Positions 1 to 64,000 of a DNA stretch of 64,000 bases are shown piece by piece (the first letter of the stretch is position 1; each line of letters opens with the position of its first letter). This stretch comes from an uncultured bacterium (lineage in GTDB: Bacteria > Joyebacterota > Joyebacteria > Joyebacterales > Joyebacteraceae). The notes beneath the pieces are model-generated. The model was not told the origin of the DNA, did not search any database, and saw only the letters and a list, made by a program, of their open reading frames with translations. The DNA lies in NCBI GenBank assembly GCA_964516845.1, contig CAZEXP010000001.1, positions 124,665 to 188,664 of the forward strand, read 5' to 3'. The translations under genes were made by a program, and so were the position numbers.

Positions 1-1
1 G

Positions 2-553
2 GAGCTGTCGGAACACGATCTCGCGGCGCTTGGTGAGTTTCGCTTTCTGACCGCCCTCGACGCTCTCTACGTGGCCAACATCAGCGAGAGCCATGTGGGG
101 GAGCGGGAGAGCGAGTGGGTGGAACGCATCGCGCGCGTGACCGGCGAACCACCATGGAAGGTCGTGGCGCTCGCCGGCGGTCTCGAGAGCGAGCTCGCGG
201 CGCTCGATGAGGACGACCGGGGCGAGTTCCTCGCCGGCTGGGGGCTCTCGGAACCGGGACTCGCGAAGCTCGTCCGGGTCGGATACAGGCTGATGGACCT
301 CGTGACGTTCTTCACGATCAAGGGCGTCGAGGTGCGGGCCTGGACGGTCCCGGCGGGGACGGGAGCTGCTGCCGCCGCGGGACGGATCCACACGGACATG
401 GAGAAGGGATTCATCAAGGCTGAGGTTGTCACGTACGAGCATCTCGTGGAGACGGGCTCGATGCACGCGGCCCGGGACGCGGGGCACGTGCGCACGGAAG
501 GACGGGACTCGATCATTCTCGATGGTGACGTGGTTCTCGTGCACTTCCATTGA
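2..553 (+). CDS. ychF: Ribosome-binding ATPase YchF, C-terminal part (5' truncated by window edge)
   Basis: Frame continuous from position 2. Translation ...LYVANISES...FFTIKGVEVRAWTVPAGT...IHTDMEKGFIKAEVV...ILDGDVVLVHFH matches the YchF TGS C-terminal domain. Confidence 0.85.
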   Translation, partial: ELSEHDLAALGEFRFLTALDALYVANISESHVGERESEWVERIARVTGEPPWKVVALAGGLESELAALDEDDRGEFLAGWGLSEPGLAKLVRVGYRLMDLVTFFTIKGVEVRAWTVPAGTGAAAAAGRIHTDMEKGFIKAEVVTYEHLVETGSMHAARDAGHVRTEGRDSIILDGDVVLVHFH

Positions 554-729
554 AGGAGTGATGCGGAGCAATGCTCCGACGTCACGAGTCTGGCAATCGG
601 TCAGACCGAGCCGCCCGACGGCGGCCGCAGTACGAGTGTTTGTGGAGGAAGGTCCCCGGTCGGTGTGCCGGGACTCCTCACCCCGTCCGCATGACGGGGT
701 CGAAGTTCGACCGAGAGGAGGTTGAAGCA

Positions 730-1020
730 ATGGCAAGGTCGTACGAGACCGCCTTCATCTTCAGTCCGACGCTCGACGATTCGACCATCGAACAGCAGAT
801 GGCCAAGATCGAGGAGCTCGTGAAGAGAGAGGGCGGAACCGTGGAGAAGTGGGATCGTTGGACGAAGCGCAGGCTTTCGTTCCCGATCAAGAAGCAGACG
901 GATGGCCACTACGCATTTCTGGCCTTCCAGGGCGAGCCGGCGTCGATCAAGACGCTCGGCGCGGCCTATCGGCTCGACGAGGCGATCCTGAGGCACATGA
1001 CCATCAACCTGGAGGAGTAG
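730..1020 (+). CDS. rpsF: 30S ribosomal protein S6
   Basis: [17 protein letters not shown]...[14 protein letters not shown] is S6. ATG at 730 lies inside the longer track ORF 571..1020. Confidence 0.9.
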
Positions 1021-1072
1021 GCGGCCGCCCCCGCAAAGGGGCGTCGCTCTCTCGCGCAGTACGGAGGAAAGA

Positions 1073-1309
1073 ATGCCGAGACGAGAGGGGCACTCGAAGG
1101 TCTGCCGCTTCTGCCAGGACAAGGTGGTGCGGATAGACTACAAGGACGAGAAGCGGCTGTCGCGTTACATCAGCGAGCACGGGAAGATCATCCCGCGTCG
1201 CGTGACTGGAACGTGCGGTCGTCACCAGCGGCAGCTTGCGGAGGCCATCAAGCGCGCGCGACACATCGCGCTGCTTCCGTACATCGGCCGCCATCACAAG
1301 CACAGCTAG
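1073..1309 (+). CDS. rpsR: 30S ribosomal protein S18
   Basis: [53 protein letters not shown] is canonical S18. Confidence 0.9.
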
Positions 1310-1346
1310 AGTCCCTGGACGACTCAGTCTCAAGGAGAACTGACGC

Positions 1347-1790
1347 ATGAAGGTCATTCTGATGGAGGATGTCCAGAGACTCGGATCCCAGGGTGACGTA
1401 GTCACCGTGAAGGACGGCTACGGGCGGAACTATCTGATTCCCCAGGGAAAGGCCCTTCCGGCCAACGCGGGGAATCTGGAGAGGCTCAAGGCCACGGTTC
1501 GTGTCAAGGACATGCAGGTCAAGAAGGACACCCGGCAGGCGGAGATCATGGCGGAGAAGCTCTCCGGCGTCTCCTGCACGGTTCGGGTTCAGGCTGACGA
1601 GAACGACAAGTTGTACGGTTCGGTCGGGCCGCGCGAGATCGCGACGGCTCTCGAGGAGCAGGGCGTGGAGCTCGATGCATCGAGTCTCGTCATGGAAGAG
1701 CACATCAAGATGCTCGGTGTGTTCCCGATACCCGTCAGACTGTTCAAGGGTGTCGAGGCCGAGATCAAGGTTTGGGTGATCAGGGAGTAG
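1347..1790 (+). CDS. rplI: 50S ribosomal protein L9
   Basis: MKVILMEDVQRLGSQGDVVTVKDGYGRNYLIPQGKAL is the L9 N-domain. Sits in a conserved rpsF-rpsR-rplI arrangement. Confidence 0.9.
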   Translation: MKVILMEDVQRLGSQGDVVTVKDGYGRNYLIPQGKALPANAGNLERLKATVRVKDMQVKKDTRQAEIMAEKLSGVSCTVRVQADENDKLYGSVGPREIATALEEQGVELDASSLVMEEHIKMLGVFPIPVRLFKGVEAEIKVWVIRE

Positions 1791-1800
1791 GAAAACCATT

Positions 1801-1828
1801 CCGCCGGGGGACCTCGGTTCCCCGGCGG
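1801..1828 (+). other. Perfect 9-bp GC stem-loop (CCGCCGGGG/CCCCGGCGG) between rplI and the downstream PPIase gene
   Basis: Inverted repeat read directly at 1801-1809 and 1820-1828. No U-tract follows. Confidence 0.3.
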
Positions 1829-1846
1829 AGACGCACAGGAGTCCGT

Positions 1847-3016
1847 ATGCTGAGGAAGACCACAGAAGTGTGCGCGGTCGTCATCCTCGCCCTGACGCTG
1901 CTGGCGACTGGATGCGGCGACAGCGGGCGTGGACAGACCGTCGCGCGCGTAGGCGGGACGAACATCACTGAAGCCGAACTCTCGAGAAAGCTCTCCGAGC
2001 TTCCGCCGTTCACGAGGCAGCAGTTCGCGGGGCCCGAGGGAATGCGCGAGTTCCTCGATCGCGTCATCGAGGAAGAGGTGCTGTTCCAGGCGGCGCAGCG
2101 CGCCGGATACGAGAACAGCGCCGAGGTGCGTGACATGGTCGCGGCAGTGACGCGACGGGCCATGATCCAGGCGTACTACCGGGACGAGATCGAGGGCGCA
2201 ACCCTCGTGCCGGAAGCCGATATCGTGGCGTACTACAACGAACATCCCGAGCAGTTCCAGCAGCGCGCGCGGATCAAGTTCCGGCACATCATGACCGCAG
2301 CGCGTCCGGGCGCTGATGCTGCAAGACAACGTCTGCTCGCCGGCGAAGACTTCGCCAGCGTAGCGCGTGATGTCTCGGAGGATACGGGAACGAGCCAGGC
2401 CGGAGGCCTCGTGAGAACGCTCTACAAGGGAGACGCGCTGATGACATCCGGGATGTCGGCGGTCTTCGTTGAGAGCCTGTTCGACGGCGAGGTCGGAGAA
2501 ATCTCGCAGCCGCTCAGGTCTGACCGCGGATGGCACATCATCCGGATAGAGGAGCTGTCGCCTGAGGGCGTCAAGCCACTCGAACAGGTCCGTGAGATAA
2601 TCGAGCAGAGCCTCAAGCCCGCTGCGACACGCAAGTACTACGAGGGGCAGCTCGAGGTGCTCAAGAGTGATCTGAATACGACCATCAATGAAGAGGTCCT
2701 GACTCCGCGCACGCGTTCGGAGGAGGAGCTGTTCTCGCTCGCGCAGGACACCGACGACCCGCTCCAGCGCATGGGCTACTACACGGAGCTCGTGTACAGC
2801 TATCCGAAGGGCGAGCACGCCGACGAGGCCCAGTTCATGATCGGCTTCATTCAGGCGGAGGAGCTCAACAACTACGAGGCTGCGAGGAACGCGCTGAATC
2901 GGATGCTGGATCACTATCCGGACTCCGAGCTTGCAGAGTCGGCGCGGTGGATGCTCGAGAACATGGGCAGCGCAGCTCCGCCCTTCGAGGAGAGCGACAT
3001 TCTGTCGGGTGAATAG
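1847..3016 (+). CDS. Parvulin-type peptidyl-prolyl cis-trans isomerase lipoprotein (PpiC/SurA/PrsA-like)
   Basis: ATG at 1847 with RBS caggag. Signal peptide with lipobox LLATGC. PpiC-type rotamase region (IKFRHIM...GGLVRTLYKGDALM...GWHIIRIEEL). Confidence 0.7.
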   Translation: MLRKTTEVCAVVILALTLLATGCGDSGRGQTVARVGGTNITEAELSRKLSELPPFTRQQFAGPEGMREFLDRVIEEEVLFQAAQRAGYENSAEVRDMVAAVTRRAMIQAYYRDEIEGATLVPEADIVAYYNEHPEQFQQRARIKFRHIMTAARPGADAARQRLLAGEDFASVARDVSEDTGTSQAGGLVRTLYKGDALMTSGMSAVFVESLFDGEVGEISQPLRSDRGWHIIRIEELSPEGVKPLEQVREIIEQSLKPAATRKYYEGQLEVLKSDLNTTINEEVLTPRTRSEEELFSLAQDTDDPLQRMGYYTELVYSYPKGEHADEAQFMIGFIQAEELNNYEAARNALNRMLDHYPDSELAESARWMLENMGSAAPPFEESDILSGE

Positions 3017-3047
3017 CGGCCCGGGCGGCGTCTAAGGGAAACCGATC

Positions 3048-4361
3048 ATGTACGCGGTCACCGCAGTGGCGGCTATCTTCGTTGTCACGTACTACTTCAT
3101 CGTCACGGAACGCGTCAACCGTACGACCATAGCCCTGGCAGGAGCCCTCGCCGTGCTGCTCCTGCCGGGGCTTCATATCACCCAGCCACAAGCGGTCGCG
3201 TTCATCGACTTCAATACGCTCGGGCTGCTGGTCGGCATGATGCTCGTTGTCGCTATCCTCAAGCGCACGGGTCTGTTCCGCTACCTGGCGCTTCGCGTCG
3301 CCCATCAGGGGCGCGGGCGTATCTTCCTCATCTTCGCGGGATTCGGTGCCATCACAGCCGTTGCCTCGGCGTTCGTCGACAATGTCACCACGGTCCTGAT
3401 GATCGTCCCCGTCATCTATCTCATAGCTGATCTCCTCGGGAAGAGCGCCATCCCGTTCCTCGTGATGGAGATCATGATGGCCAATATCGGCGGGATGGCG
3501 ACGATGATCGGTGATCCGCCGAACATCCTCATCGGGAGCCGCGCGATACTGCCGGCGACCGGCGGACACATCTCGTTCCTCGACTTCATGATCCACCTTG
3601 GCCCGCTCGCGCTGATCTGTCTTGTGGCGGCTTTGGTCTATCTGCGGTTCTGGAACGGCAGGGAGTTCTTCGCGCCGCCCGATGATGCGCAGATGAAGAT
3701 CCTCAACGCAGTTGATGCCTCGCAGGCGATCAAGGACCGTCCGCTGCTGGCCCGGTCGCTCGGCGTGCTCGGACTGGTTCTCGTTGGATTCCTGTTCCAC
3801 CATGAGCTCGGACTGCAGCCTGCCACGGTCGCCATGTCCGGGGCCGCGCTGCTGCTGATCGTCACACGCATCGACCCGGAGACGGTTCTCGTCGACGTGG
3901 AATGGGCTGTCCTGTTCTTCTTCATCGGGCTCTTCGTGCTCGTCGGTGCGCTCGAGAGCGTGGGCATCGTGGACTTCCTTGCGAAACACTTCCTCACGAT
4001 CTCGCCTGACCCGCGGGTTCTCATGGTGGTCCTGCTGTGGGCGACGGCGATCACCGGCGCGTTCCTGTCGGCAGTCCCGACGGTGACGGTGCTGATCCCC
4101 CTGGTTCAGGTGGTCGTCGATCACCACGCCGGCGCCGGGGCTCCGGAAGTGGCCATGGGGTTCTGGTGGGCGCTCGCCGCGGGAGCCTGTCTCGGTGGTA
4201 ACGCCACGGTGGTCGGCGCGGCGGCGAACATCGCCGTGCTTGGGATGTCGCAGAAGGAACGGGAGCCACTGAGGTTCGCGGAGTTCGCGAAGGTGGGTGT
4301 TCCCGTCACGGCGATCTGCCTGGCGATCGCGAGCGGATACGTTCTGCTCAGGTACGCATAG
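3048..4361 (+). CDS. ArsB/NhaD-superfamily (CitMHS-like) anion permease
   Basis: Polytopic membrane protein. Motifs IGGMATMIGDPPNILIGS and GGNATVVGAAANI are typical of this permease family. Confidence 0.75.
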   Translation: MYAVTAVAAIFVVTYYFIVTERVNRTTIALAGALAVLLLPGLHITQPQAVAFIDFNTLGLLVGMMLVVAILKRTGLFRYLALRVAHQGRGRIFLIFAGFGAITAVASAFVDNVTTVLMIVPVIYLIADLLGKSAIPFLVMEIMMANIGGMATMIGDPPNILIGSRAILPATGGHISFLDFMIHLGPLALICLVAALVYLRFWNGREFFAPPDDAQMKILNAVDASQAIKDRPLLARSLGVLGLVLVGFLFHHELGLQPATVAMSGAALLLIVTRIDPETVLVDVEWAVLFFFIGLFVLVGALESVGIVDFLAKHFLTISPDPRVLMVVLLWATAITGAFLSAVPTVTVLIPLVQVVVDHHAGAGAPEVAMGFWWALAAGACLGGNATVVGAAANIAVLGMSQKEREPLRFAEFAKVGVPVTAICLAIASGYVLLRYA

Positions 4362-4436
4362 GGGACAGGCGTGAGGGCGGCCGCTCGTACGCGGCTCTCG
4401 CCTGAGGCGCTCGGAGAACCGGGGATCAAGAGAGAG

Positions 4437-4458
4437 GGCAGCGGCTGGCGCCGCTGCC
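4437..4458. terminator. Putative bidirectional hairpin between convergent genes (GGCAGCGGC-tggc-GCCGCTGCC)
   Basis: Perfect 9-bp inverted repeat read in sequence between the permease (+) and the secreted protein (-). Confidence 0.35.
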
Positions 4459-4505
4459 CTCGTGTCTTCCGATGACCGGTCGTGAGGCCGGATGTTCCCG
4501 GAACG

Positions 4506-5732
4506 CTACCGGTACATGGCCTTGAGCTTGCCCCAGGTCGTGGCCTCGACCGGCGATCCGGTCCAGTCTTCGACCCAGGTGTCGTCGAGCATGATACCGG
4601 CTCCACCAGCGGTGCCGGGACCACAACCGTTCTCGGTCGTGAAGAAGGTGAGACGGAACTGGAAGATCGAGCCCGGCAGATACGGCGTCAGATCGAAGCC
4701 GCCGATTCCGGCCGTGCCCCATCCGTCACACTGTCCGAAGTCGCCCCAGTACGCGCCGGCGAGATACCAGTTCGAGCCGCCGTCCGTCGTGATCTCCTCG
4801 GTCCAGTAGTCGTTGTCGATGGTCGGGACCTCGGCATGGAGCAGGAAGCGGAGCGTGCAGACCGCGCTGCCGGCGATATTGATCTGCGGCGAGATCAGCG
4901 AGTTGTTGAGACCCGGTGGGATCAGCGACGTGTCTGCATCGTCACCACACCACCATGACGTCGGATCGCTGTACGCGGGACATGCACGGGTGATCTGGTG
5001 CCAGTAGTCACCGGCCGAAGCTGGGATCGCCGGCGTGCAGAGAGCCCCGCCCTCGGCATCATCGTAGAAGTACACGCTGCCGCCGTAGAAATCGAAGATC
5101 TTGATGTTGTCTACGTGGAAGGCGCCGCCGTCCGAATCGTAGAGACCGTCCGCGTCCGAGTAGGCGCCGTCGGCGATGAATCGGAAGCGTGCCTGGATCG
5201 GGTTGTCGTAGCTCGACATGATGAAGCCGTAGTCGCCGTAGTCCTGCCACCCGGCGCTCGAGCCGTTGTACCCGGAGTTCATGTTGACGTAGCTTCCGAG
5301 GCTCTCGGCCTGGACGTACGTGAAGTCGTAGCCGCCCTCCGAGTCGTAGCGGTAGGCGAACGTCAGAACGGGGTAGGTGGCGCCCGTCACGTCCGTCGCG
5401 GGGATGACGAGCATCTGGTCCCAGCCGTTGGCGTAGCCGTCGCCGCCGGCGAAGGCCGCATTCATCTCACCACACCAGTACGAGTAGCTGCCCTGGTATG
5501 CGTAGTAGGAGTCGAGATGGAATTTCGGCGTGGCCGAGGTCGTGTTGTCCGTCGAGGTCCAGCCGTTCGTCCCGCCCTCCATGTCGTCGAAGAACAGAAT
5601 GATCGGGCTGCGCGCCCCATGCTGGGGGACGTACGTCGAGTAATCGGCCTCCTGGAGCCTGGCGCCGGCGGTGGCGGCGAGGCCGAGGACGATCAGAGTC
5701 AGCGTGATCATAGCAATTGTACGCGTAAACAT
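4506..5732 (-). CDS. Secreted hypothetical protein, Gly/Tyr/Trp/Asp-rich
   Basis: ATG at 5732 with RBS aggagcgg. N-terminal signal peptide (MFTRTIAMITLTLIVLGLAATAGA). Non-repetitive composition, in contrast to the Ala/Arg/Val-rich + strand antisense ORFs over the same span. Confidence 0.65.
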   Translation of the reverse strand: MFTRTIAMITLTLIVLGLAATAGARLQEADYSTYVPQHGARSPIILFFDDMEGGTNGWTSTDNTTSATPKFHLDSYYAYQGSYSYWCGEMNAAFAGGDGYANGWDQMLVIPATDVTGATYPVLTFAYRYDSEGGYDFTYVQAESLGSYVNMNSGYNGSSAGWQDYGDYGFIMSSYDNPIQARFRFIADGAYSDADGLYDSDGGAFHVDNIKIFDFYGGSVYFYDDAEGGALCTPAIPASAGDYWHQITRACPAYSDPTSWWCGDDADTSLIPPGLNNSLISPQINIAGSAVCTLRFLLHAEVPTIDNDYWTEEITTDGGSNWYLAGAYWGDFGQCDGWGTAGIGGFDLTPYLPGSIFQFRLTFFTTENGCGPGTAGGAGIMLDDTWVEDWTGSPVEATTWGKLKAMYR

Positions 5733-6118
5733 TTTCCGCTCCTGGTTGAGTCGTTGAACACGAGATCCGGAGACCCGGGAGTCACTGTGGGCAGTCCTGC
5801 TGGTTTCCGGGGTGTACCACCTGTTCCGGTCGAAGCCGGAGCCCGGCGGAGAGCCGAGCGTCGCCGTTAGCTGTCTTCCCTGCACCTCCTTGTCGACAGG
5901 CCCGCACTGTGATTGCTACTTCGGATGCCGCTCAGTGCCCATCTCATGCAAACCACGTGCCAATGAAGGCCGTCTCAAGGTACTGATTCCGCTATTGTTG
6001 ATGTAGGGCAGGAGCGGATGCGGCGCTGAAAGCGTGGCGAGCGGGAACGGGGCGGGAGGGGCCGGGTGCATGAGCCTCGGATGCCCGCCGGAAGCCGGGC
6101 CGGACGGGCCGAAATCAC

Positions 6119-6148
6119 TTGACCCGTGGGGAGATACGGGGATAAGCT
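6119..6148 (+). promoter_or_regulatory. Possible sigma70-type promoter for selA (TTGACC-N18-TAAGCT)
   Basis: Hexamers read in sequence about 70 nt upstream of the selA ATG. Confidence 0.3.
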
Positions 6149-6217
6149 GACCCGTCTTCGGGCCGTAGCGCGGCCTCGGATTCATGTCAATCACGCCACA
6201 GCTGACCGGGATACACT

Positions 6218-7645
6218 ATGTCGTCAGAGAACACACGAGAGGACGCGTTCCGCTCGATTCCCTCCGTGGACCTCGCAATGCGCCACATCGAAGACCGGGG
6301 GCTGGCCGTTGTTGCGCCGAGACCCCTCGTGGTTCGGGCGGTTCGCCGGGCGCTGGAGCGCGCGCGGGACGGCATCGTGGCGGGTCGTCGCGAGGGCTCC
6401 GATTCGCGCGATGCGATCCTCGGACAGGTCGAGCGCGAGGTCGCTGGACTGAGGTTGGCCGGCCTGATCCCGGTGATCAACGCTACGGGCATTCTCATTC
6501 ACACGAACCTCGGCCGATCCCCTCTCGCACCGGAGGCCATCGAGGCATCGAGGCGGATCGGGAGCGCGAGTTCGAATCTGGAATTCGACCTCGTCACCGG
6601 CGAGCGAGGTCACCGCGACGCGCTCGTGCGGGACTCGCTGCGCGAACTGACGGGGGCAGAGGACGCGCTCGTCGTCAACAACAATGCGGCGGCGGTCCTG
6701 CTGGCGCTCAACACACTGGCCGTCGGGCGGGATGTCGTGGTGTCTCGGGGTGAGCTGATCGAGATCGGCGGATCGTTTCGTCTGCCGGAGGTCTTCGGTC
6801 GCGCCGGAGCCCGAATGATCGAGGTCGGAACGACCAACCGAACGACGATCGCGGACTTCGAACGTGCGTACAGTTCGCGGACAGGCGCGTTCATGAAGGC
6901 GCATTGGAGCAATTACTCGATCGAGGGATTCGTGGAGCGGGTGAGCGTTGCTGAACTCGCTGCGCTCGCGAACCGATACGGTGTTCCGGTCGTCAATGAC
7001 CTTGGCAGCGGAGCGCTGATCGATTCGGCGGAACTGGGCATCCCGCATGAGGAGACGGTAGCGGAGAGTGTGGCGGCCGGAGTGGCGGTCTCGACGTTCA
7101 GCGGCGACAAGCTCATTGGCGGTCCCCAGTGCGGGATCGCCGTGGGCGGAGTCCGAGAGATCGAGCGGATGCGAAACAACCCGCTGATGCGCGCGCTGCG
7201 TCCCGGCAAGCTCACGTTGGCGGCGCTCCAGGCGACGCTGGAGTTGTTCCTCGAGGGCGTCGCGCTGCGCCGGGTGCCCGTGCTCGCGATGGCGTCGTCG
7301 TCAGCTGATGAGATACGGACGCGTGCCGAGCGCCTCATCGAGCGCGGCGGGACGCAATTGCGGGAGTACGGAACTGCGGACGTTGTCGAGACCAGCGCGC
7401 TGATGGGTGGCGGGACGGCTCCGGAGGCGCGGATCCCGAGTTTCGCGGTCCGCTTCAGACCCGCGGCGATCTCGGCCGCACGACTGGCTGCACGGTTGAG
7501 GACAGGAGGGCGTCCCGTGGTTCCACGAACTGCGGATGACGCGGTCATCCTGGACATGCGAACGGTGCCCGCCGGGGATGAAGGGGCGCTACTCGAGGCG
7601 CTGCTCGCGGCGCTTGGGGAGAGGAACGACGATGACGGCGTCTGA
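6218..7645 (+). CDS. selA: L-seryl-tRNA(Sec) selenium transferase
   Basis: VINATGILIHTNLGRSPL, ALVVNNNAAAVLL, FMKAHWSNYSIEGF and the PLP-lysine motif STFSGDKLIGGPQCGI are all diagnostic SelA motifs. Confidence 0.85.
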   Translation: MSSENTREDAFRSIPSVDLAMRHIEDRGLAVVAPRPLVVRAVRRALERARDGIVAGRREGSDSRDAILGQVEREVAGLRLAGLIPVINATGILIHTNLGRSPLAPEAIEASRRIGSASSNLEFDLVTGERGHRDALVRDSLRELTGAEDALVVNNNAAAVLLALNTLAVGRDVVVSRGELIEIGGSFRLPEVFGRAGARMIEVGTTNRTTIADFERAYSSRTGAFMKAHWSNYSIEGFVERVSVAELAALANRYGVPVVNDLGSGALIDSAELGIPHEETVAESVAAGVAVSTFSGDKLIGGPQCGIAVGGVREIERMRNNPLMRALRPGKLTLAALQATLELFLEGVALRRVPVLAMASSSADEIRTRAERLIERGGTQLREYGTADVVETSALMGGGTAPEARIPSFAVRFRPAAISAARLAARLRTGGRPVVPRTADDAVILDMRTVPAGDEGALLEALLAALGERNDDDGV

Positions 7646-9290
7646 CGCTGCGCGAAGCGGAACGGGGTCTCACCCCGACGCGATCCAGGGACTTGCCGGG
7701 ATCGTGTCCCGAGGTCACGCGGCCGTGACCGTGCTGATGAGCGAACTCCGCGACGGGTTCAACAGCCCCATGGAGGTCCGTCCGGTCGCAGAGGCATCCG
7801 GGGATGAGTGGGCACTGCAGATCACGCACGCGTTGGGAGAGGTTCGGGGGCGGGTCCTGGCGGTGACGGCCGAACGACCGGCACTGGCAGCTCACATCGC
7901 TCTCGGGCTGGCGGGGCGGCTCGTTGAGATGGGCGCCCCGGTGACGGTCGTGGATGGTTCGATCGAAGAACCAATCTTCGCCAAGGGGCTTCCGGAGGAC
8001 GGTGACGAAGGGCTGGTCGACGCGGTGCTCTTCGGCGTCTCGAGTTCGACCGTGGCGAGACGCACGCTCATGCACGGTGTGCGTCTCGTGACGGCCGGCT
8101 CATACCCAATCTCCGTCCCGGCAGTTCTGGGCGCCGAGGCCTACCGCACCACGCTCCAGAAGCTCGCTCGCGAGGATGCGACGGTACTCGTGGTGCTGCC
8201 GGCATCATATGCGCCCGTCGCCGCTGCCGCGGCTTCACAGCTGATCATCGTCGAACGCGACCTTCCGCGTCTGGAACGCCTCACGCGGACCCTTCGCCAG
8301 GAAGATGATCTCAGGGAGGTCCGGTTCGTCGCCGTGCTGTCGGCCTCCGAGGAAGCCCCGATCGAGGATGCTCCCGTGCCCGAGGAAGCCCCGATCGAGG
8401 ATGCTCCCGTGCCCGAGGAAGCCCCGATCGAGGATGCTCCCGTCACCCGGGTCGTTCCTCCGGATGGTGTGCGTGTCGAGGAGCGGGAAGGGCGGAGGAA
8501 CGCTGAGACCGCGAGCGTGGCGGACGGAGTCGCGGACGAGGACGTGAGTCGCGAACCCGCGCTCGTCACAGCGAACAACGCTTTTGCAGCGGACGTCCGG
8601 TCCGCTGTCGACGACGAGACCCCACCCGACGGAGAGGGACCGAGCGGTCGGAGGTGGGGAGGATGGATCGCGGCGATCGTGGTACTGCTCATCGCGGGTG
8701 TGATCTGGCGCACGGGCATCCTGGAGACGGTGTTCGGAGATGAGGATGCGGGTCCGGTTGAGGTCGCGACATCTGAGGAGGCTCCGCTTCCCACTGTCGA
8801 GGCAGCGGCGCTCGAGGATTCCGCGATGGTGACCGCTGGCACCCCGGACGCCCCCGCGTCAGCCGTTCAGGAACCGGCGGCGTTGGTCACGGAGGACGGT
8901 CGCGACGAACAGCCGGTGGACACCGGCGCAGCGGCGGCGCGCGACTGGCGCGCGGCGGCGGTCTCAGCCGCGGTGCCGGGGCGTTACGTCGTCTTCACGA
9001 GTTCCCACAGATACGCGAGCGCGGCGGAACAGGATGCAGCGGCGCTCGAAAGGAGAGGGTTCCCGTCCGTCGTGGTGGATGTTGACATCTCGGAACGCGG
9101 GAAGTGGCATCGCGTGGCGGTCGATGCCGGATTCAGAACACTTGACGACACGCGAGAACTGCTTGACATCATGAAGGAAGTCGGTTACGAAGGGGCATGG
9201 ATAGAGCGTCTTCGTGAGCCGGCACCTCCGGTGGTCGCGCCCCCGGATACGTCCGATCAATGGATGGATGAGGGCGGCGCGGCACGGTAA
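7632..9290 (+). CDS. Membrane protein: degenerate MinD/ParA-like N-domain, acidic EEAPIEDAPVP repeats, one TM helix, C-terminal SPOR domain
   Basis: ATG at 7632 with RBS gggagagga, overlapping the selA stop by 14 nt. N-domain aligns to MinD/ParA but the Walker A GKGGxGKT is replaced by AERPAL. TM helix WGGWIAAIVVLLIAGVIW. C-terminus (RYVVFTSSHRYASAAEQDAAALERRGF...WHRVAVDAGF) is a SPOR fold. Confidence 0.7.
   Translation: MTASDAARSGTGSHPDAIQGLAGIVSRGHAAVTVLMSELRDGFNSPMEVRPVAEASGDEWALQITHALGEVRGRVLAVTAERPALAAHIALGLAGRLVEMGAPVTVVDGSIEEPIFAKGLPEDGDEGLVDAVLFGVSSSTVARRTLMHGVRLVTAGSYPISVPAVLGAEAYRTTLQKLAREDATVLVVLPASYAPVAAAAASQLIIVERDLPRLERLTRTLRQEDDLREVRFVAVLSASEEAPIEDAPVPEEAPIEDAPVPEEAPIEDAPVTRVVPPDGVRVEEREGRRNAETASVADGVADEDVSREPALVTANNAFAADVRSAVDDETPPDGEGPSGRRWGGWIAAIVVLLIAGVIWRTGILETVFGDEDAGPVEVATSEEAPLPTVEAAALEDSAMVTAGTPDAPASAVQEPAALVTEDGRDEQPVDTGAAAARDWRAAAVSAAVPGRYVVFTSSHRYASAAEQDAAALERRGFPSVVVDVDISERGKWHRVAVDAGFRTLDDTRELLDIMKEVGYEGAWIERLREPAPPVVAPPDTSDQWMDEGGAAR
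8349..8447 (+). repeat. 3 x 33-bp perfect in-frame tandem repeat (gaggaagccccgatcgaggatgctcccgtgccc) encoding EEAPIEDAPVP x3
   Basis: Read directly in sequence. Lies inside the CDS 7632..9290. Confidence 0.9.
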
Positions 9291-9323
9291 CGACGGTCCA
9301 ATCGAACAGAGCCAGGGGGAGCA

Positions 9324-12300
9324 GTGTACCTCGATAAGCTCGAGATCTACGGTTTCAAGTCGTTCGCACACAAGCTGACGCTCGAGTTCGGCCCCGGGAT
9401 CACCGGTGTCGTCGGACCAAACGGCTGCGGCAAGACGAATGTGGCGGACGCCATCCGGTGGGTCCTCGGTGAGCAGAGCGCGTCCGAGCTGAGAGGCTCC
9501 AGCATGGCCGATGTGGTCTTCAACGGCACGAAGAAGCGGCGTCGCCTGGGGCGTGCGGAGGTCAATCTGACCATCGACAACTCGGGCGGATATCTGCCGA
9601 CGGACTACTCGAGCGTGGTCATCGGTCGCAAGGTGTACCGCTCCGGGGAGAGCGAGTATCTCATCAACAAGACCCCGTGCCGCCTCCGCGACATCAACGA
9701 CCTCTTTCTCGACACCGGCATCGGGACGCGAACGTATTCACTGATCGAACGGAAGATGGTCGACTCGGTCCTCTCGGACTCCGCCGGGCACAGGCGGTTC
9801 ATGTTCGAGGAGGCGGCCGGCATCATGAAGTACAAGGTGCGGAAGCGGTCGACCCTCAACAAGCTCGCTGCGACCGAAGCGGACATGCAGCGGGTCGCTG
9901 ACATCATTAGCGAGGTCGAGAAGCAGGTACGCTCGCTCAAGCGTCAGCTCGCGCAGGCGCGACGGCACCGCCGATACACCGACGAACTGACGCATCTTGA
10001 GGTGGGACTGGCCAGACGCGACTACGGGGAATGGGACGAGCAGCGGGGTGTGGCGCTGGGACGCGCGGCGGAGCTGCGTTCGAGCATCGCCGCCTTCGGG
10101 GAACTGCTGCAGCGTGATGACAGCGCGACACGCGAGGCGCGCGCCGCGCTCACGTCGCACGAGGAGACGCTCGCCGCCCTCGACGAAGATGTTGCGAAGG
10201 TCGACGGGGAGGCGCGGAACTTCGCGGACGGACTGCTGGTCGCGCGTGAGCGGAAGCATGCCGCGGAGCGGCGAGTCGAAGCCCTGACCCCGGAGATCAC
10301 CGGACTGCGAGCGGAACTGGAGCAAGCGCGCCAGCAGATCCAGCTCATCGAGGAATCACTGGCTGCAGCCGCGACCGCGGCGACGGAGCGCGATGCGGGA
10401 CTGACCGAACGCCGCTCCGAGCTCAGGCGTATCGATAGCGAATACTGGGACGTCAAGAAGGCGCTCGCAGGGCAGAAGCAGACGAGACTTGAGGGTCTCG
10501 AAAGCTCGGCCGGTCTGAAAGGCGAACTCGAGAGTTACCGCGCGCGTCTTGACGATCTGATCCAGGAGCACACCGGGATCGAAACGGCCCTGGCCGAAGC
10601 GAGGGCTGACTTCTCCTCGCGCGATTCGGGCGTCGTCAACGCGCTCGACGAAGAGAAGCGCTTTATGACCGCCGCGCGTGACTCACGCGACGCGGAGAAA
10701 TCGACCGAGAACGATCTCGACATCGCGCGCGAGGCGCTGCTGGCGTCACGCGAGGGAAAGACGCGCGCCGGGGGCGAACTCCAAGCGGCGAAGCACAAGC
10801 TGGTCCTCCTCAAGGAGATGCGCGACGGGTACGGCGGGTTCGCGGCAGGCGTACGCGCGCTGTTGACCGATCCGTCGCACGAGCTTGAAGGACTGCGCGG
10901 TACGGTCGCCGACGTCATCGATGTCGACCCGATGGCCGCGACGGCCGTGGAGTCGGCTCTGGCCGGCGCCGCTCAGTACGTGGTCGTGAATACTCGATCC
11001 GACGCTCGCAAGGCGCTCGAGCATCTGGGGGCCGGCGATCGCGGTCGCGCGACCTTCGTCCCGCTTGACGAGGTCACGAAGGTGATCGTCCGGCGGACGC
11101 CGGAGTCCATCCTTGCGCTGCCGGACGTTCTCGGGACCGCGTCCTCGTTCATACGCTGCGAGGATGCGCTCAGACCGGTCGTCGAGCTTCTTCTCGAGGG
11201 AACCGTCGTGGTCCGCGATCTCGACACGGCCGTCGAGCTTGCGACGCGTCACCAGGACCGCGGCGTGACCTTCGTGACGAACGCGGGCGAGGCCGTGAGC
11301 GTCGAAGGCCTCATCACCGGTGGCGGTGGGGGCAACGCCGAAGCAGGCCTGCTGCGCAGGAAGGAACGCGTGGCGGAGGCGCAGCGGGAGGTTGCCAGAC
11401 TGGAGCAGCTTCTGGTCGACACCACCCGCCTCGAGGGGGAGGCGAAGGAAGCCCTGACCCGGCTTACGTCGCGCTCACGGGAGTGCGGCGAGCAGACCGA
11501 ACAGGCCGAGGCCGACCTCTGGGAGGCCAAGAGACGCCTGACGGAACTCGAGCTTGCGAAGACGAGCGCGGGCGAACGCATGGAGGAACTCAGCCTGCGG
11601 CGCGACGCGCTGGGTGAGCGAATGCGCGGCGCGCGCGGCGAGATCGAGTCACTCGCAGAGAGGCTGGCGCAGCTCTCGAAGGGCGAGGACGAGATCGGTG
11701 AGCGCGTCGAGGACCTGCAGCGGCGCTACACGGAGCTCGAGACCGCGCGGGAGACGGCGATCGAAGCGCAGCGGATCGCCGAACTCGAGGCGGCGTCGAC
11801 GGACGCGACATTCAAGCAGCAGCAGAAGGAGCACGCGCAGCTTGCCGAACGCGTTGCGGCGGCGGAAGCGGCCATCGAACGCAAGGCCCGCGAGAACACG
11901 GATCACGGCGATGCAATAGCGGACCTCGCCGCGAAGCTCGAGGAGGACGGCCGACGTCTCGAGGAGGTGACGGCGCGACAGAGCGAGCTCAAGACCCGAC
12001 ACAGTGCAGTGCGCGACGAGACCCGGCGTCTCCGTTCGCAGCTCGATGAGGTTGAGAACACCAGCCGCACGGCCCGCGAGGAGCGTGACGGCATTCAGCG
12101 CGAGCTGCACGAGATCGAGATCCGCGACACCGAGCTGCGGGGACGCGCCGAGGCCCTCCGGGACCGCATGCTGGAGGACTATTCGATCGATGTCGCGGTC
12201 AAGGTCGCAGCGCTCCCACGAGCCTCGACGCATGTTTCAGAGGACGGTTCGTCGTCCATCGAGGAGGACTCGACATGGCGCGACGATGAGCCCAGGGCCT

Positions 12301-13094
12301 ACGACGACATGGATGATGACGACGCGGGTGACGCCGACGACGGTGCCGCCCATCATCATCACATCGCGCTGATGATGGACGAGAGCGACGAACCGGTCGA
12401 CTGGAATCAGACACGGCAGGAGGTCGAACGCATCAAGGCGCGGCTTCGCTCGATGGGGCCTGTGAACCTGCTGGCGCTCGACGAATACGACGAGGAGAGC
12501 AAGCGTCTCGAATTCCTCCAGGCGCAGTTCGAGGATCTGGAGCGGTCGAAGGCAACCCTCATCGAGGCGATAGAGCACATCAACAAGGCAGCCCGCCAGA
12601 TGTTCGTCGACACCTTCGAACTGGTGCGTGAGAACTTCGTCAACATGTTCCAGCGCCTGTTCGAGGGAGGCGAGGCGGACCTGCGGCTGCTCGAGCCGGA
12701 AGACCCTCTCGAGTCACCGATCGAGATCGTGGCGAGCCCGCGCGAGAAGAAACTGGGCAGGCTCAGTCTGCTCTCCGGCGGCGAGCGGGCGCTGACGGCG
12801 ATCGCGTTGCTCTTCGCGATCTACCTGGTGAAGCCTTCGCCCTTCTGTATCCTTGACGAGGTCGACGCGCCGCTGGATGACGCGAATGTGCGCCGGTTTA
12901 TCAAGATGCTGAAGGAGTTCTCGGAGCGGACCCAGTTCATCATCATCACACACAACAAGGTTACGATGGCGGCCACGGACAGGCTCTACGGCGTTACGAT
13001 GGAAGAGTCCGGTGTCTCGAAGGTCGTCTCCGTCCGACTGGACGCGATGGGGAACGAGGTGGAGCGTGAGGAGATCGCTTACGAAGCTGTTTAG
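9324..13094 (+). CDS. smc: Chromosome partition protein SMC
   Basis: N-terminal Walker A FGPGITGVVGPNGCGKTN, long coiled coils, C-terminal LSGGERALTAIALLFAI...ILDEVDAPLD signature. 1256 aa. Confidence 0.9.
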   Translation: MYLDKLEIYGFKSFAHKLTLEFGPGITGVVGPNGCGKTNVADAIRWVLGEQSASELRGSSMADVVFNGTKKRRRLGRAEVNLTIDNSGGYLPTDYSSVVIGRKVYRSGESEYLINKTPCRLRDINDLFLDTGIGTRTYSLIERKMVDSVLSDSAGHRRFMFEEAAGIMKYKVRKRSTLNKLAATEADMQRVADIISEVEKQVRSLKRQLAQARRHRRYTDELTHLEVGLARRDYGEWDEQRGVALGRAAELRSSIAAFGELLQRDDSATREARAALTSHEETLAALDEDVAKVDGEARNFADGLLVARERKHAAERRVEALTPEITGLRAELEQARQQIQLIEESLAAAATAATERDAGLTERRSELRRIDSEYWDVKKALAGQKQTRLEGLESSAGLKGELESYRARLDDLIQEHTGIETALAEARADFSSRDSGVVNALDEEKRFMTAARDSRDAEKSTENDLDIAREALLASREGKTRAGGELQAAKHKLVLLKEMRDGYGGFAAGVRALLTDPSHELEGLRGTVADVIDVDPMAATAVESALAGAAQYVVVNTRSDARKALEHLGAGDRGRATFVPLDEVTKVIVRRTPESILALPDVLGTASSFIRCEDALRPVVELLLEGTVVVRDLDTAVELATRHQDRGVTFVTNAGEAVSVEGLITGGGGGNAEAGLLRRKERVAEAQREVARLEQLLVDTTRLEGEAKEALTRLTSRSRECGEQTEQAEADLWEAKRRLTELELAKTSAGERMEELSLRRDALGERMRGARGEIESLAERLAQLSKGEDEIGERVEDLQRRYTELETARETAIEAQRIAELEAASTDATFKQQQKEHAQLAERVAAAEAAIERKARENTDHGDAIADLAAKLEEDGRRLEEVTARQSELKTRHSAVRDETRRLRSQLDEVENTSRTAREERDGIQRELHEIEIRDTELRGRAEALRDRMLEDYSIDVAVKVAALPRASTHVSEDGSSSIEEDSTWRDDEPRAYDDMDDDDAGDADDGAAHHHHIALMMDESDEPVDWNQTRQEVERIKARLRSMGPVNLLALDEYDEESKRLEFLQAQFEDLERSKATLIEAIEHINKAARQMFVDTFELVRENFVNMFQRLFEGGEADLRLLEPEDPLESPIEIVASPREKKLGRLSLLSGGERALTAIALLFAIYLVKPSPFCILDEVDAPLDDANVRRFIKMLKEFSERTQFIIITHNKVTMAATDRLYGVTMEESGVSKVVSVRLDAMGNEVEREEIAYEAV

Positions 13095-14064
13095 CGGTCT
13101 GTCCAGAACACGGGAAGCGATCGTCGACGGGATCCAGCGCGCGCTCCATGGTGGGCGCGCGCTTGACGATGAGGCCCTGGCGGGCATCGAGGAGACGCTG
13201 ATCGCGGCAGACGTGGGGGTCGACACCTCGCTCTATCTGGTGGAACGGCTCCGGGACGCCGCCCCTCGAATGGAGTCCACGGACGCGGATGCGATCGTGC
13301 GGTTTCTCGCCGATGAGATCCGGAGTCTCTTCGCGGGAGGCGCCGATGCGGTGGCGGACCCGATGTCCGGACGGAACGGGCACCGGACGGATGGCGAACC
13401 ACCCGACGACAGCCGGCGACCGCGCGTGACCATGATCGTGGGCGTGAACGGCGCGGGGAAGACGACAACGATAGGGAAACTGGCGGGACTGCTTCAGCGA
13501 GAGGGAGAGACGGTTCTTCTCGCGGCGGCGGACACGTTTCGCGCGGCCGCGGGTGAACAGCTCCAGATCTGGGCGGAGCGAACGGGCGCCGGTTTCGTCT
13601 TTGGTCAGCGGGGTGGCGACCCGGCCTCAGTGGCGTTTGACGCGCTCGAGGCCGCTGTCTCGCGAGACGTCGATCATCTCCTGATCGACACGGCCGGGCG
13701 TCTGCACACGCAGAAGAACCTGATCGCGGAGCTCGCCAAGATACGGCGTGTCGTCGAGAGCCGTCTCCCTGGAGCCCCGGATGACGTTCTGCTTGTCGTT
13801 GACGCGAACACGGGGCAGAACGCGCTGTCCCAGGCGCGGCTCTTCGATGAGGCGGTCGGCCTGACGGGGATCGTGCTGACGAAGCTCGACGGGACCGCGC
13901 GGGGCGGCATCGTCGTGGCGATCGCGAGAGAGCTGGCCATACCGGTCCGCTTCGTGGGGGTCGGCGAGGCGCTCGATGATATCGCCCGCTTTGACGCCGA
14001 GGAGTTCGCGAGGGGCCTTCTGCCTGCCGGGGAGGTGTCCGCGATGGGAGATGTCGGGACCTGA
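13066..14064 (+). CDS. ftsY: Signal recognition particle receptor FtsY (short form; start GTG 13066, alternative GTG 13012)
   Basis: MIVGVNGAGKTTTIGKLA, AADTFRAAAGEQL, DTAGRLH, LTKLDGTARGG. RBS GGAACGAGG lies 6 nt before GTG 13066. Overlaps the smc 3' end. Confidence 0.8.
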   Translation: MRRSLTKLFSGLSRTREAIVDGIQRALHGGRALDDEALAGIEETLIAADVGVDTSLYLVERLRDAAPRMESTDADAIVRFLADEIRSLFAGGADAVADPMSGRNGHRTDGEPPDDSRRPRVTMIVGVNGAGKTTTIGKLAGLLQREGETVLLAAADTFRAAAGEQLQIWAERTGAGFVFGQRGGDPASVAFDALEAAVSRDVDHLLIDTAGRLHTQKNLIAELAKIRRVVESRLPGAPDDVLLVVDANTGQNALSQARLFDEAVGLTGIVLTKLDGTARGGIVVAIARELAIPVRFVGVGEALDDIARFDAEEFARGLLPAGEVSAMGDVGT

Positions 14065-14082
14065 GTCGTCATTCACCCCGGG

Positions 14083-14111
14083 TTGACAGTCCGGCCCGGG
14101 CGTGGTAGATT
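14083..14111 (+). promoter_or_regulatory. Sigma70-type promoter TTGACA-N17-TAGATT for the riboflavin operon
   Basis: Consensus -35 and good -10 read in sequence immediately upstream of the FMN riboswitch. Confidence 0.5.
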
Positions 14112-14120
14112 AGACTTGTT

Positions 14121-14245
14121 ACAGTCGTTCCTTCGGGGCGGGGTGCAACTCCCCACCGGCGGTCAAAGCCCGCGAGCGGGTCCTCCCGCAGAGCCTGTGG
14201 AATCCAGGCGCCGACAGTGAAAGTCTGGATGGGAGAAGGAACCGT
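14121..14245 (+). promoter_or_regulatory. FMN riboswitch (RFN element) aptamer
   Basis: cttcggggcggggtgcaactccccaccggcggtcaaagcccgcgagc ... ccgacagtgaaagtctggatgggagaagga matches the conserved RFN core nearly position for position. Confidence 0.85.
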
Positions 14246-14276
14246 GAGCGGGGCCACCGACGCCTCGTTCCCGTGC

Positions 14277-14304
14277 GCCCCGAGGTCTCGGGGCGTTTTC
14301 TTAT
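14277..14304 (+). terminator. Intrinsic terminator/attenuator of the FMN riboswitch expression platform (GCCCCGAG-gtct-CTCGGGGC + GTTTTCTT)
   Basis: 8-bp GC stem followed by a T-tract, placed between the aptamer and the ribD start. Confidence 0.6.
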
Positions 14305-14339
14305 GGCGGGCGGGAGTGCATCTGGTGGCGAGAGGTTCG

Positions 14340-15518
14340 ATGGAAGACGGCGCGACACGCGACGAGCGGTTCATGCGCGAGGCGATCTCGCTGGCTGAGC
14401 GCGGGCGCGGATACACGAGTCCGAACCCGCGGGTCGGCGCTCTGCTCGTCCGTGACGGCGAGATCGTCGGGCGCGGCTACCATGAGTCGTACGGAGGAGC
14501 GCATGCCGAGGTCAACGCCATCGCGGACGCCGGTGATGCGGCACGCGGCGCGGACCTCTACGTAACGCTCGAGCCCTGCTGTGTCTGGGGCAACACACCT
14601 CCCTGCACGGACGCCATCCGGCAAGCCGGGATCCGGCGCGTCGTCATGCCGATCGACGACCCGAACCCCGACGTGGCCGGGCGAGGCGCGACCATGCTGA
14701 GGGAGGCCGGGGTCATCGTCGATATCGGGTGTCTCGACGATGAAGCTCGAAGACTCAATGAGGCGTACATCCGGTTCCGCGCCACGGGGTTGCCGCTGGT
14801 CACGCTCAAGCTGGCGGTGACGCTCGACGGTCGGATCACATCATGGAGGGCGAAGGACCGGTGGATCAGCGGTGAGCAGTCCCGTCGTCGGGTGCATGCG
14901 ATGCGCGGGGCAAGCGACGCGGTCCTCGTCGGCATCGGGACGGTTCTGGCGGATGATCCGGACCTGACGGATCGGCGTGGAGACGGCACAGAGCGGCAGC
15001 CCGTGCGTATCGTTGCGGATTCTCATCTCAGGATCCCGGTCGACGCGCGGCTCGTGTCCACGGCGGGAGCCGTGCGCACCGTGGTCGCGTGTATCGACGA
15101 GGAGGGGCTTGCAGCGCGCGCCGCGACGCTCGAGAAGGAGAATGTGACGGTGTGGCGTCTCCCCGTCGCGAGCGATGGACGACTCGATGCTGTCGCGTTG
15201 ATGCGCCGGCTCGCCGCCGAGGGCATGACGGACGTCCTGTGCGAGGGGGGATCCACCCTGGGGACGGCGCTGCTCGACCGGAACCTGGCCACGCGCCTCG
15301 CCGTCTTCGTCGCGCCGAAGGTGGCCGGAGCGGGCGAACTGCCGGCGCTCCGTGAGCTGGGGAGGCATATCCGCCTGGAGAACGCCACGTGGGAACGCAT
15401 GGGCGACGACATGCTCCTCATCGCATCGGTGGACGCCGCGCGGGATGGATCCAACACAGTGGCCGGGAGCCGAGGGGTTCTCCAGACCGAGGGTGCGACG
15501 ACGTGTTCACAGGACTGA
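14340..15518 (+). CDS. ribD: Bifunctional diaminohydroxyphosphoribosylaminopyrimidine deaminase / 5-amino-6-(5-phosphoribosylamino)uracil reductase
   Basis: ATG 14340 with RBS gagagg. The track ORF start at 14217 would overlap the riboswitch. Deaminase motif HAEVNAI...TLEPCC, then the reductase domain. Confidence 0.9.
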   Translation: MEDGATRDERFMREAISLAERGRGYTSPNPRVGALLVRDGEIVGRGYHESYGGAHAEVNAIADAGDAARGADLYVTLEPCCVWGNTPPCTDAIRQAGIRRVVMPIDDPNPDVAGRGATMLREAGVIVDIGCLDDEARRLNEAYIRFRATGLPLVTLKLAVTLDGRITSWRAKDRWISGEQSRRRVHAMRGASDAVLVGIGTVLADDPDLTDRRGDGTERQPVRIVADSHLRIPVDARLVSTAGAVRTVVACIDEEGLAARAATLEKENVTVWRLPVASDGRLDAVALMRRLAAEGMTDVLCEGGSTLGTALLDRNLATRLAVFVAPKVAGAGELPALRELGRHIRLENATWERMGDDMLLIASVDAARDGSNTVAGSRGVLQTEGATTCSQD

Positions 15519-16186
15519 TCGAGACGACGGGACGCGTACGGGCGATGGTCCGCACCGGTGACGGCGCGAGGCTGTCGGTCGAGACCGGGATCGCGCGCGA
15601 GCTGGCGGCCGGTGAGAGCGTCAGCGTCAACGGCGTGTGTCTCACGGTCACCGTGACGAACGGAGACCGGTTCGAGGCGGACGCCGTCGCCGAGACCTTG
15701 CGGGCCTCAACGCTCGGCGCCCTCGCGCCGGGGGACCGGGTCAATCTGGAACGCGCGCTCAGGCTCGGCGACCGGGTCGGGGGACACATCGTCACGGGAC
15801 ACGTGGATGCGGTCGCGACGGTCCTGGAAAGGCGCGAGCGGGGTCGCGGAGTGGAGATGGCATTCGAGATCCCGGCGCAGCTTGTCGCGGAGGTGGTCTC
15901 GAAGGGGTCCGTGGCTCTTGATGGAACGAGCCTGACGGTGGCGTCCGTGGAGGGGCGCCGCGTCACCGTGGCGTTCATCCCGGAGACACTCACGGCGACC
16001 ATTGCCGGGACCTACCGGCGGGGGATGCGGGTCAACGTCGAGACCGACGTTCTGGCCAAACATCTGAGGAAGCTCCTCAGCGAACGGAGTTCCACGAGCC
16101 TGGGTTCGGAAGAGAACGGCGAGGCCGACGAGCGGGCCTCAACGAAGGGACTGACGATCGAGCGGCTGCGCGAACTGGGATTCTGA
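15503..16186 (+). CDS. ribE: Riboflavin synthase alpha subunit
   Basis: GTG 15503 with RBS gagggtg. (V)FTGLIETTGRV...SVNGVCLTV and a second lumazine-binding repeat GTSLTV. Confidence 0.85.
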   Translation: MFTGLIETTGRVRAMVRTGDGARLSVETGIARELAAGESVSVNGVCLTVTVTNGDRFEADAVAETLRASTLGALAPGDRVNLERALRLGDRVGGHIVTGHVDAVATVLERRERGRGVEMAFEIPAQLVAEVVSKGSVALDGTSLTVASVEGRRVTVAFIPETLTATIAGTYRRGMRVNVETDVLAKHLRKLLSERSSTSLGSEENGEADERASTKGLTIERLRELGF

Positions 16187-16246
16187 GCGACGCAGCGATT
16201 CCGACACGACGGAACGGACACGGGGTTCCAAACGGAGCGAGACATC

Positions 16247-17536
16247 ATGACGGGACAGAACGTCGAGCGGGCTATCCGGGAGATCCGCGAAGGACGGATG
16301 GTGATCGTCGTCGACGACGAGACGCGGGAGAACGAGGGCGACCTCATCATGGCCGCGGAGAAGATCACTCCTGAGGCCGTCAACTTCATCGCGAAGGAGG
16401 GGCGGGGGCTCATCTGTGTGCCCATGACCGGCGAGGATCTCGACGAGCTGGATCTCCATCCGATGGTGGCCGACAACACATCACGAATGAGCACGGCGTT
16501 CGCGGTCTCCGTCGACGCGATCGAGGGAACGACGACCGGAATCTCCGCCCACGACCGGTCGACGACGATACGAGCCCTGGTCGATCCCGCCACGAAGCCG
16601 CGCGATCTGGCGCGGCCCGGGCACATCTTCCCGCTGCGGGCCGCCGACGGTGGTGTGCTCAGGCGGGCCGGCCACACCGAGGCCGCGGTCGACCTGGCGC
16701 GTCTGGCCGGCCTCCAGCCGGCAGGCGTGCTCTGCGAGATCATGAGCGATGACGGGAGCATGGCGCGGCTGCCCGAACTCCGGGAACTGTCGGAGCGGCA
16801 CGGACTGGCGCTCGTGAGCATCAAGGACCTCATCGCGTACCGACAGCGCACGGAGCGACTGGTGCGACGCGTGGCCGAGACGAAACTCCCGACGCGCTGG
16901 GGGGAGTTTCGACTGTACCTCTACGAGAACGATGTCGACGATCAGGAGCACATCGCCCTCGTCAAGGGAGACCCGAAGCCGGACCAGGACGTGCTCGTCC
17001 GCGTGCACTCCGAGTGTCTGACGGGCGACGTATTCGGTTCACGCCGCTGTGACTGCGGCACCCAGCTGGCGCACGCGTTGGCGATGATCGACCGTGAAGG
17101 CACCGGCGTGTTCCTCTACATGCGACAGGAAGGCCGTGGCATCGGTCTCGGGAACAAGCTGAGGGCCTACGCGCTCCAGGACGATGGTCGCGACACGGTC
17201 GAGGCGAACGAGGACCTCGGGTTCCCCGCCGACCTCCGGGACTACGGCGTGGGGGCGCAGATGCTCGCCGACCTCGGCGTGCGCCGCATCCGCCTGCTGA
17301 CCAACAACCCGCGGAAGATCATCGGTCTCGAGGGACACGGTCTGGCGATCGTCGAACGCGTCCCGATCCAGATCGCTCCGAACGAGCGCAACAAGCAGTA
17401 TCTGGCGACGAAACGCGACAAACTGGGACACTATCTGGACCTGGAGCCGTGTGACGTGGGCGCCGACGAGAACGTGGAAGCGACCGGCGAGCCGTCCGAG
17501 GACGAGGTCATCAACACGCAGGGAGGCAAGCGATGA
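16247..17536 (+). CDS. ribBA: Bifunctional 3,4-dihydroxy-2-butanone-4-phosphate synthase / GTP cyclohydrolase II
   Basis: [16 protein letters not shown] (DHBP synthase) and CDCGTQL...GRGIGL (GTP cyclohydrolase II). Confidence 0.9.
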
Positions 17537-18000
17537 GCAAGGTGTACGAAGGACACATCACGGGAGAGGGACGGTCGTTCGGGATCGTGGTCTCGCGCTT
17601 CAACGAATTCATCTCACTCAAGCTGCTCGAAGGGGCGATGGACTGTCTCAGGCGCCACGGCGTTGACGACTCCGACATCACGATCGTCTGGGTCCCGGGC
17701 GCCTTTGATGTGCCGCTCCTGGCCAAGAGAATGGGTGACTCCGGTTCGCATGATGCGGTACTATGCCTCGGTGCGGTCATCCGTGGCGGGACGCCGCACT
17801 TCGACTATGTGGCGGCGGAAGTCGCGAAGGGTGTTGCACATGCGGGGATGGAGACCGGCGTTCCGACGGTCTTCGGTGTCCTCACGGCCGACAGTATCGA
17901 GCAGGCGATCGAACGCGCGGGCACCAAGGCCGGAAACCGGGGGTGGGATGCCGCCATGGCCGCCATGGAGCTCGCCGACCTCTACGCAAGGATGGAGTAG
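17533..18000 (+). CDS. ribH: 6,7-dimethyl-8-ribityllumazine synthase
   Basis: [12 protein letters not shown]...[10 protein letters not shown]...GTPHFDYV. Confidence 0.9.
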
Positions 18001-18001
18001 C

Positions 18002-18466
18002 TTGCCGCAAGACAGGAAGGGCGGGACCGGCACACGGCGGGAGGGCAGGGAGCTGGCGCTCAAGCTGCTCTATCGCGAGGAGGTGACCGGGGTGACGGAG
18101 GGTCCGATTCCGGAGATTGACGAAGCCCGCGAGGACGCCCTGGTGTTCGCCGAAGAGATCGTCGATGGCGTGCGCGAACATCACGACGAGATCGATCGTC
18201 TGATCGGAGCCGCCAGCGAGCACTGGGATATCCCGCGCATGGGCGCCGTCGACAGGACCGTGCTGCGTATCGGCGCATACGAGCTGCTGTGTGTCCCCGA
18301 CACCCCTGTTGGCGTTGTGATCAACGAAGCCGTCGAGATCGCGAGGAAGTACTCATCGAATGAGGGCGCGCGCTTTGTCAACGGCGTGCTCGACCACGTT
18401 GCGCGCGACGCGCGCGATGCCTCCGGGACGGACAGCCCGGAGGCCGAGGACGTGCAGGCCGGCTGA
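18002..18466 (+). CDS. nusB: Transcription antitermination factor NusB (TTG start)
   Basis: RELALKLLY...RIGAYELL...INEAVEIARKY...RFVNGVLD. TTG at 18002 is preceded by aaggatggag inside the ribH 3' end. Confidence 0.8.
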   Translation: MPQDRKGGTGTRREGRELALKLLYREEVTGVTEGPIPEIDEAREDALVFAEEIVDGVREHHDEIDRLIGAASEHWDIPRMGAVDRTVLRIGAYELLCVPDTPVGVVINEAVEIARKYSSNEGARFVNGVLDHVARDARDASGTDSPEAEDVQAG

Positions 18467-18490
18467 GCAACAGCATCGCCAGGAGGCATC

Positions 18491-19216
18491 GTGCGCTGTC
18501 TCATCGCGACGGATATCCACAGCAATATCGAAGCGCTTGAAGCAGTCCTCGAGGATGCCTCGGAACTCGGCTGTGACACGTATCTCTGCCTCGGCGACAT
18601 CGTCGGGTACGGAGCGAGCCCGGGCGAGACTCTCGCAGTCGTACGTGACCGGTTCGACACGGTCGTTCGGGGGAACCACGACGCCGCCGTCATCGATGTG
18701 GCGGAGAGCTTTCGCTTCAACGAGCATGCACGCGCCGCCATCGAGTGGACACGCACCGAGCTGACATCCGCCGATCAAGAGTACATCAAGGGGCTTCCCC
18801 TGACGGAGCACGTCGACGGTGTCCGGCTCGTTCACGCGAGTCCCGAGGACCCGGCGGCGTGGAATTACGTCAAGGACACGATGGGCGCGTCGTACCAGTT
18901 CGAGGCGTTCGAGGAGCAGTTCTGTCTGATAGGGCACACGCACATCCCGCTCGTGGTCTCGCTCGCGGGCGGCACGCTCCGCGCGGAGACAGGGTCACTC
19001 ATCCGGCTGCGCCCGAACATCCGCTACCTCGTCAACGTGGGCAGCGTCGGACAGCCGCGTGACGGCGACCCGCATGCGGCGTACGGGGTTCTCGATCTCG
19101 AGGCGGGGAGTCTCGAGCTGAGGCGGGTGAAGTACCGCGTGAAGCGCGCCCGGCGGAAGATCCTCAACGCCGGGCTGCCGGAGTTTCTCGGGGAGAGGCT
19201 CCTGGACGGGGTCTGA
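18491..19216 (+). CDS. Calcineurin-like metallophosphoesterase (YfcE/MJ0936 family)
   Basis: DIHSN...GDIVGYG...GNHD...GHTH motifs. Confidence 0.75.
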   Translation: MRCLIATDIHSNIEALEAVLEDASELGCDTYLCLGDIVGYGASPGETLAVVRDRFDTVVRGNHDAAVIDVAESFRFNEHARAAIEWTRTELTSADQEYIKGLPLTEHVDGVRLVHASPEDPAAWNYVKDTMGASYQFEAFEEQFCLIGHTHIPLVVSLAGGTLRAETGSLIRLRPNIRYLVNVGSVGQPRDGDPHAAYGVLDLEAGSLELRRVKYRVKRARRKILNAGLPEFLGERLLDGV

Positions 19217-19292
19217 TCAGCGCACGACCAGGCGATTGCTTGGGACGCTGCACCTCGGGTCGCGCCGCGTCCGGCGACCCCACGGAGGTTCG

Positions 19293-20225
19293 ATGATTCG
19301 AGTGAGCGCCGGAGTGATGGCGTACAACGAGGAGAAGAACATCGAGCGGCTGCTCGAGGCCCTCTCCGCACAGAACCTCAAGACGGTGGAGATCCGCGAG
19401 ATCATCGTGGTCTCGAGCGGTTCGACCGACGCGACCGACGGGATCGTGAGACGCTGGTCGTCCCGTGACGGGCGTGTGCGGCTGATCCGCCAGGAGGAGC
19501 GTCGCGGGAAATCATCCGCCATCAATCTTTTCCTTGCGGAGGCCCGCAAGGACACCGATGTCTACGTGCTCGAGAGCGGGGACACCGTGCCCCATCCGGA
19601 CTGCGTCGAGAACATGGTCGCGCCGTTCGCCGATGAGACGGTCGGGATGACCGGAGGACGGCCGACGCCGGTCGATGACGCCGACACGTTCATGGGATTC
19701 GTCGTTCACATGCTCTGGCGGCTGCACCACCGGTTGGCTCTGAAGACGCCGAAGCTCGGGGAGATGGTCGCGTTTCGCTCGTTCGTCACGAGGATCCCGC
19801 CCGAGAGCGCCGTCGATGAAGCATCTATCGAGGCCATCGTCGTCGAGCGCGGCAAGAGACTGCTCTACGCTCCCGAGGCCATCGTGTACAACAAGGGTGC
19901 CGCCACCGTGCGTGACTTCCTCAAGCAGCGCCGCAGGATCTATGCAGGACATCTCTGGCTCGAACGGGAACAGTCGTATGAGGTCTCGACCAAGAAGGTC
20001 GGCGGCATCCTCTCGGTACTCGTCGAGGACTTCCGGTTCTCGCCGAGGAATCTCGCATGGACGCTGAGCGGCGTCTGGCTCGAGTTCGTCGGCCGGCTTC
20101 TCGGGCTGTTCGATTTCCACGTCCTGGGCAGGAACCCTTTCACGTGGGACGTCTCCGAGACCACGAAGGACCTCAGCGACGTGCCGCCCGCCCACGCTCA
20201 CACCCGCACATCCGGAGACTCATGA
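19293..20225 (+). CDS. Glycosyltransferase family 2
   Basis: ATG 19293 with RBS ggagg. GT-A N-terminus (GVMAYNEEKNIERLLEAL) and acidic sugar-binding segment (SGSTDATD). Confidence 0.75.
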   Translation: MIRVSAGVMAYNEEKNIERLLEALSAQNLKTVEIREIIVVSSGSTDATDGIVRRWSSRDGRVRLIRQEERRGKSSAINLFLAEARKDTDVYVLESGDTVPHPDCVENMVAPFADETVGMTGGRPTPVDDADTFMGFVVHMLWRLHHRLALKTPKLGEMVAFRSFVTRIPPESAVDEASIEAIVVERGKRLLYAPEAIVYNKGAATVRDFLKQRRRIYAGHLWLEREQSYEVSTKKVGGILSVLVEDFRFSPRNLAWTLSGVWLEFVGRLLGLFDFHVLGRNPFTWDVSETTKDLSDVPPAHAHTRTSGDS

Positions 20226-21331
20226 TGCTGGGCGTCCTCGCTCGCATACCGCTCTACGGGGCGATGCGCACCTTCGGCCGGCCGCGGATGCTGCCGCTCA
20301 ACCTTACGGTGAGCGTGACCTACCGGTGCAACTCGCGTTGCCGCACCTGCAATGTCTACGAGCGGGAGGCGGTGGAGTTCACGTCAGAGGAGTTCGCGCG
20401 GGTGTTCCGCTCGCTGGGTCGCGCTCCGTACTGGTACACCATGAGCGGCGGAGAGCCGTTCCTCAGAAAGGATCTGCCCGAGATCTGCGCGAGCGCAGCC
20501 GAGGCCGGGGCGCCGGGCATCATCAACATCCCGACCAACGGCATCCTCAGCGATCGGATCCCGGACATGGTGCGGGAGATCGCGAGGGCGTGCCCGCGGA
20601 CTCAGATCATCATCAACCTGTCGATCGACGAGATCGGGGAACGGCACGACGAGATCCGGGGCGTCCCGGGCAACTTCGAGCGCGCGATGCGGACGTACGA
20701 GGGGCTCCGGGCGATCGACGCGTCCAACCTGACGGTCGGCGTGCACACGGTCATCTCGGTGCACAATGTCGCCCGCATCCCGGAGATCTACCGTCACGTC
20801 ATGCGTGACCTCGCGCCGGACTCCCTCATCACCGAAATCGCTGAGGAGCGCGTGGAACTCGGGACGCTGAACAGCGGCGTCACGCCGGCGCCGGGCGACT
20901 ACGCCGCCGCTGTCGACTTCCTCTCGGCCCGCCTGAAGGAGGAGGAGTTCCACGGGATCAGCCGCATCACGCAGTCGTTCCGCATCCGCTACTACGAGAT
21001 GGTCAAGCGCTACCTGCGGGAGCGGCGGCAGATCATCCCGTGCTACGCGGGAATCGCCTCGGCGCAGATCGCTCCCGACGGCGACGTCTGGTTCTGCTGC
21101 ATCGAGGCGACGTCCGTGGGCAACCTGCGAGACAGCGGATACGATTTCGGGGCCGTCTGGTTCGGCGAGGCGGCGGGCGAGCTCCGGCAGCGCGTGCGCG
21201 ACGGCCTCTGTTCTTGTCCGCTTGCCAACGCCGGATACACCAACATGCTGATGCACCCACCGACGCTGGCGTCCGTCGCCGCGCGGCTGGCGGTCCCGCA
21301 TCGCGCTCAGCGCGCGGGGGGCAAGCGATGA
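20222..21331 (+). CDS. Radical SAM enzyme with C-terminal SPASM/twitch-like Cys cluster
   Basis: CNSRCRTC (CxxxCxxC). C-terminal Cys-rich region CYAG...FCC...CSC. ATGA overlap with the upstream GT2. Confidence 0.8.
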   Translation: MMLGVLARIPLYGAMRTFGRPRMLPLNLTVSVTYRCNSRCRTCNVYEREAVEFTSEEFARVFRSLGRAPYWYTMSGGEPFLRKDLPEICASAAEAGAPGIINIPTNGILSDRIPDMVREIARACPRTQIIINLSIDEIGERHDEIRGVPGNFERAMRTYEGLRAIDASNLTVGVHTVISVHNVARIPEIYRHVMRDLAPDSLITEIAEERVELGTLNSGVTPAPGDYAAAVDFLSARLKEEEFHGISRITQSFRIRYYEMVKRYLRERRQIIPCYAGIASAQIAPDGDVWFCCIEATSVGNLRDSGYDFGAVWFGEAAGELRQRVRDGLCSCPLANAGYTNMLMHPPTLASVAARLAVPHRAQRAGGKR

Positions 21332-22467
21332 GGGTCGTGCTCGGCGAGGTCCGCTCGTACGACGTTGCCGCCATCCGGAGTATGGTGGAGCGCGCTCTGG
21401 CCGACCTCGACATGTCCTTCGCGGGGGCGCGGACGGCGATCGTCAAGCCGAACATCGTGACGGGACGCCGTCCGGACTCGGGTGTCGTGACACATCCGGC
21501 CGTCGTCGAGGCGATCGTGCAGATGCTCCGGGACGCCGGGGTGTCGCGTATCACTCTGGCGGACGGCCCCGGCGTCGGGCTCGACAGCGACTGGGTCTTC
21601 GAGAAATCCGGGTACCGGGCGCTGGCCGACAGGCTCGGCGTCGAGCTGGTGACGTTCAACGGGATTGCGCGGCGGAAGCGGGAGTGGAAGTACGGTGAGG
21701 TCGGGATCCCCGAGATACTCGAGGACGCCGATCTCTACATCAACGTGCCGAAGATGAAGACGCACGGCTACACGACCGTGACGCTCTCGATGAAGAATCA
21801 CAAGGGCATGCTCTCGCAGGCCGACAAGAAGCTCGATCATCACCTCGGGCTGCACGAGCCGCTGGCCGAACAGGCCCGTCTGCGTCCGCCCGACCTCATC
21901 GTGCTCGACGGGATCGTCGGGATCGAGGGAGACGGCCCTCTCAACGGCAAGCGCGTTCATGCGAACCTCCTGGCGGTCGGGACCAACATGCTCGCGGTCG
22001 ACGCGACCGTGGCAAGACACATGGGGATCGAACCGACCGAGATCAAGCATCTCGTGTTCGCGGCGGAGAAAGGCCTCGGGACGCTCGACCCGGACGTCAC
22101 AGGGACGGCTCCGACGCGCCGCTTCGCCAGGGCGAACGAGGAGTATGGACGGGTCGGCAACATCTACTCGTGGCGCGACTGCACGGCGTGCTCGATGTGC
22201 ATCGACTCGTTCGGCGGGGCGGTCTCACTGGCCCTCAAGGAGCCGCGGTACTGGTTCACGCTGGTTCCGAAGCTGGCATGGTGGGGGCTTATCGGAGGGC
22301 TGCACATCGTTCAGGGCCGCGAGGGTCGACTGCCGAACCGGCCGGGCAAGGTGATCTGCTTCGGGAAATGCACCGGCGAACTCGCCGCCCGAGAGGGTCT
22401 CACGCACCTGGCGGGATGTCCGCCGACGGCTCGTGAAGTGGCCGAGGCTCTCAGGAAAGGACTCTGA
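21328..22467 (+). CDS. DUF362-family protein with C-terminal Cys-rich (ferredoxin-like) region
   Basis: ATG 21328 in ATGA overlap. DUF362-like core (IVKPNIV...HPAVVEAIV...INVPKMKTH). C-terminal CTACSMC / CFGKC / GC motifs. Confidence 0.7.
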   Translation: MRVVLGEVRSYDVAAIRSMVERALADLDMSFAGARTAIVKPNIVTGRRPDSGVVTHPAVVEAIVQMLRDAGVSRITLADGPGVGLDSDWVFEKSGYRALADRLGVELVTFNGIARRKREWKYGEVGIPEILEDADLYINVPKMKTHGYTTVTLSMKNHKGMLSQADKKLDHHLGLHEPLAEQARLRPPDLIVLDGIVGIEGDGPLNGKRVHANLLAVGTNMLAVDATVARHMGIEPTEIKHLVFAAEKGLGTLDPDVTGTAPTRRFARANEEYGRVGNIYSWRDCTACSMCIDSFGGAVSLALKEPRYWFTLVPKLAWWGLIGGLHIVQGREGRLPNRPGKVICFGKCTGELAAREGLTHLAGCPPTAREVAEALRKGL

Positions 22468-22470
22468 CGG

Positions 22471-23310
22471 ATGGCCGTAGTCGACCGCGACACCGGTCTG
22501 GGGACCACGTACGAGCGCATCGCAGTGGCCTTGATGCTCGAGCGTTTCGCGGCGCGGCACGACGTGTCGCGCGTGCTCGAGGGGCCGGTGGACGGCATCA
22601 CGGGCATCGCCGGACTCAACAGCATTCCGCTCGCGCAGCGGGGAGCGCGGGTCGATCTTCTCCTTGGAGACAGCGGTCAGCGCGAACTCGCAGGGCGGAT
22701 CTGGCACGGTCTGGGGCTCGCGGACCGATCGAGCATCCGGGTGAGCGAGAACGGGATGCTGTCCGTCCCCGAGCGGTCATACGACCTGGTGTGGAACTTC
22801 AATGCGTTGCCGCAGTCGAAGGACCCCGCGCGCCTGGTCGCGGAGATGTGTGACGCCAGCAACCGCTACGTGATGATCTTCGTCTCGAACACGTGGAACT
22901 ACGGATTCCCGGTGCACCGTCTCCATCACCACGCGGCGCATGAGGACTGGACCCACGGCGACATCGCGTCGATGAACGTGCCCAAGATCGAACGGATGCT
23001 CCGGGACCGTGGATTCGCATCGCGAGAGCGCCTGGTCGTCGACACACCGTGGTGGCCCGACATCGACTCGCCGATCGAGGAGGTCATAGCGACCTTCCTT
23101 CCGTTCCTCAGGCGCCGGGTATCGGGTTCTAAGCGGCTCGAGCACTACACATGGACATGGGATGCCCTCCCGTATTTCGACATGGACAAGCGGAAGCGGC
23201 TGATGGACGAGATCGGAAAGCACTTCGTCATCGAACGTTCGGCTCCGGGCGCGCTGAAGATCCTGTTCGCACATCACCGCGGCGTGCTGGCCGAGAGGAC
23301 GAACGAGTGA
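22471..23310 (+). CDS. Putative class I SAM-dependent methyltransferase-like protein
   Basis: Glycine-rich loop VLEGPVDGITGIAG and acidic segment YDLVWNFNAL. Weak family assignment. Confidence 0.5.
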   Translation: MAVVDRDTGLGTTYERIAVALMLERFAARHDVSRVLEGPVDGITGIAGLNSIPLAQRGARVDLLLGDSGQRELAGRIWHGLGLADRSSIRVSENGMLSVPERSYDLVWNFNALPQSKDPARLVAEMCDASNRYVMIFVSNTWNYGFPVHRLHHHAAHEDWTHGDIASMNVPKIERMLRDRGFASRERLVVDTPWWPDIDSPIEEVIATFLPFLRRRVSGSKRLEHYTWTWDALPYFDMDKRKRLMDEIGKHFVIERSAPGALKILFAHHRGVLAERTNE

Positions 23311-24377
23311 GTCGTAGAAACCGCATACTGATCGCCCTCGTGGTCGGCTGCGTCCTGCTGGCCGTCGCCCTGAGGGGGCTTGATCTCAGGAGCATCGGCG
23401 CGCGCATCGGGAGCGCCGACCCGCGGTGGCTTGCGCTCGCAGCGTTGGTCTATCTCTCGGCCTACTTCGTGCGGAGCCTCAGGTGGCGTCTCATCCTGCG
23501 TCCGATCGAACGCGTCACCGTGCGTGAGAGCTTCGCGATGCTCATGGCCGGGTACTTTCTCAACTACCTCATCCCGATCCGTGCCGGCGAGGTTGCGAAG
23601 TCGTTCTTCCTGAAGCGCATGAAGGGCGTGCCGATCGCCACGAGCCTGCCGACCGTCTTCGTCGACAAGCTGCTCGAGCTCTTCTCGATACTGCTCGTCA
23701 TCGTGATGGTGCCGGTCCTGTCGGTTCGGCTCTCAGGATCACTCGCGTCTCTGATCGTTGCAGTCCTCGTTGTCTTCGTCATGGCTGTCGGGCTGCTGCT
23801 TCTCGCGATCCGGAAGCGCGAAGCTACGGTGCGGCTGATCTGCAGGCTCCTCTCGTGGCTTCCCCGCCGGGCGTACGATCGCATCTCTTCATGGCTGGGG
23901 TTGTTCATCAACGGACTGTCGATGTCGGCCTCGACGGTGCGTGGTCTGTGGGGACTGCTGGCGCTCACCGGCTGCGCGGTCCTGCTCGACGCCGTCTACT
24001 TCCGGCTGATGTTCCTGGCTTTCGACATTCCCGTGAGCTACCCGATCGTGCTCTTCGGCTATACACTGATATCCCTGTCGTATATTCTCCCGACACCGCC
24101 CGCGCAGATAGGCTACAACGAGATGATCATGGAGCTGATCTTCGCTGCCGGACTCGGAATGTCCCGTCCCGACGTGATGGTCGTCATGCTCCTCGCGCAC
24201 CCGCTGACGGGCATTCTCATCACATTGGTCGGGCTCTGGTCGTTCTCATCGATGAGCATTCGCCTGACGGAGAGCTTTCGGCAGATCGAGGAAGAAGGAG
24301 CACTCGCGGGAGCGTCCGCGGACGCGTGTCCGTCACCGGGACCACCGCGCATTGACCAGCAGGGGAGGAATCAGTGA
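23307..24377 (+). CDS. UPF0104 / lysylphosphatidylglycerol-synthase-TM-like (flippase-like) membrane protein
   Basis: GTG 23307 in GTGA overlap. N-terminus RILIALVVGCVLLAVALRGLDL...WLALAALVYLSAYFVRSLRW typical of the family. Eight predicted TM segments. Confidence 0.7.
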   Translation: MSRRNRILIALVVGCVLLAVALRGLDLRSIGARIGSADPRWLALAALVYLSAYFVRSLRWRLILRPIERVTVRESFAMLMAGYFLNYLIPIRAGEVAKSFFLKRMKGVPIATSLPTVFVDKLLELFSILLVIVMVPVLSVRLSGSLASLIVAVLVVFVMAVGLLLLAIRKREATVRLICRLLSWLPRRAYDRISSWLGLFINGLSMSASTVRGLWGLLALTGCAVLLDAVYFRLMFLAFDIPVSYPIVLFGYTLISLSYILPTPPAQIGYNEMIMELIFAAGLGMSRPDVMVVMLLAHPLTGILITLVGLWSFSSMSIRLTESFRQIEEEGALAGASADACPSPGPPRIDQQGRNQ

Positions 24378-25330
24378 AGCGCTATCTCGTGACCGGCGCG
24401 GCGGGCTTCATCGGCTCGCACCTGGCGGAACGTCTCATCGGTACCGGGGCCGAGGTCGTCGGGGTCGACTGCTTCACCGACTACTACAGGAGAGAGATCA
24501 AGGAGTCGAATCTCGAGAGTCTTCGGGGATCCGACCGCTTCCAAATCATTGAGGCGGACCTGGCGACCGCGGAACTCGAACCACTCCTCGACGGCGTCGA
24601 CGGGGTGCTTCACATGGCGGCCCAGGCGGGAGTACGCGCGAGCTGGGGCAGCAGCTTCCAGACCTACCTCGACTGCAACGTCCGCTCGACCCAGCGTCTC
24701 CTCGAGGCCGTCAAGGACCGGCCGCTGGACCGCTTCGTCTACGCCTCGTCCTCATCGGTCTACGGCCAGACGGACGATCTCCCCATGCGCGAACGCGGTC
24801 TGACCTGCCCGGTCTCGCCGTACGGGGTGACGAAGCTGGCCGGCGAACACCTGGCGGTTCTCTACCACCGGAACTACGGGGTCCCCACGGTCTCGCTGCG
24901 GTTCTTCACGGTCTACGGACCGCGGCAGCGCCCGGACATGGCGTTCCATCGCTTCCTCAGGGCGGGCATGCTTGGTCAGCCCGTCGAGATATACGGCGAC
25001 GGCCGCCAGACGCGCGATTTCACGTATGTCGATGATACCGTCAGCGGCATCGTGGCCGCTCTGGAGCAGGGGCCGCCCGGAGAGGTCTTCAATCTCGGAG
25101 GCGGGGGAAGCGTCACGCTCAACCATGCCGTCGACCTCATAGAGGGATTGGTCGGTCGAAGCCTCGACAGGAAATACGGCGACCAGCAGATGGGCGACGT
25201 CAGCGACACCCGCGCGGACAACTCGAAGGCGCGCGAGATTCTCGGATTCAAGCCAGCCTCGAGTCTCGAAGCGGGTCTTGCGAGAGAGTTCGAGTGGGTT
25301 GCCGGGCTTTATCGGAACGAATCGGTCTGA
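24374..25330 (+). CDS. NAD-dependent nucleotide-sugar epimerase/dehydratase
   Basis: VTGAAGFIGSHL Rossmann motif and SDR catalytic YxxxK segment (PYGVTK). Confidence 0.85.
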   Translation: MKRYLVTGAAGFIGSHLAERLIGTGAEVVGVDCFTDYYRREIKESNLESLRGSDRFQIIEADLATAELEPLLDGVDGVLHMAAQAGVRASWGSSFQTYLDCNVRSTQRLLEAVKDRPLDRFVYASSSSVYGQTDDLPMRERGLTCPVSPYGVTKLAGEHLAVLYHRNYGVPTVSLRFFTVYGPRQRPDMAFHRFLRAGMLGQPVEIYGDGRQTRDFTYVDDTVSGIVAALEQGPPGEVFNLGGGGSVTLNHAVDLIEGLVGRSLDRKYGDQQMGDVSDTRADNSKAREILGFKPASSLEAGLAREFEWVAGLYRNESV

Positions 25331-25346
25331 CGAAGGAGTGACACAC

Positions 25347-26291
25347 ATGACGGTGACGATACTGATCCCGCTCTACAACGAAGAGGGGAGTCTCCGGGAA
25401 CTCGTGGAGGCCATCTCGGCGGCGATGTCGCCAACGGGCTGGGCCTGGGAGATCCTCTTCATCAATGACGGGAGCACGGACGGGTCCCTCGATATACTTC
25501 GTGAGCTGTACGACTCGCGGGACAACATCGAGGTCATCTCTTTCGGACGGAACAGCGGGAAGGCGGCCGGCCTGGCCGTCGGGTTCGCCGAGGCGCGGGG
25601 CGACGTGGTCATCACGATGGACGCGGACCTTCAGGACGATCCCGCCGAGATCCCCGGAATGATCCGGATGCTCGATGAGGGATACGACCTCGTCTCCGGC
25701 TGGAAGAAGGAGCGGCACGACCCACTGTCGAAGCGCATCCCGTCGAAGCTCTTCAACGGCGTCACACGGATGGTCAGCGGGCTGACGCTTCATGACATGA
25801 ACTGCGGCCTGAAGGCCTACCGGCGAGACGTCGTCAAGACCATCAGGGTCTACGGCGAGCTCCACCGGTACACGCCGGTCCTCGCACACTTTGCGGGTTT
25901 CCGTGTGACCGAGACCGTGGTCCGTCACCACGCAAGGAAGTTCGGTCAGTCGAAGTACGGCATCGAGCGGTTCGCGCGAGGCGGCTTCGATCTTCTCACG
26001 GTGCTCTTCCTGCGGCGCTATCTCACACGACCTCTCCACCTGTTCGGGATGCTCGGTTCCATCCTTTTCGCGGGCGGGTTCGGTATCGGCGTCTATCTCA
26101 CGGTCGTGAAGATCATGGGCGGAGCGATCGGCAGACGCCCGCTCCTGACCCTCGGCATCCTGCTGATGGTCGTCGGTGTCCAGTTCGTGTCGCTCGGGCT
26201 CCTCGGCGAGATGATCGCCAATCTCAGGAGCACCGGGATCACGTATCCTATCCTCGAGCACCTCAAGCCGCGCGGAGGGAGTCGTGGTTGA
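25347..26291 (+). CDS. Polyprenyl-phosphate sugar synthase, GT2 (GtrB/ArnC/DPM1-like) with C-terminal TM helices
   Basis: ILIPLYNEEGSL...INDGSTDGS...DADLQDDP...KYGIERF plus two C-terminal TM segments, the typical GtrB architecture. Confidence 0.8.
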   Translation: MTVTILIPLYNEEGSLRELVEAISAAMSPTGWAWEILFINDGSTDGSLDILRELYDSRDNIEVISFGRNSGKAAGLAVGFAEARGDVVITMDADLQDDPAEIPGMIRMLDEGYDLVSGWKKERHDPLSKRIPSKLFNGVTRMVSGLTLHDMNCGLKAYRRDVVKTIRVYGELHRYTPVLAHFAGFRVTETVVRHHARKFGQSKYGIERFARGGFDLLTVLFLRRYLTRPLHLFGMLGSILFAGGFGIGVYLTVVKIMGGAIGRRPLLTLGILLMVVGVQFVSLGLLGEMIANLRSTGITYPILEHLKPRGGSRG

Positions 26292-27474
26292 TGCGCCGAC
26301 CTCCGAGACCAGGGGTCTGACGGACGAGGCCGCTCGAATCGCGATCGTCGGGCCGGCCTATCCGCTGCGCGGCGGAAACGCGCTCTTCGTGGCGCATCTG
26401 CTCGATGCGCTACGGCAGGACCACGACGTGTACGTCGTCTCCTACAGCCGTCTCTACCCGGGGCTGCTCTTTCCCGGCAAGACGCAGATGAACGTCAGCC
26501 GTGACCCGGTGAAGACGACGCCATCGCGGCAGCTGGTTGACTCGATCAATCCCATCAGCTGGTTTCGGACAGCCCGATGGATCTGCGCGCCGAAACGTCG
26601 TCCCGACCTCGTCGTGTTCACGTGGTGGAACCCGTTCTTCGGACCGGCTCTCGGCGCGATCGCGCGACTTGTGAAGCGTGGATGCGGAGCCGGAGTGGTG
26701 TTCGTCGCTGAGAACGTGGTGTCACACGAGAACCGTTTCGTCGATCGCTTCCTGACTCGGTACGCTCTGGCGTCCGCCGACTACTTCCTCGTTCTCTCCG
26801 GGGTCGTGGCCCGGCGGATTCAGTCGCTCTTTCCGGGCGTCCCGGTGCGGCAGGCAGCGCTTCCCATCTATGACTGCTATCGCGCCGATGAGATCGACCG
26901 TGATGCGGTCCGGTCCAGACTCGGGCTGACGAAACCGACGATCCTCTTCTTCGGATACGTCCGAGCCTACAAGGGGCTTCAGTATCTGCTCGAAGCCATG
27001 CCGGCCGTTCTCGAGAAGCACGATGTCCAGCTTCTGGTCGTCGGCGAGTTCTACGATGAACAGCAGCGCTACGAACGGCTGATCGCCGCGCTTGATATCG
27101 GCGAGGCGGTCACCGTCGTCGCGGAGCACGTTCCCGATGAGGCTGTCGGCGAGTACTTCGTGGCGTCGGACGTCGTGGCACTCCCGTATCTCTCCGCGAC
27201 CCAGAGCGGGATCACCCAGATAGCGTACGCCTTCGGACTTCCCGTCATCAGCACGAACGTCGGCGGTCTTCCCGAGGTAGTCAAGGACGGGAGAACGGGC
27301 TATGTTGTAGAGTCGGGCAGCGCTGCGGCGCTCTCGGCCGCCATCGTCCGCTTCTTCGAGGGCGACGAGCAGGCGAAGCTGACACGCGGCGTCGCCGAAG
27401 AGGCGCGGGCCGACCAGGCGGGGGAACTCATGCGTCGCTCGATCGAGGACTTCCTCGAACTCAACAGGGGGTAG
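26284..27474 (+). CDS. Glycosyltransferase family 4 (GT-B)
   Basis: C-terminal GT4 block (YLSATQSGITQIAYAFGLPVISTNVGGLPEVV). Confidence 0.8.
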   Translation: MVDAPTSETRGLTDEAARIAIVGPAYPLRGGNALFVAHLLDALRQDHDVYVVSYSRLYPGLLFPGKTQMNVSRDPVKTTPSRQLVDSINPISWFRTARWICAPKRRPDLVVFTWWNPFFGPALGAIARLVKRGCGAGVVFVAENVVSHENRFVDRFLTRYALASADYFLVLSGVVARRIQSLFPGVPVRQAALPIYDCYRADEIDRDAVRSRLGLTKPTILFFGYVRAYKGLQYLLEAMPAVLEKHDVQLLVVGEFYDEQQRYERLIAALDIGEAVTVVAEHVPDEAVGEYFVASDVVALPYLSATQSGITQIAYAFGLPVISTNVGGLPEVVKDGRTGYVVESGSAAALSAAIVRFFEGDEQAKLTRGVAEEARADQAGELMRRSIEDFLELNRG

Positions 27475-27475
27475 C

Positions 27476-28384
27476 ATGCCGGACCCGGCGGTCACTGCGG
27501 TTGTGATCAACTGGAACGGGATACCCGTGATCGAGGCATGTCTCGCGTCGCTTCTCGACTCGACGTATGAGCGGCTCTCGGTTCTGGTGGTCGACAACGC
27601 CTCCGAGGACGATTCGGTCTCCGTCATCCGAGAACGCTACCCGGCCGTCCGCATCGAAAGTACAGGGAGGAATCTCGGCTACGCCGGGGGCGCGAATCAC
27701 GGCCTCAGGGCCGCGCGCGCTTCCGGGGCGGCGTATGTTCTCCTGATGAATAACGACGTGGAGATCGCGCCGGATGCCGTTGGGGAGCTGGTTCGGGCCG
27801 CCGAGGAACACCCGGACGCCATGCTGCTCGGTCCGAAGATCTACTACTTCGACCGGCCGGACGTCATCTGGTCCGCCGGTGGGGTCGTGTCGTTCTGGAC
27901 CGGCAACATCCGGCACCTGGGGATCCGGGAGCAGGACCACGGGCAGTTCGACGAACTCCGCGAGGTCGACTATCTGACGGGGTGCGCCGTGCTGCTCCCG
28001 GCGCGGACGCTCGAGACGGTCGGCGAGCTCGATGAGACGTACTACATGTACAACGAGGACACCGACTGGTCGACCCGCGTCATACGGTCGGGCGGAAAGG
28101 TCCTCTACGTGCCGTCGGCCCGGCTCTGGCACAAGGTGTCGTCGAGTTCGGGAGGGGGCCTGACGAGCTACAAGATCTATCACCGGATACGCAGCACGCT
28201 GGCGTATTTCAGACGATATGCGGCGTGGTACCAGTGGTTCGGCATCCTGCCCGCGACAGCGGCGCGGACGATCACGTTCGCCTTTGCGCAGATAGCGCAC
28301 GGCGAGGGGGGGCGCGTCTCAGCGCTCATTCGCGGGATAGCCGACGGCGCCACGGGGAGGCGGAGGGGCTACACGAATGACTAG
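27476..28384 (+). CDS. Glycosyltransferase family 2 (rhamnosyltransferase-like)
   Basis: VVINWNGIPVIEACLASL...VVDNASEDDS...LLMNNDV...TGCAVLL. Confidence 0.8.
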   Translation: MPDPAVTAVVINWNGIPVIEACLASLLDSTYERLSVLVVDNASEDDSVSVIRERYPAVRIESTGRNLGYAGGANHGLRAARASGAAYVLLMNNDVEIAPDAVGELVRAAEEHPDAMLLGPKIYYFDRPDVIWSAGGVVSFWTGNIRHLGIREQDHGQFDELREVDYLTGCAVLLPARTLETVGELDETYYMYNEDTDWSTRVIRSGGKVLYVPSARLWHKVSSSSGGGLTSYKIYHRIRSTLAYFRRYAAWYQWFGILPATAARTITFAFAQIAHGEGGRVSALIRGIADGATGRRRGYTND

Positions 28385-29783
28385 GCAAACGAGGAAACGT
28401 ATCAGATGGGCACGACCGTGGACACGCGTGCTTTCGGCGCTGCTGCTCGTCGTCGCGATCGCGGGACCGGGACTGCTCTCCGGATGCGCGAGCGACGGTG
28501 GAGGAGACGGACGACCACGAGTCATCATCTTCGGGGTCGACTCCGCGAACTGGAACGTGATGACGCCGATGCTCGAGGCGGGAGAGCTCCCGAATATCGC
28601 GCGACTCGTGCGTCGGGGCTCGTACGGCGTGCTCAAGAGCGGAATACCGATCCAGTCACCCCAGATGTGGACCTCGATCGCCACGGGCGTCGTGCCCGAG
28701 CGGCACGGGATCACCGGGTTCACGGCGGAGATACCAGGGACTGACAACGAGCTTCCGGTGACCAACAACATGCGTCGGGTCAAGGCCTTCTGGAACATTC
28801 TCACCGACGAGGATGTCTCGGTGGGCATTGTGGGGTGGTGGCCCAGCTGGCCGGTCGATGAGGTGAACGGCTTCATGATCGCGCAGCGTGCGTGGCCGAT
28901 GAACTGGTCCGTGCACGGCGTGCCCTTCGGCGCGGCGCGGGACCGGGACGGACGGTTGATCGTCCAGGATTTCCCCGGCCGGACGTATCCCGAAGGCCTC
29001 TACAAGGACTTCGAGCAGTTCGTGATGACCGAGGAGGACGTGACCCTCGATGAACTCAACCGCTTCTTCGCCGACTCGCGTTTCACGGATCACAGGAAGC
29101 AGTTCCACGCGCGGTGGGTCTACGCCAAGGACAGGACCTTCGCGGATGCGGGTCTCCACTACTACACACAGGAGAGACCCGAGGTCTTCGCGGTCTATCT
29201 CCAGGGAACCGACGTGGTCTCACACTACTACTGGGGCTACCAGACGGCGGAGGGCTTCACCGTGTCGCCGGAGGACGAGCGCATGTACGGCGCCGTCGTA
29301 CGCAACTACTACGCGTTCATCGACGACGTCATCGGCGCGTTCCTCGACGTGGCGCCGGAAGAGACCGCCGTACTGGTGATCTCGGACCACGGGTTCGAGA
29401 CGAAGCGTGATCTGAAGGTGCTGTGGGAGCGCGGCGAGGCCATCAGGACCCTTGAGGGCAACAAGGATGTTCCGTGGGACCACGCGATCGACGGCGCCAT
29501 CATCTTCGCAGGACCGGGCATCAAGCGCGGCGTGCCGACGCCCGATATGTCGGTCGTCGACGTCATGCCGACGCTGATGGCCTACCTCGGTCTGCCTGTG
29601 GCGGAGGATCTCGACGGCCGTCCCGCTCTTGCGCTCTTCGAGGACGACTATCTCAGCGCTCACCCGATCCAGTGGGTCGCGTCATACGAGACGGGGGAGG
29701 CGCGCGGCGAGGACGGCCCGATAGCCTCGCCGATGGATGAAGGCATCAAGGAGAAGCTGCGGTCGCTGGGCTACATCGAGTGA
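28377..29783 (+). CDS. Alkaline-phosphatase-superfamily / type I phosphodiesterase-nucleotide pyrophosphatase-like lipoprotein
   Basis: Lipobox LLSGC. VIIFGVDSANWNVM...LPNIARL N-terminus and VISDHGFE metal-site motif. Confidence 0.7.
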   Translation: MTRQTRKRIRWARPWTRVLSALLLVVAIAGPGLLSGCASDGGGDGRPRVIIFGVDSANWNVMTPMLEAGELPNIARLVRRGSYGVLKSGIPIQSPQMWTSIATGVVPERHGITGFTAEIPGTDNELPVTNNMRRVKAFWNILTDEDVSVGIVGWWPSWPVDEVNGFMIAQRAWPMNWSVHGVPFGAARDRDGRLIVQDFPGRTYPEGLYKDFEQFVMTEEDVTLDELNRFFADSRFTDHRKQFHARWVYAKDRTFADAGLHYYTQERPEVFAVYLQGTDVVSHYYWGYQTAEGFTVSPEDERMYGAVVRNYYAFIDDVIGAFLDVAPEETAVLVISDHGFETKRDLKVLWERGEAIRTLEGNKDVPWDHAIDGAIIFAGPGIKRGVPTPDMSVVDVMPTLMAYLGLPVAEDLDGRPALALFEDDYLSAHPIQWVASYETGEARGEDGPIASPMDEGIKEKLRSLGYIE

Positions 29784-29806
29784 TCGTGTTCCAACCCGGG
29801 AGAGAC

Positions 29807-30916
29807 ATGGACACGAGCGTACGATTCGATTGCAGGCACTATGTCGGCGACCGCCCCTGCGTGTGGGGCGGACGCTGCGACGGATGCGCGCATTACAGCG
29901 GCATGGGGACACGGATCCTCGTCATCAAGCTCGCCGCGGCCGGTGACGTCCTGCGCGCAACAGCCGTGTTGCCACCGCTGAAGCGCAAGCATCCGGAGTC
30001 TCACATCACGTGGGTGACGGACTCCGTTGCGATGCCGTTCCTCGAGCACAACCCGTACGTGGACCGCGTCATGCCCTTCGGCTTCGCGTCCCACGTGGAA
30101 CTCGCGGCACAACGTTTCGATGAGGTCATTTGTCTCGACAAGGAACCCCGCGCCGCAGCGTTCGCCGGAGATGTCGCCGCCGACCGCCGCCTCGGCTACG
30201 GACTGACGGAGTGCGGTACTGTCACGCCGATAGACGAAGGGGCGCGGTACGACTTCGATCTGGGTCTCTCGAACGAACGCAAGTTCCGGGAGAACACGCG
30301 GAGCGCCCCGGACATCTACTGCGAGGTGGCGGGTGTCGAGTATGAGGGCGAGCCCTACCTGCTCGCGCTTCCGGACGCGTCGCTCTCCCATGCTCGTGAC
30401 TTTCTCGCCGGGCTAGCGGTCGCGGACCCGCTCGTCGGACTCAATGTCGGCGCCGGCGGTGTGTTCGCCAACAAGGCATGGACGGCCGAGGGATACGCCG
30501 AGCTTGCGCAACGAGTCGTCTCCGAACTCGGCGGCGTCTGTGTGGCGCTGGGCGGTCCCGATGATCGCGAGCGGATGACGCGCGTCGTGGAGTTGTCGGA
30601 CGGGGCGGCGCTCGACGGAGGCATCCACTCTCTTCTGGACTTCGCCGCGATCGTGGCGCACCTGGATGCGCTGGTCACGGGAGACACGATGGCCCTCCAC
30701 ATCGCGGTCGCCGTCGGCGTCCCGGTCGTCGCTCTGTTCGGCCCGACGGTCCCCCAGGAGATCGAGGTCTACGGCAGAGGACGCAAGGTGGTCTCGCCGG
30801 CCGATTGCGCGCCCTGCTACCTGCGCAGCTGTGACCGAAGTCCCAGCTGCATGGAACAGCTTCCCACTGACGCCGTAATGGATTCGCTGCGCGAGGTTCT
30901 GGCGGAGGACGTCTAG
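29807..30916 (+). CDS. ADP-heptose:LPS heptosyltransferase-like glycosyltransferase family 9
   Basis: ILVIKLAAAGDVLRATAVLPPLKRKHP...ITWV GT9 N-terminus and C-terminal GxTGDTMALHIAVAVGVP. Confidence 0.8.
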   Translation: MDTSVRFDCRHYVGDRPCVWGGRCDGCAHYSGMGTRILVIKLAAAGDVLRATAVLPPLKRKHPESHITWVTDSVAMPFLEHNPYVDRVMPFGFASHVELAAQRFDEVICLDKEPRAAAFAGDVAADRRLGYGLTECGTVTPIDEGARYDFDLGLSNERKFRENTRSAPDIYCEVAGVEYEGEPYLLALPDASLSHARDFLAGLAVADPLVGLNVGAGGVFANKAWTAEGYAELAQRVVSELGGVCVALGGPDDRERMTRVVELSDGAALDGGIHSLLDFAAIVAHLDALVTGDTMALHIAVAVGVPVVALFGPTVPQEIEVYGRGRKVVSPADCAPCYLRSCDRSPSCMEQLPTDAVMDSLREVLAEDV

Positions 30917-30941
30917 AGCCGCGCTGAGCAGAGAGAGGGCT

Positions 30942-32729
30942 ATGAACCCGACCGCACGATCAACACAGGCTCCCCGGAAGGCCGCCGCACTCGATGTGGC
31001 CGTGTTCGCCGCGGCGTACGCGCTTCTCGTGGCCGCCGTGCTGGGAGCGCTCGGACTCCGCACGAGCGGTTTCGCATTCACGCTCGCGCTTCCTCAACTG
31101 CTGCCTCTCGTGCTCTCGAGCTTCCTGGCATATCTTCTCGTCGGGTTCGTGGTTCTGGCCCCCTCGCTGCTGAGGCGCACCCGTGGGACGAGCAGGCGGA
31201 CCGGGTTCCGCCTCGCGTTCGCCATGACGACGGTGACGGTCTGGGTATCTCTCACCGTGAGCTTCCTTCCCGTGAAGGGGTCGGAGACATTCGTGCGCGC
31301 TGGAACCCTGACGACGTTCCAGCTCAACATGCTGGGGCTCGCCGCCGTGTTCGCCGCCGGACTCCTGGCAGGATGGATCACATCGTTTCTCCTGCTGAGA
31401 CTGCTGCGCGCCCTCAACGCTTCGCTGACGCCGAACGGCACGCGGATGATCGGATTCGGGCTTGCCGGATTGGCCCTGGTCGCGCTGCTGGTCGGCCCCT
31501 CGGTACGGGCCCGGAGCTTCTCGCATCTGGCGCTGCCCGACGGCGGAACATGGAACGAGCGTCCCAGAGTCGCGGTGGTCGGCGTGGACGGGTGTGATTG
31601 GGAGATGCTCGGTCCGCTTGTCGAGGCGGGGGAACTCCCGAACTTCGCGCGTCTGATGGAGCATGGCTCGTACGGCCCGCTGCTCTCGATGGACCCGATG
31701 ATCTCTCCGAGGATATGGACGACCATTGCGACCGGCGAGACGCCGGAGGAGCACGGCATCATCGGTTTCACCAACGCCGCGGGTGTCCCGGTCAACGCGC
31801 GGATGCGACGCTCCCCGGCGGTATGGGAGATCGTCTCTGCATACGGCGGTGTGTCCGCTGTGAACGGCTGGTACGTGACCTGGCCGACCGACGACGTGCG
31901 CGGCTACATGGTCTCGGACCGCGTTCACAGCCTTCTGCGAGGCGCCACACAGATCTGGCACTCCATCGAGGGCGAACCGACGAACGAACGTCTCGCCCGG
32001 TTCGGGCAATTCACATTCGACAGCGGGTACAAGCGGTTTCAGAGAACGGAGACCGCCTATCAGCAGAACCGCATCGTCGACGAACCGCTCCGCTGGGGAT
32101 ATCTCAGGGATACGATCTACGGTCGCCTTTCCCACGAGCTCCTGCCGCGCTACGAGCCGGATCTCTCGATGGTCTACTTCCGCGGCATCGATTTCGTCCA
32201 GCACTTCTTCTGGCAGTACACGGATCGGGCTGATTTTCCCGGGGTCACGGATGCTGAGGCGCGTGAGTACGGGGAGGTCATCGCGAACTACTACCGGTAT
32301 CAGGACGGGCTTCTCGGGCGTCTGTTGGACGATCTCGGGGATGACGTGAGCGTTCTCCTCGTATCGGACCACGGCTTCACCGCGCGCGTTCTCCTCGACC
32401 CGAACATGCCGGAGCTGACGGGCATGCACGATCGCCGCGGAGTCATCATCGCATCGGGTCCGGCCTTCGCCGACGCGGGCTACGTGGAGGGAGCGACGAT
32501 TCTCGATGTGGCTCCGACGACGCTGGCCGTGCTCGGCCTTCCGATAACCCGGACGATGGATGGTCGGGTCCTGACGGAGCTCCTCGCTCCGGAAGATCTT
32601 GAACGCTACCCCGTGCAGCTTGTCGAGAGCTACGGCACGGCTCTGGGCCGCTCGGTCGAGACCGGGACGGGTTCCAGCATGGATGAGTCCATCAAGGAAC
32701 AGCTCAGGTCGCTCGGCTACATCCAGTGA
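30942..32729 (+). CDS. Alkaline-phosphatase-superfamily / phosphodiesterase-like protein with N-terminal ~5-TM domain (paralog of 28377..29783)
   Basis: Hydrophobic N-terminal ~200 aa. Then VAVVGVDGCDWEML...LPNFARL, VSDHGF, and the same C-terminal tail (IKEQLRSLGYIQ vs IKEKLRSLGYIE). Confidence 0.7.
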   Translation: MNPTARSTQAPRKAAALDVAVFAAAYALLVAAVLGALGLRTSGFAFTLALPQLLPLVLSSFLAYLLVGFVVLAPSLLRRTRGTSRRTGFRLAFAMTTVTVWVSLTVSFLPVKGSETFVRAGTLTTFQLNMLGLAAVFAAGLLAGWITSFLLLRLLRALNASLTPNGTRMIGFGLAGLALVALLVGPSVRARSFSHLALPDGGTWNERPRVAVVGVDGCDWEMLGPLVEAGELPNFARLMEHGSYGPLLSMDPMISPRIWTTIATGETPEEHGIIGFTNAAGVPVNARMRRSPAVWEIVSAYGGVSAVNGWYVTWPTDDVRGYMVSDRVHSLLRGATQIWHSIEGEPTNERLARFGQFTFDSGYKRFQRTETAYQQNRIVDEPLRWGYLRDTIYGRLSHELLPRYEPDLSMVYFRGIDFVQHFFWQYTDRADFPGVTDAEAREYGEVIANYYRYQDGLLGRLLDDLGDDVSVLLVSDHGFTARVLLDPNMPELTGMHDRRGVIIASGPAFADAGYVEGATILDVAPTTLAVLGLPITRTMDGRVLTELLAPEDLERYPVQLVESYGTALGRSVETGTGSSMDESIKEQLRSLGYIQ

Positions 32730-32799
32730 CCGGCCTGATCGGAACCGTGATCCCCCTGGAGGGAAATTGACCTCACGCGTCGCACTGCATCGCGCCGGA

Positions 32800-34047
32800 A
32801 TGCATGTCCGGGTCGGCAACGTCTTTGCGGTCATCGTTGTCGGCGCGCTCCTCCAGGTGCTCACGCAAACGGTCCTCGCTCGCGGACTCACGAAAGAGGA
32901 TGTGGGTCTCATCTCCCTGATTCTGGGAGCCCTGCCGCTCTTCTCCACGCTGACGCTTCTTGGGCAGGACACGTCCATCGTGAGATACCTCTCTCGAGAT
33001 GGTCGAGCGGAGTACGATCTGACGGGGCACGCGAGGCGTGTTCTGATGATCGTCGTTCCGCTTGGGGCAGCGCTGGGACTGGTCGGCGGCCTCTTCTATG
33101 CTCTCCCACGGCTTCCCCTCGCCACCATCATCACCCTCGTCGCGACGCAGAACGTGGTGCTGGTGCTGACCGCATTTCTGCGAGCCAGACACCGCTATGA
33201 AGCTGCCATCATGCTGCGGCATCTTCCGGTCATCGGAAGCGCCGCTGCTCTCGCGGTGCTCTTCGCCACCGGAACCCTCAGCCTGACCACCGCGCTCGTG
33301 GCGCTTCTCGCCGCGTACGCAGTTTCGGCCGTCGTGACGGTCGCACTCCCGTGGAACCGCTCGCCGGAGAGCGCGCTGTCCACTCCCGCGGCCCGCGTTC
33401 CCACGCGGGTGATCAGAGAAGGCCTGCTGTTTCTGGGATTGGGCGTCTCGCTGTCCGTAATGGTGAGCATCGACAGACTCGTCATCAGCCGACTGATGAC
33501 CCTCTCAGACCTTGCGGTCTACTCAACGATCTTCGCGACCACGAAGGGATTCGACTTCCTGTTCTACGCTGTCGGCTATGTGCTCATGCCCGCGATCGGT
33601 CGCGGCGGCAACATGAGCCTGCGGAAACCCGCGCTGGTGGTCGGGGGAGTCACGGCGCTTGCGGTCGTCGGATACCTCCTGCTGGGCGACGAACTCGTGC
33701 ATCTGCTCTTCTCAGGGCGCTACGACGAGGGCACGTACCTGATCCCCGCTTTCGTGTTGTCCGGCGCGTTGAAGCTGTTCTACTCTATCCCGTCAAGCTA
33801 TATCAGCGGGGGCGCCCCGACACGGGCCGTCCGCCAGTTCATGGTGACCAATCTCCTGACCATGGCACTGAACGTCGTACTCGACATCGTGTTCGTGCTC
33901 AGGATGGGACTCATCGGGGCGGCTCTGGCGACTGCGATCGCCTGGGCGCTGCGCCTGATCGCGGGCCTGATCATCATGCAAATGCACAAGGGACGGGCAC
34001 GGCCCCGGCACGTGACGCCTATGCCCGACGAACTGACCGAGCCCTGA
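32800..34047 (+). CDS. Wzx/MOP-superfamily polysaccharide flippase-like membrane protein
   Basis: About 12 predicted TM helices with polysaccharide-biosynthesis-protein architecture. ATG 32800. Confidence 0.7.
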   Translation: MHVRVGNVFAVIVVGALLQVLTQTVLARGLTKEDVGLISLILGALPLFSTLTLLGQDTSIVRYLSRDGRAEYDLTGHARRVLMIVVPLGAALGLVGGLFYALPRLPLATIITLVATQNVVLVLTAFLRARHRYEAAIMLRHLPVIGSAAALAVLFATGTLSLTTALVALLAAYAVSAVVTVALPWNRSPESALSTPAARVPTRVIREGLLFLGLGVSLSVMVSIDRLVISRLMTLSDLAVYSTIFATTKGFDFLFYAVGYVLMPAIGRGGNMSLRKPALVVGGVTALAVVGYLLLGDELVHLLFSGRYDEGTYLIPAFVLSGALKLFYSIPSSYISGGAPTRAVRQFMVTNLLTMALNVVLDIVFVLRMGLIGAALATAIAWALRLIAGLIIMQMHKGRARPRHVTPMPDELTEP

Positions 34048-34084
34048 CGGGGCTCGCGCAAACCCAACGACGAGAGAGGAACCC

Positions 34085-36499
34085 ATGGTGACGCCCCGAG
34101 TCCGCGCGTCGAAGAGGTCCGCGACCGGACCGCGAACAAACGAGTCCCAGCGCCTTGAGCAGGAGCCGATCCTGGGACGTCATGGAACGGCTTTCTGCGT
34201 GACCGTGATCGTTGTTGTGGCGCTCATCTTCTTCTACCGGGTTCTCTTTCTCGGCGAGATCCTGGCCGGGGGAGACGTTCTCGCCGCCGCGGCGATCTTC
34301 GATGACTACGCCCGGGAACGGATCGCTGGTGGATCGCTCCCCTTGTGGAACCCGTACATCTTCTCGGGAATGCCGTTCTTCGAGAGCATGACGTGGAACG
34401 GCGTGGTCTACCCGAGCTACTGGATCAGACACTTCATCGAGGCCATCCCCGGAGTCGAGCTTCCGCGCCTCACGTTCATCGTCCTGCACTACATGCTCGC
34501 CGGGATCGGCACGTTCGCCTATCTCAGGTCGAGGCGTGTGGGACACATCGGCGCGCTCGCGGGGGGACTGGCGTTCATGCTGTCGCCGCACCTCATCGGA
34601 CTGGCGGGCATCGGTCACGGCGGGAAGGTGCTCACCGGCGCCTACATCCCGCTGGTCCTCATGGCGGCCCATCGGGTCCTGGACACGGGGCAGCGACGCT
34701 GGCTGGGCCTGCTCGGACTCTTCGGAGGGCTGCAGTTCCTGGCGCGCCACGTTCAGGTGAGCTACTACACCTGGCTCGCTGTGGGCATCCTCATCGTCTG
34801 CTTCGCGGTGTCGGCGGCGAGAGAGAAGCGCGGCTGGGGCTTCATCGGAGGCAGAGCCGCCATGGTCATCGGCGGCGGCGTCCTCGCGGCCGCGGTCGCC
34901 GGGATCCTGCTCATTCCGCTCCAGAGCTACTCGCTGCTCTCGACGAGAGTCGCTGAATCGGGTGGCATGGGCTTCGAACAGGCCACGATGTGGTCGTTCC
35001 ATCCGAAGGAGCTTCTGACGTTCCTCGTCCCGTCGGCGTTCGGGATGGCCAACGAGACATACTGGGGACCGATGCCCTTCAACCAGGTCTCGCACTACGC
35101 GGGGTTCGTGGCTCTCGCTCTGGCGGTGGTCGCTCTCGGGACCAGACGGACGCGAACCGTTCGCTATCTCGGGATTCTCGCCGCGGTCTGTCTGGTGCTG
35201 AGCTTCGGGAAGTACGTCACGCCGCTCTACCGCGTCCTCTACACGGTGCTCCCCGGATTCAGTCGCTTCCGCGTGCCGGCGCTGTTCCTCCTGTTCGCCC
35301 AGTTCGCCATCGCCGCGCTTGCCGGACACGGCGTCTCCGCCATTCTTGGCGAGACCCGCGCGAGGATCGGGAACTGGAAGATATGGGCGGCGGCGGTGGC
35401 GGGCGTCGGGATACTGGTCGGCATCATCGTTGCAGCTTCCCGGGCCGGCGTCGAACAGAGCGCGACCGCGGCTCTGCTGTCGAAGCACGCGGGCGTGGCC
35501 CCCTCGGTGCTGAGACCGATCGCCGCGCAGGCCGCCCGCATCGCCGTCCGTGACACGGGGATCCTCATTACCTTCGCCGCAGCCACGGGGGTGGCGATCT
35601 TCGTGGCGTCGACAAGAAGGCTCGCCGGCTGGATCGGAGCACTGCTCCTCGTCGGTGTTCTCGTCTGGGACATCTGGCTCGTGGACGCGCGCTTCATGAA
35701 TCCGGAGCGAATGAGGCCGCTCGACAGCTACTACCCGCAGACGACGGCGGTACGATACCTCAAGCAGCAGGAGGGGTACTTCCGCATCGCGCCCCTGGGA
35801 GCCGATTTCGGCTCGAATGCGTGGATGTACCACCGGATCCAATCGATGGGCGGATACCATCCCGCGAAGCTCGGCTCGTACAACATGCTTCTCGACATCA
35901 TCGGCATCGCCGATCTGCGCTTGCTGGCAATCGCGAACGTCCGGTACGTTGTAGGACCCGAGCAGGAGCTCGGCCACCCCGCGTTCCGTATGGTCGCGCC
36001 CGGTGTCCACGAGTTCCTCGGGGTTCTCCCGCGGACGTTCCTGATCGGTGAGGCCCGGGAGGTCATGCCCGACGGCCGCGTGCTCGGGGAGATGCGAACG
36101 GACGGGTTCAATCCGGGCGCATACGCCATTGTCCAGGGCGAACTCCCGGGGCCGGTCCAATCGGCCGAGGGAGGAACGGCGGAGATCGTCTCCTACGAAG
36201 CCGAGAGGATCGTGATCGAGGCGAACGCCCCGCGACCTTGTCTTCTCTATCTCTCGGAGGTATACTATCCGAACGGCTGGAAGGCCTACGTAGATGGTGA
36301 GGAGACCGCCATTTACCGCACCAACTTCGCGTTCCGGTCAGTCTATCTCGCGTCCGGCGAGCATACGGTGGAGTTCGTCTATGAGCCGCCCTCGGTACGC
36401 GCCGGGCTCATCGTCACGCTGATGGGTCTCGCCGCCGTCACTCTGTTGATCATCCTCCCGAGGCGCAAGGGGAGAGAGCCGCAAGGAGCCGCTGCATGA
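34085..36499 (+). CDS. YfhO-family membrane glycosyltransferase (GT-C like)
   Basis: PLWNPYIFSGMPFF and LHYMLAGIGTFAYL are hallmark YfhO motifs. Large polytopic protein with a C-terminal periplasmic domain. Confidence 0.8.
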   Translation: MVTPRVRASKRSATGPRTNESQRLEQEPILGRHGTAFCVTVIVVVALIFFYRVLFLGEILAGGDVLAAAAIFDDYARERIAGGSLPLWNPYIFSGMPFFESMTWNGVVYPSYWIRHFIEAIPGVELPRLTFIVLHYMLAGIGTFAYLRSRRVGHIGALAGGLAFMLSPHLIGLAGIGHGGKVLTGAYIPLVLMAAHRVLDTGQRRWLGLLGLFGGLQFLARHVQVSYYTWLAVGILIVCFAVSAAREKRGWGFIGGRAAMVIGGGVLAAAVAGILLIPLQSYSLLSTRVAESGGMGFEQATMWSFHPKELLTFLVPSAFGMANETYWGPMPFNQVSHYAGFVALALAVVALGTRRTRTVRYLGILAAVCLVLSFGKYVTPLYRVLYTVLPGFSRFRVPALFLLFAQFAIAALAGHGVSAILGETRARIGNWKIWAAAVAGVGILVGIIVAASRAGVEQSATAALLSKHAGVAPSVLRPIAAQAARIAVRDTGILITFAAATGVAIFVASTRRLAGWIGALLLVGVLVWDIWLVDARFMNPERMRPLDSYYPQTTAVRYLKQQEGYFRIAPLGADFGSNAWMYHRIQSMGGYHPAKLGSYNMLLDIIGIADLRLLAIANVRYVVGPEQELGHPAFRMVAPGVHEFLGVLPRTFLIGEAREVMPDGRVLGEMRTDGFNPGAYAIVQGELPGPVQSAEGGTAEIVSYEAERIVIEANAPRPCLLYLSEVYYPNGWKAYVDGEETAIYRTNFAFRSVYLASGEHTVEFVYEPPSVRAGLIVTLMGLAAVTLLIILPRRKGREPQGAAA

Positions 36500-37209
36500 A
36501 GGTGATGGTCGTCGTCCCGACCTACAACGAGCGTGAGAACATCTCGAATCTGGTTCCCAGACTCCTTGGTCACGGTGAGCACATCAACCTGCTCGTCGTC
36601 GACGACGGATCGCCCGATGGCACCGGCCGGTATGCCGACGAGCTCGCGGCCGCGAATCCGCGCGTCCGGGTTCTTCACAGGCCGTCGAAGATGGGGCTTG
36701 GGTCCGCCTACGTCGCGGGCTTCAAGCTCGCGCTGACCACGGACGTGGACCGCATCGTCCAGATGGACGCCGATTTCTCGCATGACCCCGAGGTCATCCC
36801 GGACCTGCTCCACGAATCGGAGAGATACGATGTCGTTCTCGGGTCCCGCTACATCACCGGCGCGAACGTCGTCAACTGGCCGCTGCAGCGACTCTTCCTG
36901 AGCTATTTCGCCAACGTATACACACATCTGATCACGGGCCTGCCGCTCAGGGACTCCACGGGCGGGTTCAAATGCTTCCGGCGCGAGGTGCTCGAGGCGA
37001 TCGACCTCGATACGATCCGCTCCGACGGCTACTCGTTCCAGATCGAGGTCAACTTCAGGTGCTGGAGGCGAGGCTTCTCGATCCACGAGATCCCGATCGT
37101 GTTCGTCGACCGCCACTCCGGCACATCCAAGATGTCCCGCCGAATCGTCTGGGAGGCGACGTGGCTGGTGTGGCGACTGAGGCTCGAGCGCATCCTGCGA
37201 AGAAGATAG
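36496..37209 (+). CDS. Polyprenol/dolichol-phosphate mannosyltransferase-like GT2 (DPM1/Ppm1-like, soluble type)
   Basis: VVVPTYNERENI...VVDDGSPDGT...DADFSHDP...GFKCFRREVL. ATGA overlap with yfhO. Confidence 0.85.
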   Translation: MKVMVVVPTYNERENISNLVPRLLGHGEHINLLVVDDGSPDGTGRYADELAAANPRVRVLHRPSKMGLGSAYVAGFKLALTTDVDRIVQMDADFSHDPEVIPDLLHESERYDVVLGSRYITGANVVNWPLQRLFLSYFANVYTHLITGLPLRDSTGGFKCFRREVLEAIDLDTIRSDGYSFQIEVNFRCWRRGFSIHEIPIVFVDRHSGTSKMSRRIVWEATWLVWRLRLERILRRR

Positions 37210-39365
37210 CGGGGGACGGAGCGGAGCTCGATCTCTCGATCATCATCGTCGGGTACAACAGCGCCGAGCCGCTGGCGGCGTGCCTGCGATCGCTCGCGGA
37301 GTGCCGGGACATCGTGTCTCGAGAAGTCCTCGTCGTCGACAACGCATCGGCCGACGACACAGGAGAGATGGTCCGGCGCGACTTTCCCTGGGCTGAGTAC
37401 CACGAGAATGCGGCGAACGTCGGCCTGTCGCGCGCGGTCAACCGCGGCATCAGGGCATCGCGCGGACGGCACATCCTCGTTCTGAACCCGGACATCGAGG
37501 CGCGGCCCGGCTCGCTCGACGCACTGGTGGGATTCATGGATGCCACGCCCGGGGCGGGACTCGCGGGTGCGAAACTGATCAACACGGACGGCTCGCTTCA
37601 ACTCTCGTGCAGGGCGTTCTACACGTTCTGGACGCTGCTGCTGCGGAGGACGTTCCTCGGGAAGCTGTTCCGGAGGAGCGGGGCGATCCGACGACATCTG
37701 ATGCTCGACTACGACCACGAGTCCCCGCGTGAGGTGGACTGGGTTCTCGGAGCCTGCATGCTCGTTCGGCGGGCGGCCATGGCCGACGTCGGGGCGATGG
37801 ACGAGCGGTTCTTCCTGTACTTCGAGGACGTGGACTGGTGCTACCGGATGTGGCGCGGAGGTTGGAAGGTCTGGTACGTGCCGGACGCCGTGATGGACCA
37901 TCGCCACGCGCGCGCCAGCGCTCGGCCGGGCTTGAACAAGCTGCTGATCGCGCACCTCATCTCGCTCCTGCACTTCTATGAGAAGTGGGGAGGGGTCATC
38001 TACCGGATGAAGAAACACCGACGCATCCTCTTGACGGCGTTAAGCCTTCTGGCCGACCTCGTGGCTGTCAACGCCGGGTTCATTCTCGCCTATGCGCTGC
38101 GTTCGAGTCTGCGCGGCCTGCTTACGAAACCGCTCTTCGGTCTCGGGGTCTACGACACCTTTCTTATCTTCGCGAACATCGTGTTCATCCTCGTGTTCGC
38201 ATTCTTCGGTCTCTACGGCGGTCGGCGCGACCGCGAGACGGGCGCGGATGTCGCCTTCCGCGTGACACGGGCCGCCGTCGTGGCGGGCGTCGTGCTGATG
38301 GCGAGTACGTTCCTGACCTCCACAACGGTCTACTCGCGGCTTCTCGTCGGGGCTTTCTGCGTGATCGTCGTCCTGCTCGACATGGCCCTTCGGGGGGTTA
38401 TCCGGTGGGTACAGAACCAGGCCCGCGCGGGCAGGTTTGACCTCACGCGCGTGGCTGTCGTCGGCACCGGCCCCACGGCAACGCTCCTCGCCGAGCGTAT
38501 CGCCGCCGCCCCCGAGCTCGGGTACGATCTGGCGGGTCTGGTCTCCGAGCGTCCACGGGACCCGGGAGCGGGTGACCGGCTGGCGATCCCTGTCATCGGA
38601 AGTCTCGATGAACTGCCGGACCTCATCGAGCGACAGAGGATCGAGGAAATCATCTTCGCGGAGCCGGAGCTGTCGAGCACCGAGATCGCCGATTTCCTCA
38701 TTCGCGCCCGCCGGAGCACGGTCGACGTGAAGATGGTCTCCGACCTCACGAATCTGCTGACGCAACGCGCGCGCGTCGAGGAGTTCCTCGATGTTCCGAT
38801 CGTCGCCTTCGAGCGCGAGGCGCTCCTCGGAGCGCAAGCGGGTGTCAAGCGGGTCGCCGACCTGGTCGGAGCAGCGGCCCTGCTCGTGGTGTCGAGTCCC
38901 GTGCTCGCCGTGGCGGCGCTTGTCGCCGGAGCGGGCTCGCGGCGGAGTCTGTTCTCACGCGGACAGCGTGTCGGACTTGCGGAGCGGTCATTCGCCAAGT
39001 GGGGACTTCGGGAACAGGAGCCTCCCGGCGCGCTCCGTCGCTACGTCGAGCGGCACGGCCTCTCCCGGATGCCCGAACTCCTCAACGTCATCACGGGTGA
39101 GATGAGTCTCGTCGGCCCTGCACCCCTGACGGCGTCGGAGGCAACCGGGTGTACTGCGCGCGAGCGCGTGCGCTTCGACGCACGCCCCGGCGTCACCGGA
39201 CTGGCTCAGGTCGCATCAGCGGCCCACGCGGTGGGTGACGGCGGGATGGCGCTTGACGCCTACTACGTACAGAACTGGTCGCTGGGCGGAGATGTGCGGA
39301 TCATCATGCGGTGGTGGCTTCTGTGTCTGGGTGGCCGCTGCGCTCGGCGACACGAGGATGTGTGA
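37161..39365 (+). CDS. Fusion protein: N-terminal GT2 glycosyltransferase + C-terminal polyprenyl glycosylphosphotransferase (WbaP/PglC-type bacterial sugar transferase)
   Basis: GTG 37161 after RBS gggagg. GT2 block (IIIVGYNSAEPL...VVDNASADDT...LNPDIE). Then 4-5 TM helices (MKKHRRILLTALSLLADL...). C-terminal Bac_transf motif (PELLNVITGEMSLVGPAPL). One uninterrupted reading frame. Confidence 0.75.
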   Translation: MAGVATEARAHPAKKIAGDGAELDLSIIIVGYNSAEPLAACLRSLAECRDIVSREVLVVDNASADDTGEMVRRDFPWAEYHENAANVGLSRAVNRGIRASRGRHILVLNPDIEARPGSLDALVGFMDATPGAGLAGAKLINTDGSLQLSCRAFYTFWTLLLRRTFLGKLFRRSGAIRRHLMLDYDHESPREVDWVLGACMLVRRAAMADVGAMDERFFLYFEDVDWCYRMWRGGWKVWYVPDAVMDHRHARASARPGLNKLLIAHLISLLHFYEKWGGVIYRMKKHRRILLTALSLLADLVAVNAGFILAYALRSSLRGLLTKPLFGLGVYDTFLIFANIVFILVFAFFGLYGGRRDRETGADVAFRVTRAAVVAGVVLMASTFLTSTTVYSRLLVGAFCVIVVLLDMALRGVIRWVQNQARAGRFDLTRVAVVGTGPTATLLAERIAAAPELGYDLAGLVSERPRDPGAGDRLAIPVIGSLDELPDLIERQRIEEIIFAEPELSSTEIADFLIRARRSTVDVKMVSDLTNLLTQRARVEEFLDVPIVAFEREALLGAQAGVKRVADLVGAAALLVVSSPVLAVAALVAGAGSRRSLFSRGQRVGLAERSFAKWGLREQEPPGALRRYVERHGLSRMPELLNVITGEMSLVGPAPLTASEATGCTARERVRFDARPGVTGLAQVASAAHAVGDGGMALDAYYVQNWSLGGDVRIIMRWWLLCLGGRCARRHEDV

Positions 39366-39385
39366 GCCTGACAGGAGGTACTGAT

Positions 39386-40729
39386 ATGCACCGAGGGACT
39401 ATCGCGCTCATCGCCATCATCTTGTGTCTCGCGGGCTCCGCGTCCTCCGCGGACTGGACGTCTGTGAGCTTCCCTAACAATGCCAAGATCTGGGATATGG
39501 GGATAGACGGGAGCGTTCTCTGGTTCTCCACGCAGGGACAGGGGCTGGTCGGGTACGATGACGGGAGCTGGGTGACGCACACGCACAGCGACGGAGGGAT
39601 ACGGAGCGACAGCTGGAACTACGGGCTGCTCGTGAGCTCTTCCGGCGACAAATGGGTAACCCGCGACGGGAGCGAGACGGTCGACCGTGTCAGTGACAAC
39701 GGAACCTTCTCGTACAAGGACGACGACGTCTGGACCTACTACAGCTACCCGGAGCAGCTGGCGAACAGGCGCGTCTTCTCGTCCGCCGAGGACTCCGAGG
39801 GACGAGCGTGGTTCGGCATGCGAGATGAGAATCTGAGCCGGACCGGTATCCTCGAGCTGTTCATCGACAATTCGGACACGACCTCGGCCGACGATGAGTG
39901 GTTCCACTACGACAACGTGTGGACGCCCGACTCGACGAGCTTCGGCGGCGACGACGTTCGCACGCTCATGGTCGACGATCAGGACCGGCTCTGGATCGGA
40001 TACTACGGTTCGGGGATCGACCTCTGGGAGTACGGGAACCCGCGCGTCTTCGCGGACGACAGCTGGACGCACTTCGCCGAGGAGGACGGTCTGCCCGAGG
40101 ACGACATCCACACGTTCTGGCAGGGAAGCGACGGAACGATCTGGGCCGGGACGCTTGGCGGACTGGCAGCATATGATGAGCAGAGCGGCACCTGGACGGT
40201 CGTGTCCGGCCTTCCGGGGAGCCAGGCGCGCGCCGTCTCGGAGGACGCCCAGGGCCACATCTGGGTCGGAACGAACGACGGCGTCGCGATGCTCTACGCG
40301 AACCGGGCGGTCGCCTTCACCTACACGACCGAGGACGGTCTCGCGGACGAGCAGGTTGACCACATCGCTATCGACGTGTCCTCGGGCAACGTCTGGGCCG
40401 TCACGAAGGACAACGTGGCGGATGAAACGACGTTGAACGTGTTCCACTCGGGGATCGTCGAGGGAACGGGAAAGCTGTTCGTCTATCCGAACCCCTGGCG
40501 TGAGGGAGTTTCCGAGAATCAGATACAGCTCTACGGCGCGCCCGAGGGATCGCTCGTCGAGGTCTTCGATGTGACCGGTCAGAAGATGGTCGAACTCCCG
40601 CCGTCGGAACCGTACATCTGGGATTCGCTGGACGAGTCACTCAACGAGGTTCCGAGTGGTGTCTATCTGATCCGCGTCGAAGTACCGGGAGGCGAGGCGC
40701 AGATCGTCAAGCTGGCCATCATCAGATAG
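39386..40729 (+). CDS. Secreted beta-propeller (Reg_prop-like repeats) protein with T9SS-type C-terminal sorting domain
   Basis: RBS aggagg. Signal peptide. Repeated G-x-LW/IW-x-GT-x-GL-x-YD units. C-terminus LFVYPNPW...GVYLIRVEV...IVKLAIIR resembles the Por secretion-tail domain. Confidence 0.7.
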   Translation: MHRGTIALIAIILCLAGSASSADWTSVSFPNNAKIWDMGIDGSVLWFSTQGQGLVGYDDGSWVTHTHSDGGIRSDSWNYGLLVSSSGDKWVTRDGSETVDRVSDNGTFSYKDDDVWTYYSYPEQLANRRVFSSAEDSEGRAWFGMRDENLSRTGILELFIDNSDTTSADDEWFHYDNVWTPDSTSFGGDDVRTLMVDDQDRLWIGYYGSGIDLWEYGNPRVFADDSWTHFAEEDGLPEDDIHTFWQGSDGTIWAGTLGGLAAYDEQSGTWTVVSGLPGSQARAVSEDAQGHIWVGTNDGVAMLYANRAVAFTYTTEDGLADEQVDHIAIDVSSGNVWAVTKDNVADETTLNVFHSGIVEGTGKLFVYPNPWREGVSENQIQLYGAPEGSLVEVFDVTGQKMVELPPSEPYIWDSLDESLNEVPSGVYLIRVEVPGGEAQIVKLAIIR

Positions 40730-40784
40730 GCGCGGTGGAACAAGCGATCGAGCGTTGATACCCTGGACAACACGAGGATGATCC

Positions 40785-42248
40785 ATGAGCAACGAGGCTG
40801 GGAAGACACGAACACTGATCGTTGGCGCGGGCTCGGCCGGTGGAATGGTCGCGGAGGAGATGCGCCTCAGGCCCGAGCAGGGCTACGCTGCGGTCGGGTT
40901 CCTGGATGACGATACCGCGAAGATCGGGACGCAGGTCGCAGGACTTCCCGTACTCGGCAAGACCTCCGACCTCGTCCGGATCGTCAGGGACTCCGGGATC
41001 GATCAGGTCGTCATAGCGATCCCGTCCGCATCGGGATCCTCCATTCGGAGCGTGGTGGAGCTGTGTGAGGAAGCCGGAACGCCGGCGAAGATCGTTCCGG
41101 GGGTCTGGGAGATCATCCTCGGCGACGTCACGATCAGCCAGCTTCGGCAGGTGGTTCCCGAGGACCTGCTCGGGCGCGAGACGGTGGTGCTCGACTGCGA
41201 GGAGATGACCGGGTACCTGAGCGGTCGCACCGTCCTTATCACGGGAGCGGGGGGATCGATCGGATCGGAACTCGCGCGGCAGGTCGCCTCGTTCGGTCCC
41301 GCCAAGCTGATCATGATGGGTCGTGGTGAGAACAGCATCTACGAGATCGACCAGGAGATCGGCCAGGACTACCCGGACGTCGATCGTCACCTCGTCATCA
41401 GCAGCATCTCCGACCCGATGGCGGTCGAGGTGCTCTTCCGGGACGAGCATCCGGAGATCGTTCTCCACGCCGCGGCGCACAAGCATGTCCATCTGATGGA
41501 GGCCTTCCCGGACGAGGCCGTGAAGAACAACGTGATGGGAACGCGGATCCTCATCGACGCCGCCGTCCGCTACGGCGCCGACCGCGTCGTCATGCTGTCC
41601 ACGGACAAGGCCGTGCGACCCAGAGGCGTCATGGGCGCTTCGAAGCGTGTCGCGGAGTCGATCATGATCGAACGGGCCTCGCGGGGGAGCGCGACCAAGC
41701 TCATCGCCGTCCGGTTCGGCAACGTCCTGGGCAGCCGCGGGAGCGTCGTCCCGCTCTTCCGTCAGCAGATCAGTCACGGAGGTCCGGTGACCGTGACTCA
41801 CCCGGACGTCACACGGTACTTCATGACGATCCGCGAGGCCGCGATGCTCGTTCTCGAGGCGGGTCTCACGGGCCGGGGTGGGGAAATCTTCGTGCTCGAT
41901 ATGGGCGAACCCATGCGCATCGCGGACCTCGCCACGCACCTGATACGGCTCTCCGGGCTCGAGCCCGGCAGGGATATTGCTATTGAGTTCACGGGCCTGC
42001 GGCCGGGGGAGAAGCTCCATGAGGAGCTGTGGTACTCGGACGAGACCCTCCTTGAGACAGGCAGAAAGAAGGTGATGGTCGTCCAGTCTCCGAAGGACGC
42101 CGTCGTCCCGGACCTCTGGGACCGCGTCAGGCGGCTCGAGGAGTTCGCAGAGCACTGCGACCGGGTCGGCGTCATCCGGGAGCTTGCCGACATCTTCCCC
42201 GACATGAAGGTAAGGACGGGCCATGACGACGAAGACGCCGGCCGCTGA
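40785..42248 (+). CDS. UDP-sugar 4,6-dehydratase (CapD/PglF/WbpM family)
   Basis: Two Rossmann regions. VLITGAGGSIGSELARQ and downstream SDR catalytic motifs. Confidence 0.85.
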   Translation: MSNEAGKTRTLIVGAGSAGGMVAEEMRLRPEQGYAAVGFLDDDTAKIGTQVAGLPVLGKTSDLVRIVRDSGIDQVVIAIPSASGSSIRSVVELCEEAGTPAKIVPGVWEIILGDVTISQLRQVVPEDLLGRETVVLDCEEMTGYLSGRTVLITGAGGSIGSELARQVASFGPAKLIMMGRGENSIYEIDQEIGQDYPDVDRHLVISSISDPMAVEVLFRDEHPEIVLHAAAHKHVHLMEAFPDEAVKNNVMGTRILIDAAVRYGADRVVMLSTDKAVRPRGVMGASKRVAESIMIERASRGSATKLIAVRFGNVLGSRGSVVPLFRQQISHGGPVTVTHPDVTRYFMTIREAAMLVLEAGLTGRGGEIFVLDMGEPMRIADLATHLIRLSGLEPGRDIAIEFTGLRPGEKLHEELWYSDETLLETGRKKVMVVQSPKDAVVPDLWDRVRRLEEFAEHCDRVGVIRELADIFPDMKVRTGHDDEDAGR

Positions 42249-43422
42249 GGGCGGCACGCCGGTCAGAGACAACTTCCTGGCGTTCGCGCGCCCTTGCATC
42301 GAGGCGGCGGACATTGAGCTCGTGGTCGAGACGCTGCGGTCCGGGTGGCTCACCGTAGGACCCAGGACACACGACTTCCAGCGCCGAGTAGCCGAGTACG
42401 TCGGCGTCGAGTCCGCGGCCGCGCTGAACTCCTGCACCGCAGGGCTGCATCTCGCCATGGTGGCGCTGGGCATCGGTCCCGGTGATGAGGTCATCCTGCC
42501 GACGATCGACTTCGTGTCCGGAGCGAACACGGTCTGCCATCTTGGGGCCACACCGGTACTCGTCGACGTTGACGCCGAGACGATCTGCGTCACTCCGAAC
42601 ATATTCGAAGCCGCCATCACGGACCGGACGCGTCTGCTGATGCCGGTCCACTTCGCCGGAAGACCGTGCGACATGGACGGCATCATGGAGCTCGCCCGGA
42701 CCCGCGGCATCAAAGTGCTCGGAGACGCCGCGCACGCCATCGGCGCCGACATCGGCGGACGACGCATCGGGAGCATGGCCGACGCGACGTCCTTCAGCTT
42801 CTACGTCACCAAGGGGATCACGACTGGTGAGGGCGGCGCCGTCACATCGACGGACCCGGACCTCACGGCGCGGATCGCGCTACTCGGGCTCCATGGCATG
42901 AGCAGCGACGCCTGGAAGCGCTACAGCGAGAGAGGGCCGTGGTACTACGAAGTGCTCGAAGCAGGGTATAAGTGCAACATGAGCGACATGCAGGCAGCGC
43001 TGGGCCTGTCGCAGATCGATCGCGTGGACACGTTCCGTGAGCGTCGTCGCGAGATCGCCGACGCCTACACCGCCGCGTTCGCGCAGGACCCGAGCATCAC
43101 GCCGCCCGCCGCGTACCTCGACGGACATCACGCGTGGCATCTCTATCCGATCCAGATCGACGTGGACGCTCTCTCGATCGACCGCGACCAGTTCATCAAA
43201 CAGCTGGTCGAGGAAGGTATCGGGGTCAGCGTTCACTTCATTCCGGTTCACTACCATCCGTACTACCGCAAGCTGCTCGGCCTGGAGCGTGGCAGCTTCC
43301 CTGTGGCGGAACACTACTTCGAACGCGCCGTCTCGCTCCCCATCTATCCCTCGATGACTTCGGGCGATGTGGACGACGTGATCGAGGCGGTGCGCAAGCT
43401 GACCTCGTATCACAGGAGGTAG
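42223..43422 (+). CDS. DegT/DnrJ/EryC1/StrS-family PLP-dependent sugar aminotransferase
   Basis: GDEVILPTIDFVS and the PLP-lysine region SFSFYVTKGITTGEGG. Confidence 0.85.
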   Translation: MTTKTPAAEGGTPVRDNFLAFARPCIEAADIELVVETLRSGWLTVGPRTHDFQRRVAEYVGVESAAALNSCTAGLHLAMVALGIGPGDEVILPTIDFVSGANTVCHLGATPVLVDVDAETICVTPNIFEAAITDRTRLLMPVHFAGRPCDMDGIMELARTRGIKVLGDAAHAIGADIGGRRIGSMADATSFSFYVTKGITTGEGGAVTSTDPDLTARIALLGLHGMSSDAWKRYSERGPWYYEVLEAGYKCNMSDMQAALGLSQIDRVDTFRERRREIADAYTAAFAQDPSITPPAAYLDGHHAWHLYPIQIDVDALSIDRDQFIKQLVEEGIGVSVHFIPVHYHPYYRKLLGLERGSFPVAEHYFERAVSLPIYPSMTSGDVDDVIEAVRKLTSYHRR

Positions 43423-43427
43423 CCGTC

Positions 43428-44408
43428 GTGGAGTACACGGTCACCTCACATGTGGATGCAAGGTCGTGGGACGACCTCGTCGCGGGGGACCGTTCAGCGA
43501 GCTTCTTCCAGAGCCGCGTCTGGTCCGAGGTGCTCTCGAGCACACTCCCGGACCACGAGCCGCTCTTCGTCGCGGCGCATCGTGGTGACGAACTCGTCGC
43601 CGGGATTCCCGTCATCCGGCGCAGCCGCGGTCCCGTGATGGTCGTCGAATCGATGCCGTTCGGAACCTACGGCGGCGTGCTCACCACCGACAGGGCGCCG
43701 TCGCAGGCCGCCGCGGAGCTCGTCCTTGCGTTGCTGGACGCCGTCGACGGGATCACGGTCGGGCAGATCCGCATCGTGGATTTCAACGGACGACTCGCGG
43801 ACGCTTGCGACGGATTCGAGCCCGTGACAAGCGAGGCGCAGGTGCTCGATCTCGACCGCCCGTACGATGATGTCTGGGCGGGATTCCGCTCGTCGGTGCG
43901 CAACAAGGTCCGCAAGGCCGAGAAGGCCGGCGTGACGATTCGCGAGGCGCGCGGGACGGATGACTTTCATGCGTATCATCGGCTCCTCGAGGAATGCTCC
44001 GAACGTTGGGGAACGACCAACTCGTTTGATGAGGACTTCTTCGCCGCCCTCGCCGAGAGCGGCAGCGACGCGGTCCAGATGTGGCTCGCGGAGTACGATG
44101 GAGAGATCATAGGCGGAGATCTGAACTTCGTCACTGCTACCTCGGTGTTCAACTGGGGCAATGTCTCGCACCGGGAGTCCGCCAGCCTCGGCACGGTCCC
44201 GCTCCTTCATGCGAACGCCATCGAGGACGGTTGTCGCCGCGGACTGACGACGTACAATCTCGGCGGAAGCGGCGGGATCGACGCCGTCGCCAGGTTCAAG
44301 TCGGCATTTGGAACGAGGTGTGTTCCGTACACCGAGTACGTGCTCGAGAAGGGATGGATGAAGCTCGGGAAGCGTCTCAGGGGACGCATCGAAGGAGACG
44401 CAGCGTGA
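43428..44408 (+). CDS. FemAB/BioF2-like GNAT-fold acyltransferase
   Basis: GTG 43428 with RBS aggagg 8 nt upstream. FemAB-family-like length and pattern (NKVRKAEKAGV...YHRLL...YNLGGSGG). Family call is tentative. Confidence 0.55.
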   Translation: MEYTVTSHVDARSWDDLVAGDRSASFFQSRVWSEVLSSTLPDHEPLFVAAHRGDELVAGIPVIRRSRGPVMVVESMPFGTYGGVLTTDRAPSQAAAELVLALLDAVDGITVGQIRIVDFNGRLADACDGFEPVTSEAQVLDLDRPYDDVWAGFRSSVRNKVRKAEKAGVTIREARGTDDFHAYHRLLEECSERWGTTNSFDEDFFAALAESGSDAVQMWLAEYDGEIIGGDLNFVTATSVFNWGNVSHRESASLGTVPLLHANAIEDGCRRGLTTYNLGGSGGIDAVARFKSAFGTRCVPYTEYVLEKGWMKLGKRLRGRIEGDAA

Positions 44409-45727
44409 ACAGCCGAGCCAGAACGCTCCTCATCATCGCGGTCGCCATCCACGCCGTCATGCTCGCGTCGCTCGTCCACCCTGGACACTTCCTCAACCCG
44501 CTCTTCCCGGAGGCCGTGCACACCATCGCGACGGTCTACGATGAAGGAGTGGCGGTCGGCACACTGGAGGGCGGCGGCCTCGGCGCCGATTTCTTCGCGT
44601 TCTACCAGGCCGGCAGGTATGTCCTCAATGGTGATGACATCTACCGACGCCCGATGGACGATCCCGAGCGCGTCGTGCCGTATGGCTATTTCTATCGCTA
44701 CCTCCCCTTCGTCGCGTACACGCTCGGGGTCGCGTCCAACGCGGTTCCCCCGTGGACGGCGTACTGGCTCTGGGTGCTCCTTGTCGAACTCGTGCTCCTC
44801 TGGTGCATCCTGCTGACGTATCGCGCCGTGCGGGACGGTTGGCTCTTCGCGATGCTGGCGACGATGTGGCTCGTCTTCACGCCGTTCTACATGGAGCAGT
44901 ACATGGGTCAGCTCTCGTTCGTAATGGGCGCGCTGATCTTCGCCATGGTACTGGCCCACGGCCGCGGTCGGGTGAAGCGGTTCGACTGGCTCTGGATCGC
45001 GAGCGTGGTCATCAAGCACATGACCGTCCTGTTCATCCCGATCATGGTCCGCCTGAGGAGATTCGGGACCGTCGCGCTTGCGGGGCTCCTTCTCGGACTG
45101 ACCGCCGTGCCGTATCTGCTGCTTCGCGACAGCGGTGTCGGCGACTTCACGCATGACAATTTCAATCTGACACTCTACCCGTACTCCGGGAATCTCGGCG
45201 CTCTCGCGCTGGTGATGGTGCTCAAGGCGCGCCTCTTGCCGATGGCGTCGGAGATCGGTTTCCAGCTGGGGCCGATCCGCATGACGATCACGCGGATGGC
45301 GATACTCGGGACGATGGCGGTTCCGACACTCGCGGCCCTCTGGGCGACGTTCCGAAGGCGTCCGTTCGATCTCGTGGAGTCGGTCAGCCTCTGGACGATG
45401 GTCTACTTCTTCGTGTTCCGGGAGATATGGGAGTACCACTATGTGCTCCTGATACCGATCTTCGTGCTGCTCTACATGAAGACACGCGCGCGCGTCCTCT
45501 GGTGGATGTACGCGCTGGCGGCGATGCCGACGCTGTTCATTCTCTACGACGTCCCGGCCGCCAAGAGTCCTGAGGTGTACTGGAGCGCGTGGGAACACAT
45601 CCTGAACCACGGCATGAAGGTTGCACCGCTGGTCTGGCTGTTCGTCTGGGTCGCGTGGGGCTTCTACCGGCGCCATGTCACACGGACGGAGCGAGGATCG
45701 ACCAACGATCTGGCGGTCGTTCTCTAG
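44405..45727 (+). CDS. DUF2029 / GT87-like polytopic membrane glycosyltransferase (polyprenyl-P-sugar dependent, GT-C fold)
   Basis: GTG 44405 in GTGA overlap. Periplasmic-loop motif DFFAFYQAGR and about 10 TM helices. Confidence 0.6.
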   Translation: MNSRARTLLIIAVAIHAVMLASLVHPGHFLNPLFPEAVHTIATVYDEGVAVGTLEGGGLGADFFAFYQAGRYVLNGDDIYRRPMDDPERVVPYGYFYRYLPFVAYTLGVASNAVPPWTAYWLWVLLVELVLLWCILLTYRAVRDGWLFAMLATMWLVFTPFYMEQYMGQLSFVMGALIFAMVLAHGRGRVKRFDWLWIASVVIKHMTVLFIPIMVRLRRFGTVALAGLLLGLTAVPYLLLRDSGVGDFTHDNFNLTLYPYSGNLGALALVMVLKARLLPMASEIGFQLGPIRMTITRMAILGTMAVPTLAALWATFRRRPFDLVESVSLWTMVYFFVFREIWEYHYVLLIPIFVLLYMKTRARVLWWMYALAAMPTLFILYDVPAAKSPEVYWSAWEHILNHGMKVAPLVWLFVWVAWGFYRRHVTRTERGSTNDLAVVL

Positions 45728-45758
45728 CACGTCGCCGTGAAACGACTGGAGTCGAGTG

Positions 45759-46871
45759 ATGCGGATCGCGTATCTCTCCATCGGGGGACACATTCACACC
45801 GAGAGGTGGCTGAGACACTTCGTCAACGCGGGACACGACGTCCACCTGATGACGGTCCAGCCCGCGCCGATCGACGGTGTCACCGTTCACGACATCCGGA
45901 CCGGTATTCCGATCAAACCGCTCCACTATGCCGTCGCGCTCGCCAGGGTCAAACGGATCCTGCGAACGATCAAGCCCGATCTGCTCCACACGCACTTCCT
46001 TACCGGATACGGGTACTGGGGAGCCTTCTCGGGCTTCCATCCGTTCATCATGACCGTCTGGGGCGACGATGTGTACGTCACACCGCACGAGACGAAGCTC
46101 AAGGGCTCGCTGGCGAGAGCCGTGCTCGGTCGCGCCGATCTCATCACGGGGGATTCCGAGGACATCCTGACTCACGTCGTGCGGATGGGCGCCGACCCGG
46201 ATATCTGCCGCGTGGTTCAGTGGGGCGTCGATCTCGACCGCTTCCGGCCCGACGCGGACGGCGGGGTCAGGAGGATGCTGGGCATCCCCGAGGACGCGCC
46301 CGTGGTGATCAGTATCAGGAGCTTCACGCAGGCCTACTACAACATCGACACCATCGTTCGCACTGCTCCCGGTGTTCTCGAGAAGCGCCCCGACACGCAC
46401 TACATCATCGCGGGGAACGAGGGAGACGACTCGGAGCTCCGCGCGCTCGCAGATTCTCTCGGCCTCGATGATCGCATCCACTTCGTAGGACGCATCCCGC
46501 ACGAGGAGCTTCCCGGATACCTGGCGACATCCGACGTGTTCCTGACGGTTCCATCGGTCGATGCCACACCGGTCTCTCTGCTCGAGGCCATGGCGTGCGG
46601 CGTGGCGGTGATCATCTCCAACCTCGAGTCCGCCATGGAGTGGGTGACCGACGGCGAGAACGGTCTCGTCGTCAGGCCCGCCGAACGGCGGGAGCTCGAA
46701 GACGCGATTCTGAAGCTCATCGGCGACCCCGCGGCCCGCGAGCGCTTCGCCGCCATCGGCGTCCGGAAGGTGCGCGAGGGCGCCGACCACGCCCGGCACA
46801 TGGACCGGATGGAGCGGCTCTGCGAGGAACTCATCGCCGGGGGAAAGCCGCGAGCCGGAGGAACATCGTGA
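45759..46871 (+). CDS. Glycosyltransferase family 4 (GT-B)
   Basis: C-terminal GT4 signature (VSLLEAMACGVAVIISNLESAMEWVTDGENGL). GTG 45756 or ATG 45759 are both possible starts. Confidence 0.8.
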   Translation: MRIAYLSIGGHIHTERWLRHFVNAGHDVHLMTVQPAPIDGVTVHDIRTGIPIKPLHYAVALARVKRILRTIKPDLLHTHFLTGYGYWGAFSGFHPFIMTVWGDDVYVTPHETKLKGSLARAVLGRADLITGDSEDILTHVVRMGADPDICRVVQWGVDLDRFRPDADGGVRRMLGIPEDAPVVISIRSFTQAYYNIDTIVRTAPGVLEKRPDTHYIIAGNEGDDSELRALADSLGLDDRIHFVGRIPHEELPGYLATSDVFLTVPSVDATPVSLLEAMACGVAVIISNLESAMEWVTDGENGLVVRPAERRELEDAILKLIGDPAARERFAAIGVRKVREGADHARHMDRMERLCEELIAGGKPRAGGTS

Positions 46872-47818
46872 CGACCGTCAGCGTGGTCATTCCCACGTTT
46901 GGCAAGCGTCCGGTCCTCGAACGCACGCTGGAGTCCCTGCGTGTCCAGACGTACCCGACCGAGCTGACAGAGATCGTCGTGGTTGACGACCACTCGGACG
47001 ACGATACGTCGGAGTACCTCCGGAGCCTCTCGCTTCCGCAGCGCCTTGTCGCGATCCGGCACGATGAGAATCTCGGGCGCGCGGCGGCGCGCAACACGGG
47101 CGTCCGCTCGGCCACGGGAGAGCTGATCGTGTTCGTGGATGACGACATGCTCTGCGAGCCCGATCTCATCGAACAGCACGTGGTCTTCCACCAGGATCAC
47201 CCACGGTCTGTCGCTATCGGCGACGCGGTGCAGGCCCCCGAACTCGGCCACTCGACGGCGCTTTCGTACCTCGATGAGATGGGCGTCCACAAACACGAGT
47301 CCGGCTCGCGGGTGCCGGCGCGGTACTTCGTCACGAACAACAGCTCCGTCGAACGCCAATCCATACTCGACGTCGGTCTCTTCGACGAGAGCTTCCGCAA
47401 CTACGGATTCGAGGATACGGAGCTGGCTTTCCGGCTCGAGGACAACGCGGGTCTCTCGACCTGGTACTGCGGGGAGGCGCGCGCCCTCCACGTGCATCCG
47501 CAGTCGTTCGACGACATCCTCGACAAGAGGATCGAGAACGCGCCGCCGCTGCGACACCTCCTCGCGAAGCACCCGGATCGGGCGGGGGAGATGATGGTGG
47601 ACGTCCTGCTGCCCGTTGCCGCCGGTGACTCGGCCGCGCTCAGGGTTCGGAAGCTCCTGGTGGCCGTCGCCACGAACCGGCTCTTCTACCGGACGGTCCG
47701 CGCCGTTGCCAGGACCATCTGGCTTCGTGGACTCTCGCTCAAGGTGATGACCTACCTGATCGCCTGCCAGTACCGCGCGGGGCTCGCGCGGCCCCCACAT
47801 ACTCAGGAACGCCCCTGA
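46868..47818 (+). CDS. Glycosyltransferase family 2
   Basis: GTG 46868 with RBS ggaggaa in GTGA overlap. VSVVIPTFGKRPVLERTLESL...VVDDHSDDDT...VFVDDDM. Confidence 0.75.
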   Translation: MTTVSVVIPTFGKRPVLERTLESLRVQTYPTELTEIVVVDDHSDDDTSEYLRSLSLPQRLVAIRHDENLGRAAARNTGVRSATGELIVFVDDDMLCEPDLIEQHVVFHQDHPRSVAIGDAVQAPELGHSTALSYLDEMGVHKHESGSRVPARYFVTNNSSVERQSILDVGLFDESFRNYGFEDTELAFRLEDNAGLSTWYCGEARALHVHPQSFDDILDKRIENAPPLRHLLAKHPDRAGEMMVDVLLPVAAGDSAALRVRKLLVAVATNRLFYRTVRAVARTIWLRGLSLKVMTYLIACQYRAGLARPPHTQERP

Positions 47819-48055
47819 AAGCGGCCCCTTCGCGGCGTTTCAACACGTGCGCGACGGTTGGGGCGCGCGATCGACGATTGTAACAACCCCGGTGGCACAC
47901 TTCCTGCTTCCTACAGGGAACTGCACAGCAGATGACACGCATACGTTCCCTGCAGTGCGCGTGAGCAGTCACCAGGTCGTGGGCTGATCCCCAATACCCA
48001 GGTCATGAGTCGTACGCCACCTGTTGCACGCCTCAGCGGGGAACGCTTTTTCTCA

Positions 48056-48091
48056 GCCGCCCCCGGCTCTCTACGAGAGCCGGGGGCGGCC
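48056..48091 (+). terminator. 16-bp perfect GC hairpin (GCCGCCCCCGGCTCTC-tacg-GAGAGCCGGGGGCGGC), putative terminator of the glycan operon
   Basis: Read in sequence. Followed by cTTTCC and then directly by the BMC promoter. Confidence 0.45.
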
Positions 48092-48098
48092 CTTTCCA

Positions 48099-48128
48099 TT
48101 GACAGTCGTCACAAGCCTCTGATAGACT
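48099..48128 (+). promoter_or_regulatory. Sigma70-type promoter TTGACA-N18-(TGa)TAGACT upstream of the BMC operon
   Basis: Consensus -35, extended -10 TG and a TAGACT -10. The same cTGATAGACTGC motif recurs at 59317. Confidence 0.45.
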
Positions 48129-48205
48129 GCCCGGGTTCGCGGCAGGTGCCCATGCCGGTGGTGTTTACGCATACCCCGGGGGGGCGATTCCGGCGCTGTG
48201 GAGGC

Positions 48206-48880
48206 ATGTTCGTGAGCGACGTCACACGGATCGCGGATGAGGTGTTGAGGCGGCTTCAGCGGGAGGCGGGCAACCCGCCTCGCGCGCAGGAGCGTCTCGG
48301 GGAAGCGGGAGTCTCGATCCCCGTCGCAGTCAGCGCCCGTCACGCCCACGTCTCGCGGACCGTACTCGATCGTCTCTACGGGGAGGGCTACGCGCTCTCG
48401 AAGAAGAGCGACCTCGGACAGCCCGGGCAGTTCTCAGCCGAGGAGACGGTCACGGTCGTCGGACGCTCCCTGCGCGCCATCGAGGGCGTCCGCATCCTGG
48501 GTCCCGTGAGAACGTACACGCAGGTCGAGATGTCGCGTGCGGACGCCGTCCGTCTGGGCATCGACCCGCCGATCCGCCGCTCCGGTGATCTCGCGGGGAG
48601 TGCGCCGTTGACGCTGGTCGGCCCGCACGGCGCCGTCACCCTCAAGGAGGGTGGTATCCGCGCGACGCGCCATCTCCACATGACCCCGCGCGACGCGGAG
48701 GTTCATCGCGTAGCCGGCGGCGAGCTGGTCCGCGTCCGGTTCAGCGGCCCCGCGGCGCTCGTCCTCGAGAACGTGATGGTCAACATTTCCGAGGACGGGG
48801 CTCTCGAGCTTCATCTTGACACGGACAATGCGGGCGCGGCGGACGTGCGCGGCCCGATGATGGTGAGCATTCTGAAGTAA
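48206..48880 (+). CDS. pduL: Phosphate propanoyl/acyltransferase PduL-type (PTAC) with N-terminal amphipathic extension
   Basis: Two PduL repeats with VSARHAHVS and [11 protein letters not shown] histidine motifs. Start ATG 48206 or GTG 48212; the upstream part of the track ORF contains the terminator and promoter. Confidence 0.8.
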
Positions 48881-48995
48881 CGAAAGGCGTCACCACCCGC
48901 GCGGGTGGAGCGTCCCAGAGACGAGTGGGTCAGGGACGCCGGCAGCGAGACGCAAACGAGAGGCCCGCAACCGGGCCGGACGAGGGGGTGCGCAA

Positions 48996-49265
48996 TTGCC
49001 GGGTACGGCACTTGGAATGGTCGAGACCCGAGGTGTGATCGGTCTCATTGAGGCAGCCGACGCGATGGTGAAGACCGCCAACGTGACCCTCACGCGCTAT
49101 GAGCGGACAGGTGGCGGGTACGTCGCCATCTTCGTTCGGGGTGACGTGGGCGCTGTGAAGGCGGCGGTCGCCGCCGGAGTCGCTGCCGCGACCAAGGTCG
49201 GGGAACTGGTGTCACAGCACATCATCCCGGCCCCGCACGAATCGCTCGAGGAGATTCTGCTGTAG
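48996..49265 (+). CDS. BMC-H shell protein (PduA/EutM/CcmK-type)
   Basis: [28 protein letters not shown]...[12 protein letters not shown] is the canonical Pfam BMC domain. TTG start with RBS gaggggg. Confidence 0.85.
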
Positions 49266-49360
49266 TCTGACGGGAAGAACACAACGGCACTGGAAACGTG
49301 TGTCGCCATGGGTCCGCAACGGAGCCCGGGGCGACCGAACGCGAGACGCGGGAGGAGAAC

Positions 49361-49651
49361 ATGGGCGAGGCCCTCGGAATGATCGAGACCAGAGGTTTCG
49401 TCGGGATGGTCGAAGCATCCGACGCCATGGTCAAGGCTGCCAAGGTCAAGCTGGTTGGATACGAGAAGGTCGGAGGCGGCTACGTGACCGCCATGGTGCG
49501 CGGTGATGTGGCCGCGGTGCGCGCTGCGGTCGACGCGGGAACCGCGGCGGCCAGCAAGGTCGGGGAACTCATCTCCACGCACGTCATCCCCAGTCCGCAC
49601 ACGAGCCTTGAAGACGTCCTGCCGATCGGCAAGACCGCGAAGTCGAAGTAG
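49361..49651 (+). CDS. BMC-H shell protein, second paralog
   Basis: ATG 49361 with RBS gggaggag. [31 protein letters not shown]...[12 protein letters not shown]. Confidence 0.85.
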
Positions 49652-49652
49652 C

Positions 49653-49943
49653 ATGAACATCGGCCGCGTGGTCGGGACGGTTGTCTCGACACAGAAGGAC
49701 GAGAAGCTGGTCGGTACGAAGCTTCAGATCGTCAAGCAGCTGGGGCTCGACTGCGGCGAGACCGGTTCGTTCGTTGTCGCGATCGACGCCGTGGGCGCAG
49801 GACAGGGCGAGGTGGTCCTGTACGCAAGCGGCAGCTCGGCGCGGCAGACGCCGATCACCAAGGACCGGCCGGCTGACGCCGTGATCATGGCCATCGTGGA
49901 CTCGATCGAGGTCGACGGCGCCACCACGTACGAGAAGAAGTAG
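49653..49943 (+). CDS. BMC-P vertex protein (EutN/PduN/CcmL family), copy 1
   Basis: MNIGRVVGTVVSTQKDEKLVGTKLQIV...AVGAGQGEVVL. 96 aa. Confidence 0.85.
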   Translation: MNIGRVVGTVVSTQKDEKLVGTKLQIVKQLGLDCGETGSFVVAIDAVGAGQGEVVLYASGSSARQTPITKDRPADAVIMAIVDSIEVDGATTYEKK

Positions 49944-49993
49944 CGCGCGACGCATCGGGAGCCACCGACGCCTCCTCGGGGAGTTCTTCGCTC

Positions 49994-51418
49994 ATGCCCA
50001 TCGACAGGATAGGGATCGAGTCAATCGTCGAACGCGTCCTCGGAGAGATTGAGGGGGAACGCGCCGCGAGCCCTCCGCCGAAGGCCTTCGACGGGCGTGG
50101 GATACTGCCCGACATCGATGCGGCGACGCTGGCGGCGCTGAGCGCGTTCCGCGAGTTCTCGGAGATACCGCTCGAGGAGCGGCGCGACTTCATCTCCGCA
50201 ATGAGGGCGACGATCCTCGAGCACATCGACGAGCTCTCACAGCTCGCCGTCCAGGAGACCGGGCTCGGGCGCGTGGAGGACAAGGTACGGAAGAACCGGC
50301 TTGCGGCCCGCGCGACCCCCGGGGTCGAGGATCTGAGGGCACACGCCTTCTCCGGCGATCACGGTCTGACGCTCGTCGAGCGGGCGCCCTACGGCGTCAT
50401 CGGCTCGATCACTCCGTCCACCAATCCGTCCGAGACCATTATCAACAACGCCATCAGCATGGTGGCGGCCGGCAACACGGTCGTCTTCAACCCGCACCCG
50501 AGCGCGCGGGTGGTCTCGCTGACCACGATCGACCTGCTCAATCGAGCCATCGCGCAGGCGGGCGGCCCCAGGGCTCTCCTTTTCGCGCCGGTCGATCCAT
50601 CGGTGACATCGGCGCAGGAGCTCATGGCGCATCCGAGTATCCGACTGCTCGTCGTGACGGGCGGACCGGGCGTGGTGAGGGCCGCCATGCAGTCGGGAAA
50701 GCGCGTCGTCGCCGCCGGGCCGGGCAACCCGCCCGTCGTCGTCGATTCGACAGCCGACATCGAGAAGGCCGGCCGCGACATCGTCGCGGGGGCGACTCTC
50801 GACAACAACATCGTCTGCATCGCCGAGAAGGAGATCATCGTCGAGCGCGACGTGGCGGCGCTTCTCAAGCAGTCGCTCGCCGGGGCGGGAGGCGTCGAGA
50901 TCAAGGGACAGTCGCTCGCCCGGCTCATGGACGTTCTCATCGCGGAGGAACACGGTCCGCGACAGCCCGCAACGATGAATCGTGCGTTCATCGGCAAAAA
51001 CATCGAGATCATCCTCGACGCCGCCGGACTCTCATGCCCGCAGGGCGCCCGGATGGCGTTCTTCGAGGCGGACGAGGATCATCCGCTGGTCTGGACGGAA
51101 CAGATGCTCCCGGTGCTTCCCCTCGTCACCGCGCCGAGCGCGAAGGCGGCCATCGAGATGGCAAGGCGCTATGAGCGCGATTGTCGCCACACGGCCGTCA
51201 TGCACTCGAAGAACATCGAGCACATGTCGCTCATGGCGCGGGTGATGGACTGCTCCATCTTCGTGAAGAACGGGCCCTCGTACGCCGGGCTGGGGTTTGG
51301 CGGCGAGGGATTCACGACGTTCACGATCGCGAGCCCGACGGGCGAGGGGCTGACGTCGGCACGCACCTTTACGCGCGAGCGCAGGTGCACACTTGTCGAC
51401 TACTTCAGAATCGTCTAG
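49994..51418 (+). CDS. CoA-acylating aldehyde dehydrogenase (PduP/EutE-like) with N-terminal extension
   Basis: ALDH fold with the catalytic Cys region LDNNIVCIAEKE. N-terminal 40 aa precede the ALDH core. Confidence 0.85.
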   Translation: MPIDRIGIESIVERVLGEIEGERAASPPPKAFDGRGILPDIDAATLAALSAFREFSEIPLEERRDFISAMRATILEHIDELSQLAVQETGLGRVEDKVRKNRLAARATPGVEDLRAHAFSGDHGLTLVERAPYGVIGSITPSTNPSETIINNAISMVAAGNTVVFNPHPSARVVSLTTIDLLNRAIAQAGGPRALLFAPVDPSVTSAQELMAHPSIRLLVVTGGPGVVRAAMQSGKRVVAAGPGNPPVVVDSTADIEKAGRDIVAGATLDNNIVCIAEKEIIVERDVAALLKQSLAGAGGVEIKGQSLARLMDVLIAEEHGPRQPATMNRAFIGKNIEIILDAAGLSCPQGARMAFFEADEDHPLVWTEQMLPVLPLVTAPSAKAAIEMARRYERDCRHTAVMHSKNIEHMSLMARVMDCSIFVKNGPSYAGLGFGGEGFTTFTIASPTGEGLTSARTFTRERRCTLVDYFRIV

Positions 51419-51431
51419 GGGACATGCGACC

Positions 51432-52760
51432 GTGAGCGCGAACCTCAGTGATGCGATACGGGCGGCAGGTGTCGTGGGAGCCGGAGGCGGCGGTTTCCCG
51501 ACCCACGTCAAGGCCGAGGGCAAGGCCGATACGCTCCTCGCCAACGGAGCCGAGTGCGAGCCGCTCCTGAAGGCCGACAGCGCGATGATGAGGGCGGAGC
51601 CCGCGCGCGTGCTCGCCGGTCTTACGCTCATGCGGGACGCCGTCGGCGCCGAGCGCGCCGTCCTCGCCGTGAAACGCAAGAACCTCGACGCTCTTTCCGG
51701 ACTCCGGGAGGCGGCCGAGGCGGCGGAGGGCGTCGAACTCCTCGTCCTGGACAATGTCTATCCCGCGGGCGACGAGTTTCTGCTGGTCTTCGAGGCGACG
51801 GGACGCGTTGTCCCCGAGGGCGGGCTCCCGCTCGATGTCGGTGTCGTCGTGAACAACGTCACCACGCTGGCGCAGGTCGCTGACGCTCGCGAGGGACGCC
51901 CCGTCACGCACCGGTTCGTCACGGTGCAGGGCGAGGTGAACAGTCCCGTGACCTTGTGGGCGCCCGTCGGAACGCAGCTCTCGGCACTGCTCGATGCTGC
52001 CGGGGGACCGAAACTCGACGAGTTCTCGGTCATCGCCGGCGGTCCGATGATGGGACGCCTGGCCGACCTGACCGAACCAACCGACAAGATGCTGGCCGGG
52101 ATCATCGTGCTCCGAAACTCGCATCATCTCATCACGGTGAGGAAGGAGACCGCCGGTCACGCCCTGAAGATCGCTCGGGCCGCGTGCTGCCAGTGCATGG
52201 CGTGCACGGAGCTGTGCCCGAGGGCGCTTCTCGGCCACGACCTCCAGCCGCATCGAACCGTGCGCGCGATCCAGTACTCGATGGAGGCCTCCGAGCACGC
52301 GCACGTCACATCGGCGTATCTCTGTTGCGAATGCGGCATGTGCGAGCTCTTCGCGTGCCCGCTCGAGATCAGGCCGAGGAGGATCCTCTCGGAGCTCAAG
52401 GCCGAGCTCAAGCGGCGGGGAGTCGAGAACCCGCATCGGAGACGGGAACTCGACGCCGACGCGGTCCGGCAGTACCGACAGATCCCTTCGGCGCGGCTGG
52501 TCCAGCGTCTCGGCCTGTCTCAGTATGACGGTCCCGCCGAGGCCATCGGCGACGCGCTCCAGGCGCGGCGAGTGCGCCTGCTGATGCGCCAGCACATCGG
52601 CGCGCCGGCGGTGCCCGTCGTCGAACAGGGAGCGAGCGTGCTCGCCGGCGATGTCGTGGGTGAGATTCCTGCAGGAGCCCTTGGCGCACGCGTACACGCC
52701 AGTATCAGCGGCGAGGTGACGCGAGTCAGCACAACGGAAGTGGTCGTCGAGCGTCGATAG
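51432..52760 (+). CDS. PduS/RnfC-family Fe-S flavoprotein (Complex1_51K-like NAD(H)/FMN module + two 4Fe-4S motifs + C-terminal barrel-sandwich domain)
   Basis: GAGGGGFPTHVK...ANGAECEPLLKAD, CCQCMACTELCP and CCECGMCELFACP. GTG 51432 is 9 nt after RBS aggggac. Confidence 0.75.
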   Translation: MSANLSDAIRAAGVVGAGGGGFPTHVKAEGKADTLLANGAECEPLLKADSAMMRAEPARVLAGLTLMRDAVGAERAVLAVKRKNLDALSGLREAAEAAEGVELLVLDNVYPAGDEFLLVFEATGRVVPEGGLPLDVGVVVNNVTTLAQVADAREGRPVTHRFVTVQGEVNSPVTLWAPVGTQLSALLDAAGGPKLDEFSVIAGGPMMGRLADLTEPTDKMLAGIIVLRNSHHLITVRKETAGHALKIARAACCQCMACTELCPRALLGHDLQPHRTVRAIQYSMEASEHAHVTSAYLCCECGMCELFACPLEIRPRRILSELKAELKRRGVENPHRRRELDADAVRQYRQIPSARLVQRLGLSQYDGPAEAIGDALQARRVRLLMRQHIGAPAVPVVEQGASVLAGDVVGEIPAGALGARVHASISGEVTRVSTTEVVVERR

Positions 52761-52832
52761 CGCGCACCGCACGCGTCGACCTCGTAGAGGACACGACGTC
52801 ATGGATGACGCGACGTCGGAGAGGATGAACGA

Positions 52833-53423
52833 TTGGCGAAGAAGCGTTCTCAAATGGACGCCCCGAAGCGCGGACGACTCGAGGCGATCGCGATCATAGA
52901 GACCATCAGCATCGCCGTCGGGATCCAGATCACCGACGCGATGGCCAAGATGGCCAGCGTCGAGATCCTCGAATCGACTCCGATCTGTCCCGGCAAGTAC
53001 ATGGTGCTGGTGGCAGGCGGCGTCTCCGATGTGGAGTCCTCGCTGAAGCGTGGCATCGAGATCGGCGGGGACGTCATCGCCGACACCCTGTCGATACCTC
53101 ACGTCCATCCGGACATCTTCCCGGCCATCCTCGGCGCCGTCGACGTGGGCGAGCTGGGGGCGCTCGGCGTTGTCGAGACGTTCACGGTCGCCTCCTCGAT
53201 CCTCGCGGCTGATGCCGCGGCGAAGGCCGCACGCGTTCGTATCCTCGAGATTCGTGTCGCGAAGGGACTCGGCGGCAAGGGCTTCTTCACGATGACGGGC
53301 GAGGTGCACGAGGTGGAGGCCGCTATGGAGGCGGCTCTTCAGGTCACGAAGGAATCCGGGACGCTCGTGCGCAGCGTCGTCATCCCACGACCGCACCCGA
53401 GTCTAGCGGCGACGGTCCTGTAG
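52833..53423 (+). CDS. Tandem-domain BMC shell protein (BMC-T)
   Basis: 196 aa with two successive BMC-fold halves (AIAIIETISIAVGI... and LGALGVVETFTVASSILAADAAAKAARV...). TTG start with RBS ggagagga. Confidence 0.75.
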   Translation: MAKKRSQMDAPKRGRLEAIAIIETISIAVGIQITDAMAKMASVEILESTPICPGKYMVLVAGGVSDVESSLKRGIEIGGDVIADTLSIPHVHPDIFPAILGAVDVGELGALGVVETFTVASSILAADAAAKAARVRILEIRVAKGLGGKGFFTMTGEVHEVEAAMEAALQVTKESGTLVRSVVIPRPHPSLAATVL

Positions 53424-53455
53424 CGCGTCGCCACGCCTGCGGCGAAGGAGGAGCG

Positions 53456-53749
53456 GTGCATTTCGGCAGGGTCATCGGCTCGGTCTGGGCGACTCAGAAG
53501 GTCCCGACGCTCAAGGGCGCGCGGATGCTGATCGTCCAGCCTCTGACGCATACGCTCGAGGAGAAAGGGCAACCGCTCGTAGCCGTCGACACCGTCGAGG
53601 CTGCGCCCGGACAGATCATCTACTTCGTGATGTCGCGCGAGGCGTGCAAGGCGATGGAGGAGCGCTTCAACCCGGTCGACGCGGCGATCGTCGGCATCGT
53701 CGATGAGATATCACTGGCCGATGCAGCGATCGACGGGGGGGACGTCTGA
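53456..53749 (+). CDS. BMC-P vertex protein (EutN/CcmL family), copy 2
   Basis: GTG start with RBS ggaggag. (M)HFGRVIGSVWATQKVPTLKGARMLIV. Confidence 0.8.
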   Translation: MHFGRVIGSVWATQKVPTLKGARMLIVQPLTHTLEEKGQPLVAVDTVEAAPGQIIYFVMSREACKAMEERFNPVDAAIVGIVDEISLADAAIDGGDV

Positions 53750-53750
53750 C

Positions 53751-54023
53751 ATGTTTCTCGCACGCGTGATAGGGGAACTCGTCTCGACGATCAAGCATGA
53801 GTCGCTCCACGCCCAAACGCTGCTGATCATCGACCGGATCGATCTCGAGGACCATCAGACCGGCGCCACCCTGATAGCAGTCGATTCGGTGTCCGCGGGC
53901 GTAGGGGACACCGTGCTCGTCGTGGACGAGGGCGGCTCCGCGGCCATCGTCACCGGGCTTGCCGACCCGCCGATCAGAACGGTCATCGTCGGCATCGTCG
54001 ATCACTTCGACGTGGAGGTGTGA
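53751..54023 (+). CDS. BMC-P vertex protein (EutN/CcmL family), copy 3
   Basis: MFLARVIGELVSTIKHESLHAQTLLII...AVDSVSAGVGDTVLV. Confidence 0.8.
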   Translation: MFLARVIGELVSTIKHESLHAQTLLIIDRIDLEDHQTGATLIAVDSVSAGVGDTVLVVDEGGSAAIVTGLADPPIRTVIVGIVDHFDVEV

Positions 54024-54027
54024 CGTC

Positions 54028-54828
54028 GTGCTGAGCGAGTTCGAAGCGCGCCGCGATATCGTCGAGATCGGCCGTCGGCTCTGGCAACGCGGATACGTTG
54101 CCTCGAACGACGGCAACATCAGCGCGCGCCTCGACGGCGAACGGATACTCGTGACGCCCTCGGGCCTTTCGAAAGGCTTTCTCTCCACGACCGATCTCGT
54201 CGTTGTCACGCCCGAAGGCAGGAAGCTCTCGGGAGAGCGCGAGCCCACCTCGGAACTCCCGCTTCACCTCTCGGTCTACTCCCGTCGCGCCGACGTCGCC
54301 GGTATCGTGCACGCCCATCCACCGGTCGCGACCGGGTACGCCGTTGCTCGTGTCCCACTTGCGCAGTGCATTCTTCCCGAGGTCGTGCTGACGCTCGGGT
54401 CGGTTCCGACCGCGGACTACGCGACGCCTTCTACCTCCGCGGTTGCCGAGAGCATCGCGCGCTACGTCGACGACTACAGCGCCATACTGCTGGCGAACCA
54501 CGGGGCGCTCGCGCTCGGCAAGACTCTCTACGAAGCGTATTTCCGGATGGAGACGATCGAACACTTCGCTCAGATCGCCCTCACCGCGCGTCAGCTGGGA
54601 GGAGCATCGCCGCTGACACCGGGTGAGATCGAGGACCTCGCGGTGATCCGGGAGAAACTCGGCGTGCGAGTGCCGGAGGACAGCTGTCTGAGCTGTGGCG
54701 CGTGCACCGGCTCCGACGGCGCCGATGCCGGAACAGCGCCGTCCCGGACCGCGTCCGGCCAGGCCAGCCTCGACGAATCGCTGGTTCAGGAGGTCATGGC
54801 GGAGATCGCCCGACGTCGTTCCGGCTGA
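54028..54828 (+). CDS. Class II aldolase/adducin-family enzyme (fuculose/rhamnulose-phosphate aldolase-like) with C-terminal extension
   Basis: GTG 54028 with RBS ggagg 9 nt upstream. GNISAR, VHAHPP and LLANHGAL are class II aldolase metal and active-site motifs. About 50 extra C-terminal residues. Confidence 0.8.
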   Translation: MLSEFEARRDIVEIGRRLWQRGYVASNDGNISARLDGERILVTPSGLSKGFLSTTDLVVVTPEGRKLSGEREPTSELPLHLSVYSRRADVAGIVHAHPPVATGYAVARVPLAQCILPEVVLTLGSVPTADYATPSTSAVAESIARYVDDYSAILLANHGALALGKTLYEAYFRMETIEHFAQIALTARQLGGASPLTPGEIEDLAVIREKLGVRVPEDSCLSCGACTGSDGADAGTAPSRTASGQASLDESLVQEVMAEIARRRSG

Positions 54829-54866
54829 AAAAGGACCCGCTCCGAGCGGGCCCGGGAGGATGACGA

Positions 54867-55763
54867 ATGACAAAGCGCGGATGTCTCTGGGGATGGTTGG
54901 CGGGAGCGGTGACGCTGCTCCTGATATTCCTCGTCACGATGATCATGATAGAAGCACTGCTCGGAGGAGACGGTGTGCGTCTGCCCTCGTACGGCGCGCA
55001 CGTCGGCCTCGTCCGGATCGAAGGCGTCATCAGCGACTCGAGGAGCGTCATCGACGACCTGCGATTCTTTGAGAAGGCCGGCGGGATCAAGGCTCTGGTG
55101 ATCCGAATCGACAGTCCGGGTGGTGGGGTGGCGGCAACGCAGGAGATCGTCGCCGAGATCGACCGCATCCGAGAGAATGGGATGCCGGTGGTGGCCTCGA
55201 TGGGATCTGTCGCGGCATCAGGCGGATACTACATCGCGTGCTCGGCCGACAGCATCTTCGCCAACGCAGGGACGCTGACTGGCAGCATCGGTGTCATCAT
55301 GAGCTTCACGAATCTTGAGAGCCTGTTCGCCAAACTGGGTATGTCTTTTGACGTTGTCAAGAGCGGTGAGTACAAGGACATCGGCTCCTGGAGCCGCGAG
55401 ATGACCCCGGCGGAACGGGCGCTCCTCCAGGCCACGGTTGACGATATCCACGCGCAGTTCGTCGAGGCGGTCTCCCAGGGACGCGACCTTTCCCTCGAGG
55501 AGGTTGCATCCTTCTCCGATGGCCGCATCTTCTCGGGCCGTGAAGCTCTGTCCCGGAAGCTCGTCGACGGGCTCGGAACGCTCGACGACGCTGTGACGGC
55601 AGCCGGCAGAATGGGGGGTATCGGGGGAGAACCGCGTATCCTGGAGCCGGTCAAGCGCGAACGGTTGACGTTTTTTGACCTGCTGACGGGGAGCCTGGAG
55701 CGCATCCTCCCTGAGACGGCGGTCCCGAGCGGCGCCCTCTACCTGTACAGACCCTCCAAGTGA
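54867..55763 (+). CDS. sppA: Signal peptide peptidase SppA (36K type)
   Basis: N-terminal TM helix. LVIRIDSPGGGV and catalytic GSVAASGGYYIAC / KSGEYKD motifs. Confidence 0.85.
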   Translation: MTKRGCLWGWLAGAVTLLLIFLVTMIMIEALLGGDGVRLPSYGAHVGLVRIEGVISDSRSVIDDLRFFEKAGGIKALVIRIDSPGGGVAATQEIVAEIDRIRENGMPVVASMGSVAASGGYYIACSADSIFANAGTLTGSIGVIMSFTNLESLFAKLGMSFDVVKSGEYKDIGSWSREMTPAERALLQATVDDIHAQFVEAVSQGRDLSLEEVASFSDGRIFSGREALSRKLVDGLGTLDDAVTAAGRMGGIGGEPRILEPVKRERLTFFDLLTGSLERILPETAVPSGALYLYRPSK

Positions 55764-55778
55764 CCTTCAGAAAAGCAT

Positions 55779-55807
55779 TTGACAGCCTCGGGCCGGCTTG
55801 CTAGGAT
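55779..55807 (+). promoter_or_regulatory. Sigma70-type promoter TTGACA-N17-TAGGAT
   Basis: Hexamers read in sequence. The next start codon is about 340 nt downstream. Confidence 0.45.
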
Positions 55808-55814
55808 GTGTCTT

Positions 55815-56150
55815 GAGGTTGTCGGCCTCGCGCCGGCAGTGCAGTCTCCGCAGCGACGCTCGAACAGCCGCCGTACCCGGTAAGGTGCGGGCGGCGACCG
55901 ACTTCGGCCGATGCATCTGCTGGTCGGCACCAGGAGAGGCGATCGCGCGGAAAGACGAGGCAAGATTCTGCAATCCGACAGCTCTCCAGGAGCGAAAGCC
56001 GGGGAAACCTGAGCGGCCTCCCGCATGCAGGCGAGGAGGCTCCGTACGGAGAGCAACCGATGACGCGAAGCACCGCGACGATGCACGACGGCGCAGCACA
56101 CAGCGTTGGAGCGCGATCGCGTGCGGGCTCCACGACGGAGGTTGTGGGTT
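55815..56150 (+). other. Long (~335 nt) GC-rich, structured 5' leader or unassigned ncRNA upstream of the HU-like gene
   Basis: No credible CDS. ORFs here on both strands are Arg/Ala-rich artefacts. Several local hairpins. Confidence 0.25.
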
Positions 56151-56507
56151 ATGACGAAAGCGGACCTTGTCGATCGCGTTGCCAGCACAACCGGACTGAC
56201 GAAGCGTGACGTCGCCGTTGTCGTTGAGGCGCTCCTTGACTCGATCAAAGACGCGCTCGCCGATCACCGGCACATCGAGATTCGGGAGTTCGGGACGTTC
56301 AAAGTGAAGCAACGCAAAGCCAGCATGAAGTACAACCCGAGAGACCGCTCGCAGAAGGTAGTCGTACCTGCGAAGATGGTCCCGGTGTTCAAGCCGAGCA
56401 AGTTCCTGAAGGAGAAGGTTAACTGGCCTGATGAGCGGGGGATCAATCCCCCCGAAGGGGGAGCAGCATCCCCGGAACCGGCCGTCGATAGCAATCCGGC
56501 GGCATGA
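56151..56507 (+). CDS. HU/IHF-family DNA-binding protein with ~25-aa C-terminal tail
   Basis: MTKADLVDRVASTTGLTKRDVAVVVEALLDSI...IREFGTFKVKQRKA...NPRD is the HU/IHF fold. ATG 56151. Confidence 0.85.
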   Translation: MTKADLVDRVASTTGLTKRDVAVVVEALLDSIKDALADHRHIEIREFGTFKVKQRKASMKYNPRDRSQKVVVPAKMVPVFKPSKFLKEKVNWPDERGINPPEGGAASPEPAVDSNPAA

Positions 56508-56515
56508 GGAGGAGT

Positions 56516-56611
56516 ATGCCGAGTCTGAAGAAGAAACGCCGCAAGAAGATGGCGAAGCACAAGCTCAAGAAGAGGCGCAGGAAGGACCGTCACAAGAAGC
56601 GTGTGCGCTAG
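56516..56611 (+). CDS. Unannotated 31-aa highly basic protein, candidate ribosomal protein bS22 (AURKAIP1/mS38-like family)
   Basis: atgccgagtctgaagaagaaacgccgc... encodes MPSLKKKRRKKMAKHKLKKRRRKDRHKKRVR. Preceded by aggagg. Not in the ORF track (below length cutoff). Resembles mycobacterial bS22 [33 protein letters not shown]. Confidence 0.55.
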   Translation: MPSLKKKRRKKMAKHKLKKRRRKDRHKKRVR

Positions 56612-56644
56612 TCCCGCCGGCGGGAATCACCGTCTGGAGGTTCC

Positions 56645-57046
56645 ATGACTGACAAGAAGCAAGGCAGCTGGGAGGGGCGGGAACGCAGGCAGTCGGCTCG
56701 CGTCAGTGCCCAGGTCGCGCTGCAGCTCGGCGGGCTTGACGATTCGATCCCGGGTGAGTCTCTGACGACCGAGAGCATCAATGTCGGCGCCGAAGGTGTG
56801 TACTGTCACGTCAGTCACTTCATCGCACCGCTGACGAAGCTCCAGCTGACGATGGTCCTCCCGATCAGGGACAAGAAGGGACAGTCGCGCAGCGAGGTCC
56901 TCAAGACGGATGCAGTGGTGGTCCGTTGCCAGCCTGCCGGGAGCGAGAGCAGTGGCTACCGGATCGCGTGTTTCTTCACGGGCCTCGAGCCCGCGGCACG
57001 CGAGGTTCTGCAGGACTACGTGCGGCAGCACGTGGCCCCCGCCTAG
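56645..57046 (+). CDS. PilZ-domain (c-di-GMP-binding) protein
   Basis: RBS ggagg. RxxxR motif (RERRQSAR) and D/NxSxxG-like motif (ESINVGAEG). Confidence 0.65.
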   Translation: MTDKKQGSWEGRERRQSARVSAQVALQLGGLDDSIPGESLTTESINVGAEGVYCHVSHFIAPLTKLQLTMVLPIRDKKGQSRSEVLKTDAVVVRCQPAGSESSGYRIACFFTGLEPAAREVLQDYVRQHVAPA

Positions 57047-57095
57047 GGGCACATACTTCGGCCGCGCGAGCGACCTCTCAAACGAAGAACAAAGA

Positions 57096-57125
57096 GAAGG
57101 CCCGACAGATTTCTGTCGGGCCTTC
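57096..57125. terminator. Bidirectional intrinsic terminator (GAAGGCCCGACAG-attt-CTGTCGGGCCTTC); T-rich tail on the minus strand
   Basis: 13-bp perfect stem between the convergent PilZ (+) and OMP (-) genes. Minus-strand reading gives the hairpin followed by tctctttgttcttcgtttg. Confidence 0.55.
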
Positions 57126-57192
57126 TTCCGTATGAGCGATGTCAGCGGCGGCACTGCCGATGTCGGCGGCGATCGACGCGACGGGGACCGCG

Positions 57193-58524
57193 TTAGAAGC
57201 GGTAGGCCGCCTCGATGATAAGGGCCGTCTCATCAACGGACTCGGTGAAATCGTAATCCTCTGCCGACCGTTCGTATGCCGCGGAAAGCCAGGCGACGTC
57301 TATCGCGAGCACGGTGTCGATCAGAATGCCCGCGCCGACCGTCCAGTACGCCCGGTCCTGATCGACCGTCAACCCGCGATACGAGATCGGCCGCGTCATG
57401 AATCCTCCGCGCACACGAATCGGCATTTCCGGTATCGTCACTTCGACGCCCGCGTTGAGATCGTGAGTCGCCTCGTACGCGTCGCGACGGTCAGCCTGGT
57501 CACCCAGGTAGACCCTTCCCTCGTACTCCATCTCGGACCAGTTGGTGTAGCGGTAGTCGCAGCCGACGATCACCAGGTCCACCGGCGACCAGCTCGCGCC
57601 CACACCGAACGTGAACGGAAGCGTCAGCTTGTCCTCGAAACTCACGACCTCGGTCTCGATGCCCCCCGAAGGACCGGTGAGTTCGTCGGTCCTGCGCTCC
57701 GTTCCGGAGAACGTCAGCGTCGTCGGGAGCGTCACCGTCGCACCGGCCGCGAGCTGATCGGTCAGATAGAAGAGCGCGCCAAGCTTGAACCCGAGACCCG
57801 CAACATCGGCTTCGCTGTCGATCGCGAGGTTGTACGTCTCGTAGTCGGCCGACACACCGTGGTCATCACGTGCCGTGTAGAGGAAGGTCCGTTCGTACGT
57901 CCCTCCAATGATCGAGACCGCCGCGCCGATCGAGACGTTCTCCGAGGCATCGAACGCCGCGGCAAGCGTCCCCGCATACATGTCGCCGTTGCTCAGCAGG
58001 TCCTCGGTCTGGCCCCAGGCTGACGTGTAGTAGAGGCTGTCGGACGGCTCGTACCAGGTCAGCGAGTCATCGTACGTCGCGAGGAAATCGGCATCCAGCC
58101 CGTACACCCTCTCGAACCCCAACCCGACCACGAGCGAACCGCGGAAAGTGGGGAACGGGTAGGCGAAGCGGAGCGCGGAAAGGCTCGTGCTCGTGATGTC
58201 GGTCTCGTATTCGCTCCCGAGCGCGTCGCCGGAACGGCCCCGCCCATCGAAGACGAAGCCGCCGGAGAGCTCCACTCGCCGCAACCGGGCGAGCGCCGCC
58301 GGGTTCGTGAGCATCGCCGAGCCGTCGTCCGCCGTTGCCAGCGCCACGCCACCCATCCCGAGCGACCTGGCCCCGGTCATCGTTGCGTTCGCGAACGGTA
58401 TCTCCGTGAGCGGCGCGACGTATCCGTCGTACGCGGACGCCGGCAGCGATCCGGTCGTGAGAGCGGCCGTGACGATGAGGGCTGCCAGGGCCGTGCGCAT
58501 CGTGCGGTCCATGAGAGTCATCAT
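57193..58524 (-). CDS. Outer-membrane beta-barrel protein (FadL/PorV-like), C-terminal aromatic residue
   Basis: Signal peptide. Alternating amphipathic beta-strand pattern. Ends ...IIEAAYRF, the typical OMP C-terminal Phe. Confidence 0.7.
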   Translation of the reverse strand: MMTLMDRTMRTALAALIVTAALTTGSLPASAYDGYVAPLTEIPFANATMTGARSLGMGGVALATADDGSAMLTNPAALARLRRVELSGGFVFDGRGRSGDALGSEYETDITSTSLSALRFAYPFPTFRGSLVVGLGFERVYGLDADFLATYDDSLTWYEPSDSLYYTSAWGQTEDLLSNGDMYAGTLAAAFDASENVSIGAAVSIIGGTYERTFLYTARDDHGVSADYETYNLAIDSEADVAGLGFKLGALFYLTDQLAAGATVTLPTTLTFSGTERRTDELTGPSGGIETEVVSFEDKLTLPFTFGVGASWSPVDLVIVGCDYRYTNWSEMEYEGRVYLGDQADRRDAYEATHDLNAGVEVTIPEMPIRVRGGFMTRPISYRGLTVDQDRAYWTVGAGILIDTVLAIDVAWLSAAYERSAEDYDFTESVDETALIIEAAYRF

Positions 58525-59090
58525 CAGAATCCCTTCTTCCGCTCTTTCCAGAGCCCGCTGTCATCGGTGCCGCTGTCGTCATCGTCATCCGTGTCCGGCT
58601 TCTTTGGTGTCTCATCCTTGCTGCCGGTCGAAGGCTGGCTCGGCTGCTGCGCGGGAGGCGGAGGTGTTCGTGTCCCGCTCTCCGGTGCGCCAGAGGAACC
58701 GAATCCCCATCCCTTCGTCGGCCAACCGCCGGCTCCCCACAGGTGTCGAACGCCGGTCTCGGGCTCGGGTCCCGGCTCGCCGGGGTCGTCGTAGTAGCCG
58801 TCGTCGTGCCACCACGAGTCGTTGTCATACCACCACGGAGAACCGTAGTAGTCGTTCCAGCGGTAGTGACTCGACCCGTAGCGATAATACGGATGGTAGT
58901 AGGCCGCATCCGAGTGACAGTCGGCGCAGCTCCTGTAGCCCTGGGAATGGTACCCGACGTCCCCGCGCGTATAGTCGGCGCCCGTCGTCAGGTCGTTCCC
59001 GGTCGGGTGCCTGAGAACCGTGTAACACCCGGCCAGAGATACCAGGAGCGCGGCTGCCACCGCGATGAGTAGCACTCTTGTTCGATTCAT
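58524..59090 (-). CDS. Small Tyr/Trp/His-rich lipoprotein with a single CxxCH motif
   Basis: ATG 59090 with RBS ggaggag. Lipobox LAGC. YRSCADCHSDAAYYHPYYRY. Acidic Pro-rich tail. Stop overlaps the OMP start by 1 nt (TGATG). Confidence 0.65.
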   Translation of the reverse strand: MNRTRVLLIAVAAALLVSLAGCYTVLRHPTGNDLTTGADYTRGDVGYHSQGYRSCADCHSDAAYYHPYYRYGSSHYRWNDYYGSPWWYDNDSWWHDDGYYDDPGEPGPEPETGVRHLWGAGGWPTKGWGFGSSGAPESGTRTPPPPAQQPSQPSTGSKDETPKKPDTDDDDDSGTDDSGLWKERKKGF

Positions 59091-59295
59091 GGTCGTTGCT
59101 CCTCCGGGACGCCGGCACCCCGACCCGGCGCGTTCGCCTGAGCGCGAGAGCGTCGTGGCCGCGGGCGATCGTTGTGAGCATCGAACGATTCGACGCCCTG
59201 TACGTCCTGTCATTCAAGGTAGCACAGGAAGAGCCCCCGGGCAATCAGGCTTCGCTCCACGCAAGCCTGCGCCGCGGTCGCCCGGCCGGGCCCGC

Positions 59296-59324
59296 TTGTG
59301 AACGCCCGAGGCCCGTGATAGACT
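59296..59324 (+). promoter_or_regulatory. Sigma70-type promoter TTGTGA-N17-(TGa)TAGACT upstream of the TPR gene
   Basis: Shares the cTGATAGACTGC motif with the BMC promoter at 48118. Confidence 0.4.
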
Positions 59325-59351
59325 GCTGAAGAACCTTTCCCTGGAGCCATA

Positions 59352-60725
59352 ATGATGCGCAGTTCCGAACGCAATACCGCACCACCGAGACCACGCCGGA
59401 TCCCGGCGGCACGGAGGGCTCACACTCTGACGGCCGTTCTGGCCGTAATCCTGATCGCGATCGCGGTCACCCCGTCTTTCGGTTTCGTCCCATCGACGGT
59501 CCGTGAGATCGACGCGGCGGCCGAGGGATACCTCCACTACAGCCTGGGTCGTCTGATGGAGGTGGAGGGACTTCTCGCCGAAGCGCTGGTCCAGTACCGG
59601 CGTGCCCACTCCCTCAACCCGGGCGACTGCGAGCTTCCGACGGCGACGGCCCGGGTGCTCCTCGAGATGGGCAGACTTGAGGAGGCTCTCGAGCGAGCGC
59701 GCGTGGCGCGCAACGGGTGCCCGGACGCGGAGGAACCGCTCGCGGTCGAGGCCGACGCGCTGCTTCTCCTCGAGCGTCCCGAAGAGGCCGAGGCAATCCT
59801 CACGCGCGCATTCGAGGAGGCCGGCGTTGCAATCGACCACGCCGCGGGTCTCTCCACACATCTCGTCGTCCTGCTCGGGCGCTCTCTCGAAGCGCAGGGC
59901 AGGATGGAGGAAGCTCGCACGCTCTATGCCGGCGTGGCCGTGGCGGACACGCTCGAACCGGAGATGGCTTTCCTCTACGCGCGCGCGTCCCTGCTGCTCG
60001 GCGATACGGATACGGCCCTGCGCGAGCTCTGGCGCTCCCACACGCTCCAGCCGTCCAACAGACAGGCGGCGGCGATGCTCGCTCGTCTGCTCGACTCCCT
60101 CGACCGGCACGAGGAGGCTCTGCCGGTCCTTGAGAGACTCGTTGAGCGTGGCGACGCAACGACGGCCGAGTACTTCGCTCTGGCCCGCGCCCACGCGCTC
60201 AGCGGCGACCTCGACCGCTCACAGGCGGTGCTCGATGACGCGACGCGGATATGGGGAGAGACGCCTCCGCTTCTCAGGGCTCGCGCGTCCATCTACTTCG
60301 CGGCGGGACAAAGCGACAGCGCCGTGGCGGTCCACCGAAGACTCATCGAACAGGACCCCGGCGCGGTGACATCGCTGAACTTCCTCGCGTATGAACTCGC
60401 CGACAAGGGAGAGAGCCTCGAAGAGGCGCTCGCTCTGGCCACCCGCGCTCGTGAGCTGTCACCCGAGAGCCCGCTCGTGCGCGACACTCTCGGATGGACC
60501 TATTTCAGACTTGCTCGATACGACGAGGCCGTTCAGGAACTTGAGCTGGCCGTCTCGTTGGGCGCTGACAGCGCGGTCGTGCTCGAACATCTTGGCGACG
60601 CGTACGATGCCCTCGGTCGAACGGACGACGCCAGAGATGCGTGGACGCGTGCCCTGGAGCTCGACCCGGAGCGGAACACGACCCTGCAGAGGCTCACCGG
60701 CGGAGCGCCACATGGCGAACGATAG
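59352..60725 (+). CDS. Secreted/anchored TPR-repeat protein
   Basis: N-terminal hydrophobic segment, then at least 8 TPR-like helical pairs. Confidence 0.75.
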   Translation: MMRSSERNTAPPRPRRIPAARRAHTLTAVLAVILIAIAVTPSFGFVPSTVREIDAAAEGYLHYSLGRLMEVEGLLAEALVQYRRAHSLNPGDCELPTATARVLLEMGRLEEALERARVARNGCPDAEEPLAVEADALLLLERPEEAEAILTRAFEEAGVAIDHAAGLSTHLVVLLGRSLEAQGRMEEARTLYAGVAVADTLEPEMAFLYARASLLLGDTDTALRELWRSHTLQPSNRQAAAMLARLLDSLDRHEEALPVLERLVERGDATTAEYFALARAHALSGDLDRSQAVLDDATRIWGETPPLLRARASIYFAAGQSDSAVAVHRRLIEQDPGAVTSLNFLAYELADKGESLEEALALATRARELSPESPLVRDTLGWTYFRLARYDEAVQELELAVSLGADSAVVLEHLGDAYDALGRTDDARDAWTRALELDPERNTTLQRLTGGAPHGER

Positions 60726-61524
60726 ACCGATGCGCATCTCGATCCGTCTTGCCGTCACGCTCGTCGCGCTCGCACTCGTGGCCGGGTGCGGGGGAATGCG
60801 CGTGCCGACGGAATCATTGACCGCGTCGGACCTCGACCGGATCGCGGCCGAGGTCGACGCGACGGCCCGGGATCTCACCGCGCTCCGCGGCACGGGCAGC
60901 GGCCTGCTCTCATCGGACGATCACAGGACTCCGTTCGCCTTCGCCGTCGTCTACGATCGCGCGGGCTGGCTTCGAGCCGACATTCGTCCCTCGTCGCCGG
61001 CCGCCCCGAGCGGCTTCACGGCCCAGATCCTCGTCGAACAGGAGTGTGCCGACATGCTCTTCCCTTCGAGTCTCGTCATCGTCACAGGGTGTCTCGACAC
61101 CGTTCCGTTCGCGGACCCCGCGCTCCTGCTGTTCGGCGCTGTCAGGGGTGAAGACATTCTCGGGCTCGAAGATCCCGTCGCCGCCGAAGATCACGAATCG
61201 ATGCGGCTCACGGGGCGGCGCGGCGAGACGCGGATCGACCTGACGCTCGACCGCGATACACACCGGCTCACGAGCATTGAGGTCCGCAGCGATGATGACG
61301 ACTGGCTCTCCATCGAGTACGATGGTCACGGGTGGAAGGATTCGCTGCCGCTTCCGCGGACCACGATCATCAGGTTTGGTCGGAAGGGGCGCACGCAGGC
61401 CAGACTCCGGTTTGAGTTCGACCGATTGCGGGCCATCGACCCCGTCGACCGAACCGCACTCGATCTTGTCGTTCCACCCGGCACAACGGTTTCCGGTTGG
61501 GAAGACCTCGCTCTCTGGAGGTAG
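60712..61524 (+). CDS. Lipoprotein, LolB/DUF4292-like
   Basis: ATG 60712 overlaps the TPR gene end. Lipobox LVAGC. Confidence 0.55.
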   Translation: MANDRPMRISIRLAVTLVALALVAGCGGMRVPTESLTASDLDRIAAEVDATARDLTALRGTGSGLLSSDDHRTPFAFAVVYDRAGWLRADIRPSSPAAPSGFTAQILVEQECADMLFPSSLVIVTGCLDTVPFADPALLLFGAVRGEDILGLEDPVAAEDHESMRLTGRRGETRIDLTLDRDTHRLTSIEVRSDDDDWLSIEYDGHGWKDSLPLPRTTIIRFGRKGRTQARLRFEFDRLRAIDPVDRTALDLVVPPGTTVSGWEDLALWR

Positions 61525-61527
61525 CTC

Positions 61528-62514
61528 ATGAGATCAGTAGTCTGCACACTTGTCGCCCTCGCAGCGCTCACGACGGGCTGCACCGGGCCGACGATGCCGG
61601 CCTTCGGCGAGACCGACGATCTGGTGATCATCATCGACGCGTCAGCGAGCGCTGCGCTCCGGGACGGGCTGTCCTCCGTCTTCGAGGCGGTGGACACGTG
61701 GCTCGTCCGCGAGCCCTGTTTCGACGTTGTGTTCGCAACACCCCGGCAGCTCGGCGACTACACCAGCTGGCGCAACATACTTCTCTGCGGCACGTGGAAC
61801 GGGGGAGAGACGGCGGACGTCGTGCGGAGCAGGGTTCCGGGCGTCCCGCTCACCGACGATGCGACCCTGACGACGTCGACCGATGTCTGGGCCGGCCGTC
61901 AGGTCGTTGCCGCGCTCATGGCGGGCTCTGAGGAGCAGCTCCTGTCCTTCCTCGCAACGGAGGGAGACGCTCTCAGGTCCGAGCTGACGAACGACATCAG
62001 GGAGCGCCTCGTCACCGCGCTCTGCCAGGACACCCGAACTTCGGGGCGCCGCGACGCGCTCGAAGAAAGGTTCGGCTGGACGATCTGCGTACCCGAGGAC
62101 TACGAGCTCGACACCGGCGCGGAGCGCGACGGATTCGTCAGGTTCGACCGACGGCAGCCCGACCGCTACGTGTTCATCTCGTGGCGTCCCGGAACGCCCG
62201 GCGACGTCACCCGCGAGTACGCGACATCGGAGCGCGACCGTCTCTGTTCGCTCTACCACAACGGCGACACCCTCCAGGACCGCAGACCGGTCCTCGCGGA
62301 CACGGTCCAGCTGGCCGACGAGCCGGCGCTGAGGTTGCGCGGCTGGTGGGGGAACAGAGAGCTCTCCGGAGGCGGCCCCTTCATCTCGTACTGCCTCTAC
62401 GCGCCGGACGACGGGCTCGTCTACTTCATCGACGCCAGTCTCTTTGCGCCGGGACAGGACAAGACACCACTGATGCGGCATCTCGACGGCGTCCTGATGA
62501 CGTTCCGTCCGTAG
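61528..62514 (+). CDS. Hypothetical lipoprotein
   Basis: Lipobox LTTGC. No recognisable domain. Confidence 0.6.
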   Translation: MRSVVCTLVALAALTTGCTGPTMPAFGETDDLVIIIDASASAALRDGLSSVFEAVDTWLVREPCFDVVFATPRQLGDYTSWRNILLCGTWNGGETADVVRSRVPGVPLTDDATLTTSTDVWAGRQVVAALMAGSEEQLLSFLATEGDALRSELTNDIRERLVTALCQDTRTSGRRDALEERFGWTICVPEDYELDTGAERDGFVRFDRRQPDRYVFISWRPGTPGDVTREYATSERDRLCSLYHNGDTLQDRRPVLADTVQLADEPALRLRGWWGNRELSGGGPFISYCLYAPDDGLVYFIDASLFAPGQDKTPLMRHLDGVLMTFRP

Positions 62515-62589
62515 CCGATCGCGCCCGACCTCGCGCGCCGCGTTCTCCTCCGCCGCGCACTGCGGCTCCATCAGCGGACTCGGGCGGGG

Positions 62590-62618
62590 TTGACAGAGGA
62601 GGCACGCTCTGATAGCGT
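62590..62618 (+). promoter_or_regulatory. Possible promoter TTGACA-N17-TAGCGT (motif ctcTGATAGcgt related to the 48118 and 59317 elements)
   Basis: The TTG that the ORF track uses as a start at 62590 is the -35 hexamer. Confidence 0.35.
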
Positions 62619-62688
62619 TCCCGCGTCGGATAGAGAATGTGATCAGGATCTAACATGGCGTTCTCAGGCGGCAGATGAGGCTTCCACG

Positions 62689-63438
62689 ATGAGAGAGCTG
62701 CGACCCCTCGAGGACGCGATATCCAGACTTGAACGCGTGTTCGCCACGCAGCGCAGCGTGCGCGTCGTTGCGCCGCTCGCCGAGGCGTACCGCATCGAGC
62801 GCCGGCTTGGTGAGGCCGAGGCGACGGCGCGGGACGGCATCCGCGACTACCCGGACAGCATATCGATTCGTGTCGTGCTGGCCCGGTCGCTCCGCGACCA
62901 GGGACGCGACACGGATGCCCGGGAGGCCTTCCGTGAGGTCGTGCGCCTGGACCCCGAGAACATGGAGGCGCTGGTGTTCGTGGGTTCCACGCCGGATCCC
63001 AGGTGGGAGAACCCGCTCGAACCCGTGGAACACGCCACCGGGCGGGAGGCGCCGCGGCCGCAGGAGGAGATCGATGCCGCGCCGAAGGCTGAGCTTTCGG
63101 CTGAGTCACCGCGTGGCGCGCCCGAAGACGACGGGCTTCCCCGCTCGGAGAAACCAGCCGCCGCGGTGGAACCGACATCAGAGCCCGTCTCCCTGACAAG
63201 CGAACTGGCGCATCTCTCGGACCTCTTCGGTCCGTCGCCCCCGAACCCTGCGGACCGCGATGGTGCGGGGGAGTTGAGCGGGATCGCGACGCTCACGCTC
63301 GCTGAGATCTACGCGAGGCAGGGCCTGCCCGACAAGGCCGTCGAGGTCTGCCAGCAGATCCTCGCGAAGGACCCGGAGAACGCGAACGCTCTTCGTCGTC
63401 TTGAGGAATACGAGCGCGCCCTGGCCGAGTCGCGCTGA
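62689..63438 (+). CDS. TPR-repeat protein
   Basis: ATG 62689 (MRELRPLEDAI...). Two TPR-like blocks flank a low-complexity acidic/Pro linker. Confidence 0.6.
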   Translation: MRELRPLEDAISRLERVFATQRSVRVVAPLAEAYRIERRLGEAEATARDGIRDYPDSISIRVVLARSLRDQGRDTDAREAFREVVRLDPENMEALVFVGSTPDPRWENPLEPVEHATGREAPRPQEEIDAAPKAELSAESPRGAPEDDGLPRSEKPAAAVEPTSEPVSLTSELAHLSDLFGPSPPNPADRDGAGELSGIATLTLAEIYARQGLPDKAVEVCQQILAKDPENANALRRLEEYERALAESR

Positions 63439-63626
63439 ACTGCGTCACACGTTTTCGGCCACGCAATACCCCGCATCCCGGCGACGAACTCGCCGGGACG
63501 CGCGCACCTGAAGCCCTCGGGCCGACTTCGTGCGGGACACGCGGGCCACGCCGACCGTCCGACGGACGTCCGATCAGACCCCGCAACCGGCGGGCAGGAG
63601 CGAAGTTGCGGCCGGGAACATACCGG

Positions 63627-63655
63627 TTGACGGGTGGTGGTGGCGGATGTATTCT
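63627..63655 (+). promoter_or_regulatory. Sigma70-type promoter TTGACG-N17-TATTCT upstream of efp
   Basis: Read in sequence about 70 nt upstream of the efp ATG. Confidence 0.4.
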
Positions 63656-63727
63656 GCATGGGTTCCATCGGGATCAATGCATAATAGCCGACAGGCAGAA
63701 CGATTCACTCTCTACACAGGTGATGCG

Positions 63728-64000
63728 ATGGCAACGACGAGCAATGATTTCCGCAACGGAATGGTCATCCGGAAGGACGGCAAGCTCTACTCGATCGTCG
63801 AGTTTCTGCACGTCAAGCCCGGCAAGGGCGGCGCCTTTGTCAGAAGCAAGCTCAAGGACGTCAAGTCGGGGAAGGTGCTCGATATCACGTGGCGCGCCGG
63901 GGAGAAGGTCGAGAGCGTTCGGCTGGAGCGTGTCACCGCACAGTTCCTTTACCGGGACGAGCATCTCAATTTCATGAAGATGGACAACTTCGAGCAGATA
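63728..64000 (+). CDS. efp: Elongation factor P, N-terminal 91 codons (3' truncated by window edge; absent from ORF track)
   Basis: [45 protein letters not shown] is the conserved EF-P KOW domain including the KPGKG loop. Confidence 0.85.

Follow-up and report, generated by a model that had tools for sequence, protein, structure and literature searches.

A conserved, probable envelope-glycan assembly block in a Candidatus Eisenbacteria bacterium and its possible link to type IX secretion

Positions 19293-47818 of the window, the 64,000-nucleotide stretch of DNA that was analysed, hold a dense run of glycan-related genes from an uncultured Candidatus Eisenbacteria bacterium, which raises the question of whether these genes form one unit and what that unit assembles. 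A preliminary description had read the run as about 25 genes, all on the + strand. GC3 frame analysis placed every coding-like ORF of the run on the + strand, but the number of genes is 23, as no gap is roomy enough for another. They are listed below; "core" marks genes shared with Krumholzibacteriota loci.

G01, 19293..20225, +, soluble GT2 glycosyltransferase (Glycos_transf_2, 89 bits; 0 TM helices)
G02, 20222..21331, +, radical SAM/SPASM enzyme (Radical_SAM, 59.6 bits; SPASM, 28.6 bits)
G03, 21328..22467, +, DUF362 protein (DUF362, 164.5 bits)
G04, 22471..23310, +, class I SAM-methyltransferase-like protein (from annotation of homologues)
G05, 23307..24377, +, flippase-like membrane protein of the MprF TM-domain family (LPG_synthase_TM, 147.8 bits; TIGR00374, 97 bits against a cut-off of 43; ~6 TM segments)
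G06, 24374..25330, +, NDP-sugar epimerase/dehydratase (SDR), core (Epimerase, 200 bits)
G07, 25347..26291, +, ArnC/PgfS-type polyprenyl-phosphate sugar synthase, core (GT2 with C-terminal TM helices, residues 232-289)
G08, 26284..27474, +, GT4 glycosyltransferase (Glyco_trans_1_4, 101.6 bits)
G09, 27476..28384, +, GT2 glycosyltransferase, core (Glycos_transf_2, 85 bits; kept in Krumholzibacteriota loci)
G10, 28377..29783, +, periplasmic lipoprotein of the alkaline-phosphatase superfamily (Phosphodiest, 108.5 bits; N-terminal hydrophobic segment, then lipobox LSGC)
G11, 29807..30916, +, GT9 (heptosyltransferase-family) glycosyltransferase (Glyco_transf_9, 73.9 bits)
G12, 30942..32729, +, polytopic membrane anchor with a periplasmic alkaline-phosphatase-superfamily domain (Phosphodiest, 101 bits, residues 210-481; ~6 N-terminal TM segments; EptA/LtaS-like architecture)
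G13, 32767..34047, +, Wzx-type flippase (Polysacc_synt, 44.2 bits against a cut-off of 28.2; ~12 TM segments)
G14, 34085..36499, +, YfhO-family GT-C membrane glycosyltransferase, core (YfhO, 52.7 bits against a cut-off of 28.5; ~14 TM segments)
G15, 36496..37209, +, short soluble GT2, dolichyl/polyprenyl-phosphate hexose synthase type, core (Glycos_transf_2, 107 bits)
G16, 37161..39365, +, fusion of a GT2 and a large monotopic phosphoglycosyltransferase, core (4 TM, CoA_binding_3 and Bac_transf)
G17, 39386..40729, +, secreted single 7-bladed Reg_prop beta-propeller with a T9SS type A C-terminal sorting domain (PorZ-like)
G18, 40785..42248, +, PglF/CapD-type UDP-HexNAc 4,6-dehydratase, core (Polysacc_synt_2, 364.5 bits)
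G19, 42223..43422, +, DegT/PglE-type sugar aminotransferase, core (DegT_DnrJ_EryC1, 410 bits)
G20, 43428..44408, +, Fem-fold tandem-GNAT transferase (VimA/pepcterm_femAB family), core (Acetyltransf_6, 68.7 bits; FemAB, 40.7 bits)
G21, 44405..45727, +, GT87-like GT-C membrane glycosyltransferase (GT87, 36.4 bits against a cut-off of 25; at least 8 TM segments)
G22, 45759..46871, +, GT4 glycosyltransferase (Glycos_transf_1, 115 bits; Glyco_trans_4_2, 92 bits)
G23, 46868..47818, +, GT2 glycosyltransferase, final gene of the block (Glycos_transf_2, 110 bits)

The block is 0.991 coding, its widest intergenic gap is 55 nt, and 11 of its 22 junctions overlap, that of G15 and G16 by ~49 nt. Seven 4-nt overlaps had been proposed (at 20222, 21328, 23307, 24374, 36496, 44405 and 46868), and at each of them an in-frame ATG or GTG shares 4 nt with the preceding TGA and a GGAG-like motif lies 5-10 nt upstream of the start. 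Such overlaps at about one third of junctions are usual for operons of high-GC genomes; they are real here, not remarkable. Nor does the shared orientation set the block apart, since the + strand run extends from ~6206 to 57046 and takes in rib, nusB and microcompartment genes. The GC content of the block (64.7%) is close to that of the window (65.2%), indicating that the block is native. In a whole-window search for perfect hairpins of 11 bp or more, none fell inside the block. Terminator-like and promoter-like sites within it occur about as often as expected from shuffled sequence, and neither a strong terminator nor a conserved promoter was identified there. A weak promoter-like site is present in the 55-nt gap between G17 and G18; however, this gap is only 16 nt in one relative (L006), so a conserved internal promoter is not required. 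The spacing suggests that the block is probably a tightly packed, operon-like unit read as one long transcript.

We examined the two ends of this unit. Immediately 5' of G01 in all relatives compared is a metallophosphoesterase gene, for which a profile search gave no LpxH-type match:

18491..19216, +, metallophosphoesterase gene (Pfam Metallophos_2, 63 bits)

It is 76 nt from G01 here and 18 nt in L083, and in L084 the two genes share 4 nt, which makes position 19293 a functional boundary rather than a demonstrated transcriptional one. The unit may begin further upstream than 19293, perhaps with the metallophosphoesterase gene itself, and the long transcript possibly continues from nusB and metallophosphoesterase genes lying 5' of the block. 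At the 3' side, the following elements were found:

47893..48046, +, separate unit at the 3' boundary (sigma54-type promoter and RNA core)
47893-47908, +, sigma54-type promoter (TGGCAC-N6-TGCT, invariant in 11 sequences)
47944-48046, +, 103-nt conserved rod-like RNA core (from DNA conservation and folding)
48056..48090, +, 16-bp hairpin with a terminator-like stem (14 GC pairs, -39.4 kcal/mol)

The block had been described as ending in the 16-bp GC hairpin. The hairpin is real: the whole window contains just three perfect hairpins of 11 bp or longer, and this is one of them. Its counterpart in relatives retains the pairing with a changed sequence. The hairpin lies outside the block, however, 238 nt beyond the last stop. 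It sits 3' of the small-RNA-like element and 5' of the microcompartment-operon promoter (48099-48128). Because the small-RNA-like element is conserved and has a sigma54-type promoter of its own, the hairpin directly behind it should not be read simply as a terminator of the glycan operon. The RNA core is 83-98% identical at the DNA level, versus 50-90% for the neighbouring proteins, and folds with an MFE of -44.6 kcal/mol (z -2.8); an Rfam search returned nothing at the gathering threshold, the top match being 6S RNA at 19.9 bits.

In a comparison with relatives, the block kept its gene order across Eisenbacteria, at ~60% protein identity. Six related genomes are colinear over G08-G23 (47-93% identity) and three further relatives over the smc-to-G13 stretch, and G21 is missing from one relative (L089). 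A core of 9-10 genes, in the order G06-G07-G09-G14-G15-G16-propeller/CTD gene-G18-(G19)-G20, is kept in more than 50 Krumholzibacteriota-type loci, which adjoin mraZ and rsmH. Homologues there are 46-51% identical for G06, in matching relative position, 27-37% for G14, 54-65% for G15 and, over the full length, 33-44% for G16 (58-88% in Eisenbacteria). G01-G05, G08, G10-G13 and G21-G23 were undetected in these loci at the thresholds used; the loci do contain a Wzx/MurJ-like flippase and an LPG_synthase_TM gene, and their clusters are headed by a GT-C enzyme of the TMEM260-like protein O-mannosyltransferase type (151-158 bits). By this comparison, the block is a composite of conserved core and lineage-specific modules, with G01-G05 as an Eisenbacteria-specific module putatively for tailoring and flipping. 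The genes undetected in Krumholzibacteriota, the loss of G21 in L089, the weak promoter-like site and the long + strand run could also mean that several unrelated units are co-directional by chance in a mostly one-strand region. We consider this highly improbable, as each of the 23 genes either encodes a member of a glycan-assembly family or is flanked by genes that do, the gaps are short and without strong internal hairpins, and the largest of them shrinks in L006.

We investigated what the unit might assemble. A lipid-linked glycan made on both membrane faces had been proposed, and each element of this proposal has a matching domain assignment: on the cytoplasmic face, the phosphoglycosyltransferase G16 and the soluble GT2, GT4 and GT9 enzymes; for translocation, the Wzx-type flippase G13; and on the periplasmic face, the polyprenyl-phosphate-sugar synthase-type GT2s G07 and G15 with YfhO (G14), GT87 (G21), G10 and G12. 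G16 carries GT2 (residues 26-137), CoA_binding_3 (348-526) and Bac_transf (563-717; 91.7 bits) domains and matches TIGR03025 at 225 bits; it is the predicted initiating enzyme of glycan assembly. Several family assignments fall below model cut-offs: G07 scored 205 bits for ArnC (NF007986) and 149 bits for PgfS, both under the equivalog cut-offs, G11 62-79 bits for LPS heptosyltransferase models, G18 180 bits for PseB, and G19 391 bits for PseC (cut-off 423). G15, which starts in an ATGA overlap on G14, scored 51-63 bits against AglJ, DPM-like and PpgS models. G02 was below the cut-off of all NCBIfam equivalogs and probably acts in sugar or lipid tailoring. The G04 protein gave no match in a Pfam search; its identity is at least 60% across Eisenbacteria, and some homologues have Methyltransf matches and are named SAM-dependent methyltransferase at source. 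The best NCBIfam family for G20 is TIGR03019 (72 bits, below the cut-off), the family matched by Porphyromonas gingivalis VimA (PMC7468200). Its AF2 model (pLDDT 93) was searched with Foldseek against the PDB, and all of the top 24 matches were aminoacyl-tRNA-dependent transferases (Sbb17/Sba18, FemX, FemA and MprF). The model thus points to a probable aminoacyl-tRNA-dependent N-aminoacyl transferase; G20 could use acyl-CoA instead, Fem-fold membership being no proof of an aminoacyl donor.

From these family assignments a pathway can be proposed. G18 and G19 would convert UDP-HexNAc to UDP-4-amino-4,6-dideoxy-HexNAc, the 4-amine of which G20 would acylate, most likely with an amino acid, and G06 would supply a second modified sugar. 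G16 would transfer a sugar-phosphate to undecaprenyl phosphate, its fused GT2 domain adding the next sugar, and G08, G09, G11, G22, G23 and perhaps G01 would extend the chain. After translocation by G13 to the periplasmic face, polyprenyl-phosphate sugars from G07 and G15 would be transferred by G14 and G21, and G10 and G12 might add or trim phospho-substituents. The block showed no match to a Wzy polymerase, a WaaL ligase or any oligosaccharyltransferase family.

Parts of this pathway resemble known glycosylation systems. Like the bacillosamine-type pgl loci of Campylobacter jejuni and Neisseria, the block has a PglF-like dehydratase, a PglE-like aminotransferase and a phosphoglycosyltransferase acting on undecaprenyl phosphate, and would make a short lipid-linked oligosaccharide without a polymerase; it differs in its Fem-fold N-acylating enzyme (left-handed beta-helix PglD in pgl), large PGT-GT2 fusion (small PglC) and Wzx flippase (ABC transporter PglK). 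A polyprenyl-phosphate-loading GT2 with a YfhO-family GT-C is shared with Bacillus subtilis CsbB/YfhO, Listeria GtlA/GtlB, Streptococcus mutans PgfS/PgfM1/PgfE and Gtr systems, as reflected in the translationally coupled G14-G15 pair and in epimerase G06 next to the ArnC/PgfS-like G07. Here, in contrast, the host is probably diderm, the enzymes are set within a Wzx-dependent oligosaccharide pathway, and the MprF-TM-like G05 is present with no GtrA/GtcA small flippase found. Such likenesses raise the possibility of general O-glycosylation of periplasmic or surface proteins, in which the lipid-linked oligosaccharide and polyprenyl-phosphate sugars feed GT-C enzymes and G17 is a dedicated acceptor or chaperone. 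The two GT-C enzymes and two polyprenyl-phosphate-sugar synthases, the similarity of G06, G07 and G14 to the S. mutans PgfE, PgfS and PgfM set, and the pairing of YfhO with a TMEM260-like enzyme in Krumholzibacteriota and with GT87 here fit this possibility, and the lack of a polymerase or ligase is consistent with a short glycan. We nevertheless regard it as doubtful, because no oligosaccharyltransferase of the STT3/PglB or PglL/Wzy_C type was detected in the block and nothing in the analysis pointed to an acceptor protein. Moreover, the best documented targets of YfhO-type enzymes are teichoic acids, with monosaccharide donors (PMC5836110, PMC8035078).

The protein that would tie the block to the cell surface is G17. 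The beta-propeller with a T9SS-like tail noted earlier was recovered as a Reg_prop propeller with a predicted signal peptide and a C-terminal domain scoring 34.7 against the NCBIfam T9SS type A sorting domain (cut-off 23). Its best match among solved structures is PorZ, although it scored only 64 bits against the PorZ model (cut-off 260), and its strongest sequence-profile matches are the glycan-sensing HTCS domains BT4663 and BT3049 (E 1e-63 to 1e-66), which are known to bind glycans. These Bacteroides periplasmic sensors share the Reg_prop family with G17 but are double propellers on a membrane kinase, whereas G17 is secreted and combines one propeller with a T9SS sorting domain, lacking signalling modules. 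In every one of the 59 loci with enough DNA, the gene directly after the G16 homologue encodes a G17-type C-terminal domain, and hhalign matched the G17 family to an 834-aa Krumholzibacteriota protein with 96.5% probability.

The same locus could instead be an ordinary Wzx-dependent locus for LPS (core or O-antigen) or exopolysaccharide, with G17 as a glycan-binding or -processing accessory or a T9SS cargo that plays no part in attaching other cargo. All its enzyme families, including GT9 and the WbaP/WcaJ-type models, are standard in O-antigen, LOS and EPS clusters. Wzx/Wzy clusters such as the WbaP-initiated O-antigen locus of Salmonella likewise bring together, in a single orientation, genes for a large monotopic phosphoglycosyltransferase, Wzx, several GT2/GT4 enzymes and the tailoring of nucleotide sugars. 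The HTCS-like sequence profile and low PorZ score of G17 favour this reading, as does the failure to identify PorU, PorV, PorQ or T9SS core genes within the window, where a FadL-like protein (57193-58560) fell below the PorV/PorQ cut-off. We consider it somewhat unlikely, however, as Wzy, Wzz, WaaL and the export genes Wza/Wzc were undetected in the block, and gene order and sequence are conserved phylum-wide, with a core common to a second phylum, whereas O-antigen and capsule loci are usually hypervariable and differ between strains. The invariable adjacency of the propeller gene to the initiating transferase also argues for an integral role.

The closest parallel for such a role is the A-LPS/PorZ system of P. 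gingivalis, which also belongs to an FCB-group host. Both systems have a WbaP-type enzyme for initiation, a DegT-type aminotransferase that makes an amino sugar, a Fem-like transferase of the VimA/TIGR03019 family that subsequently modifies this sugar, and a Reg_prop propeller protein with a terminal T9SS C-terminal domain. The differences are that G17 has one propeller (447 aa) and PorZ two (776 aa), that the sugar pathway is PglF/PglE-like (4-amino-4,6-dideoxy) and not the Wbp pathway (2,3-diamino uronic acid) that supplies the linking sugar in P. gingivalis, that VimE deacetylase and WbpS are lacking in the block, and that the propeller gene lies inside the glycan operon, whereas porZ lies outside the A-LPS locus. 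PorZ binds A-LPS and hands it to the PorU sortase (PMC12365241). The constancy of a PorZ-like gene in the locus suggests a glycan serving the type IX secretion system, and G17 would act at the cell surface on the finished glycan, most likely in a PorZ-like manner, binding it and presenting it for attachment of T9SS cargo. At roughly even odds (about 0.5), this Candidatus Eisenbacteria bacterium uses the block, which is conserved and native to it, to assemble an envelope glycoconjugate, the glycan of which we infer to be tied to T9SS surface attachment.

Genes were called by third-position GC, and each start codon was chosen for where it lies with respect to the stop before it. The preliminary description had placed about 25 genes, all on the + strand, in the glycan block at 19293-47818; the strand held for every gene, and the count came to 23, named here G01 to G23 in order. 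Of the 22 junctions between them, eleven overlap; no gap exceeds 55 nt, the size of the largest, and coding sequence makes up 99.1% of the interval. All seven 4-nt overlaps that had been listed are genuine, with a GGAG-like motif ahead of each. G15 and G16 share a longer overlap of ~40-49 nt in different frames (window 37161-37209; 10001-10013 in the related locus L003), which is also found in relatives and exceeds the usual 4-nt coupling overlaps. The one-strand arrangement, which had been ascribed to the block, is real but wider, running from ~6.2 kb to 57 kb and taking in selA, smc, ftsY, an FMN riboswitch, ribD-E-BA-H, nusB and a metallophosphoesterase gene upstream and a microcompartment locus downstream. 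The genes of the block were assigned as follows.

Genes of the glycan block (19293-47818, + strand)
G01, GT2
G02, radical SAM/SPASM protein
G03, DUF362 protein
G04, class I methyltransferase-like protein
G05, MprF-TM-like, flippase-like protein (LPG_synthase_TM)
G06, NDP-sugar epimerase/dehydratase
G07, ArnC/PgfS-like GT2 with C-terminal TM helices
G08, GT4
G09, GT2
G10, alkaline-phosphatase superfamily lipoprotein
G11, GT9
G12, polytopic anchor plus alkaline-phosphatase-superfamily domain
G13, Wzx (Polysacc_synt 44.2 bits, cut-off 28.2; ~12 TM segments)
G14, YfhO-family GT-C (YfhO 52.7 bits, cut-off 28.5)
G15, short soluble GT2 of the Dol-P/Und-P hexose synthase type, ATGA-coupled to G14
G16, GT2 fused to a large monotopic phosphoglycosyltransferase (PGT; four TM helices, CoA_binding_3, Bac_transf)
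G17, signal peptide, Reg_prop propeller and T9SS C-terminal domain (CTD)
G18, PglF/CapD-type 4,6-dehydratase (Polysacc_synt_2 364 bits)
G19, DegT/PglE-type aminotransferase (DegT 410 bits)
G20, Acetyltransf_6/FemAB
G21, GT87-like GT-C
G22, GT4
G23, GT2

The families, topologies, spacing and synteny of these genes are established at the level of sequence. The window has a GC content of 65%, and the block (64.7%) is so close to the window (65.2%) that there is no sign of recent transfer. Window proteins have identical copies on a 234-kb NCBI contig and on short Logan contigs. Relatives retrieved with one block protein are metagenome-assembled genomes; the taxon-labelled ones are Candidatus Eisenbacteria (58-63% identity), and farther ones are labelled Krumholzibacteriota, 'Fibrobacteraceae' and, in one case, Gemmatimonadales. 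These labels indicate that the host is an uncultured member of the FCB group. Since selA (6206-7645, selenocysteine synthase, 436 bits) is present, selenocysteine use by the organism is probable.

We investigated the conservation of the block in related loci. It is conserved as a block: L003, L006 and L008-L011 keep the same order from G08 or G09 to G23 at 47-93% identity, and L083-L085 keep the order from smc or ribD through G13 at 49-82%. The farther relative L089 is without G21 between its G20 and G22 homologues (10563-12409). More than 50 Krumholzibacteriota-type loci carry a shorter cluster with homologues in the order G06, G07, G09, YfhO, G15, G16, an 806-850-aa protein, G18, (G19) and G20. 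This cluster starts with an LPG_synthase_TM gene and a ~950-aa TMEM260-like GT-C (L036 1-21497, L025, L039, L040 and L059) and ends with a Wzx/MurJ-like flippase, directly upstream of the division and cell-wall (dcw) cluster, which opens with mraZ and rsmH. From this comparison, the Eisenbacteria block is built from a conserved core and additional modules (G01-G05, G08, G10-G13 and G21-G23). O-antigen and capsule loci vary between strains; such phylum-wide colinearity is unlike them and marks the product of the locus as a core component of the envelope and not a variable antigen. We conclude, with a probability of roughly 0.9, that the block encodes a conserved lipid-linked envelope glycan pathway in one operon-like unit.

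The boundaries and internal signals of the block were examined by scanning and folding. Terminator-like sites in consensus scans showed no excess over shuffles, nor did promoter-like sites in the first half of the block. A second scan (37000-50500) returned 6 promoter-like sites vs 1.2 expected, three of them on the minus strand and one being the promoter of the microcompartment locus, which lies beyond the block. No internal sigma54 or sigma70 promoter matching either of the two conserved motifs of the 3' spacer was found between genes of the block. Perfect hairpins of at least 11 bp number three in the whole window and none within the block, and folding no better than that of shuffled sequence was seen for the G17-G18 gap (55 nt), the gap upstream of G01 (76 nt) and the bases immediately past G23. 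The G17-G18 gap shrinks to 16 nt in L006; the metallophosphoesterase gene and G01 are 18 nt apart in L083 and overlap by 4 nt in L084. These results give the block a clear 3' boundary and leave its 5' boundary not clear, and transcription from nusB and the metallophosphoesterase gene may enter it. That the block is a chance juxtaposition of unrelated units is unlikely; the one-strand run far past the block and the absence of G21 from L089 are what such a reading could draw on, and the tight spacing with no strong hairpin inside speaks against it.

The FMN riboswitch at 14125-14244 (110.7 bits), the sole Rfam match at gathering thresholds, precedes ribD-ribE-ribBA-ribH-nusB, and no strong terminator separates this array from the metallophosphoesterase gene and the glycan block that follow it. 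The metallophosphoesterase was considered as an LpxH-like enzyme and rejected, as it gave no LpxH match, just generic YfcE/ApaH-type ones.

The 16-bp GC hairpin that had been taken as the end of the block sits at 48056-48090, 238 nt past the last stop codon, in a spacer that is a separate element. Alignment of the region past the last glycosyltransferase from six genomes and five metagenome contigs showed an invariant sigma54-type promoter, TGGCAC-N6-TGCT (47893-47908), and a 103-nt core (47944-48046) with 83-98% DNA identity vs flanking proteins down to 50-60%. The fold of the core is a rod-like hairpin (-44.6 kcal/mol, z -2.8), in which two pairs covary. The GC hairpin 3' of it varies in sequence between genomes with its pairing kept, and a TTGACA-N18-TAGACT promoter is conserved ahead of pduL. 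These features suggest that the hairpin closes a candidate new sigma54-dependent small RNA, placed after the glycan block and before the microcompartment operon. The hairpin would also halt read-through from the block. The element was found at the following positions.

Candidate small-RNA region with its promoters
Window, 47893-48128
L003, 20790-21045
L006, 16590-16860
L008, 20700-20965
L009, 20840-21105
L010, 20765-21030
L086-L090, also present

The element had no Rfam match at gathering level; the best, 6S RNA (19.9 bits vs 46.4, E 0.057), was rejected, and the element was left unassigned. In L089 no strong hairpin lies past the core. A near-perfect sigma54 promoter (TGGCACGTGGTTTGCA) is also present at 5947-5962 (-), ~32 nt upstream of an ORF at 4506-5915 (-) encoding a 469-aa protein without a Pfam or NCBIfam match; this and the small-RNA promoter indicate that the organism uses sigma54. 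The microcompartment locus (48206-54828) has its own promoter and is a neighbour of the glycan block in relatives as well. Its products are PduL, two BMC-H proteins, an aldehyde dehydrogenase, an RnfC/PduS-like flavoprotein, a tandem BMC protein, EutN and a class II aldolase, a set resembling Planctomycetes/Verrucomicrobia-type sugar-aldehyde microcompartments.

The enzymes of the block were compared with those of known glycan systems. G16 matched as an initiating polyprenyl-phosphate phosphoglycosyltransferase (Bac_transf 91.7 bits, cut-off 27), with TIGR03025 at 225 bits, under the subfamily cut-off of 295, and G07 and G15 matched Dol-P/Und-P sugar synthase models under the equivalog cut-offs. 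The PglF-like dehydratase (G18) and PglE-like aminotransferase (G19) are common to the block and the Campylobacter-type pgl system, whereas PglD, the small PGT PglC, the ABC flippase PglK and PglB were not detected in the block, which in those roles has a Fem-fold enzyme, the GT2-large-PGT fusion and Wzx. An Und-P sugar synthase GT2 paired with a YfhO GT-C (G15/G07 with G14) is shared with the CsbB/YfhO-type system, but that system has a GtrA/GtcA small flippase and the block has no GtrA-like match; the LPG_synthase_TM protein G05 may stand in for it. An initiating PGT and Wzx are shared with Wzx/Wzy-dependent clusters, but no Wzy (Wzy_C, O-antigen polymerase), Wzz or WaaL/ligase was found among the 23 proteins with Pfam and NCBIfam; Wzy proteins are divergent and one may have escaped detection, and the genes may lie elsewhere in the genome. 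The same searches of the 23 proteins found no STT3/PglL oligosaccharyltransferase and no export families. The lack of an oligosaccharyltransferase match weighs against a general protein O-glycosylation system using GT-C enzymes, for which the GT-C proteins themselves speak, the TMEM260-like one of the Krumholzibacteriota loci being of the protein O-mannosyltransferase type; we consider such a system improbable. The classes described for monotopic PGTs include 'large' and 'bifunctional' ones, and the architecture of G16 unites the two (PMC11626204).

We next turn to G17, described beforehand as a propeller protein with a T9SS-like sorting tail. This was borne out: its N-terminus is hydrophobic, it carries the motifs YPNP...GVYLIRV...KLAIIR, and it passed TIGR04183 (T9SS type A sorting; 34.7 bits vs cut-off 23), with Pfam Por_Secre_tail at 20 bits, under 27. 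Its best NCBIfam match was the PorZ model (NF052228; 64.4 bits, E 7e-18, vs an equivalog cut-off of 260), the best stretch placing residues 319-447 on model positions 631-757. The AlphaFold (AF2) model (pLDDT 87, pTM 0.84) predicts one seven-bladed propeller and a beta-sandwich CTD, whereas PorZ (NF052228; 5M11) has two Reg_prop propellers and a CTD. By score and by propeller number, G17 thus falls outside formal PorZ membership. At ~447 aa and 43-100% identity, the G17 orthologues make up a tight family of Eisenbacteria-type sequences, and their Krumholzibacteriota positional homologues (806-850 aa) are of two-propeller size, have T9SS CTD matches and align with the G17 family at an hhalign probability of 96.5%. 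In all 59 loci that carry a G16 homologue at full length and extend far enough downstream, the G17-CTD profile found a matching C-terminus in the ORF right after that homologue. The CTD match, this adjacency and the propeller model argue, from sequence and prediction, that G17 is an integral, position-conserved cluster member with a PorZ-like domain composition. By sequence profile, the Reg_prop sensor domains of Bacteroides hybrid two-component systems outscored PorZ against G17 (E 1e-66 vs E 1e-25); the PorZ match is colinear to the C-terminus. An ordinary LPS or EPS locus in which G17 is an accessory secreted lectin would fit the sensor-domain scores and the PGT-Wzx pair, for Wzx-dependent glycan clusters are commonplace, and fits less well with the constant place of G17 beside G16; we regard it as doubtful. 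That the block is functionally tied to the T9SS through G17 has about an even chance.

The best NCBIfam match of G20 was TIGR03019 (VimA / FemAB PEP-CTERM; 71.9 bits vs cut-off 260). Its AlphaFold model (pLDDT 93) predicts a tandem GNAT Fem fold, and Foldseek matched it to Sbb17/Sba18 (E 2e-17), which act on an amino-sugar substrate, FemX (TMq 0.72-0.77), FemA and the MprF synthase domain, with CoA-dependent GNATs ranked lower than aminoacyl-tRNA-dependent transferases. Because G18 and G19 lie directly upstream, N-aminoacylation of a 4-amino-4,6-dideoxy-HexNAc is the simplest reading of the predicted G20 fold. A split MprF, with G05 as flippase domain and G20 as synthase fold, was set aside, since G20 is nearer to FemX/Sbb17 than to MprF and keeps beside the PglF/PglE genes in both phyla.

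In the Wbp/Vim pathway of P. gingivalis and T. forsythia, a seryl or glycyl linking sugar is the cargo attachment point. The P. gingivalis VimA, which matches TIGR03019, decides the amino acid (serine or glycine) on the linking sugar joining T9SS cargo to A-LPS (PMC7468200), and the sortase PorU receives its A-LPS from PorZ (PMC12365241). By analogy, G18, G19 and G20 would produce an N-aminoacylated 4-amino-4,6-dideoxy sugar whose free amino group would be the sortase acceptor, and G17 would be a minimal single-propeller PorZ delivering the glycan for T9SS cargo attachment. We infer the reaction order of the glycan pathway as a whole, and the roles of G17 in presenting the finished glycan and of the G20 product as acceptor sugar are more speculative. 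The key T9SS link is inferential and the organisms are uncultured, and a literature search found nothing specific on T9SS or glycans in Eisenbacteria or Krumholzibacteriota. That the block makes a T9SS anchor glycan to which cargo is covalently attached in both phyla, through this specific linking sugar, is put forward as a tentative possibility, well short of even odds. A FadL/Toluene_X-like outer-membrane protein at 57193-58560 (-) was considered as PorV/PorQ (43.8 bits vs 90, over 33 N-terminal residues only); since this match and BamG (81.6 bits, cut-off 250) are sub-threshold, and its PDB sequence matches weak, it was dropped as evidence of T9SS machinery. A possible identity for this protein is an accessory barrel of an FCB-type Bam or of the T9SS.

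Most of what is understood about T9SS cargo anchoring comes from P. gingivalis and its near relatives, where the process depends on a specific form of LPS. Across the FCB superphylum T9SS sorting domains occur widely, and we know of no anchor described there. If the T9SS link is wrong, the block is an ordinary but unusually conserved glycan gene cluster. All its parts belong to known families, and the novelty lies in their combination: a GT2-large-PGT fusion, a Fem-fold enzyme replacing PglD, two Pol-P-sugar/GT-C pairs, an obligatory PorZ-like T9SS-sorted gene and conservation over two candidate phyla. The block adjoins rib/nusB here and its core adjoins the dcw cluster in Krumholzibacteriota, which helps in understanding the envelope of uncultured lineages. 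By joining an initiating phosphoglycosyltransferase, a PorZ-like T9SS-sorted propeller, an amino-sugar pathway and a VimA-type Fem-fold transferase in one conserved block, the locus offers a concrete candidate for the anchor pathway and the sortase sugar. If this is true, a T9SS attachment glycan pathway would for the first time be defined outside Bacteroidota, and G17 would be the first PorZ-type delivery protein encoded within the operon of its own glycan.

Follow-up and report, generated by a model that had tools for sequence, protein, structure and literature searches.

A radical SAM gene embedded among glycosyltransferase genes raises the question of what its product acts upon, a sugar, a peptide or some other scaffold. 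We addressed this question for a 64,000-nucleotide stretch of DNA (referred to below as the window), in which five plus-strand genes form the opening part of a glycan operon of about 29 kb. In order, they encode a family-2 glycosyltransferase (GT2a; 19293..20225), the radical SAM enzyme (rSAM; 20222..21331), a DUF362 protein (21328..22467), a methyltransferase-fold protein (22471..23310) and a membrane protein (23307..24377). Inspection of the sequence revealed that these genes abut through ATGA/GTGA overlaps or a single 3-nt gap. The GT2a stop codon (TGA, 20223-20225) overlaps the rSAM start codon (ATG, 20222; an alternative in-frame ATG is present at 20225), the DUF362 start codon (ATG, 21328) overlaps the rSAM stop codon (TGA, 21329-21331), 3 nt separate the DUF362 stop codon (22465-22467) from the following ATG (22471), and the stop codon of the methyltransferase-fold gene (TGA, 23308-23310) overlaps the GTG start codon (23307) of the membrane protein gene. 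Hence, the ATGA overlaps that the original prediction had described for the GT2-rSAM-DUF362 junctions are borne out by the coordinates.

Gene overlaps are by themselves frequent in high-GC operons. The packing observed here reflects more than chance, because an 11-gene block is syntenic in 18 of 18 Eisenbacteria-type (source-phylum) loci and because the GT2-rSAM pair is kept across phyla and domains. The first gene of the block encodes a metallophosphoesterase (18491..19216, plus strand; Pfam Metallophos_2, 63.3 bits) and is found upstream of GT2a in 17 of the 18 loci. Elsewhere, rSAM orthologues have unrelated phosphoesterases as neighbors, namely a 454-aa Metallophos protein in loci L021 and L018 and NUDIX in Cloacimonadota. 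Metagenome contigs carrying an identical 279-aa protein possess the same gene set (310/368/379/279/356 aa) according to independent gene calls.

The rSAM protein comprises 369 amino acids (368 when translation starts at 20225), lacks TM helices and exceeds the Pfam cut-offs for both Radical_SAM (59.6 bits; cut-off 29.5) and SPASM (28.6 bits; cut-off 21.5). It contains a CX3CX2C motif and, in its C-terminal part, a CX12GX4C element followed by CXC, which together supply four conserved auxiliary-cluster cysteines; among 95 divergent representatives of the rSAM family, about 90% retain them. The CX2CX5CX3C block, the second motif of a full SPASM domain, was absent when we checked the motifs of the same 95 representatives. 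Since four auxiliary cysteines provide for one auxiliary cluster, the earlier assignment as a SPASM/twitch-type enzyme can be stated more exactly: the protein is twitch-like rather than of the full SPASM type. A further cysteine, Cys293, is specific to the orthologues and conserved in only 46 of 96 aligned sequences. The best NCBIfam score of rSAM was 65.4 bits (cut-off 400), and we found no curated family and no paper covering the GT2-rSAM module.

Its partner GT2a is a soluble or peripheral glycosyltransferase of the COG1215 type with 310 amino acids (PF00535, 88.9 bits; PF13641; PF13632). The reading frame opens with TTG at 19236, and ATG 19293 is the probable start, an independent gene call likewise giving 310 aa. 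D46, D97, D175-E176 and Q212-R-R-R are near-invariant. Because prediction of TM segments yielded none in GT2a, we infer rather than observe that this enzyme associates with the membrane.

Comparison of rSAM with its relatives furnished the decisive evidence. These relatives are encoded in 541 of 599 pattern-matched stretches of a species-level genome collection, that is, in at least 541 genomes. Eighty loci, whose rSAM proteins are 52-89% identical, were kept for comparison; 18 of these are Eisenbacteria-type and 62 lie outside the source phylum, and they include Methanoperedens, Methanothrix, Methanomicrobiales, Methanomassiliicoccales, Chloroflexota, Cloacimonadota, Omnitrophota and Syntrophorhabdus. 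GT2a orthologues were identified in 59 of the 80 loci, including 41 of the 62 outside the source phylum, where they mostly lie directly upstream of rSAM on the same strand. When ORFs were clustered, GT2a was recovered in 58 loci, on the same strand as rSAM in all 58 and adjacent to it in 53. The 21 extra-phylum loci without a GT2a orthologue within 8 kb belong to Ktedonobacteria (12), Calditrichota (4) and others (5). By comparison, outside the source phylum the methyltransferase-fold gene accompanies rSAM in 13, DUF362 in 10 and LPG_synthase_TM (the family of the fifth gene product) in four of the 62 loci, with gene orders shuffled. Hence, GT2a and rSAM form the conserved core, to which the DUF362, methyltransferase-fold and flippase-like proteins are accessory. 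Glycosyltransferase neighbors are present in most loci, so that homologs do occur in glycan loci as anticipated. This context is not universal since the Cloacimonadota pair follows nusB among housekeeping genes, beside only a NUDIX gene and one gene of unknown function.

Could the substrate be a peptide? The original prediction saw no room for a RiPP precursor and no RRE domain, and our searches agree on both counts. All ORFs of at least 20 aa between 18400 and 24400 fall inside a large gene, and intergenic gaps do not exceed 24 nt, except for at most about 76 nt before GT2a, so that there is no space for a separate precursor ORF. Ahead of its CX3CX2C motif rSAM has only 35 residues, and a Pfam search gave no RRE/PqqD match. 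None of the 80 related loci revealed a small ORF family conserved next to rSAM across phyla; the only conserved small ORF, a 91-aa zinc-ribbon protein, is confined to seven Ktedonobacteria loci, where it lies at variable distance. The view of rSAM as a RiPP or protein maturase with its substrate gene at another site, such as one for a glycopeptide that a SunS-like GT2 helps to make, would draw on this zinc-ribbon ORF, on the above-threshold SPASM match and on the peptide maturases SkfB, SuiB, ChlB and PqqE among the nearest solved structures of rSAM. We nevertheless consider it very improbable, given the missing precursor space, RRE match, cross-phylum ORF family and second SPASM cluster motif, and a score of 19.2 bits with the SunS model (cut-off 350).

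Also quite improbable, if a shade less so, is a glycosylated small-molecule cofactor or metabolite in the manner of mycofactocin, in which a scaffold other than a glycan would be assembled or altered by rSAM and then decorated by GT2a. The mycofactocin locus likewise combines a radical SAM/SPASM protein (MftC) with a GT2 (MftF), MftF is the best NCBIfam match of GT2a, and rSAM weakly matches MftC; yet these scores (61.7 bits for MftF, cut-off 280; 54.6 bits for MftC, cut-off 265) lie far below their cut-offs, and MftA-like precursor and MftB-like ORFs, an RRE and the second SPASM cluster motif are all absent here. The isolated pair after nusB in Cloacimonadota, and the regulators, methyltransferase and PRPP synthetase nearby in Ktedonobacteria loci, would suit such a cofactor, while glycosyltransferase and GT-C genes abound in most neighborhoods.

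The genes downstream of the five-gene set are those of a glycan pathway. They encode an extended SDR of the NDP-sugar epimerase/dehydratase type (24374..25330, plus strand; PF01370, 199.9 bits) and an ArnC/DPMS-like polyprenyl-phosphate sugar GT2 (25347..26291, plus strand) with C-terminal TM segments at residues 255-316, whose score with the PRK10714 ArnC model (205.7 bits) is below that model's own cut-off of 529. A GT4 (26284-27474), a GT2 (27476-28384) and a membrane-anchored alkaline-phosphatase-superfamily protein (28377-29783), all on the plus strand, assigned by Pfam and syntenic in the Eisenbacteria-type loci, close the phylum-wide block. Further along the operon lie a second AlkP/sulfatase-superfamily protein (30942-32729; Pfam) and the GT-C enzymes YfhO (34085-36499) and GT87 (44081-45727). 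The presence of two AlkP/sulfatase-superfamily genes in the same operon might suggest that rSAM is an anSME-like maturase installing formylglycine in their products. This we regard as scarcely credible: neither protein contains the (C/S)x(P/A)xR formylglycine motif, the best Pfam model of both is Phosphodiest and not Sulfatase, their co-occurrence with rSAM is practically confined to the source phylum, and anSME has two auxiliary clusters whereas rSAM has the cysteines for one.

The accessory proteins fit their original descriptions at the level of family and fold. The DUF362 protein (plus strand; PF04015, 164.5 bits) had been taken for an Fe-S protein; its conserved C-terminal cysteines do derive from a ferredoxin motif, here degenerate, which remoter members carry as two copies of CX2CX2CX3CP, and a [4Fe-4S] site is probable. 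Its invariant residues are K40, D86, K144, H146, K156, H171, D194, D225, C288, C344 and C348, and a sequence search found no relative in the PDB. DUF362 and LarA belong to one Pfam clan. The product of the fourth gene (plus strand) gave no match in Pfam and NCBIfam profile searches, while its AF2 model (pLDDT 85.5) confirmed the class I methyltransferase fold that had been suggested: the best Foldseek matches are AtmM, RebM and MitM (E about 1e-12), and the cyclase SpnF was also found. Its motif I is non-canonical (LE-x-P-x2-G-x2-G-x2-G), and the family motifs are kept in archaeal and bacterial orthologues; the missing canonical GxGxG motif counts against the explanation that we favor below. 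The protein encoded by the fifth gene (plus strand) is flippase-like, as proposed; it has several hydrophobic segments and is a multi-pass LPG_synthase_TM protein of the MprF/AglD/HpnL type (PF03706, 147.8 bits; TIGR00374, 97.2 bits). Its gene accompanies rSAM in Dehalococcoidia and Ktedonobacterales loci.

Gene context and fusions suggest that rSAM acts on the sugar pathway. Within its family we found fusions to a GT4 (P0312), to a multi-pass TM domain (P0279) and to a PTPS_related membrane domain (P0338). The TM domain of P0279 reached 24.6 bits with LPG_synthase_TM (Pfam threshold 33.4), and BLASTP and hhalign detected no significant similarity to the LPG_synthase_TM protein of the window. 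Recurring neighbors comprise small DPMS-like GT2s (30-37 of 80 loci), UbiA prenyltransferases (7), geranylgeranyl-reductase-like proteins (5), GT-C-like membrane proteins (PMT_2, YfhO-like) and GT4. We consider it somewhat better than an even chance that the locus is the front of an envelope-glycoconjugate operon in which GT2a installs a membrane-associated sugar that rSAM oxidizes or epimerizes. Soluble tailoring, in which rSAM and an SDR would modify an NDP- or nucleoside-linked sugar before its transfer by GT2a, as with DesII/BlsE, is unlikely but deserves weight. The SDR is present in 26 of the 62 extra-phylum loci, and in 13 of all loci it immediately adjoins rSAM; about 29 of 80 loci have a NUDIX or metallophosphoesterase gene next to the pair; and neither GT2a nor rSAM has TM helices. 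The fusions to multi-pass membrane domains (P0279, P0338), the recurrence of UbiA, geranylgeranyl-reductase-like, DPMS-like GT2, GT-C and LPG_synthase_TM neighbors, and the order GT2a before rSAM in almost every locus with both genes, speak against it.

The identities, motifs and folds of the gene products, the synteny and the fusions are observed. For remodeling of a sugar already installed by GT2a, the reading that we prefer, we infer the acceptor, the order of the steps and the type of reaction as follows. GT2a would transfer a sugar from a nucleotide sugar to a membrane-associated acceptor (a lipid or a polyprenyl-phosphate-linked intermediate), and the translationally coupled rSAM would then remodel it, most likely by radical oxidation or epimerization. 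The cluster bound by CX3CX2C would cleave SAM, and the resulting 5'-deoxyadenosyl radical would take a hydrogen atom from a sugar carbon. The substrate radical so formed might be oxidized to a keto-sugar, which the co-occurring SDR could re-reduce, by way of the one Cys4-ligated auxiliary cluster, or it might be quenched from the opposite face by Cys293; either route would amount to net oxidation or epimerization without O2. Twitch enzymes that oxidize or epimerize sugars are known (PMC10991966 and its reference list): Cys249 serves as hydrogen donor in the twitch enzyme NeoN, and HygY is a twitch epimerase with latent dehydrogenase activity. In the source phylum, DUF362, the divergent methyltransferase-fold protein and the MprF/AglD/HpnL-type protein would be add-ons; a redox partner and a second sugar isomerase are both conceivable roles for DUF362, the MprF/AglD/HpnL-type protein may hold or translocate the lipid-linked product, and the last steps, export and transfer onto the envelope, may fall to the ArnC-like GT2 and the GT-C enzymes (YfhO, GT87). 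That the pair recurs in numerous bacterial phyla as well as in archaea of the methane cycle points to an uncharacterized, O2-independent remodeling of a sugar and not of a peptide.

Among known systems, the hopanoid proteins HpnI/HpnJ/HpnL/HpnA are of the same types (GT2, radical SAM, LPG_synthase_TM-type, SDR) but are not orthologous to those of the window. HpnJ is a B12-domain radical SAM protein and not a twitch enzyme. The rSAM family also occurs in archaea, which to our knowledge lack hopanoids, and the window contains no squalene-hopene cyclase. No Hpn model was among the listed NCBIfam matches of GT2a, of the LPG_synthase_TM protein or among the best 25 of 43 of rSAM; HpnA scored 74.4 bits with the SDR (cut-off 367.65) and HpnB 36.3 bits with the second GT2 (cut-off 379.25). 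The likeness lies in the logic: in the hopanoid pathway a GT2 glycosylates a membrane lipid and the adjacent radical SAM enzyme remodels the head group, and these loci also carry an SDR and a membrane protein of the AglD/MprF type whose role is unknown (PMC13459092; bioRxiv 10.1101/2025.07.29.667474). Such GT2-plus-radical-SAM remodeling of lipid head groups is known for HpnI/HpnJ and for the radical SAM calditol synthase Cds of Sulfolobus. Independently of O2, Cds has been proposed to remodel a hexose head group already joined to an isoprenoid membrane lipid, in a pathway for which an unidentified phosphatase has been postulated (PMC13459092). Phosphoesterase genes flank the GT2-rSAM pair as well, a likeness to Cds drawn from its description only. 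Cds homologs are reported mainly from acidophiles, whereas neutrophilic anaerobes and methanogens harbor the rSAM family.

The aminoglycoside twitch dehydrogenases and epimerases BtrN, SpeY, HygY and NeoN resemble rSAM only in the radical SAM core and serve soluble secondary metabolites in actinomycete clusters, in contrast to the GT2-paired rSAM family of many bacterial phyla and archaea. The cytosylglucuronate decarboxylase BlsE (TIGR04466, 50.1 bits; cut-off 400) and DesII act on nucleoside- or nucleotide-linked sugars of antibiotic pathways. We know of no radical SAM, DUF362 or methyltransferase-fold protein in the Arn, GtrABC/CsbB-YfhO or DprE1/DprE2-UbiA-GT-C systems for lipid-linked sugars. 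The operon nevertheless recalls them through its ArnC-like GT2, SDR, candidate flippase, YfhO and GT87, to which related loci add UbiA and PMT_2, and the proposed chemistry parallels that of DprE1/DprE2, in which a lipid-linked sugar is epimerized by oxidation and subsequent reduction.

The window has a GC content of about 65%, is coded almost wholly on the + strand, and contains five tightly packed genes: GT2a, a family-2 glycosyltransferase (19293-20225, +; Pfam Glycos_transf_2); the radical SAM enzyme, hereafter rSAM (20222-21331, +; Pfam Radical_SAM and SPASM); a DUF362 protein (21328-22467, +; Pfam DUF362); a methyltransferase-fold protein (22471-23310, +; no Pfam family); and a membrane protein (23307-24377, +; Pfam LPG_synthase_TM). 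The TGA stop codon of GT2a (20223-20225) is part of the sequence tcATGATGctg, in which rSAM may start at the ATG of either position 20222 or 20225. The rSAM stop codon (TGA, 21329-21331) overlaps the ATG of the DUF362 gene (21328); the latter ends at 22467 and is followed by the ATG (22471) of the methyltransferase-fold gene, whose TGA (23308-23310) overlaps the GTG start codon (23307) of the membrane-protein gene. Independent gene calls on metagenome contigs encoding an identical 279-amino-acid protein gave the same five genes, with products of 310, 368, 379, 279, and 356 amino acids. Together with the junction sequences, these calls confirm the packing through start/stop overlaps that the original prediction had described.

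Proteins of the radical SAM superfamily (PF04055) bind the SAM-cleaving [4Fe-4S] cluster through a CX3CX2C motif in a partial TIM barrel. rSAM is a member of this superfamily with a canonical motif (C36/C40/C43), and its AF2 model is confident (pLDDT 88.8). Its C-terminal region carries the arrangement C274-X12-G287-X4-C292, C293, and C330-X-C332, with every one of these residues invariant among close orthologues; C274, C292, C330, and C332 are retained in about 90% of 95 divergent full-length representatives, and C293 in no more than 46 of the 96 sequences aligned. Full SPASM domains, with two auxiliary clusters, possess the seven-cysteine pattern CX9-15GX4C ... CX2CX5CX3C ... C, while twitch domains are truncated SPASM-like C-terminal domains with the ligands for a single auxiliary Fe-S cluster. 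The CX2CX5CX3C block that provides ligands to the second SPASM cluster is absent, and rSAM hence lacks the full signature, even though the Pfam SPASM model matches residues 274-332 with 28.6 bits (cut-off 21.5). The domain falls among the twitch domains, and rSAM is therefore a twitch-type enzyme with one predicted, fully Cys-ligated auxiliary cluster and an orthologue-specific additional cysteine beside a ligand; the twitch half of the earlier SPASM/twitch assignment stands, and the full SPASM half does not. The N-terminal helix of rSAM was considered as evidence for membrane binding and discarded, since it is weakly amphipathic (muH 0.55).

The predicted cluster content also bears on the possibility that rSAM serves as an anSME-like enzyme in formylglycine maturation of the alkaline-phosphatase-superfamily (AlkP-like) proteins of the operon. 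Anaerobic sulfatase-maturating enzymes contain two auxiliary clusters and act on sulfatases with a (C/S)xPxR motif. rSAM, however, possesses cysteines for just a single auxiliary cluster, and the (C/S)x(P/A)xR formylglycine motif is present in neither AlkP-like protein of the operon; we consequently disfavor this function.

GT2a matches PF00535, PF13641, and PF13632, and its orthologues carry a COG1215-type name in the JGI annotation. Enzymes of this cellulose/PNAG-synthase-like kind adopt a GT-A fold and are characterized by D, DxD-like, catalytic (E/T)D, and Q(Q/R)xRW-like motifs. Near-invariant in GT2a are D46, D97, D175-E176, and Q212-R-R-R, with the last motif ending in I-Y instead of W; the protein lacks TM helices.

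An HMMER search across all 1.84 billion representatives clustered at 50% identity recovered 528 proteins of the rSAM family (E ≤ 1e-30). Close relatives (57-73% identical) occur across Eisenbacteria, Chloroflexi, and Anaerolineae, and identity between archaeal and bacterial members exceeds 50%; we found neither a curated model nor a publication covering the family. When one genome per species (185,579 species) was scanned with two family-specific peptide patterns, at least 599 stretches matched, at least 541 of which encode an rSAM relative, and 80 loci were kept. Those at 52-62% identity are found in archaea (Methanoperedens, Methanothrix, Methanomicrobiales, Methanomassiliicoccales) and in Syntrophorhabdus, Dehalococcoidia, Anaerolineae, Ktedonobacteria, Cloacimonadota, Calditrichota, Omnitrophota, Armatimonadota, Gemmatimonadota, Aminicenantes, and PVC bacteria.

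We compared the neighborhoods of these loci by three concordant methods: tblastn with the window proteins, de novo clustering of ORFs, and HMMs built from the clusters. In all 18 loci of the Eisenbacteria type, the block phosphoesterase-GT2a-rSAM-DUF362-methyltransferase-fold-LPG_synthase_TM-SDR-ArnC-like GT2-GT4-GT2-AlkP-like is conserved as far as the contigs extend. The 80 loci are a non-random sample, picked by the two peptide patterns, ranked by similarity, and evaluated from ORF-based gene calls within 8 kb; among the 62 outside the source phylum, a GT2a orthologue (HMM score of about 500 bits) is present in 41, the SDR cluster in 26, the methyltransferase-fold protein in 13, DUF362 in 10, and LPG_synthase_TM in four. 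Co-occurrence of rSAM homologues with glycosyltransferase and DUF362 genes, which had been proposed as a check on the original prediction, is hence found beyond this phylum as well. ORF clustering placed GT2a on the same strand as rSAM in each of the 58 loci in which it was found and next to it in 53 of them. Gene order is shuffled: in Methanoperedens, GT2-GT2a-rSAM is succeeded by genes for DUF362, the methyltransferase-fold protein, and a GT4 on the other strand; Dehalococcoidia have GT2a-rSAM-methyltransferase-fold-DUF362-LPG_synthase_TM; and two loci of the Anaerolineae type have methyltransferase-fold-rSAM-SDR. Other recurrent neighbors are small DPMS/ArnC-like GT2s (30-37 loci), UbiA-family prenyltransferases (seven loci), geranylgeranyl-reductase-like flavoproteins (five loci), PMT_2 and other multi-TM GT-C-like proteins, GT4 enzymes, NUDIX proteins (nine loci), and a different Metallophos family of phosphoesterases (two loci). 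At the Candidatus Methanoperedens nitroreducens locus (12504-16859 of L040), a UbiA-family prenyltransferase gene overlapping a PMT_2 GT-C gene, followed by a geranylgeranyl-reductase-like gene, lies beside GT2a-rSAM-DUF362-methyltransferase-fold-GT4, an arrangement that recalls decaprenyl-phosphoribose/arabinose donor systems.

In Cloacimonadota, the pair resides in a housekeeping context (phoH-nusB-GT2a-rSAM-unknown-NUDIX-valS), which indicates that GT2a and rSAM can stand alone; the position behind nusB, common to Cloacimonadota and the window, suggests ancient synteny within the FCB group. The stretch from nusB to valS was seen in a Cloacimonadaceae locus (6662-10320 of L070) and in six similar loci, with the unknown gene encoding a protein of 243 amino acids. 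Neither this protein nor other unknown neighbors (259 and 254 amino acids in L028, 841 in L023, and 427 in L075) could be recognized by hhalign as diverged methyltransferase-fold, DUF362, LPG_synthase_TM, GT2a, or phosphoesterase proteins (all probabilities ≤0.7%); two members of this set are multi-TM, GT-C-like proteins.

No GT2a was found within 8 kb in 21 of the 62 loci outside the source phylum (12 from Ktedonobacteria, four from Calditrichota, and five others). In Ktedonobacteria, rSAM without an adjacent GT2a adjoins genes for sigma-70 region 4, HTH, and methyltransferase proteins, and the enzyme is possibly used differently there. A conserved zinc-ribbon ORF of 91 amino acids is located at variable distance from it (9242-9517 in L050, with equivalents in L054, L055, L056, L059, L068, and L071), and in Dictyobacter (L034) a PRPP synthetase gene is adjacent to rSAM.

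Radical SAM enzymes that mature RiPPs, such as MftC, PqqE, or the sactisynthases, are typically recognized by an RRE/PqqD-like domain, either fused or provided by a partner protein, and by a precursor ORF nearby. We found no PqqD/RRE domain in rSAM, in which no more than 35 residues lie ahead of the CX3CX2C motif, and the MftC and PqqE models score 54.6 and 51.0 bits against cut-offs of 265 and 381, respectively. More generally, no NCBIfam equivalog comes near its cut-off: ScmE tops 43 weak matches with 65.4 bits versus 400, and the best 25 of the 43 all lie below threshold. All ORFs of at least 20 amino acids in the region 18400-24400 were listed in a search for a free-standing precursor, and the small ones are all nested in large genes. 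Clustering of small ORFs (25-119 amino acids, mostly intergenic, within 5 kb of rSAM) from the 80 loci yielded no family conserved across phyla; the sole conserved family is the zinc-ribbon ORF, with its variable distance and its restriction to Ktedonobacteria. Maturation of a peptide by rSAM is accordingly disfavored, and the absence of precursor and RRE noted from the sequence alone is borne out. A mycofactocin-like function, suggested by the pairing of a radical SAM enzyme with a glycosyltransferase, is likewise disfavored: in addition to the low MftC score, GT2a matches MftF (TIGR03965) with 61.7 bits versus 280 and in its N-terminal GT-A half only, and the window contains no mft genes.

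The assignments of the three accessory proteins made in the original prediction also held. Members of the PF04015 family are often linked with Fe-S binding domains. The window DUF362 protein matches PF04015 with 164.5 bits (cut-off 24) and has invariant polar residues (K40, D86, K144, H146, K156, H171, D194, D225) and invariant cysteines (C288, C344, C348); C291 and C364-P are kept in the subgroup of the window type. More divergent DUF362 proteins encoded in the loci compared terminate in a pair of canonical CX2CX2CX3CP ferredoxin motifs; the window type therefore represents a degenerate ferredoxin domain, and its cysteines suggest that it probably keeps one Fe-S cluster. Searches for structurally solved relatives (phmmer and profile search) returned nothing significant, and LarA is undetectable by sequence; in Pfam, DUF362 and the LarA N-terminal domain are placed in one clan, CL0471 (PMC11770544). 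A fusion of DUF362 to CBM9 noted in metagenomes (PMC5742341) offers an independent, weak link to carbohydrates. NCBIfam searches gave nothing above cut-off for either the DUF362 or the methyltransferase-fold protein.

The 279-amino-acid protein is modeled with a class I methyltransferase fold (AF2 pLDDT 85.5, pTM 0.87), and Foldseek found 817 PDB matches with E ≤ 0.001, headed by AtmM, RebM, and MitM (E about 1e-12, TM 0.5-0.6) and including SpnF, a protein with this fold that is not a methyltransferase. Its motif I reads LE-x-P-x2-G-x2-G-x2-G throughout the family, archaeal members included, in place of the canonical E/DxGxGxG; the window protein matches no Pfam or NCBIfam methyltransferase model, although some orthologues match PF08241 (e.g., that of Methanoperedens, E 8e-9). 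Judged from its model, the protein is methyltransferase-like, with methyl transfer as a putative activity. The membrane protein, with its multiple hydrophobic segments, is a clear member of LPG_synthase_TM/TIGR00374 (PF03706, 147.8 bits versus 33.4; TIGR00374, 97.2 versus 43.2) and is by family name predicted to be flippase-like. This family takes in the flippase domain of MprF, the C-terminal region of AglD, and HpnL (bioRxiv 10.1101/2025.07.29.667474).

Several fusions occur among the rSAM-family representatives listed. P0312 has an N-terminal GT4 domain, which bears no specific similarity to the GT4 of the window; P0338 is joined to a PTPS_related membrane domain, P0255 to HEAT/LRV repeats, and P0279 to a domain with at least six TM segments. 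The latter matches LPG_synthase_TM over positions 7-293 of 302 with 24.6 bits, below the cut-off of 33.4, which is the sole support for homology to the window membrane protein (BLASTP E 0.38; hhalign 1.5%); lacking significant similarity to that protein, P0279 provides only a suggestive link. As a set, these domain architectures link the rSAM family with glycosyl transfer and with the membrane. In another representative, P0280 (745 amino acids), an intein (Intein_splicing, 62.9 bits) splits the radical SAM core from the twitch domain.

These data are best explained by a conserved, translationally coupled GT2a-rSAM pair in which rSAM would tailor, at the membrane or close to it, a sugar that GT2a handles, because accessory genes recur in shuffled order across domains, because the family is fused to GT4 and membrane domains, because the surrounding operon is rich in polyprenyl-phosphate GT2s and GT-C enzymes, and because neither a peptide substrate nor an RRE was found. 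The main rival is that a nucleotide sugar is tailored before its transfer; the adjacency of the SDR gene (24374-25330) and of NUDIX/phosphoesterase genes favors this order of events, as does the fact that both GT2a and rSAM are devoid of TM helices. Returning to tailoring after transfer, we envisage that GT2a would transfer a sugar to a lipid or to an acceptor linked to a lipid and that rSAM would then take a hydrogen atom from a carbinol carbon of this sugar. The radical could be oxidized via the auxiliary cluster to a ketone that the SDR might reduce, or could alternatively be quenched by Cys293; either route would result in oxidation or epimerization. This is the most likely mechanism, for which we infer reaction type, acceptor, and step order. 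Such a reaction type falls within the repertoire documented for sugar-acting twitch enzymes, which includes the dehydrogenases BtrN and SpeY, NeoN with its cysteine as hydrogen donor, and HygY, an epimerase that turns into a dehydrogenase when one cysteine is lost (PMC10991966 and its reference list). rSAM may instead catalyze an HpnJ/Cds-like ring contraction or a BlsE-like decarboxylation.

Closest in logic are the hopanoid side-chain set, comprising HpnI (GT2), HpnJ (radical SAM), HpnL (LPG_synthase_TM type), and HpnA (SDR), and the archaeal calditol synthase Cds (PMC13459092). Closest in enzyme class are the twitch sugar dehydrogenases and epimerases. To our knowledge, apart from HpnJ and Cds, two genetically defined cases that concern lipid head groups, radical SAM enzymes acting on carbohydrates have been described almost exclusively in antibiotic pathways. 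Membership in any of these families is unsupported: no Hpn, Mft, or BlsE model comes near its NCBIfam cut-off (for rSAM, among the best 25 of 43 matches), and rSAM lacks the full SPASM signature. Our literature searches found no publication that joins DUF362 with radical SAM enzymes, nor one that joins the latter with polyprenyl phosphate, glycosyltransferase, and epimerase. The rSAM family can thus be described as large, cross-domain, and uncharacterized, with a defined GT2 partner; its kind, radical SAM carbohydrate or head-group tailoring, is already known, and there is a realistic chance of new chemistry. It is a rather doubtful proposition that the GT2-twitch-radical SAM pair forms the core of an undescribed O2-independent pathway, common to methane-producing and methane-oxidizing archaea and to many phyla of anaerobic bacteria, that leads to a radically remodeled glycolipid head group or lipid-linked sugar, with DUF362 as a novel LarA-related enzyme that modifies sugars in an Fe-S-dependent manner. 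Its reactions may include a calditol- or cyclitol-like ring contraction, or a radical SAM dehydrogenase and SDR may replace flavin-dependent epimerization of the DprE1/DprE2 type. The near-obligatory partnership with GT2a amounts to a two-gene system open to direct testing, from which new anaerobic sugar chemistry and a function for DUF362 and the divergent methyltransferase-fold family could emerge, perhaps along with a new glycolipid of the envelope or a new lipid-linked sugar; such a molecule would be relevant to the membrane biology of archaea and bacteria and to lipid biomarkers of anoxic sediments.

Upstream of the module lie selA, a SPOR-protein gene, smc, and ftsY, then an FMN riboswitch (RF00050, 110.7 bits; 14125-14244, +) that precedes ribD-ribE-ribBA-ribH(17533-18000)-nusB, and a metallophosphoesterase gene. 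A scan for promoters and terminators (17000-31000) gave nothing exceeding shuffled expectation; with no terminator-like site above chance between nusB and the glycan genes, read-through from the rib/nusB unit is possible. The five genes are followed, in order, by the extended SDR, an ArnC-like GT2 with C-terminal TM helices, GT4, GT2, an AlkP-superfamily protein, GT9, a second AlkP-like membrane protein, a Wzx-like flippase, YfhO (a GT-C enzyme), GT2, a GT2 fused to Bac_transf (initiating transferase), a T9SS-tailed protein, PglF-like, DegT-like, and FemAB-like genes, and finally GT87 (a GT-C enzyme), GT4, and GT2, reaching about 47.8 kb. This gene set places the module at the head of a long operon for envelope glycoconjugates built from lipid-linked sugar donors. 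The second AlkP-superfamily protein (30942-32729, +) resembles LTA synthases or phosphoethanolamine transferases in architecture, its N-terminal domain containing about five TM segments, and may decorate the glycan with a phospho-substituent. In mid-operon (39311-40729, +) lies the gene for a protein with Reg_prop repeats and a weak C-terminal sorting domain of the T9SS type; this domain agrees with the FCB-group affinity of the best protein matches, MAG proteins labeled Candidatus Eisenbacteria.

Two further features lie outside the glycan genes. The presence of the selenocysteine synthase SelA (6218-7645, +; 435.8 bits) indicates that the organism probably makes selenoproteins. A bacterial microcompartment locus (48005-54828, +) encodes a PduL-type phosphotransacylase, two BMC-H shell proteins, EutN/BMC-P, an aldehyde dehydrogenase, an RnfC/PduS-like Fe-S flavoprotein, a tandem-BMC shell protein, a second EutN, and a class II aldolase, and looks like an aldolase-type metabolosome for sugar-derived aldehydes.

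Follow-up and report, generated by a model that had tools for sequence, protein, structure and literature searches.

The mycobacterial proteins Ppm1 and PimE are a polyprenyl-phosphate-mannose synthase and a GT87 mannosyltransferase, respectively. In the ArnC/ArnT and RgtE plus RgtA-D/F systems, lipid A or the core is modified with Ara4N or GalA. The PgfS/PgfM1/PgfE/PgfM2 system, responsible for protein glycosylation in Streptococcus mutans, places a GtrB-like synthase, an epimerase and YfhO-type GT-C enzymes in one operon. RgtE makes bactoprenyl-phosphate-GalA, and the periplasmic transfer of GalA then follows (PMC7663294). In the teichoic acid glycosylation systems of Bacillus, Staphylococcus and Listeria (CsbB/GtcA/YfhO and GtlA/GtcA/GtlB), the C55-P-sugar formed by a membrane-anchored GT2 is carried over the membrane by a flippase, and its sugar is then transferred on the outer side by a YfhO-family GT-C (PMC8035078; PMC5836110). 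The GlcNAc side chain of the group A Streptococcus carbohydrate depends on GacI/GacJ/GacK/GacL, a monosaccharide relay served by a Wzx-type flippase (PMC8035078).

The window analysed (the whole stretch of 64,000 nucleotides) belongs to an uncultured Candidatus Eisenbacteria bacterium, an FCB-group diderm that lacks teichoic acids. It contains a glycan cluster of 23 genes, all on the forward (+) strand, at 19236-47818 (~29 kb). The first-pass annotation had singled out five genes of this region as two synthases, two GT-C transferases and a flippase-like protein; neither the larger cluster nor the Wzx-family flippase immediately upstream of YfhO figured in it. The five genes are present where they had been placed. 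The third-position GC is 0.75-0.85 in the forward-strand open reading frames, each of the five starts is preceded by an AAGGAG- or GAGAGG-type motif resembling a Shine-Dalgarno sequence, and chance can be set aside, as homologues of each protein, in numbers from dozens to hundreds, occur on independent contigs. Four-base overlaps between genes are widespread throughout the cluster, and a 16-bp GC-rich hairpin at 48056..48090 (+), found in a scan for terminator-like structures, is likely the terminator that closes it.

The cluster opens with a GT2 glycosyltransferase (19236..20225; PF00535, 88.9 bits), followed by a radical SAM/SPASM protein (20222..21331; PF04055 and PF13186; longest ORF from 20057), whose start overlaps the preceding stop codon, and by a DUF362 protein (21328..22467; PF04015, 163.8 bits; longest ORF from 21040), joined to the radical SAM gene by an ATGA overlap. 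Further downstream, an NAD-dependent sugar-nucleotide 4-epimerase (24374..25330) was assigned from its best solved relatives, 6zl6/6zla and others (E 5.5e-87) and MoeE5 (E 2.4e-67). This short-chain dehydrogenase appears nearest to UDP-glucuronate (UDP-GlcA) 4-epimerases and reaches none of the NCBIfam equivalog cut-offs. The ArnC-like GT2 gene described below, here GT2a, is adjoined by a GT4 gene (26284..27474; Pfam), which accompanies it in distant loci with the adjacency kept across FCB phyla, and a second GT2 (27476..28384; Pfam and synteny) completes the conserved GT2a-GT4-GT2 string. Then come a lipoprotein of the alkaline phosphatase superfamily (Phosphodiest; 28377..29783; PF01663, 108.5 bits), predicted to be periplasmic from its LLSGC lipobox-like signal, a GT9 enzyme of the heptosyltransferase family (29780..30916; PF01075, 73.8 bits) and a membrane-anchored Phosphodiest-family protein (30942..32729; PF01663, 101.4 bits), in which hydropathy indicates about five N-terminal helices and then an outward-facing domain.

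The second half of the cluster encodes the initiating phosphoglycosyl transferase (PGT), a fusion of GT2, CoA_binding_3 and Bac_transf domains (37161..39365; Pfam; longest ORF from 36972). A secreted Reg_prop beta-propeller protein (39386..40729; PF07494) has a signal peptide and a weak C-terminal T9SS sorting domain (PF18962, 19.9 bits, below the cut-off). It is followed by a PglF-type sugar-nucleotide 4,6-dehydratase (40785..42248; PF02719, 364.5 bits), a DegT-family sugar aminotransferase (42223..43422; PF01041, 410 bits) and a FemAB-like/Acetyltransf_6 acyltransferase (43428..44408; PF13480 and PF02388; longest ORF from 43134). A GT4 (45756..46871; Pfam) and a GT2 (46868..47818; Pfam; longest ORF from 46595) end the cluster. 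The starts given for the PGT fusion, the FemAB-like acyltransferase and this last GT2 are candidate starts. The PGT-GT2 fusion, the PglF-like dehydratase, DegT, the FemAB-like protein and the GT2, GT4 and GT9 enzymes form a cytoplasmic assembly line.

The two synthases proposed earlier are borne out. Both match PF00535 and, as judged from sequence, fall in the cytoplasm-facing polyprenyl-phosphate glycosyltransferase branch. GT2a (25347..26291; 112.6 bits, ORF 25278/25347-26291) is of the ArnC/GtrB type. It aligns with the solved ArnC 9bhc at E 8e-59 over residues 3-293, its full length including the membrane helices, and with the solved GtrB 5eke at E 5e-32. It carries a DADLQDDP motif, and a hydropathy scan places two C-terminal membrane helices at about residues 236-257 and 269-287. 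On the NCBIfam ArnC model it scores 205 bits, below the equivalog cut-off of 529. The second synthase, GT2b (36496..37209; 107.4 bits), is a soluble protein of the DPM1/Ppm1 type with a DADFSHDP motif, and no membrane helix was found in the same scan. Its closest solved relative is the Pyrococcus dolichol-phosphate-mannose synthase 5mlz (E 3e-35, residues 1-228). On the NCBIfam PgfS model, GT2a and GT2b score 149 and 61 bits, respectively.

The two GT-C proteins likewise belong to the families suggested for them, and their loop aspartates are conserved. The YfhO-family protein (34085..36499, 804 aa) reaches 52.7 bits on PF09586 against a cut-off of 28.5. Its AlphaFold model (pLDDT 90.5) adopts a GT-C fold, and the Foldseek matches (AftD, STT3, EmbB/C, PglB and Pmt4) are GT-C enzymes only. 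D64 is invariant in 41 sequences, together with W88, G95, P97 and R288, and is predicted to sit in the first outward-facing (periplasmic) loop. Directly upstream lies the Wzx-family flippase gene (32767..34047; PF01943; start at 32767 TTG or 32800 ATG). Wzx-family genes adjoin YfhO in 9/9 neighbours tested in distant loci, and in Chloroflexi the two proteins are fused. Wzx is thus the most conserved neighbour of YfhO and likely the flippase for its donor.

The GT87/PimE-like protein (44405..45727, 440 aa) scores 35.7 bits on PF09594 against a cut-off of 25 (scanned as ORF 44081-45727). The DFFAFYQAGR motif noted in the first-pass annotation occupies residues 62-71. Across 26 homologues, D62, predicted to lie in the first periplasmic loop, does not vary, and neither do Y67, K204, E343 and H345; W342 is near-invariant. 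In PimE, D58 and Y62 are the catalytic Asp and Tyr, whereas K195, W319 and H322 bind the polyprenyl-phosphate leaving group (PMC12041525). By order and spacing, D62, Y67, K204, W342 and H345 appear to match these five residues. The AlphaFold model (pLDDT 88.7) has PimE 9dm5 as best fold match, with TM-scores of 0.61 (query-normalised) and 0.69 (target-normalised) at a structure-based identity of only 16-17%. GPI mannosyltransferase I, ALG6 and ArnT are the other top matches, and all four enzymes use polyprenyl-monophosphate sugars. The closest GT87-like genes outside the clade (L001-L004; 31-33% identity) stand among genes for FemAB-like, DegT, radical SAM and methyltransferase proteins. The FemAB-like gene is conserved beside them, a weak radical SAM homologue is present in L001/L002/L004, and no polyprenyl-phosphate-sugar synthase lies near the GT87-like genes of L001-L004. 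More distant homologues occur in heterogeneous gene contexts.

Since both GT2 enzymes are of the polyprenyl-phosphate type, both GT-C proteins have a conserved loop Asp and the GT87-like protein has residues matching those of PimE, two periplasmic transfers from lipid-linked monosaccharides are the natural reading. Each GT2 would charge polyprenyl phosphate with a single sugar taken from a nucleotide sugar. The product would then be flipped across the membrane, with Wzx and the UPF0104 protein as the two candidate lipid flippases, and on the periplasmic side a GT-C would pass the sugar on to an acceptor, which may be a glycan, a lipid or a protein. Two such relays, leaving aside which partners belong together, are considered probable. 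Observations that count against this explanation include the sub-threshold ArnC score of GT2a, the GT87-like genes of L001-L004 without a synthase neighbour, and a cluster in which no GtrA/GtcA-type flippase was found.

The comparison with the described systems reveals partial likeness in each case. GT2a has the same architecture as the synthase of the CsbB/GtcA/YfhO relay and the 34085..36499 protein passes the YfhO model, but the host is an FCB diderm without teichoic acids, Wzx and UPF0104 stand in place of a GtrA/GtcA-type flippase, and the protein resembles Firmicute YfhO only weakly, most of all at the C-terminus. As in the Pgf operon, a GtrB-like synthase, an epimerase and a YfhO-type GT-C occur together. 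However, the PgfM1/M2 models match the YfhO-like protein at its C-terminal end only, the scores on the Pgf models stay far short of the equivalog cut-offs (500, 1400 and 1500 bits), acceptor proteins are not related, and here the GT-C that accompanies YfhO is of the GT87 type, where Pgf has a second YfhO-type enzyme. The presence of a DPM1-type synthase alongside a GT87 enzyme resembles Ppm1/PimE, yet the cluster has no phosphatidylinositol mannoside pathway and the conserved neighbours of the GT87-like gene are the FemAB-like acyltransferase and DegT, not a synthase. GT2a is most similar to ArnC, and the GT9 (LPS-core-type) enzyme recalls the setting of ArnC/ArnT and RgtE, whereas an ArnT/GT83-type GT-C, ArnA, ArnB, ArnD, ArnE and ArnF are all absent from the cluster. 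The UDP-GlcA-4-epimerase-like gene beside GT2a parallels the RgtE logic, with galacturonic acid as a putative sugar. Finally, the adjacency or fusion of Wzx and YfhO parallels the Gac system; by contrast, GacI requires the small membrane protein GacJ, of which no counterpart was identified in the cluster, and GacL belongs to neither YfhO nor GT87.

The first-pass annotation had paired the GtrB-like synthase with YfhO and the DPM1-like synthase with the GT87-like enzyme. The two synthases and two GT-C proteins stand, but sequence does not settle their partners and the neighbourhoods point both ways. In 21/39 distant FCB loci, a homologue of the ArnC-like GT2 (45-59% identity) stands upstream of YfhO in the same orientation. 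Of these loci, 15 that lack the DPM1-like GT2 were checked, and their fetched flanks (<=10 kb per side) contain no GT-C-like protein besides YfhO. DPM1-type synthase plus GT87 is, in turn, the mycobacterial combination. On these grounds and on the PgfS scores, the favoured pairing, with about an even chance of being correct, has YfhO supplied by the ArnC-like GT2 via the neighbouring Wzx, possibly with galacturonic acid from the adjacent epimerase-like enzyme, and the GT87-like enzyme supplied by the DPM1-like GT2 with a hexose that may be mannose.

The partners may instead be swapped, which seems rather unlikely: GT2b would feed YfhO in a Wzx-YfhO-GT2b module, and GT2a would feed the GT87-like enzyme, with UPF0104 and the epimerase, or a TMEM260-like GT-C in sister clades. 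The YfhO stop codon and the GT2b start do overlap (36496-36499), although such overlaps are pervasive in the cluster and this one is not special. GT2b homologues (56-64% identity) directly follow YfhO in 8/57 distant loci, and in Chloroflexi L007 a 50%-identical homologue directly precedes the YfhO-Wzx fusion with no ArnC-like GT2 nearby; on the other hand, GT2b is always joined to the downstream PGT gene and is apart from YfhO in L019 and L084, and 15/35 distant loci with both flanks available have an ArnC-like GT2 and no DPM1-like one. In sister clades, a TMEM260-like GT-C takes the place that GT87 has in the host clade. This protein, with TPR repeats, stands directly upstream of GT2a or epimerase-GT2a in L039, L051, L054, L069, L070 and L084, and partly in L032, and no GT87 gene lies between FemAB and GT4 in L039, L054, L069 and L070, where that region is sequenced. 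Such an arrangement favours a GT2a-GT87 pairing; against it, GT87 (PimE; PMC12041525) and TMEM260 (PMC10214176) are both families known to use mannose from DPM1-type synthases.

The earlier prediction of two distinct extracytoplasmic decorations, though the natural reading, is supported only in part. Pfam scans of the ORFs of the 64-kb window found no Wzy, WaaL or PglL-type protein, so one GT-C could act on a Wzx-flipped oligosaccharide instead of a monosaccharide. YfhO would then transfer, ligate or polymerise the oligosaccharide en bloc, a chain that the ArnC-like GT2 may prime on polyprenyl monophosphate and that the conserved GT4, GT2 and GT9 may extend. The constancy of Wzx as neighbour and fusion partner of YfhO is consistent with this, as is the recurrence of ArnC-like GT2-GT4-GT2 (with or without GT9) followed by Wzx-YfhO in Marinimicrobia, KSB1, Ignavibacteria and others, in whose fetched flanks a BLAST search with the PGT fusion of the window found no phosphoglycosyl transferase. 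The oligosaccharyltransferases STT3 and PglB are also among the best fold matches of the YfhO-like model, but STT3 matches are generic among GT-C enzymes. Moreover, Wzy and WaaL genes are frequently encoded at other genome sites. The YfhO-family enzymes characterised so far all transfer single sugars (PMC5836110; PMC8035078), and Wzx-type flippases such as GacK also serve monosaccharide relays (PMC8035078). En bloc transfer is accordingly regarded as improbable.

The UPF0104/LPG_synthase_TM flippase-like protein (23307..24377; PF03706, 147 bits, scanned as ORF 23151-24377) has the family membership assigned earlier, with 97 bits on TIGR00374 'flippase-like domain', several hydrophobic segments by hydropathy and ~210 homologues. 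Its role as a relay flippase is less firm. Directly upstream lies a conserved partner, gene 22471 (22471..23310), which encodes a soluble 279-aa protein without match in Pfam and NCBIfam searches. In the Cloacimonetes-type loci L087/L088, the gene that directly precedes UPF0104 is Methyltransf_11-like, and its product shares 27% full-length identity (E 5e-32) with this protein. There, the pair ends an isoprenoid-lipid operon with a polyprenyl synthase, UbiA, PcrB, a CpsB-like phosphatase, a short-chain dehydrogenase and a methyltransferase-like gene, and without GT2 or GT-C genes. UPF0104 and gene 22471 (perhaps with the epimerase) may therefore modify and flip a membrane lipid outside the relay and be in the cluster merely by genomic association. 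The functions characterised or proposed for UPF0104 proteins (MprF, and GpgF for GlcN-phosphatidylglycerol) also concern membrane lipids (PMC12713373; bioRxiv 10.1101/2022.03.11.483950). Against such a lipid role, which is possible but somewhat doubtful, in Eisenbacteria the glycan cluster encloses the UPF0104 gene, with a single gene between it and the ArnC-like GT2, it directly adjoins a GT-C in sister clades (preceding the TMEM260-like gene in L039, L054, L069 and L070), and in Euryarchaeota the UPF0104 domain is fused to GT-A glycosyltransferases (bioRxiv 10.1101/2022.03.11.483950).

Several relay pairs of this type in one organism are already known, and what is new here is the lineage. 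With its partner assignments uncertain, the locus represents a known kind of system, now in a new lineage.

Good descriptions of multi-component transmembrane glycosylation exist for Gram-positive bacteria, mycobacteria and Proteobacteria. In this scheme a GT-A enzyme loads a sugar onto polyprenyl phosphate, a flippase carries the product across the membrane and a GT-C enzyme passes the sugar on at the outer side (PMC8035078). The parts list of the window fits the scheme. The five genes named in the first-pass annotation were all found, each with a Shine-Dalgarno-like motif upstream of its start: the synthases GT2a (25347-26291, + strand) and GT2b (36496-37209, + strand), the YfhO-like (34085-36499) and GT87-like (44405-45727) GT-C proteins and a UPF0104 membrane protein (23307-24377). 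GT2a and GT2b would charge polyprenyl phosphate with sugars, a flippase would move the products, and the YfhO-like and GT87-like proteins would carry out the transfer outside the membrane.

These genes belong to a glycan cluster of 23 co-directional genes without gaps (19236-47818), in a window of about 65% GC whose + strand holds nearly all genes. Pfam mapping places housekeeping genes (SMC, FtsY, a riboflavin operon and NusB) upstream of the cluster. A 16-bp, GC-rich hairpin (48056-48090) lies at its 3' end and is followed by a bacterial microcompartment locus. The candidate starts give 4-base overlaps at many junctions, so the cluster is consistent with one long operon-like unit; scanning detected no convincing promoter or terminator inside it, the 3'-end hairpin being the sole standout. 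The names attached to homologues identify the organism as Candidatus Eisenbacteria, and a 100%-identical YfhO-like protein is found on a 234-kb NCBI contig. The cluster encodes its own initiating phosphoglycosyl transferase, as a fusion with a GT2 domain, together with a PglF-like dehydratase, a DegT protein, a FemAB-like acyltransferase and additional GT2, GT4 and GT9 enzymes. Neither Pfam maps nor searches across the 64-kb window detected a Wzy, a WaaL/PglL or an additional multi-pass GT-C, and the glycan cluster contains no GtrA-type gene and no unassigned intergenic space.

Several other features accompany the cluster. Two predicted periplasm-facing proteins of the alkaline phosphatase superfamily (Phosphodiest) are encoded within it, one with a lipoprotein signal (28377-29783) and one with about five N-terminal membrane helices (30942-32729), the latter having an LtaS/EptA-like architecture and belonging to a different family. 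Homologues are present in two Marinimicrobia loci (L057 and L065), and the proteins may add or remove periplasmic phospho-substituents. In the middle of the cluster lies a gene for a secreted Reg_prop beta-propeller (39386-40729), which matches a type IX secretion C-terminal sorting domain below threshold and keeps the same position in Eisenbacteria-like loci. The head of the cluster (20222-22467) encodes radical SAM/SPASM and DUF362 proteins, upstream of the pair formed by gene 22471 and UPF0104; a DUF362/LarA-like gene also adjoins a distant GT87-like gene in locus L109. The microcompartment locus (48005-54828) encodes a PTAC phosphotransacylase, EutN/CcmL, an aldehyde dehydrogenase, an RnfC/Nuo51-like protein, a BMC shell protein and a class II aldolase, a gene set that we take to resemble the sugar-degrading microcompartments of the Planctomycetes/Verrucomicrobia type. 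Elsewhere in the window, the presence of a SelA (selenocysteine synthase) gene at 6206-7645 makes it probable that the organism uses selenocysteine, and a 469-aa ORF (4506-5915, - strand) with high third-position GC and an N-terminal signal-like helix has no Pfam match.

GT2a contains a GT2 domain (PF00535, 112.6 bits) with the motif DADLQDDP at residues 93-100. Its residues 3-293 match the solved structure of ArnC (9bhc, E 8e-59), membrane hairpin included, and the solved GtrB (5eke) is matched with an E of 5e-32. Hydropathy predicts two hydrophobic helices at the C-terminus. The GtrB/ArnC type with C-terminal TM helices proposed earlier is borne out, and the sequence assigns GT2a to the GT2 polyprenyl-phosphate glycosyltransferases of the GtrB/ArnC/DPM1 branch. 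A true ArnC orthologue was considered and rejected, given 205.5 bits with the NCBIfam ArnC model NF007986 (cut-off 529) and Pfam maps of the window that contain no arnA/B/D/T/E/F neighbours. GT2b, of 237 aa, carries the motif DADFSHDP and has no hydrophobic segment. Its best solved relative is the Pyrococcus dolichol-phosphate-mannose synthase (5mlz, E 3e-35, residues 1-228), which indicates a DPM1/Ppm1-type polyprenyl-phosphate glycosyltransferase, soluble as first annotated. Both enzymes are predicted to use a nucleotide sugar as donor and polyprenyl phosphate as acceptor. The gene beside GT2a encodes an epimerase that, among solved structures, comes closest to UDP-glucuronate 4-epimerases (6zl6 and related entries, E 5.5e-87; MoeE5; the enzyme is treated in PMC7984243), and this makes UDP-galacturonate a plausible donor for GT2a. 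Such use would resemble that of Rhizobium RgtE, which makes bactoprenyl-phosphate-GalA (PMC7663294).

Single-sequence searches of the PDB with the YfhO-like, GT87-like and UPF0104 proteins gave no match, nor did profile searches with two of the alignments (A1 and A3), and neither type of search returned a solved YfhO-family structure. The YfhO-like and GT87-like proteins were therefore compared by fold. The YfhO-like protein scores 52.7 bits with PF09586 (cut-off 28.5) in two stretches, the C-terminal one being the best, and its homologues carry precomputed PF09586 assignments. An alignment of 41 sequences shows D64, W88, G95, P97 and R288 to be invariant. Since the N-terminus is positively charged and D64 follows membrane helix 1, this residue is placed in the first outward-facing loop. 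The AlphaFold model (pLDDT 90.5, pTM 0.91) has only GT-C proteins as top Foldseek matches in the PDB (AftD, STT3, EmbB/C, PglB and Pmt4). Model and alignment together give a GT-C fold that carries a conserved acidic residue in its first extracytoplasmic loop.

The GT87-like protein scores 35.7 bits with PF09594 (cut-off 25) and has no match in NCBIfam. Its AlphaFold model (pLDDT 88.7) is closest in fold to PimE (9dm5/9dm7, E 2e-5), with a TM-score of 0.61 normalised to the query and 0.69-0.71 normalised to the target, followed by GPI mannosyltransferase I, ALG6 and ArnT. All of these enzymes take polyprenyl-monophosphate sugars. In the alignment D62, Y67, K204 and H345 do not vary, and W342 hardly does. 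The catalytic residues of PimE are D58 and Y62, and its phosphate is bound by K195, W319 and H322 (PMC12041525); D62, Y67, K204, W342 and H345 are their putative counterparts by order and spacing. The family memberships and loop residues on which the first-pass annotation had staked its reading were found in both GT-C proteins, and D64 (YfhO type) and D62 (GT87 type) are the predicted catalytic residues.

Two synthases and two GT-C enzymes are thus present in the cluster, and they probably form two relays. The first-pass annotation had gone further, joining GT2a to YfhO and GT2b to the GT87-like protein; on this partnering the gene neighbourhoods point both ways. A genome scan seeded with a 12-sequence YfhO alignment gave 79 loci from FCB-group phyla, whose ORFs were assigned by the best BLAST match to the proteins of the window. 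Home-made HMMs for typing the GT2 proteins were replaced by this procedure, as the initial models mixed ArnC-like and DPM1-like sequences. Among the loci whose YfhO is less than 50% identical to that of the window (distant loci), 39 extend at least 6 kb upstream of this gene, and 21 of them carry a same-strand GT2a homologue there (45-59% identity). Homologues of the GT4 (26284) and GT2 (27476) genes usually come next. A GT2b homologue lies downstream of YfhO in 8 of the 57 distant loci with sufficient downstream sequence. Both flanks are available for 35 distant loci, in which GT2a occurs without GT2b in 15, both occur in six, GT2b without GT2a in one and neither in 13. YfhO is the sole GT-C-like protein within the fetched flanks of the 15 loci with GT2a only. 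The association of the ArnC-like GT2 with YfhO spans the FCB phyla broadly and is probably ancestral across them. In NCBIfam comparisons, the resemblance to PgfS is stronger for GT2a than for GT2b, which also speaks for the pairing of GT2a with YfhO and of GT2b with the GT87-like protein. The TMEM260 and GT87 families use mannose from DPM1-type synthases, and this was counted on the same side. We favour this pairing, at about even odds.

The reverse arrangement, in which GT2b would serve YfhO and GT2a the GT87-like protein, is less likely, though YfhO and GT2b do adjoin each other, Chloroflexi included: a GT2 protein that shares 50% identity with GT2b and 28% with GT2a directly precedes one Chloroflexi Wzx-YfhO fusion (L007). 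GT2b always adjoins the phosphoglycosyl transferase gene, and it is separated from YfhO in two loci (L019 and L084). The overlap of the YfhO and GT2b genes was discarded as evidence of pairing by translational coupling, since 4-base overlaps are common in the cluster. The sister Eisenbacteria-like clades also speak for the reverse arrangement. They encode a TMEM260-like GT-C (PF11028/DUF2723) of about 850-950 aa with C-terminal TPR repeats (3060-5615 in L039, 764-3607 in L069 and 1039-3750 in L051), located next to GT2a. This gene lies directly upstream of GT2a or of an epimerase-GT2a pair in L039, L051, L054, L069, L070 and L084, and partly in L032. The UDP-GlcA-epimerase-like gene stands between the TMEM260-like GT-C and the ArnC-like GT2 in L039, L051, L069 and L070, and UPF0104 precedes the TMEM260-like gene in L039, L054, L069 and L070. 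In those sister-clade loci whose downstream sequence is available, FemAB and GT4 have no GT87 gene between them; in the window's own clade GT87 is present and no TMEM260-like gene is found. The two GT-C types thus alternate between clades, and the TMEM260-like GT-Cs apparently stand in for the GT87-like gene found in the clade of the window. A literature search returned no characterised bacterial TMEM260-like member.

Outside the phylum, GT87-like homologues (31-33% identity) occur in compact operons of four loci (L001-L004, at about 4000-11500). Their order is Wzx (with or without GT4), a FemAB-like acyltransferase, a DegT-type aminotransferase, radical SAM/SPASM, a methyltransferase and the GT87-like gene. 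The operon adjoins a SurA-like gene and has no polyprenyl-phosphate-sugar synthase within 10 kb. The more distant GT87-like loci, from metagenomes, vary in context, often with metabolic genes nearby; a divergent DPM1-like neighbour occurs beside the GT87-like gene in a single case (L127).

The candidate flippases are two. YfhO systems combine a GtrB-like synthase with a GtrA/GtcA-type flippase, whereas the cluster has an ArnC-like GT2, a Wzx adjacent to YfhO and no GtrA-type gene. The Wzx-family gene (32767/32800-34047, by Pfam) is directly upstream of the YfhO-like gene, and a Wzx-family protein was the multi-pass neighbour of YfhO in all nine cases tested. Chloroflexi have Wzx-YfhO fusion proteins of about 1300 aa (8001-12029 in L007; P0093, P0109, P0110 and P0119). 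The YfhO donor is more likely to be flipped by Wzx than by UPF0104, the flippase-like protein named in the first-pass annotation. The family assignment of UPF0104 holds (PF03706, 147 bits against a cut-off of 33.4; TIGR00374, 97 bits against 43.2), as does its multi-pass character by hydropathy, and it sits one gene from GT2a. Cloacimonetes-type loci hold UPF0104 homologues of about 40% identity, with a homologue of gene 22471 (27% identity, E 5e-32) ahead of them. There, UPF0104 is the last gene of an operon (L087, 4853-11020; L088, 6656-10993) that also encodes PcrB, a CpsB-like phosphatase, a short-chain dehydrogenase and the 22471-like methyltransferase-fold protein, and that in L087 has genes for a polyprenyl synthase and UbiA before that of PcrB. 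The operon has no GT2 and no GT-C. This company suggests that an isoprenoid-glycerol lipid may be the substrate of this UPF0104 subfamily. The family is otherwise linked to flipping of membrane lipids (PMC12713373; bioRxiv 10.1101/2022.03.11.483950). Since the conserved context elsewhere is isoprenoid-lipid metabolism, the membership of UPF0104 in any sugar relay is uncertain.

A minority reading is that a YfhO-type GT-C transfers a whole oligosaccharide. It stems from the presence of Wzx without Wzy or WaaL in the window, and from the fact that a BLAST search with the window's phosphoglycosyl transferase fusion detected no such enzyme, in the fetched flanks of many FCB loci, near a string that recurs in FCB-group phyla (ArnC-like GT2, GT4, GT2, with or without GT9, Wzx and YfhO). 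This string would build an oligosaccharide primed on polyprenyl monophosphate, the YfhO-type GT-C would move it en bloc, and Eisenbacteria would have added a second relay of GT2b with a TMEM260-like or GT87-like GT-C. We consider this improbable. According to a 2025 review, the oligosaccharyltransferase and the ligase that act in Bacteroidota O-glycosylation 'remain undiscovered' (PMC12871550); if en bloc transfer were true, the YfhO-type family would be a speculative candidate for the oligosaccharyltransferase/ligase of envelope and protein glycosylation in FCB/Bacteroidota.

Several GT-A/GT-C pairs per organism are already documented, as in Lactococcus lactis, whose CsdAB, CsdCD and CsdEF share one flippase, and in Bacillus subtilis with CsbB/YfhO, YkcBC and YkoST, and so are Wzx-type flippases in lipid-linked sugar relays (PMC8035078). 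The system of the window therefore extends a known scheme, which the locus carries into Candidatus Eisenbacteria, an uncultured phylum of the FCB group for which no description of envelope chemistry turned up in this work. The unusual details are a YfhO protein in a diderm, the alternation of GT87-like and TMEM260-like enzymes and the pair of UPF0104 with gene 22471. Two periplasmic sugar additions are predicted, one possibly of galacturonic acid, and the alternation of TMEM260-like and GT87-like GT-Cs across sister clades is a further prediction. The most useful by-product is the widespread pairing of Wzx-YfhO with an ArnC-like GT2, whose conservation across FCB phyla makes it a candidate for unassigned periplasmic glycan-transfer steps there.
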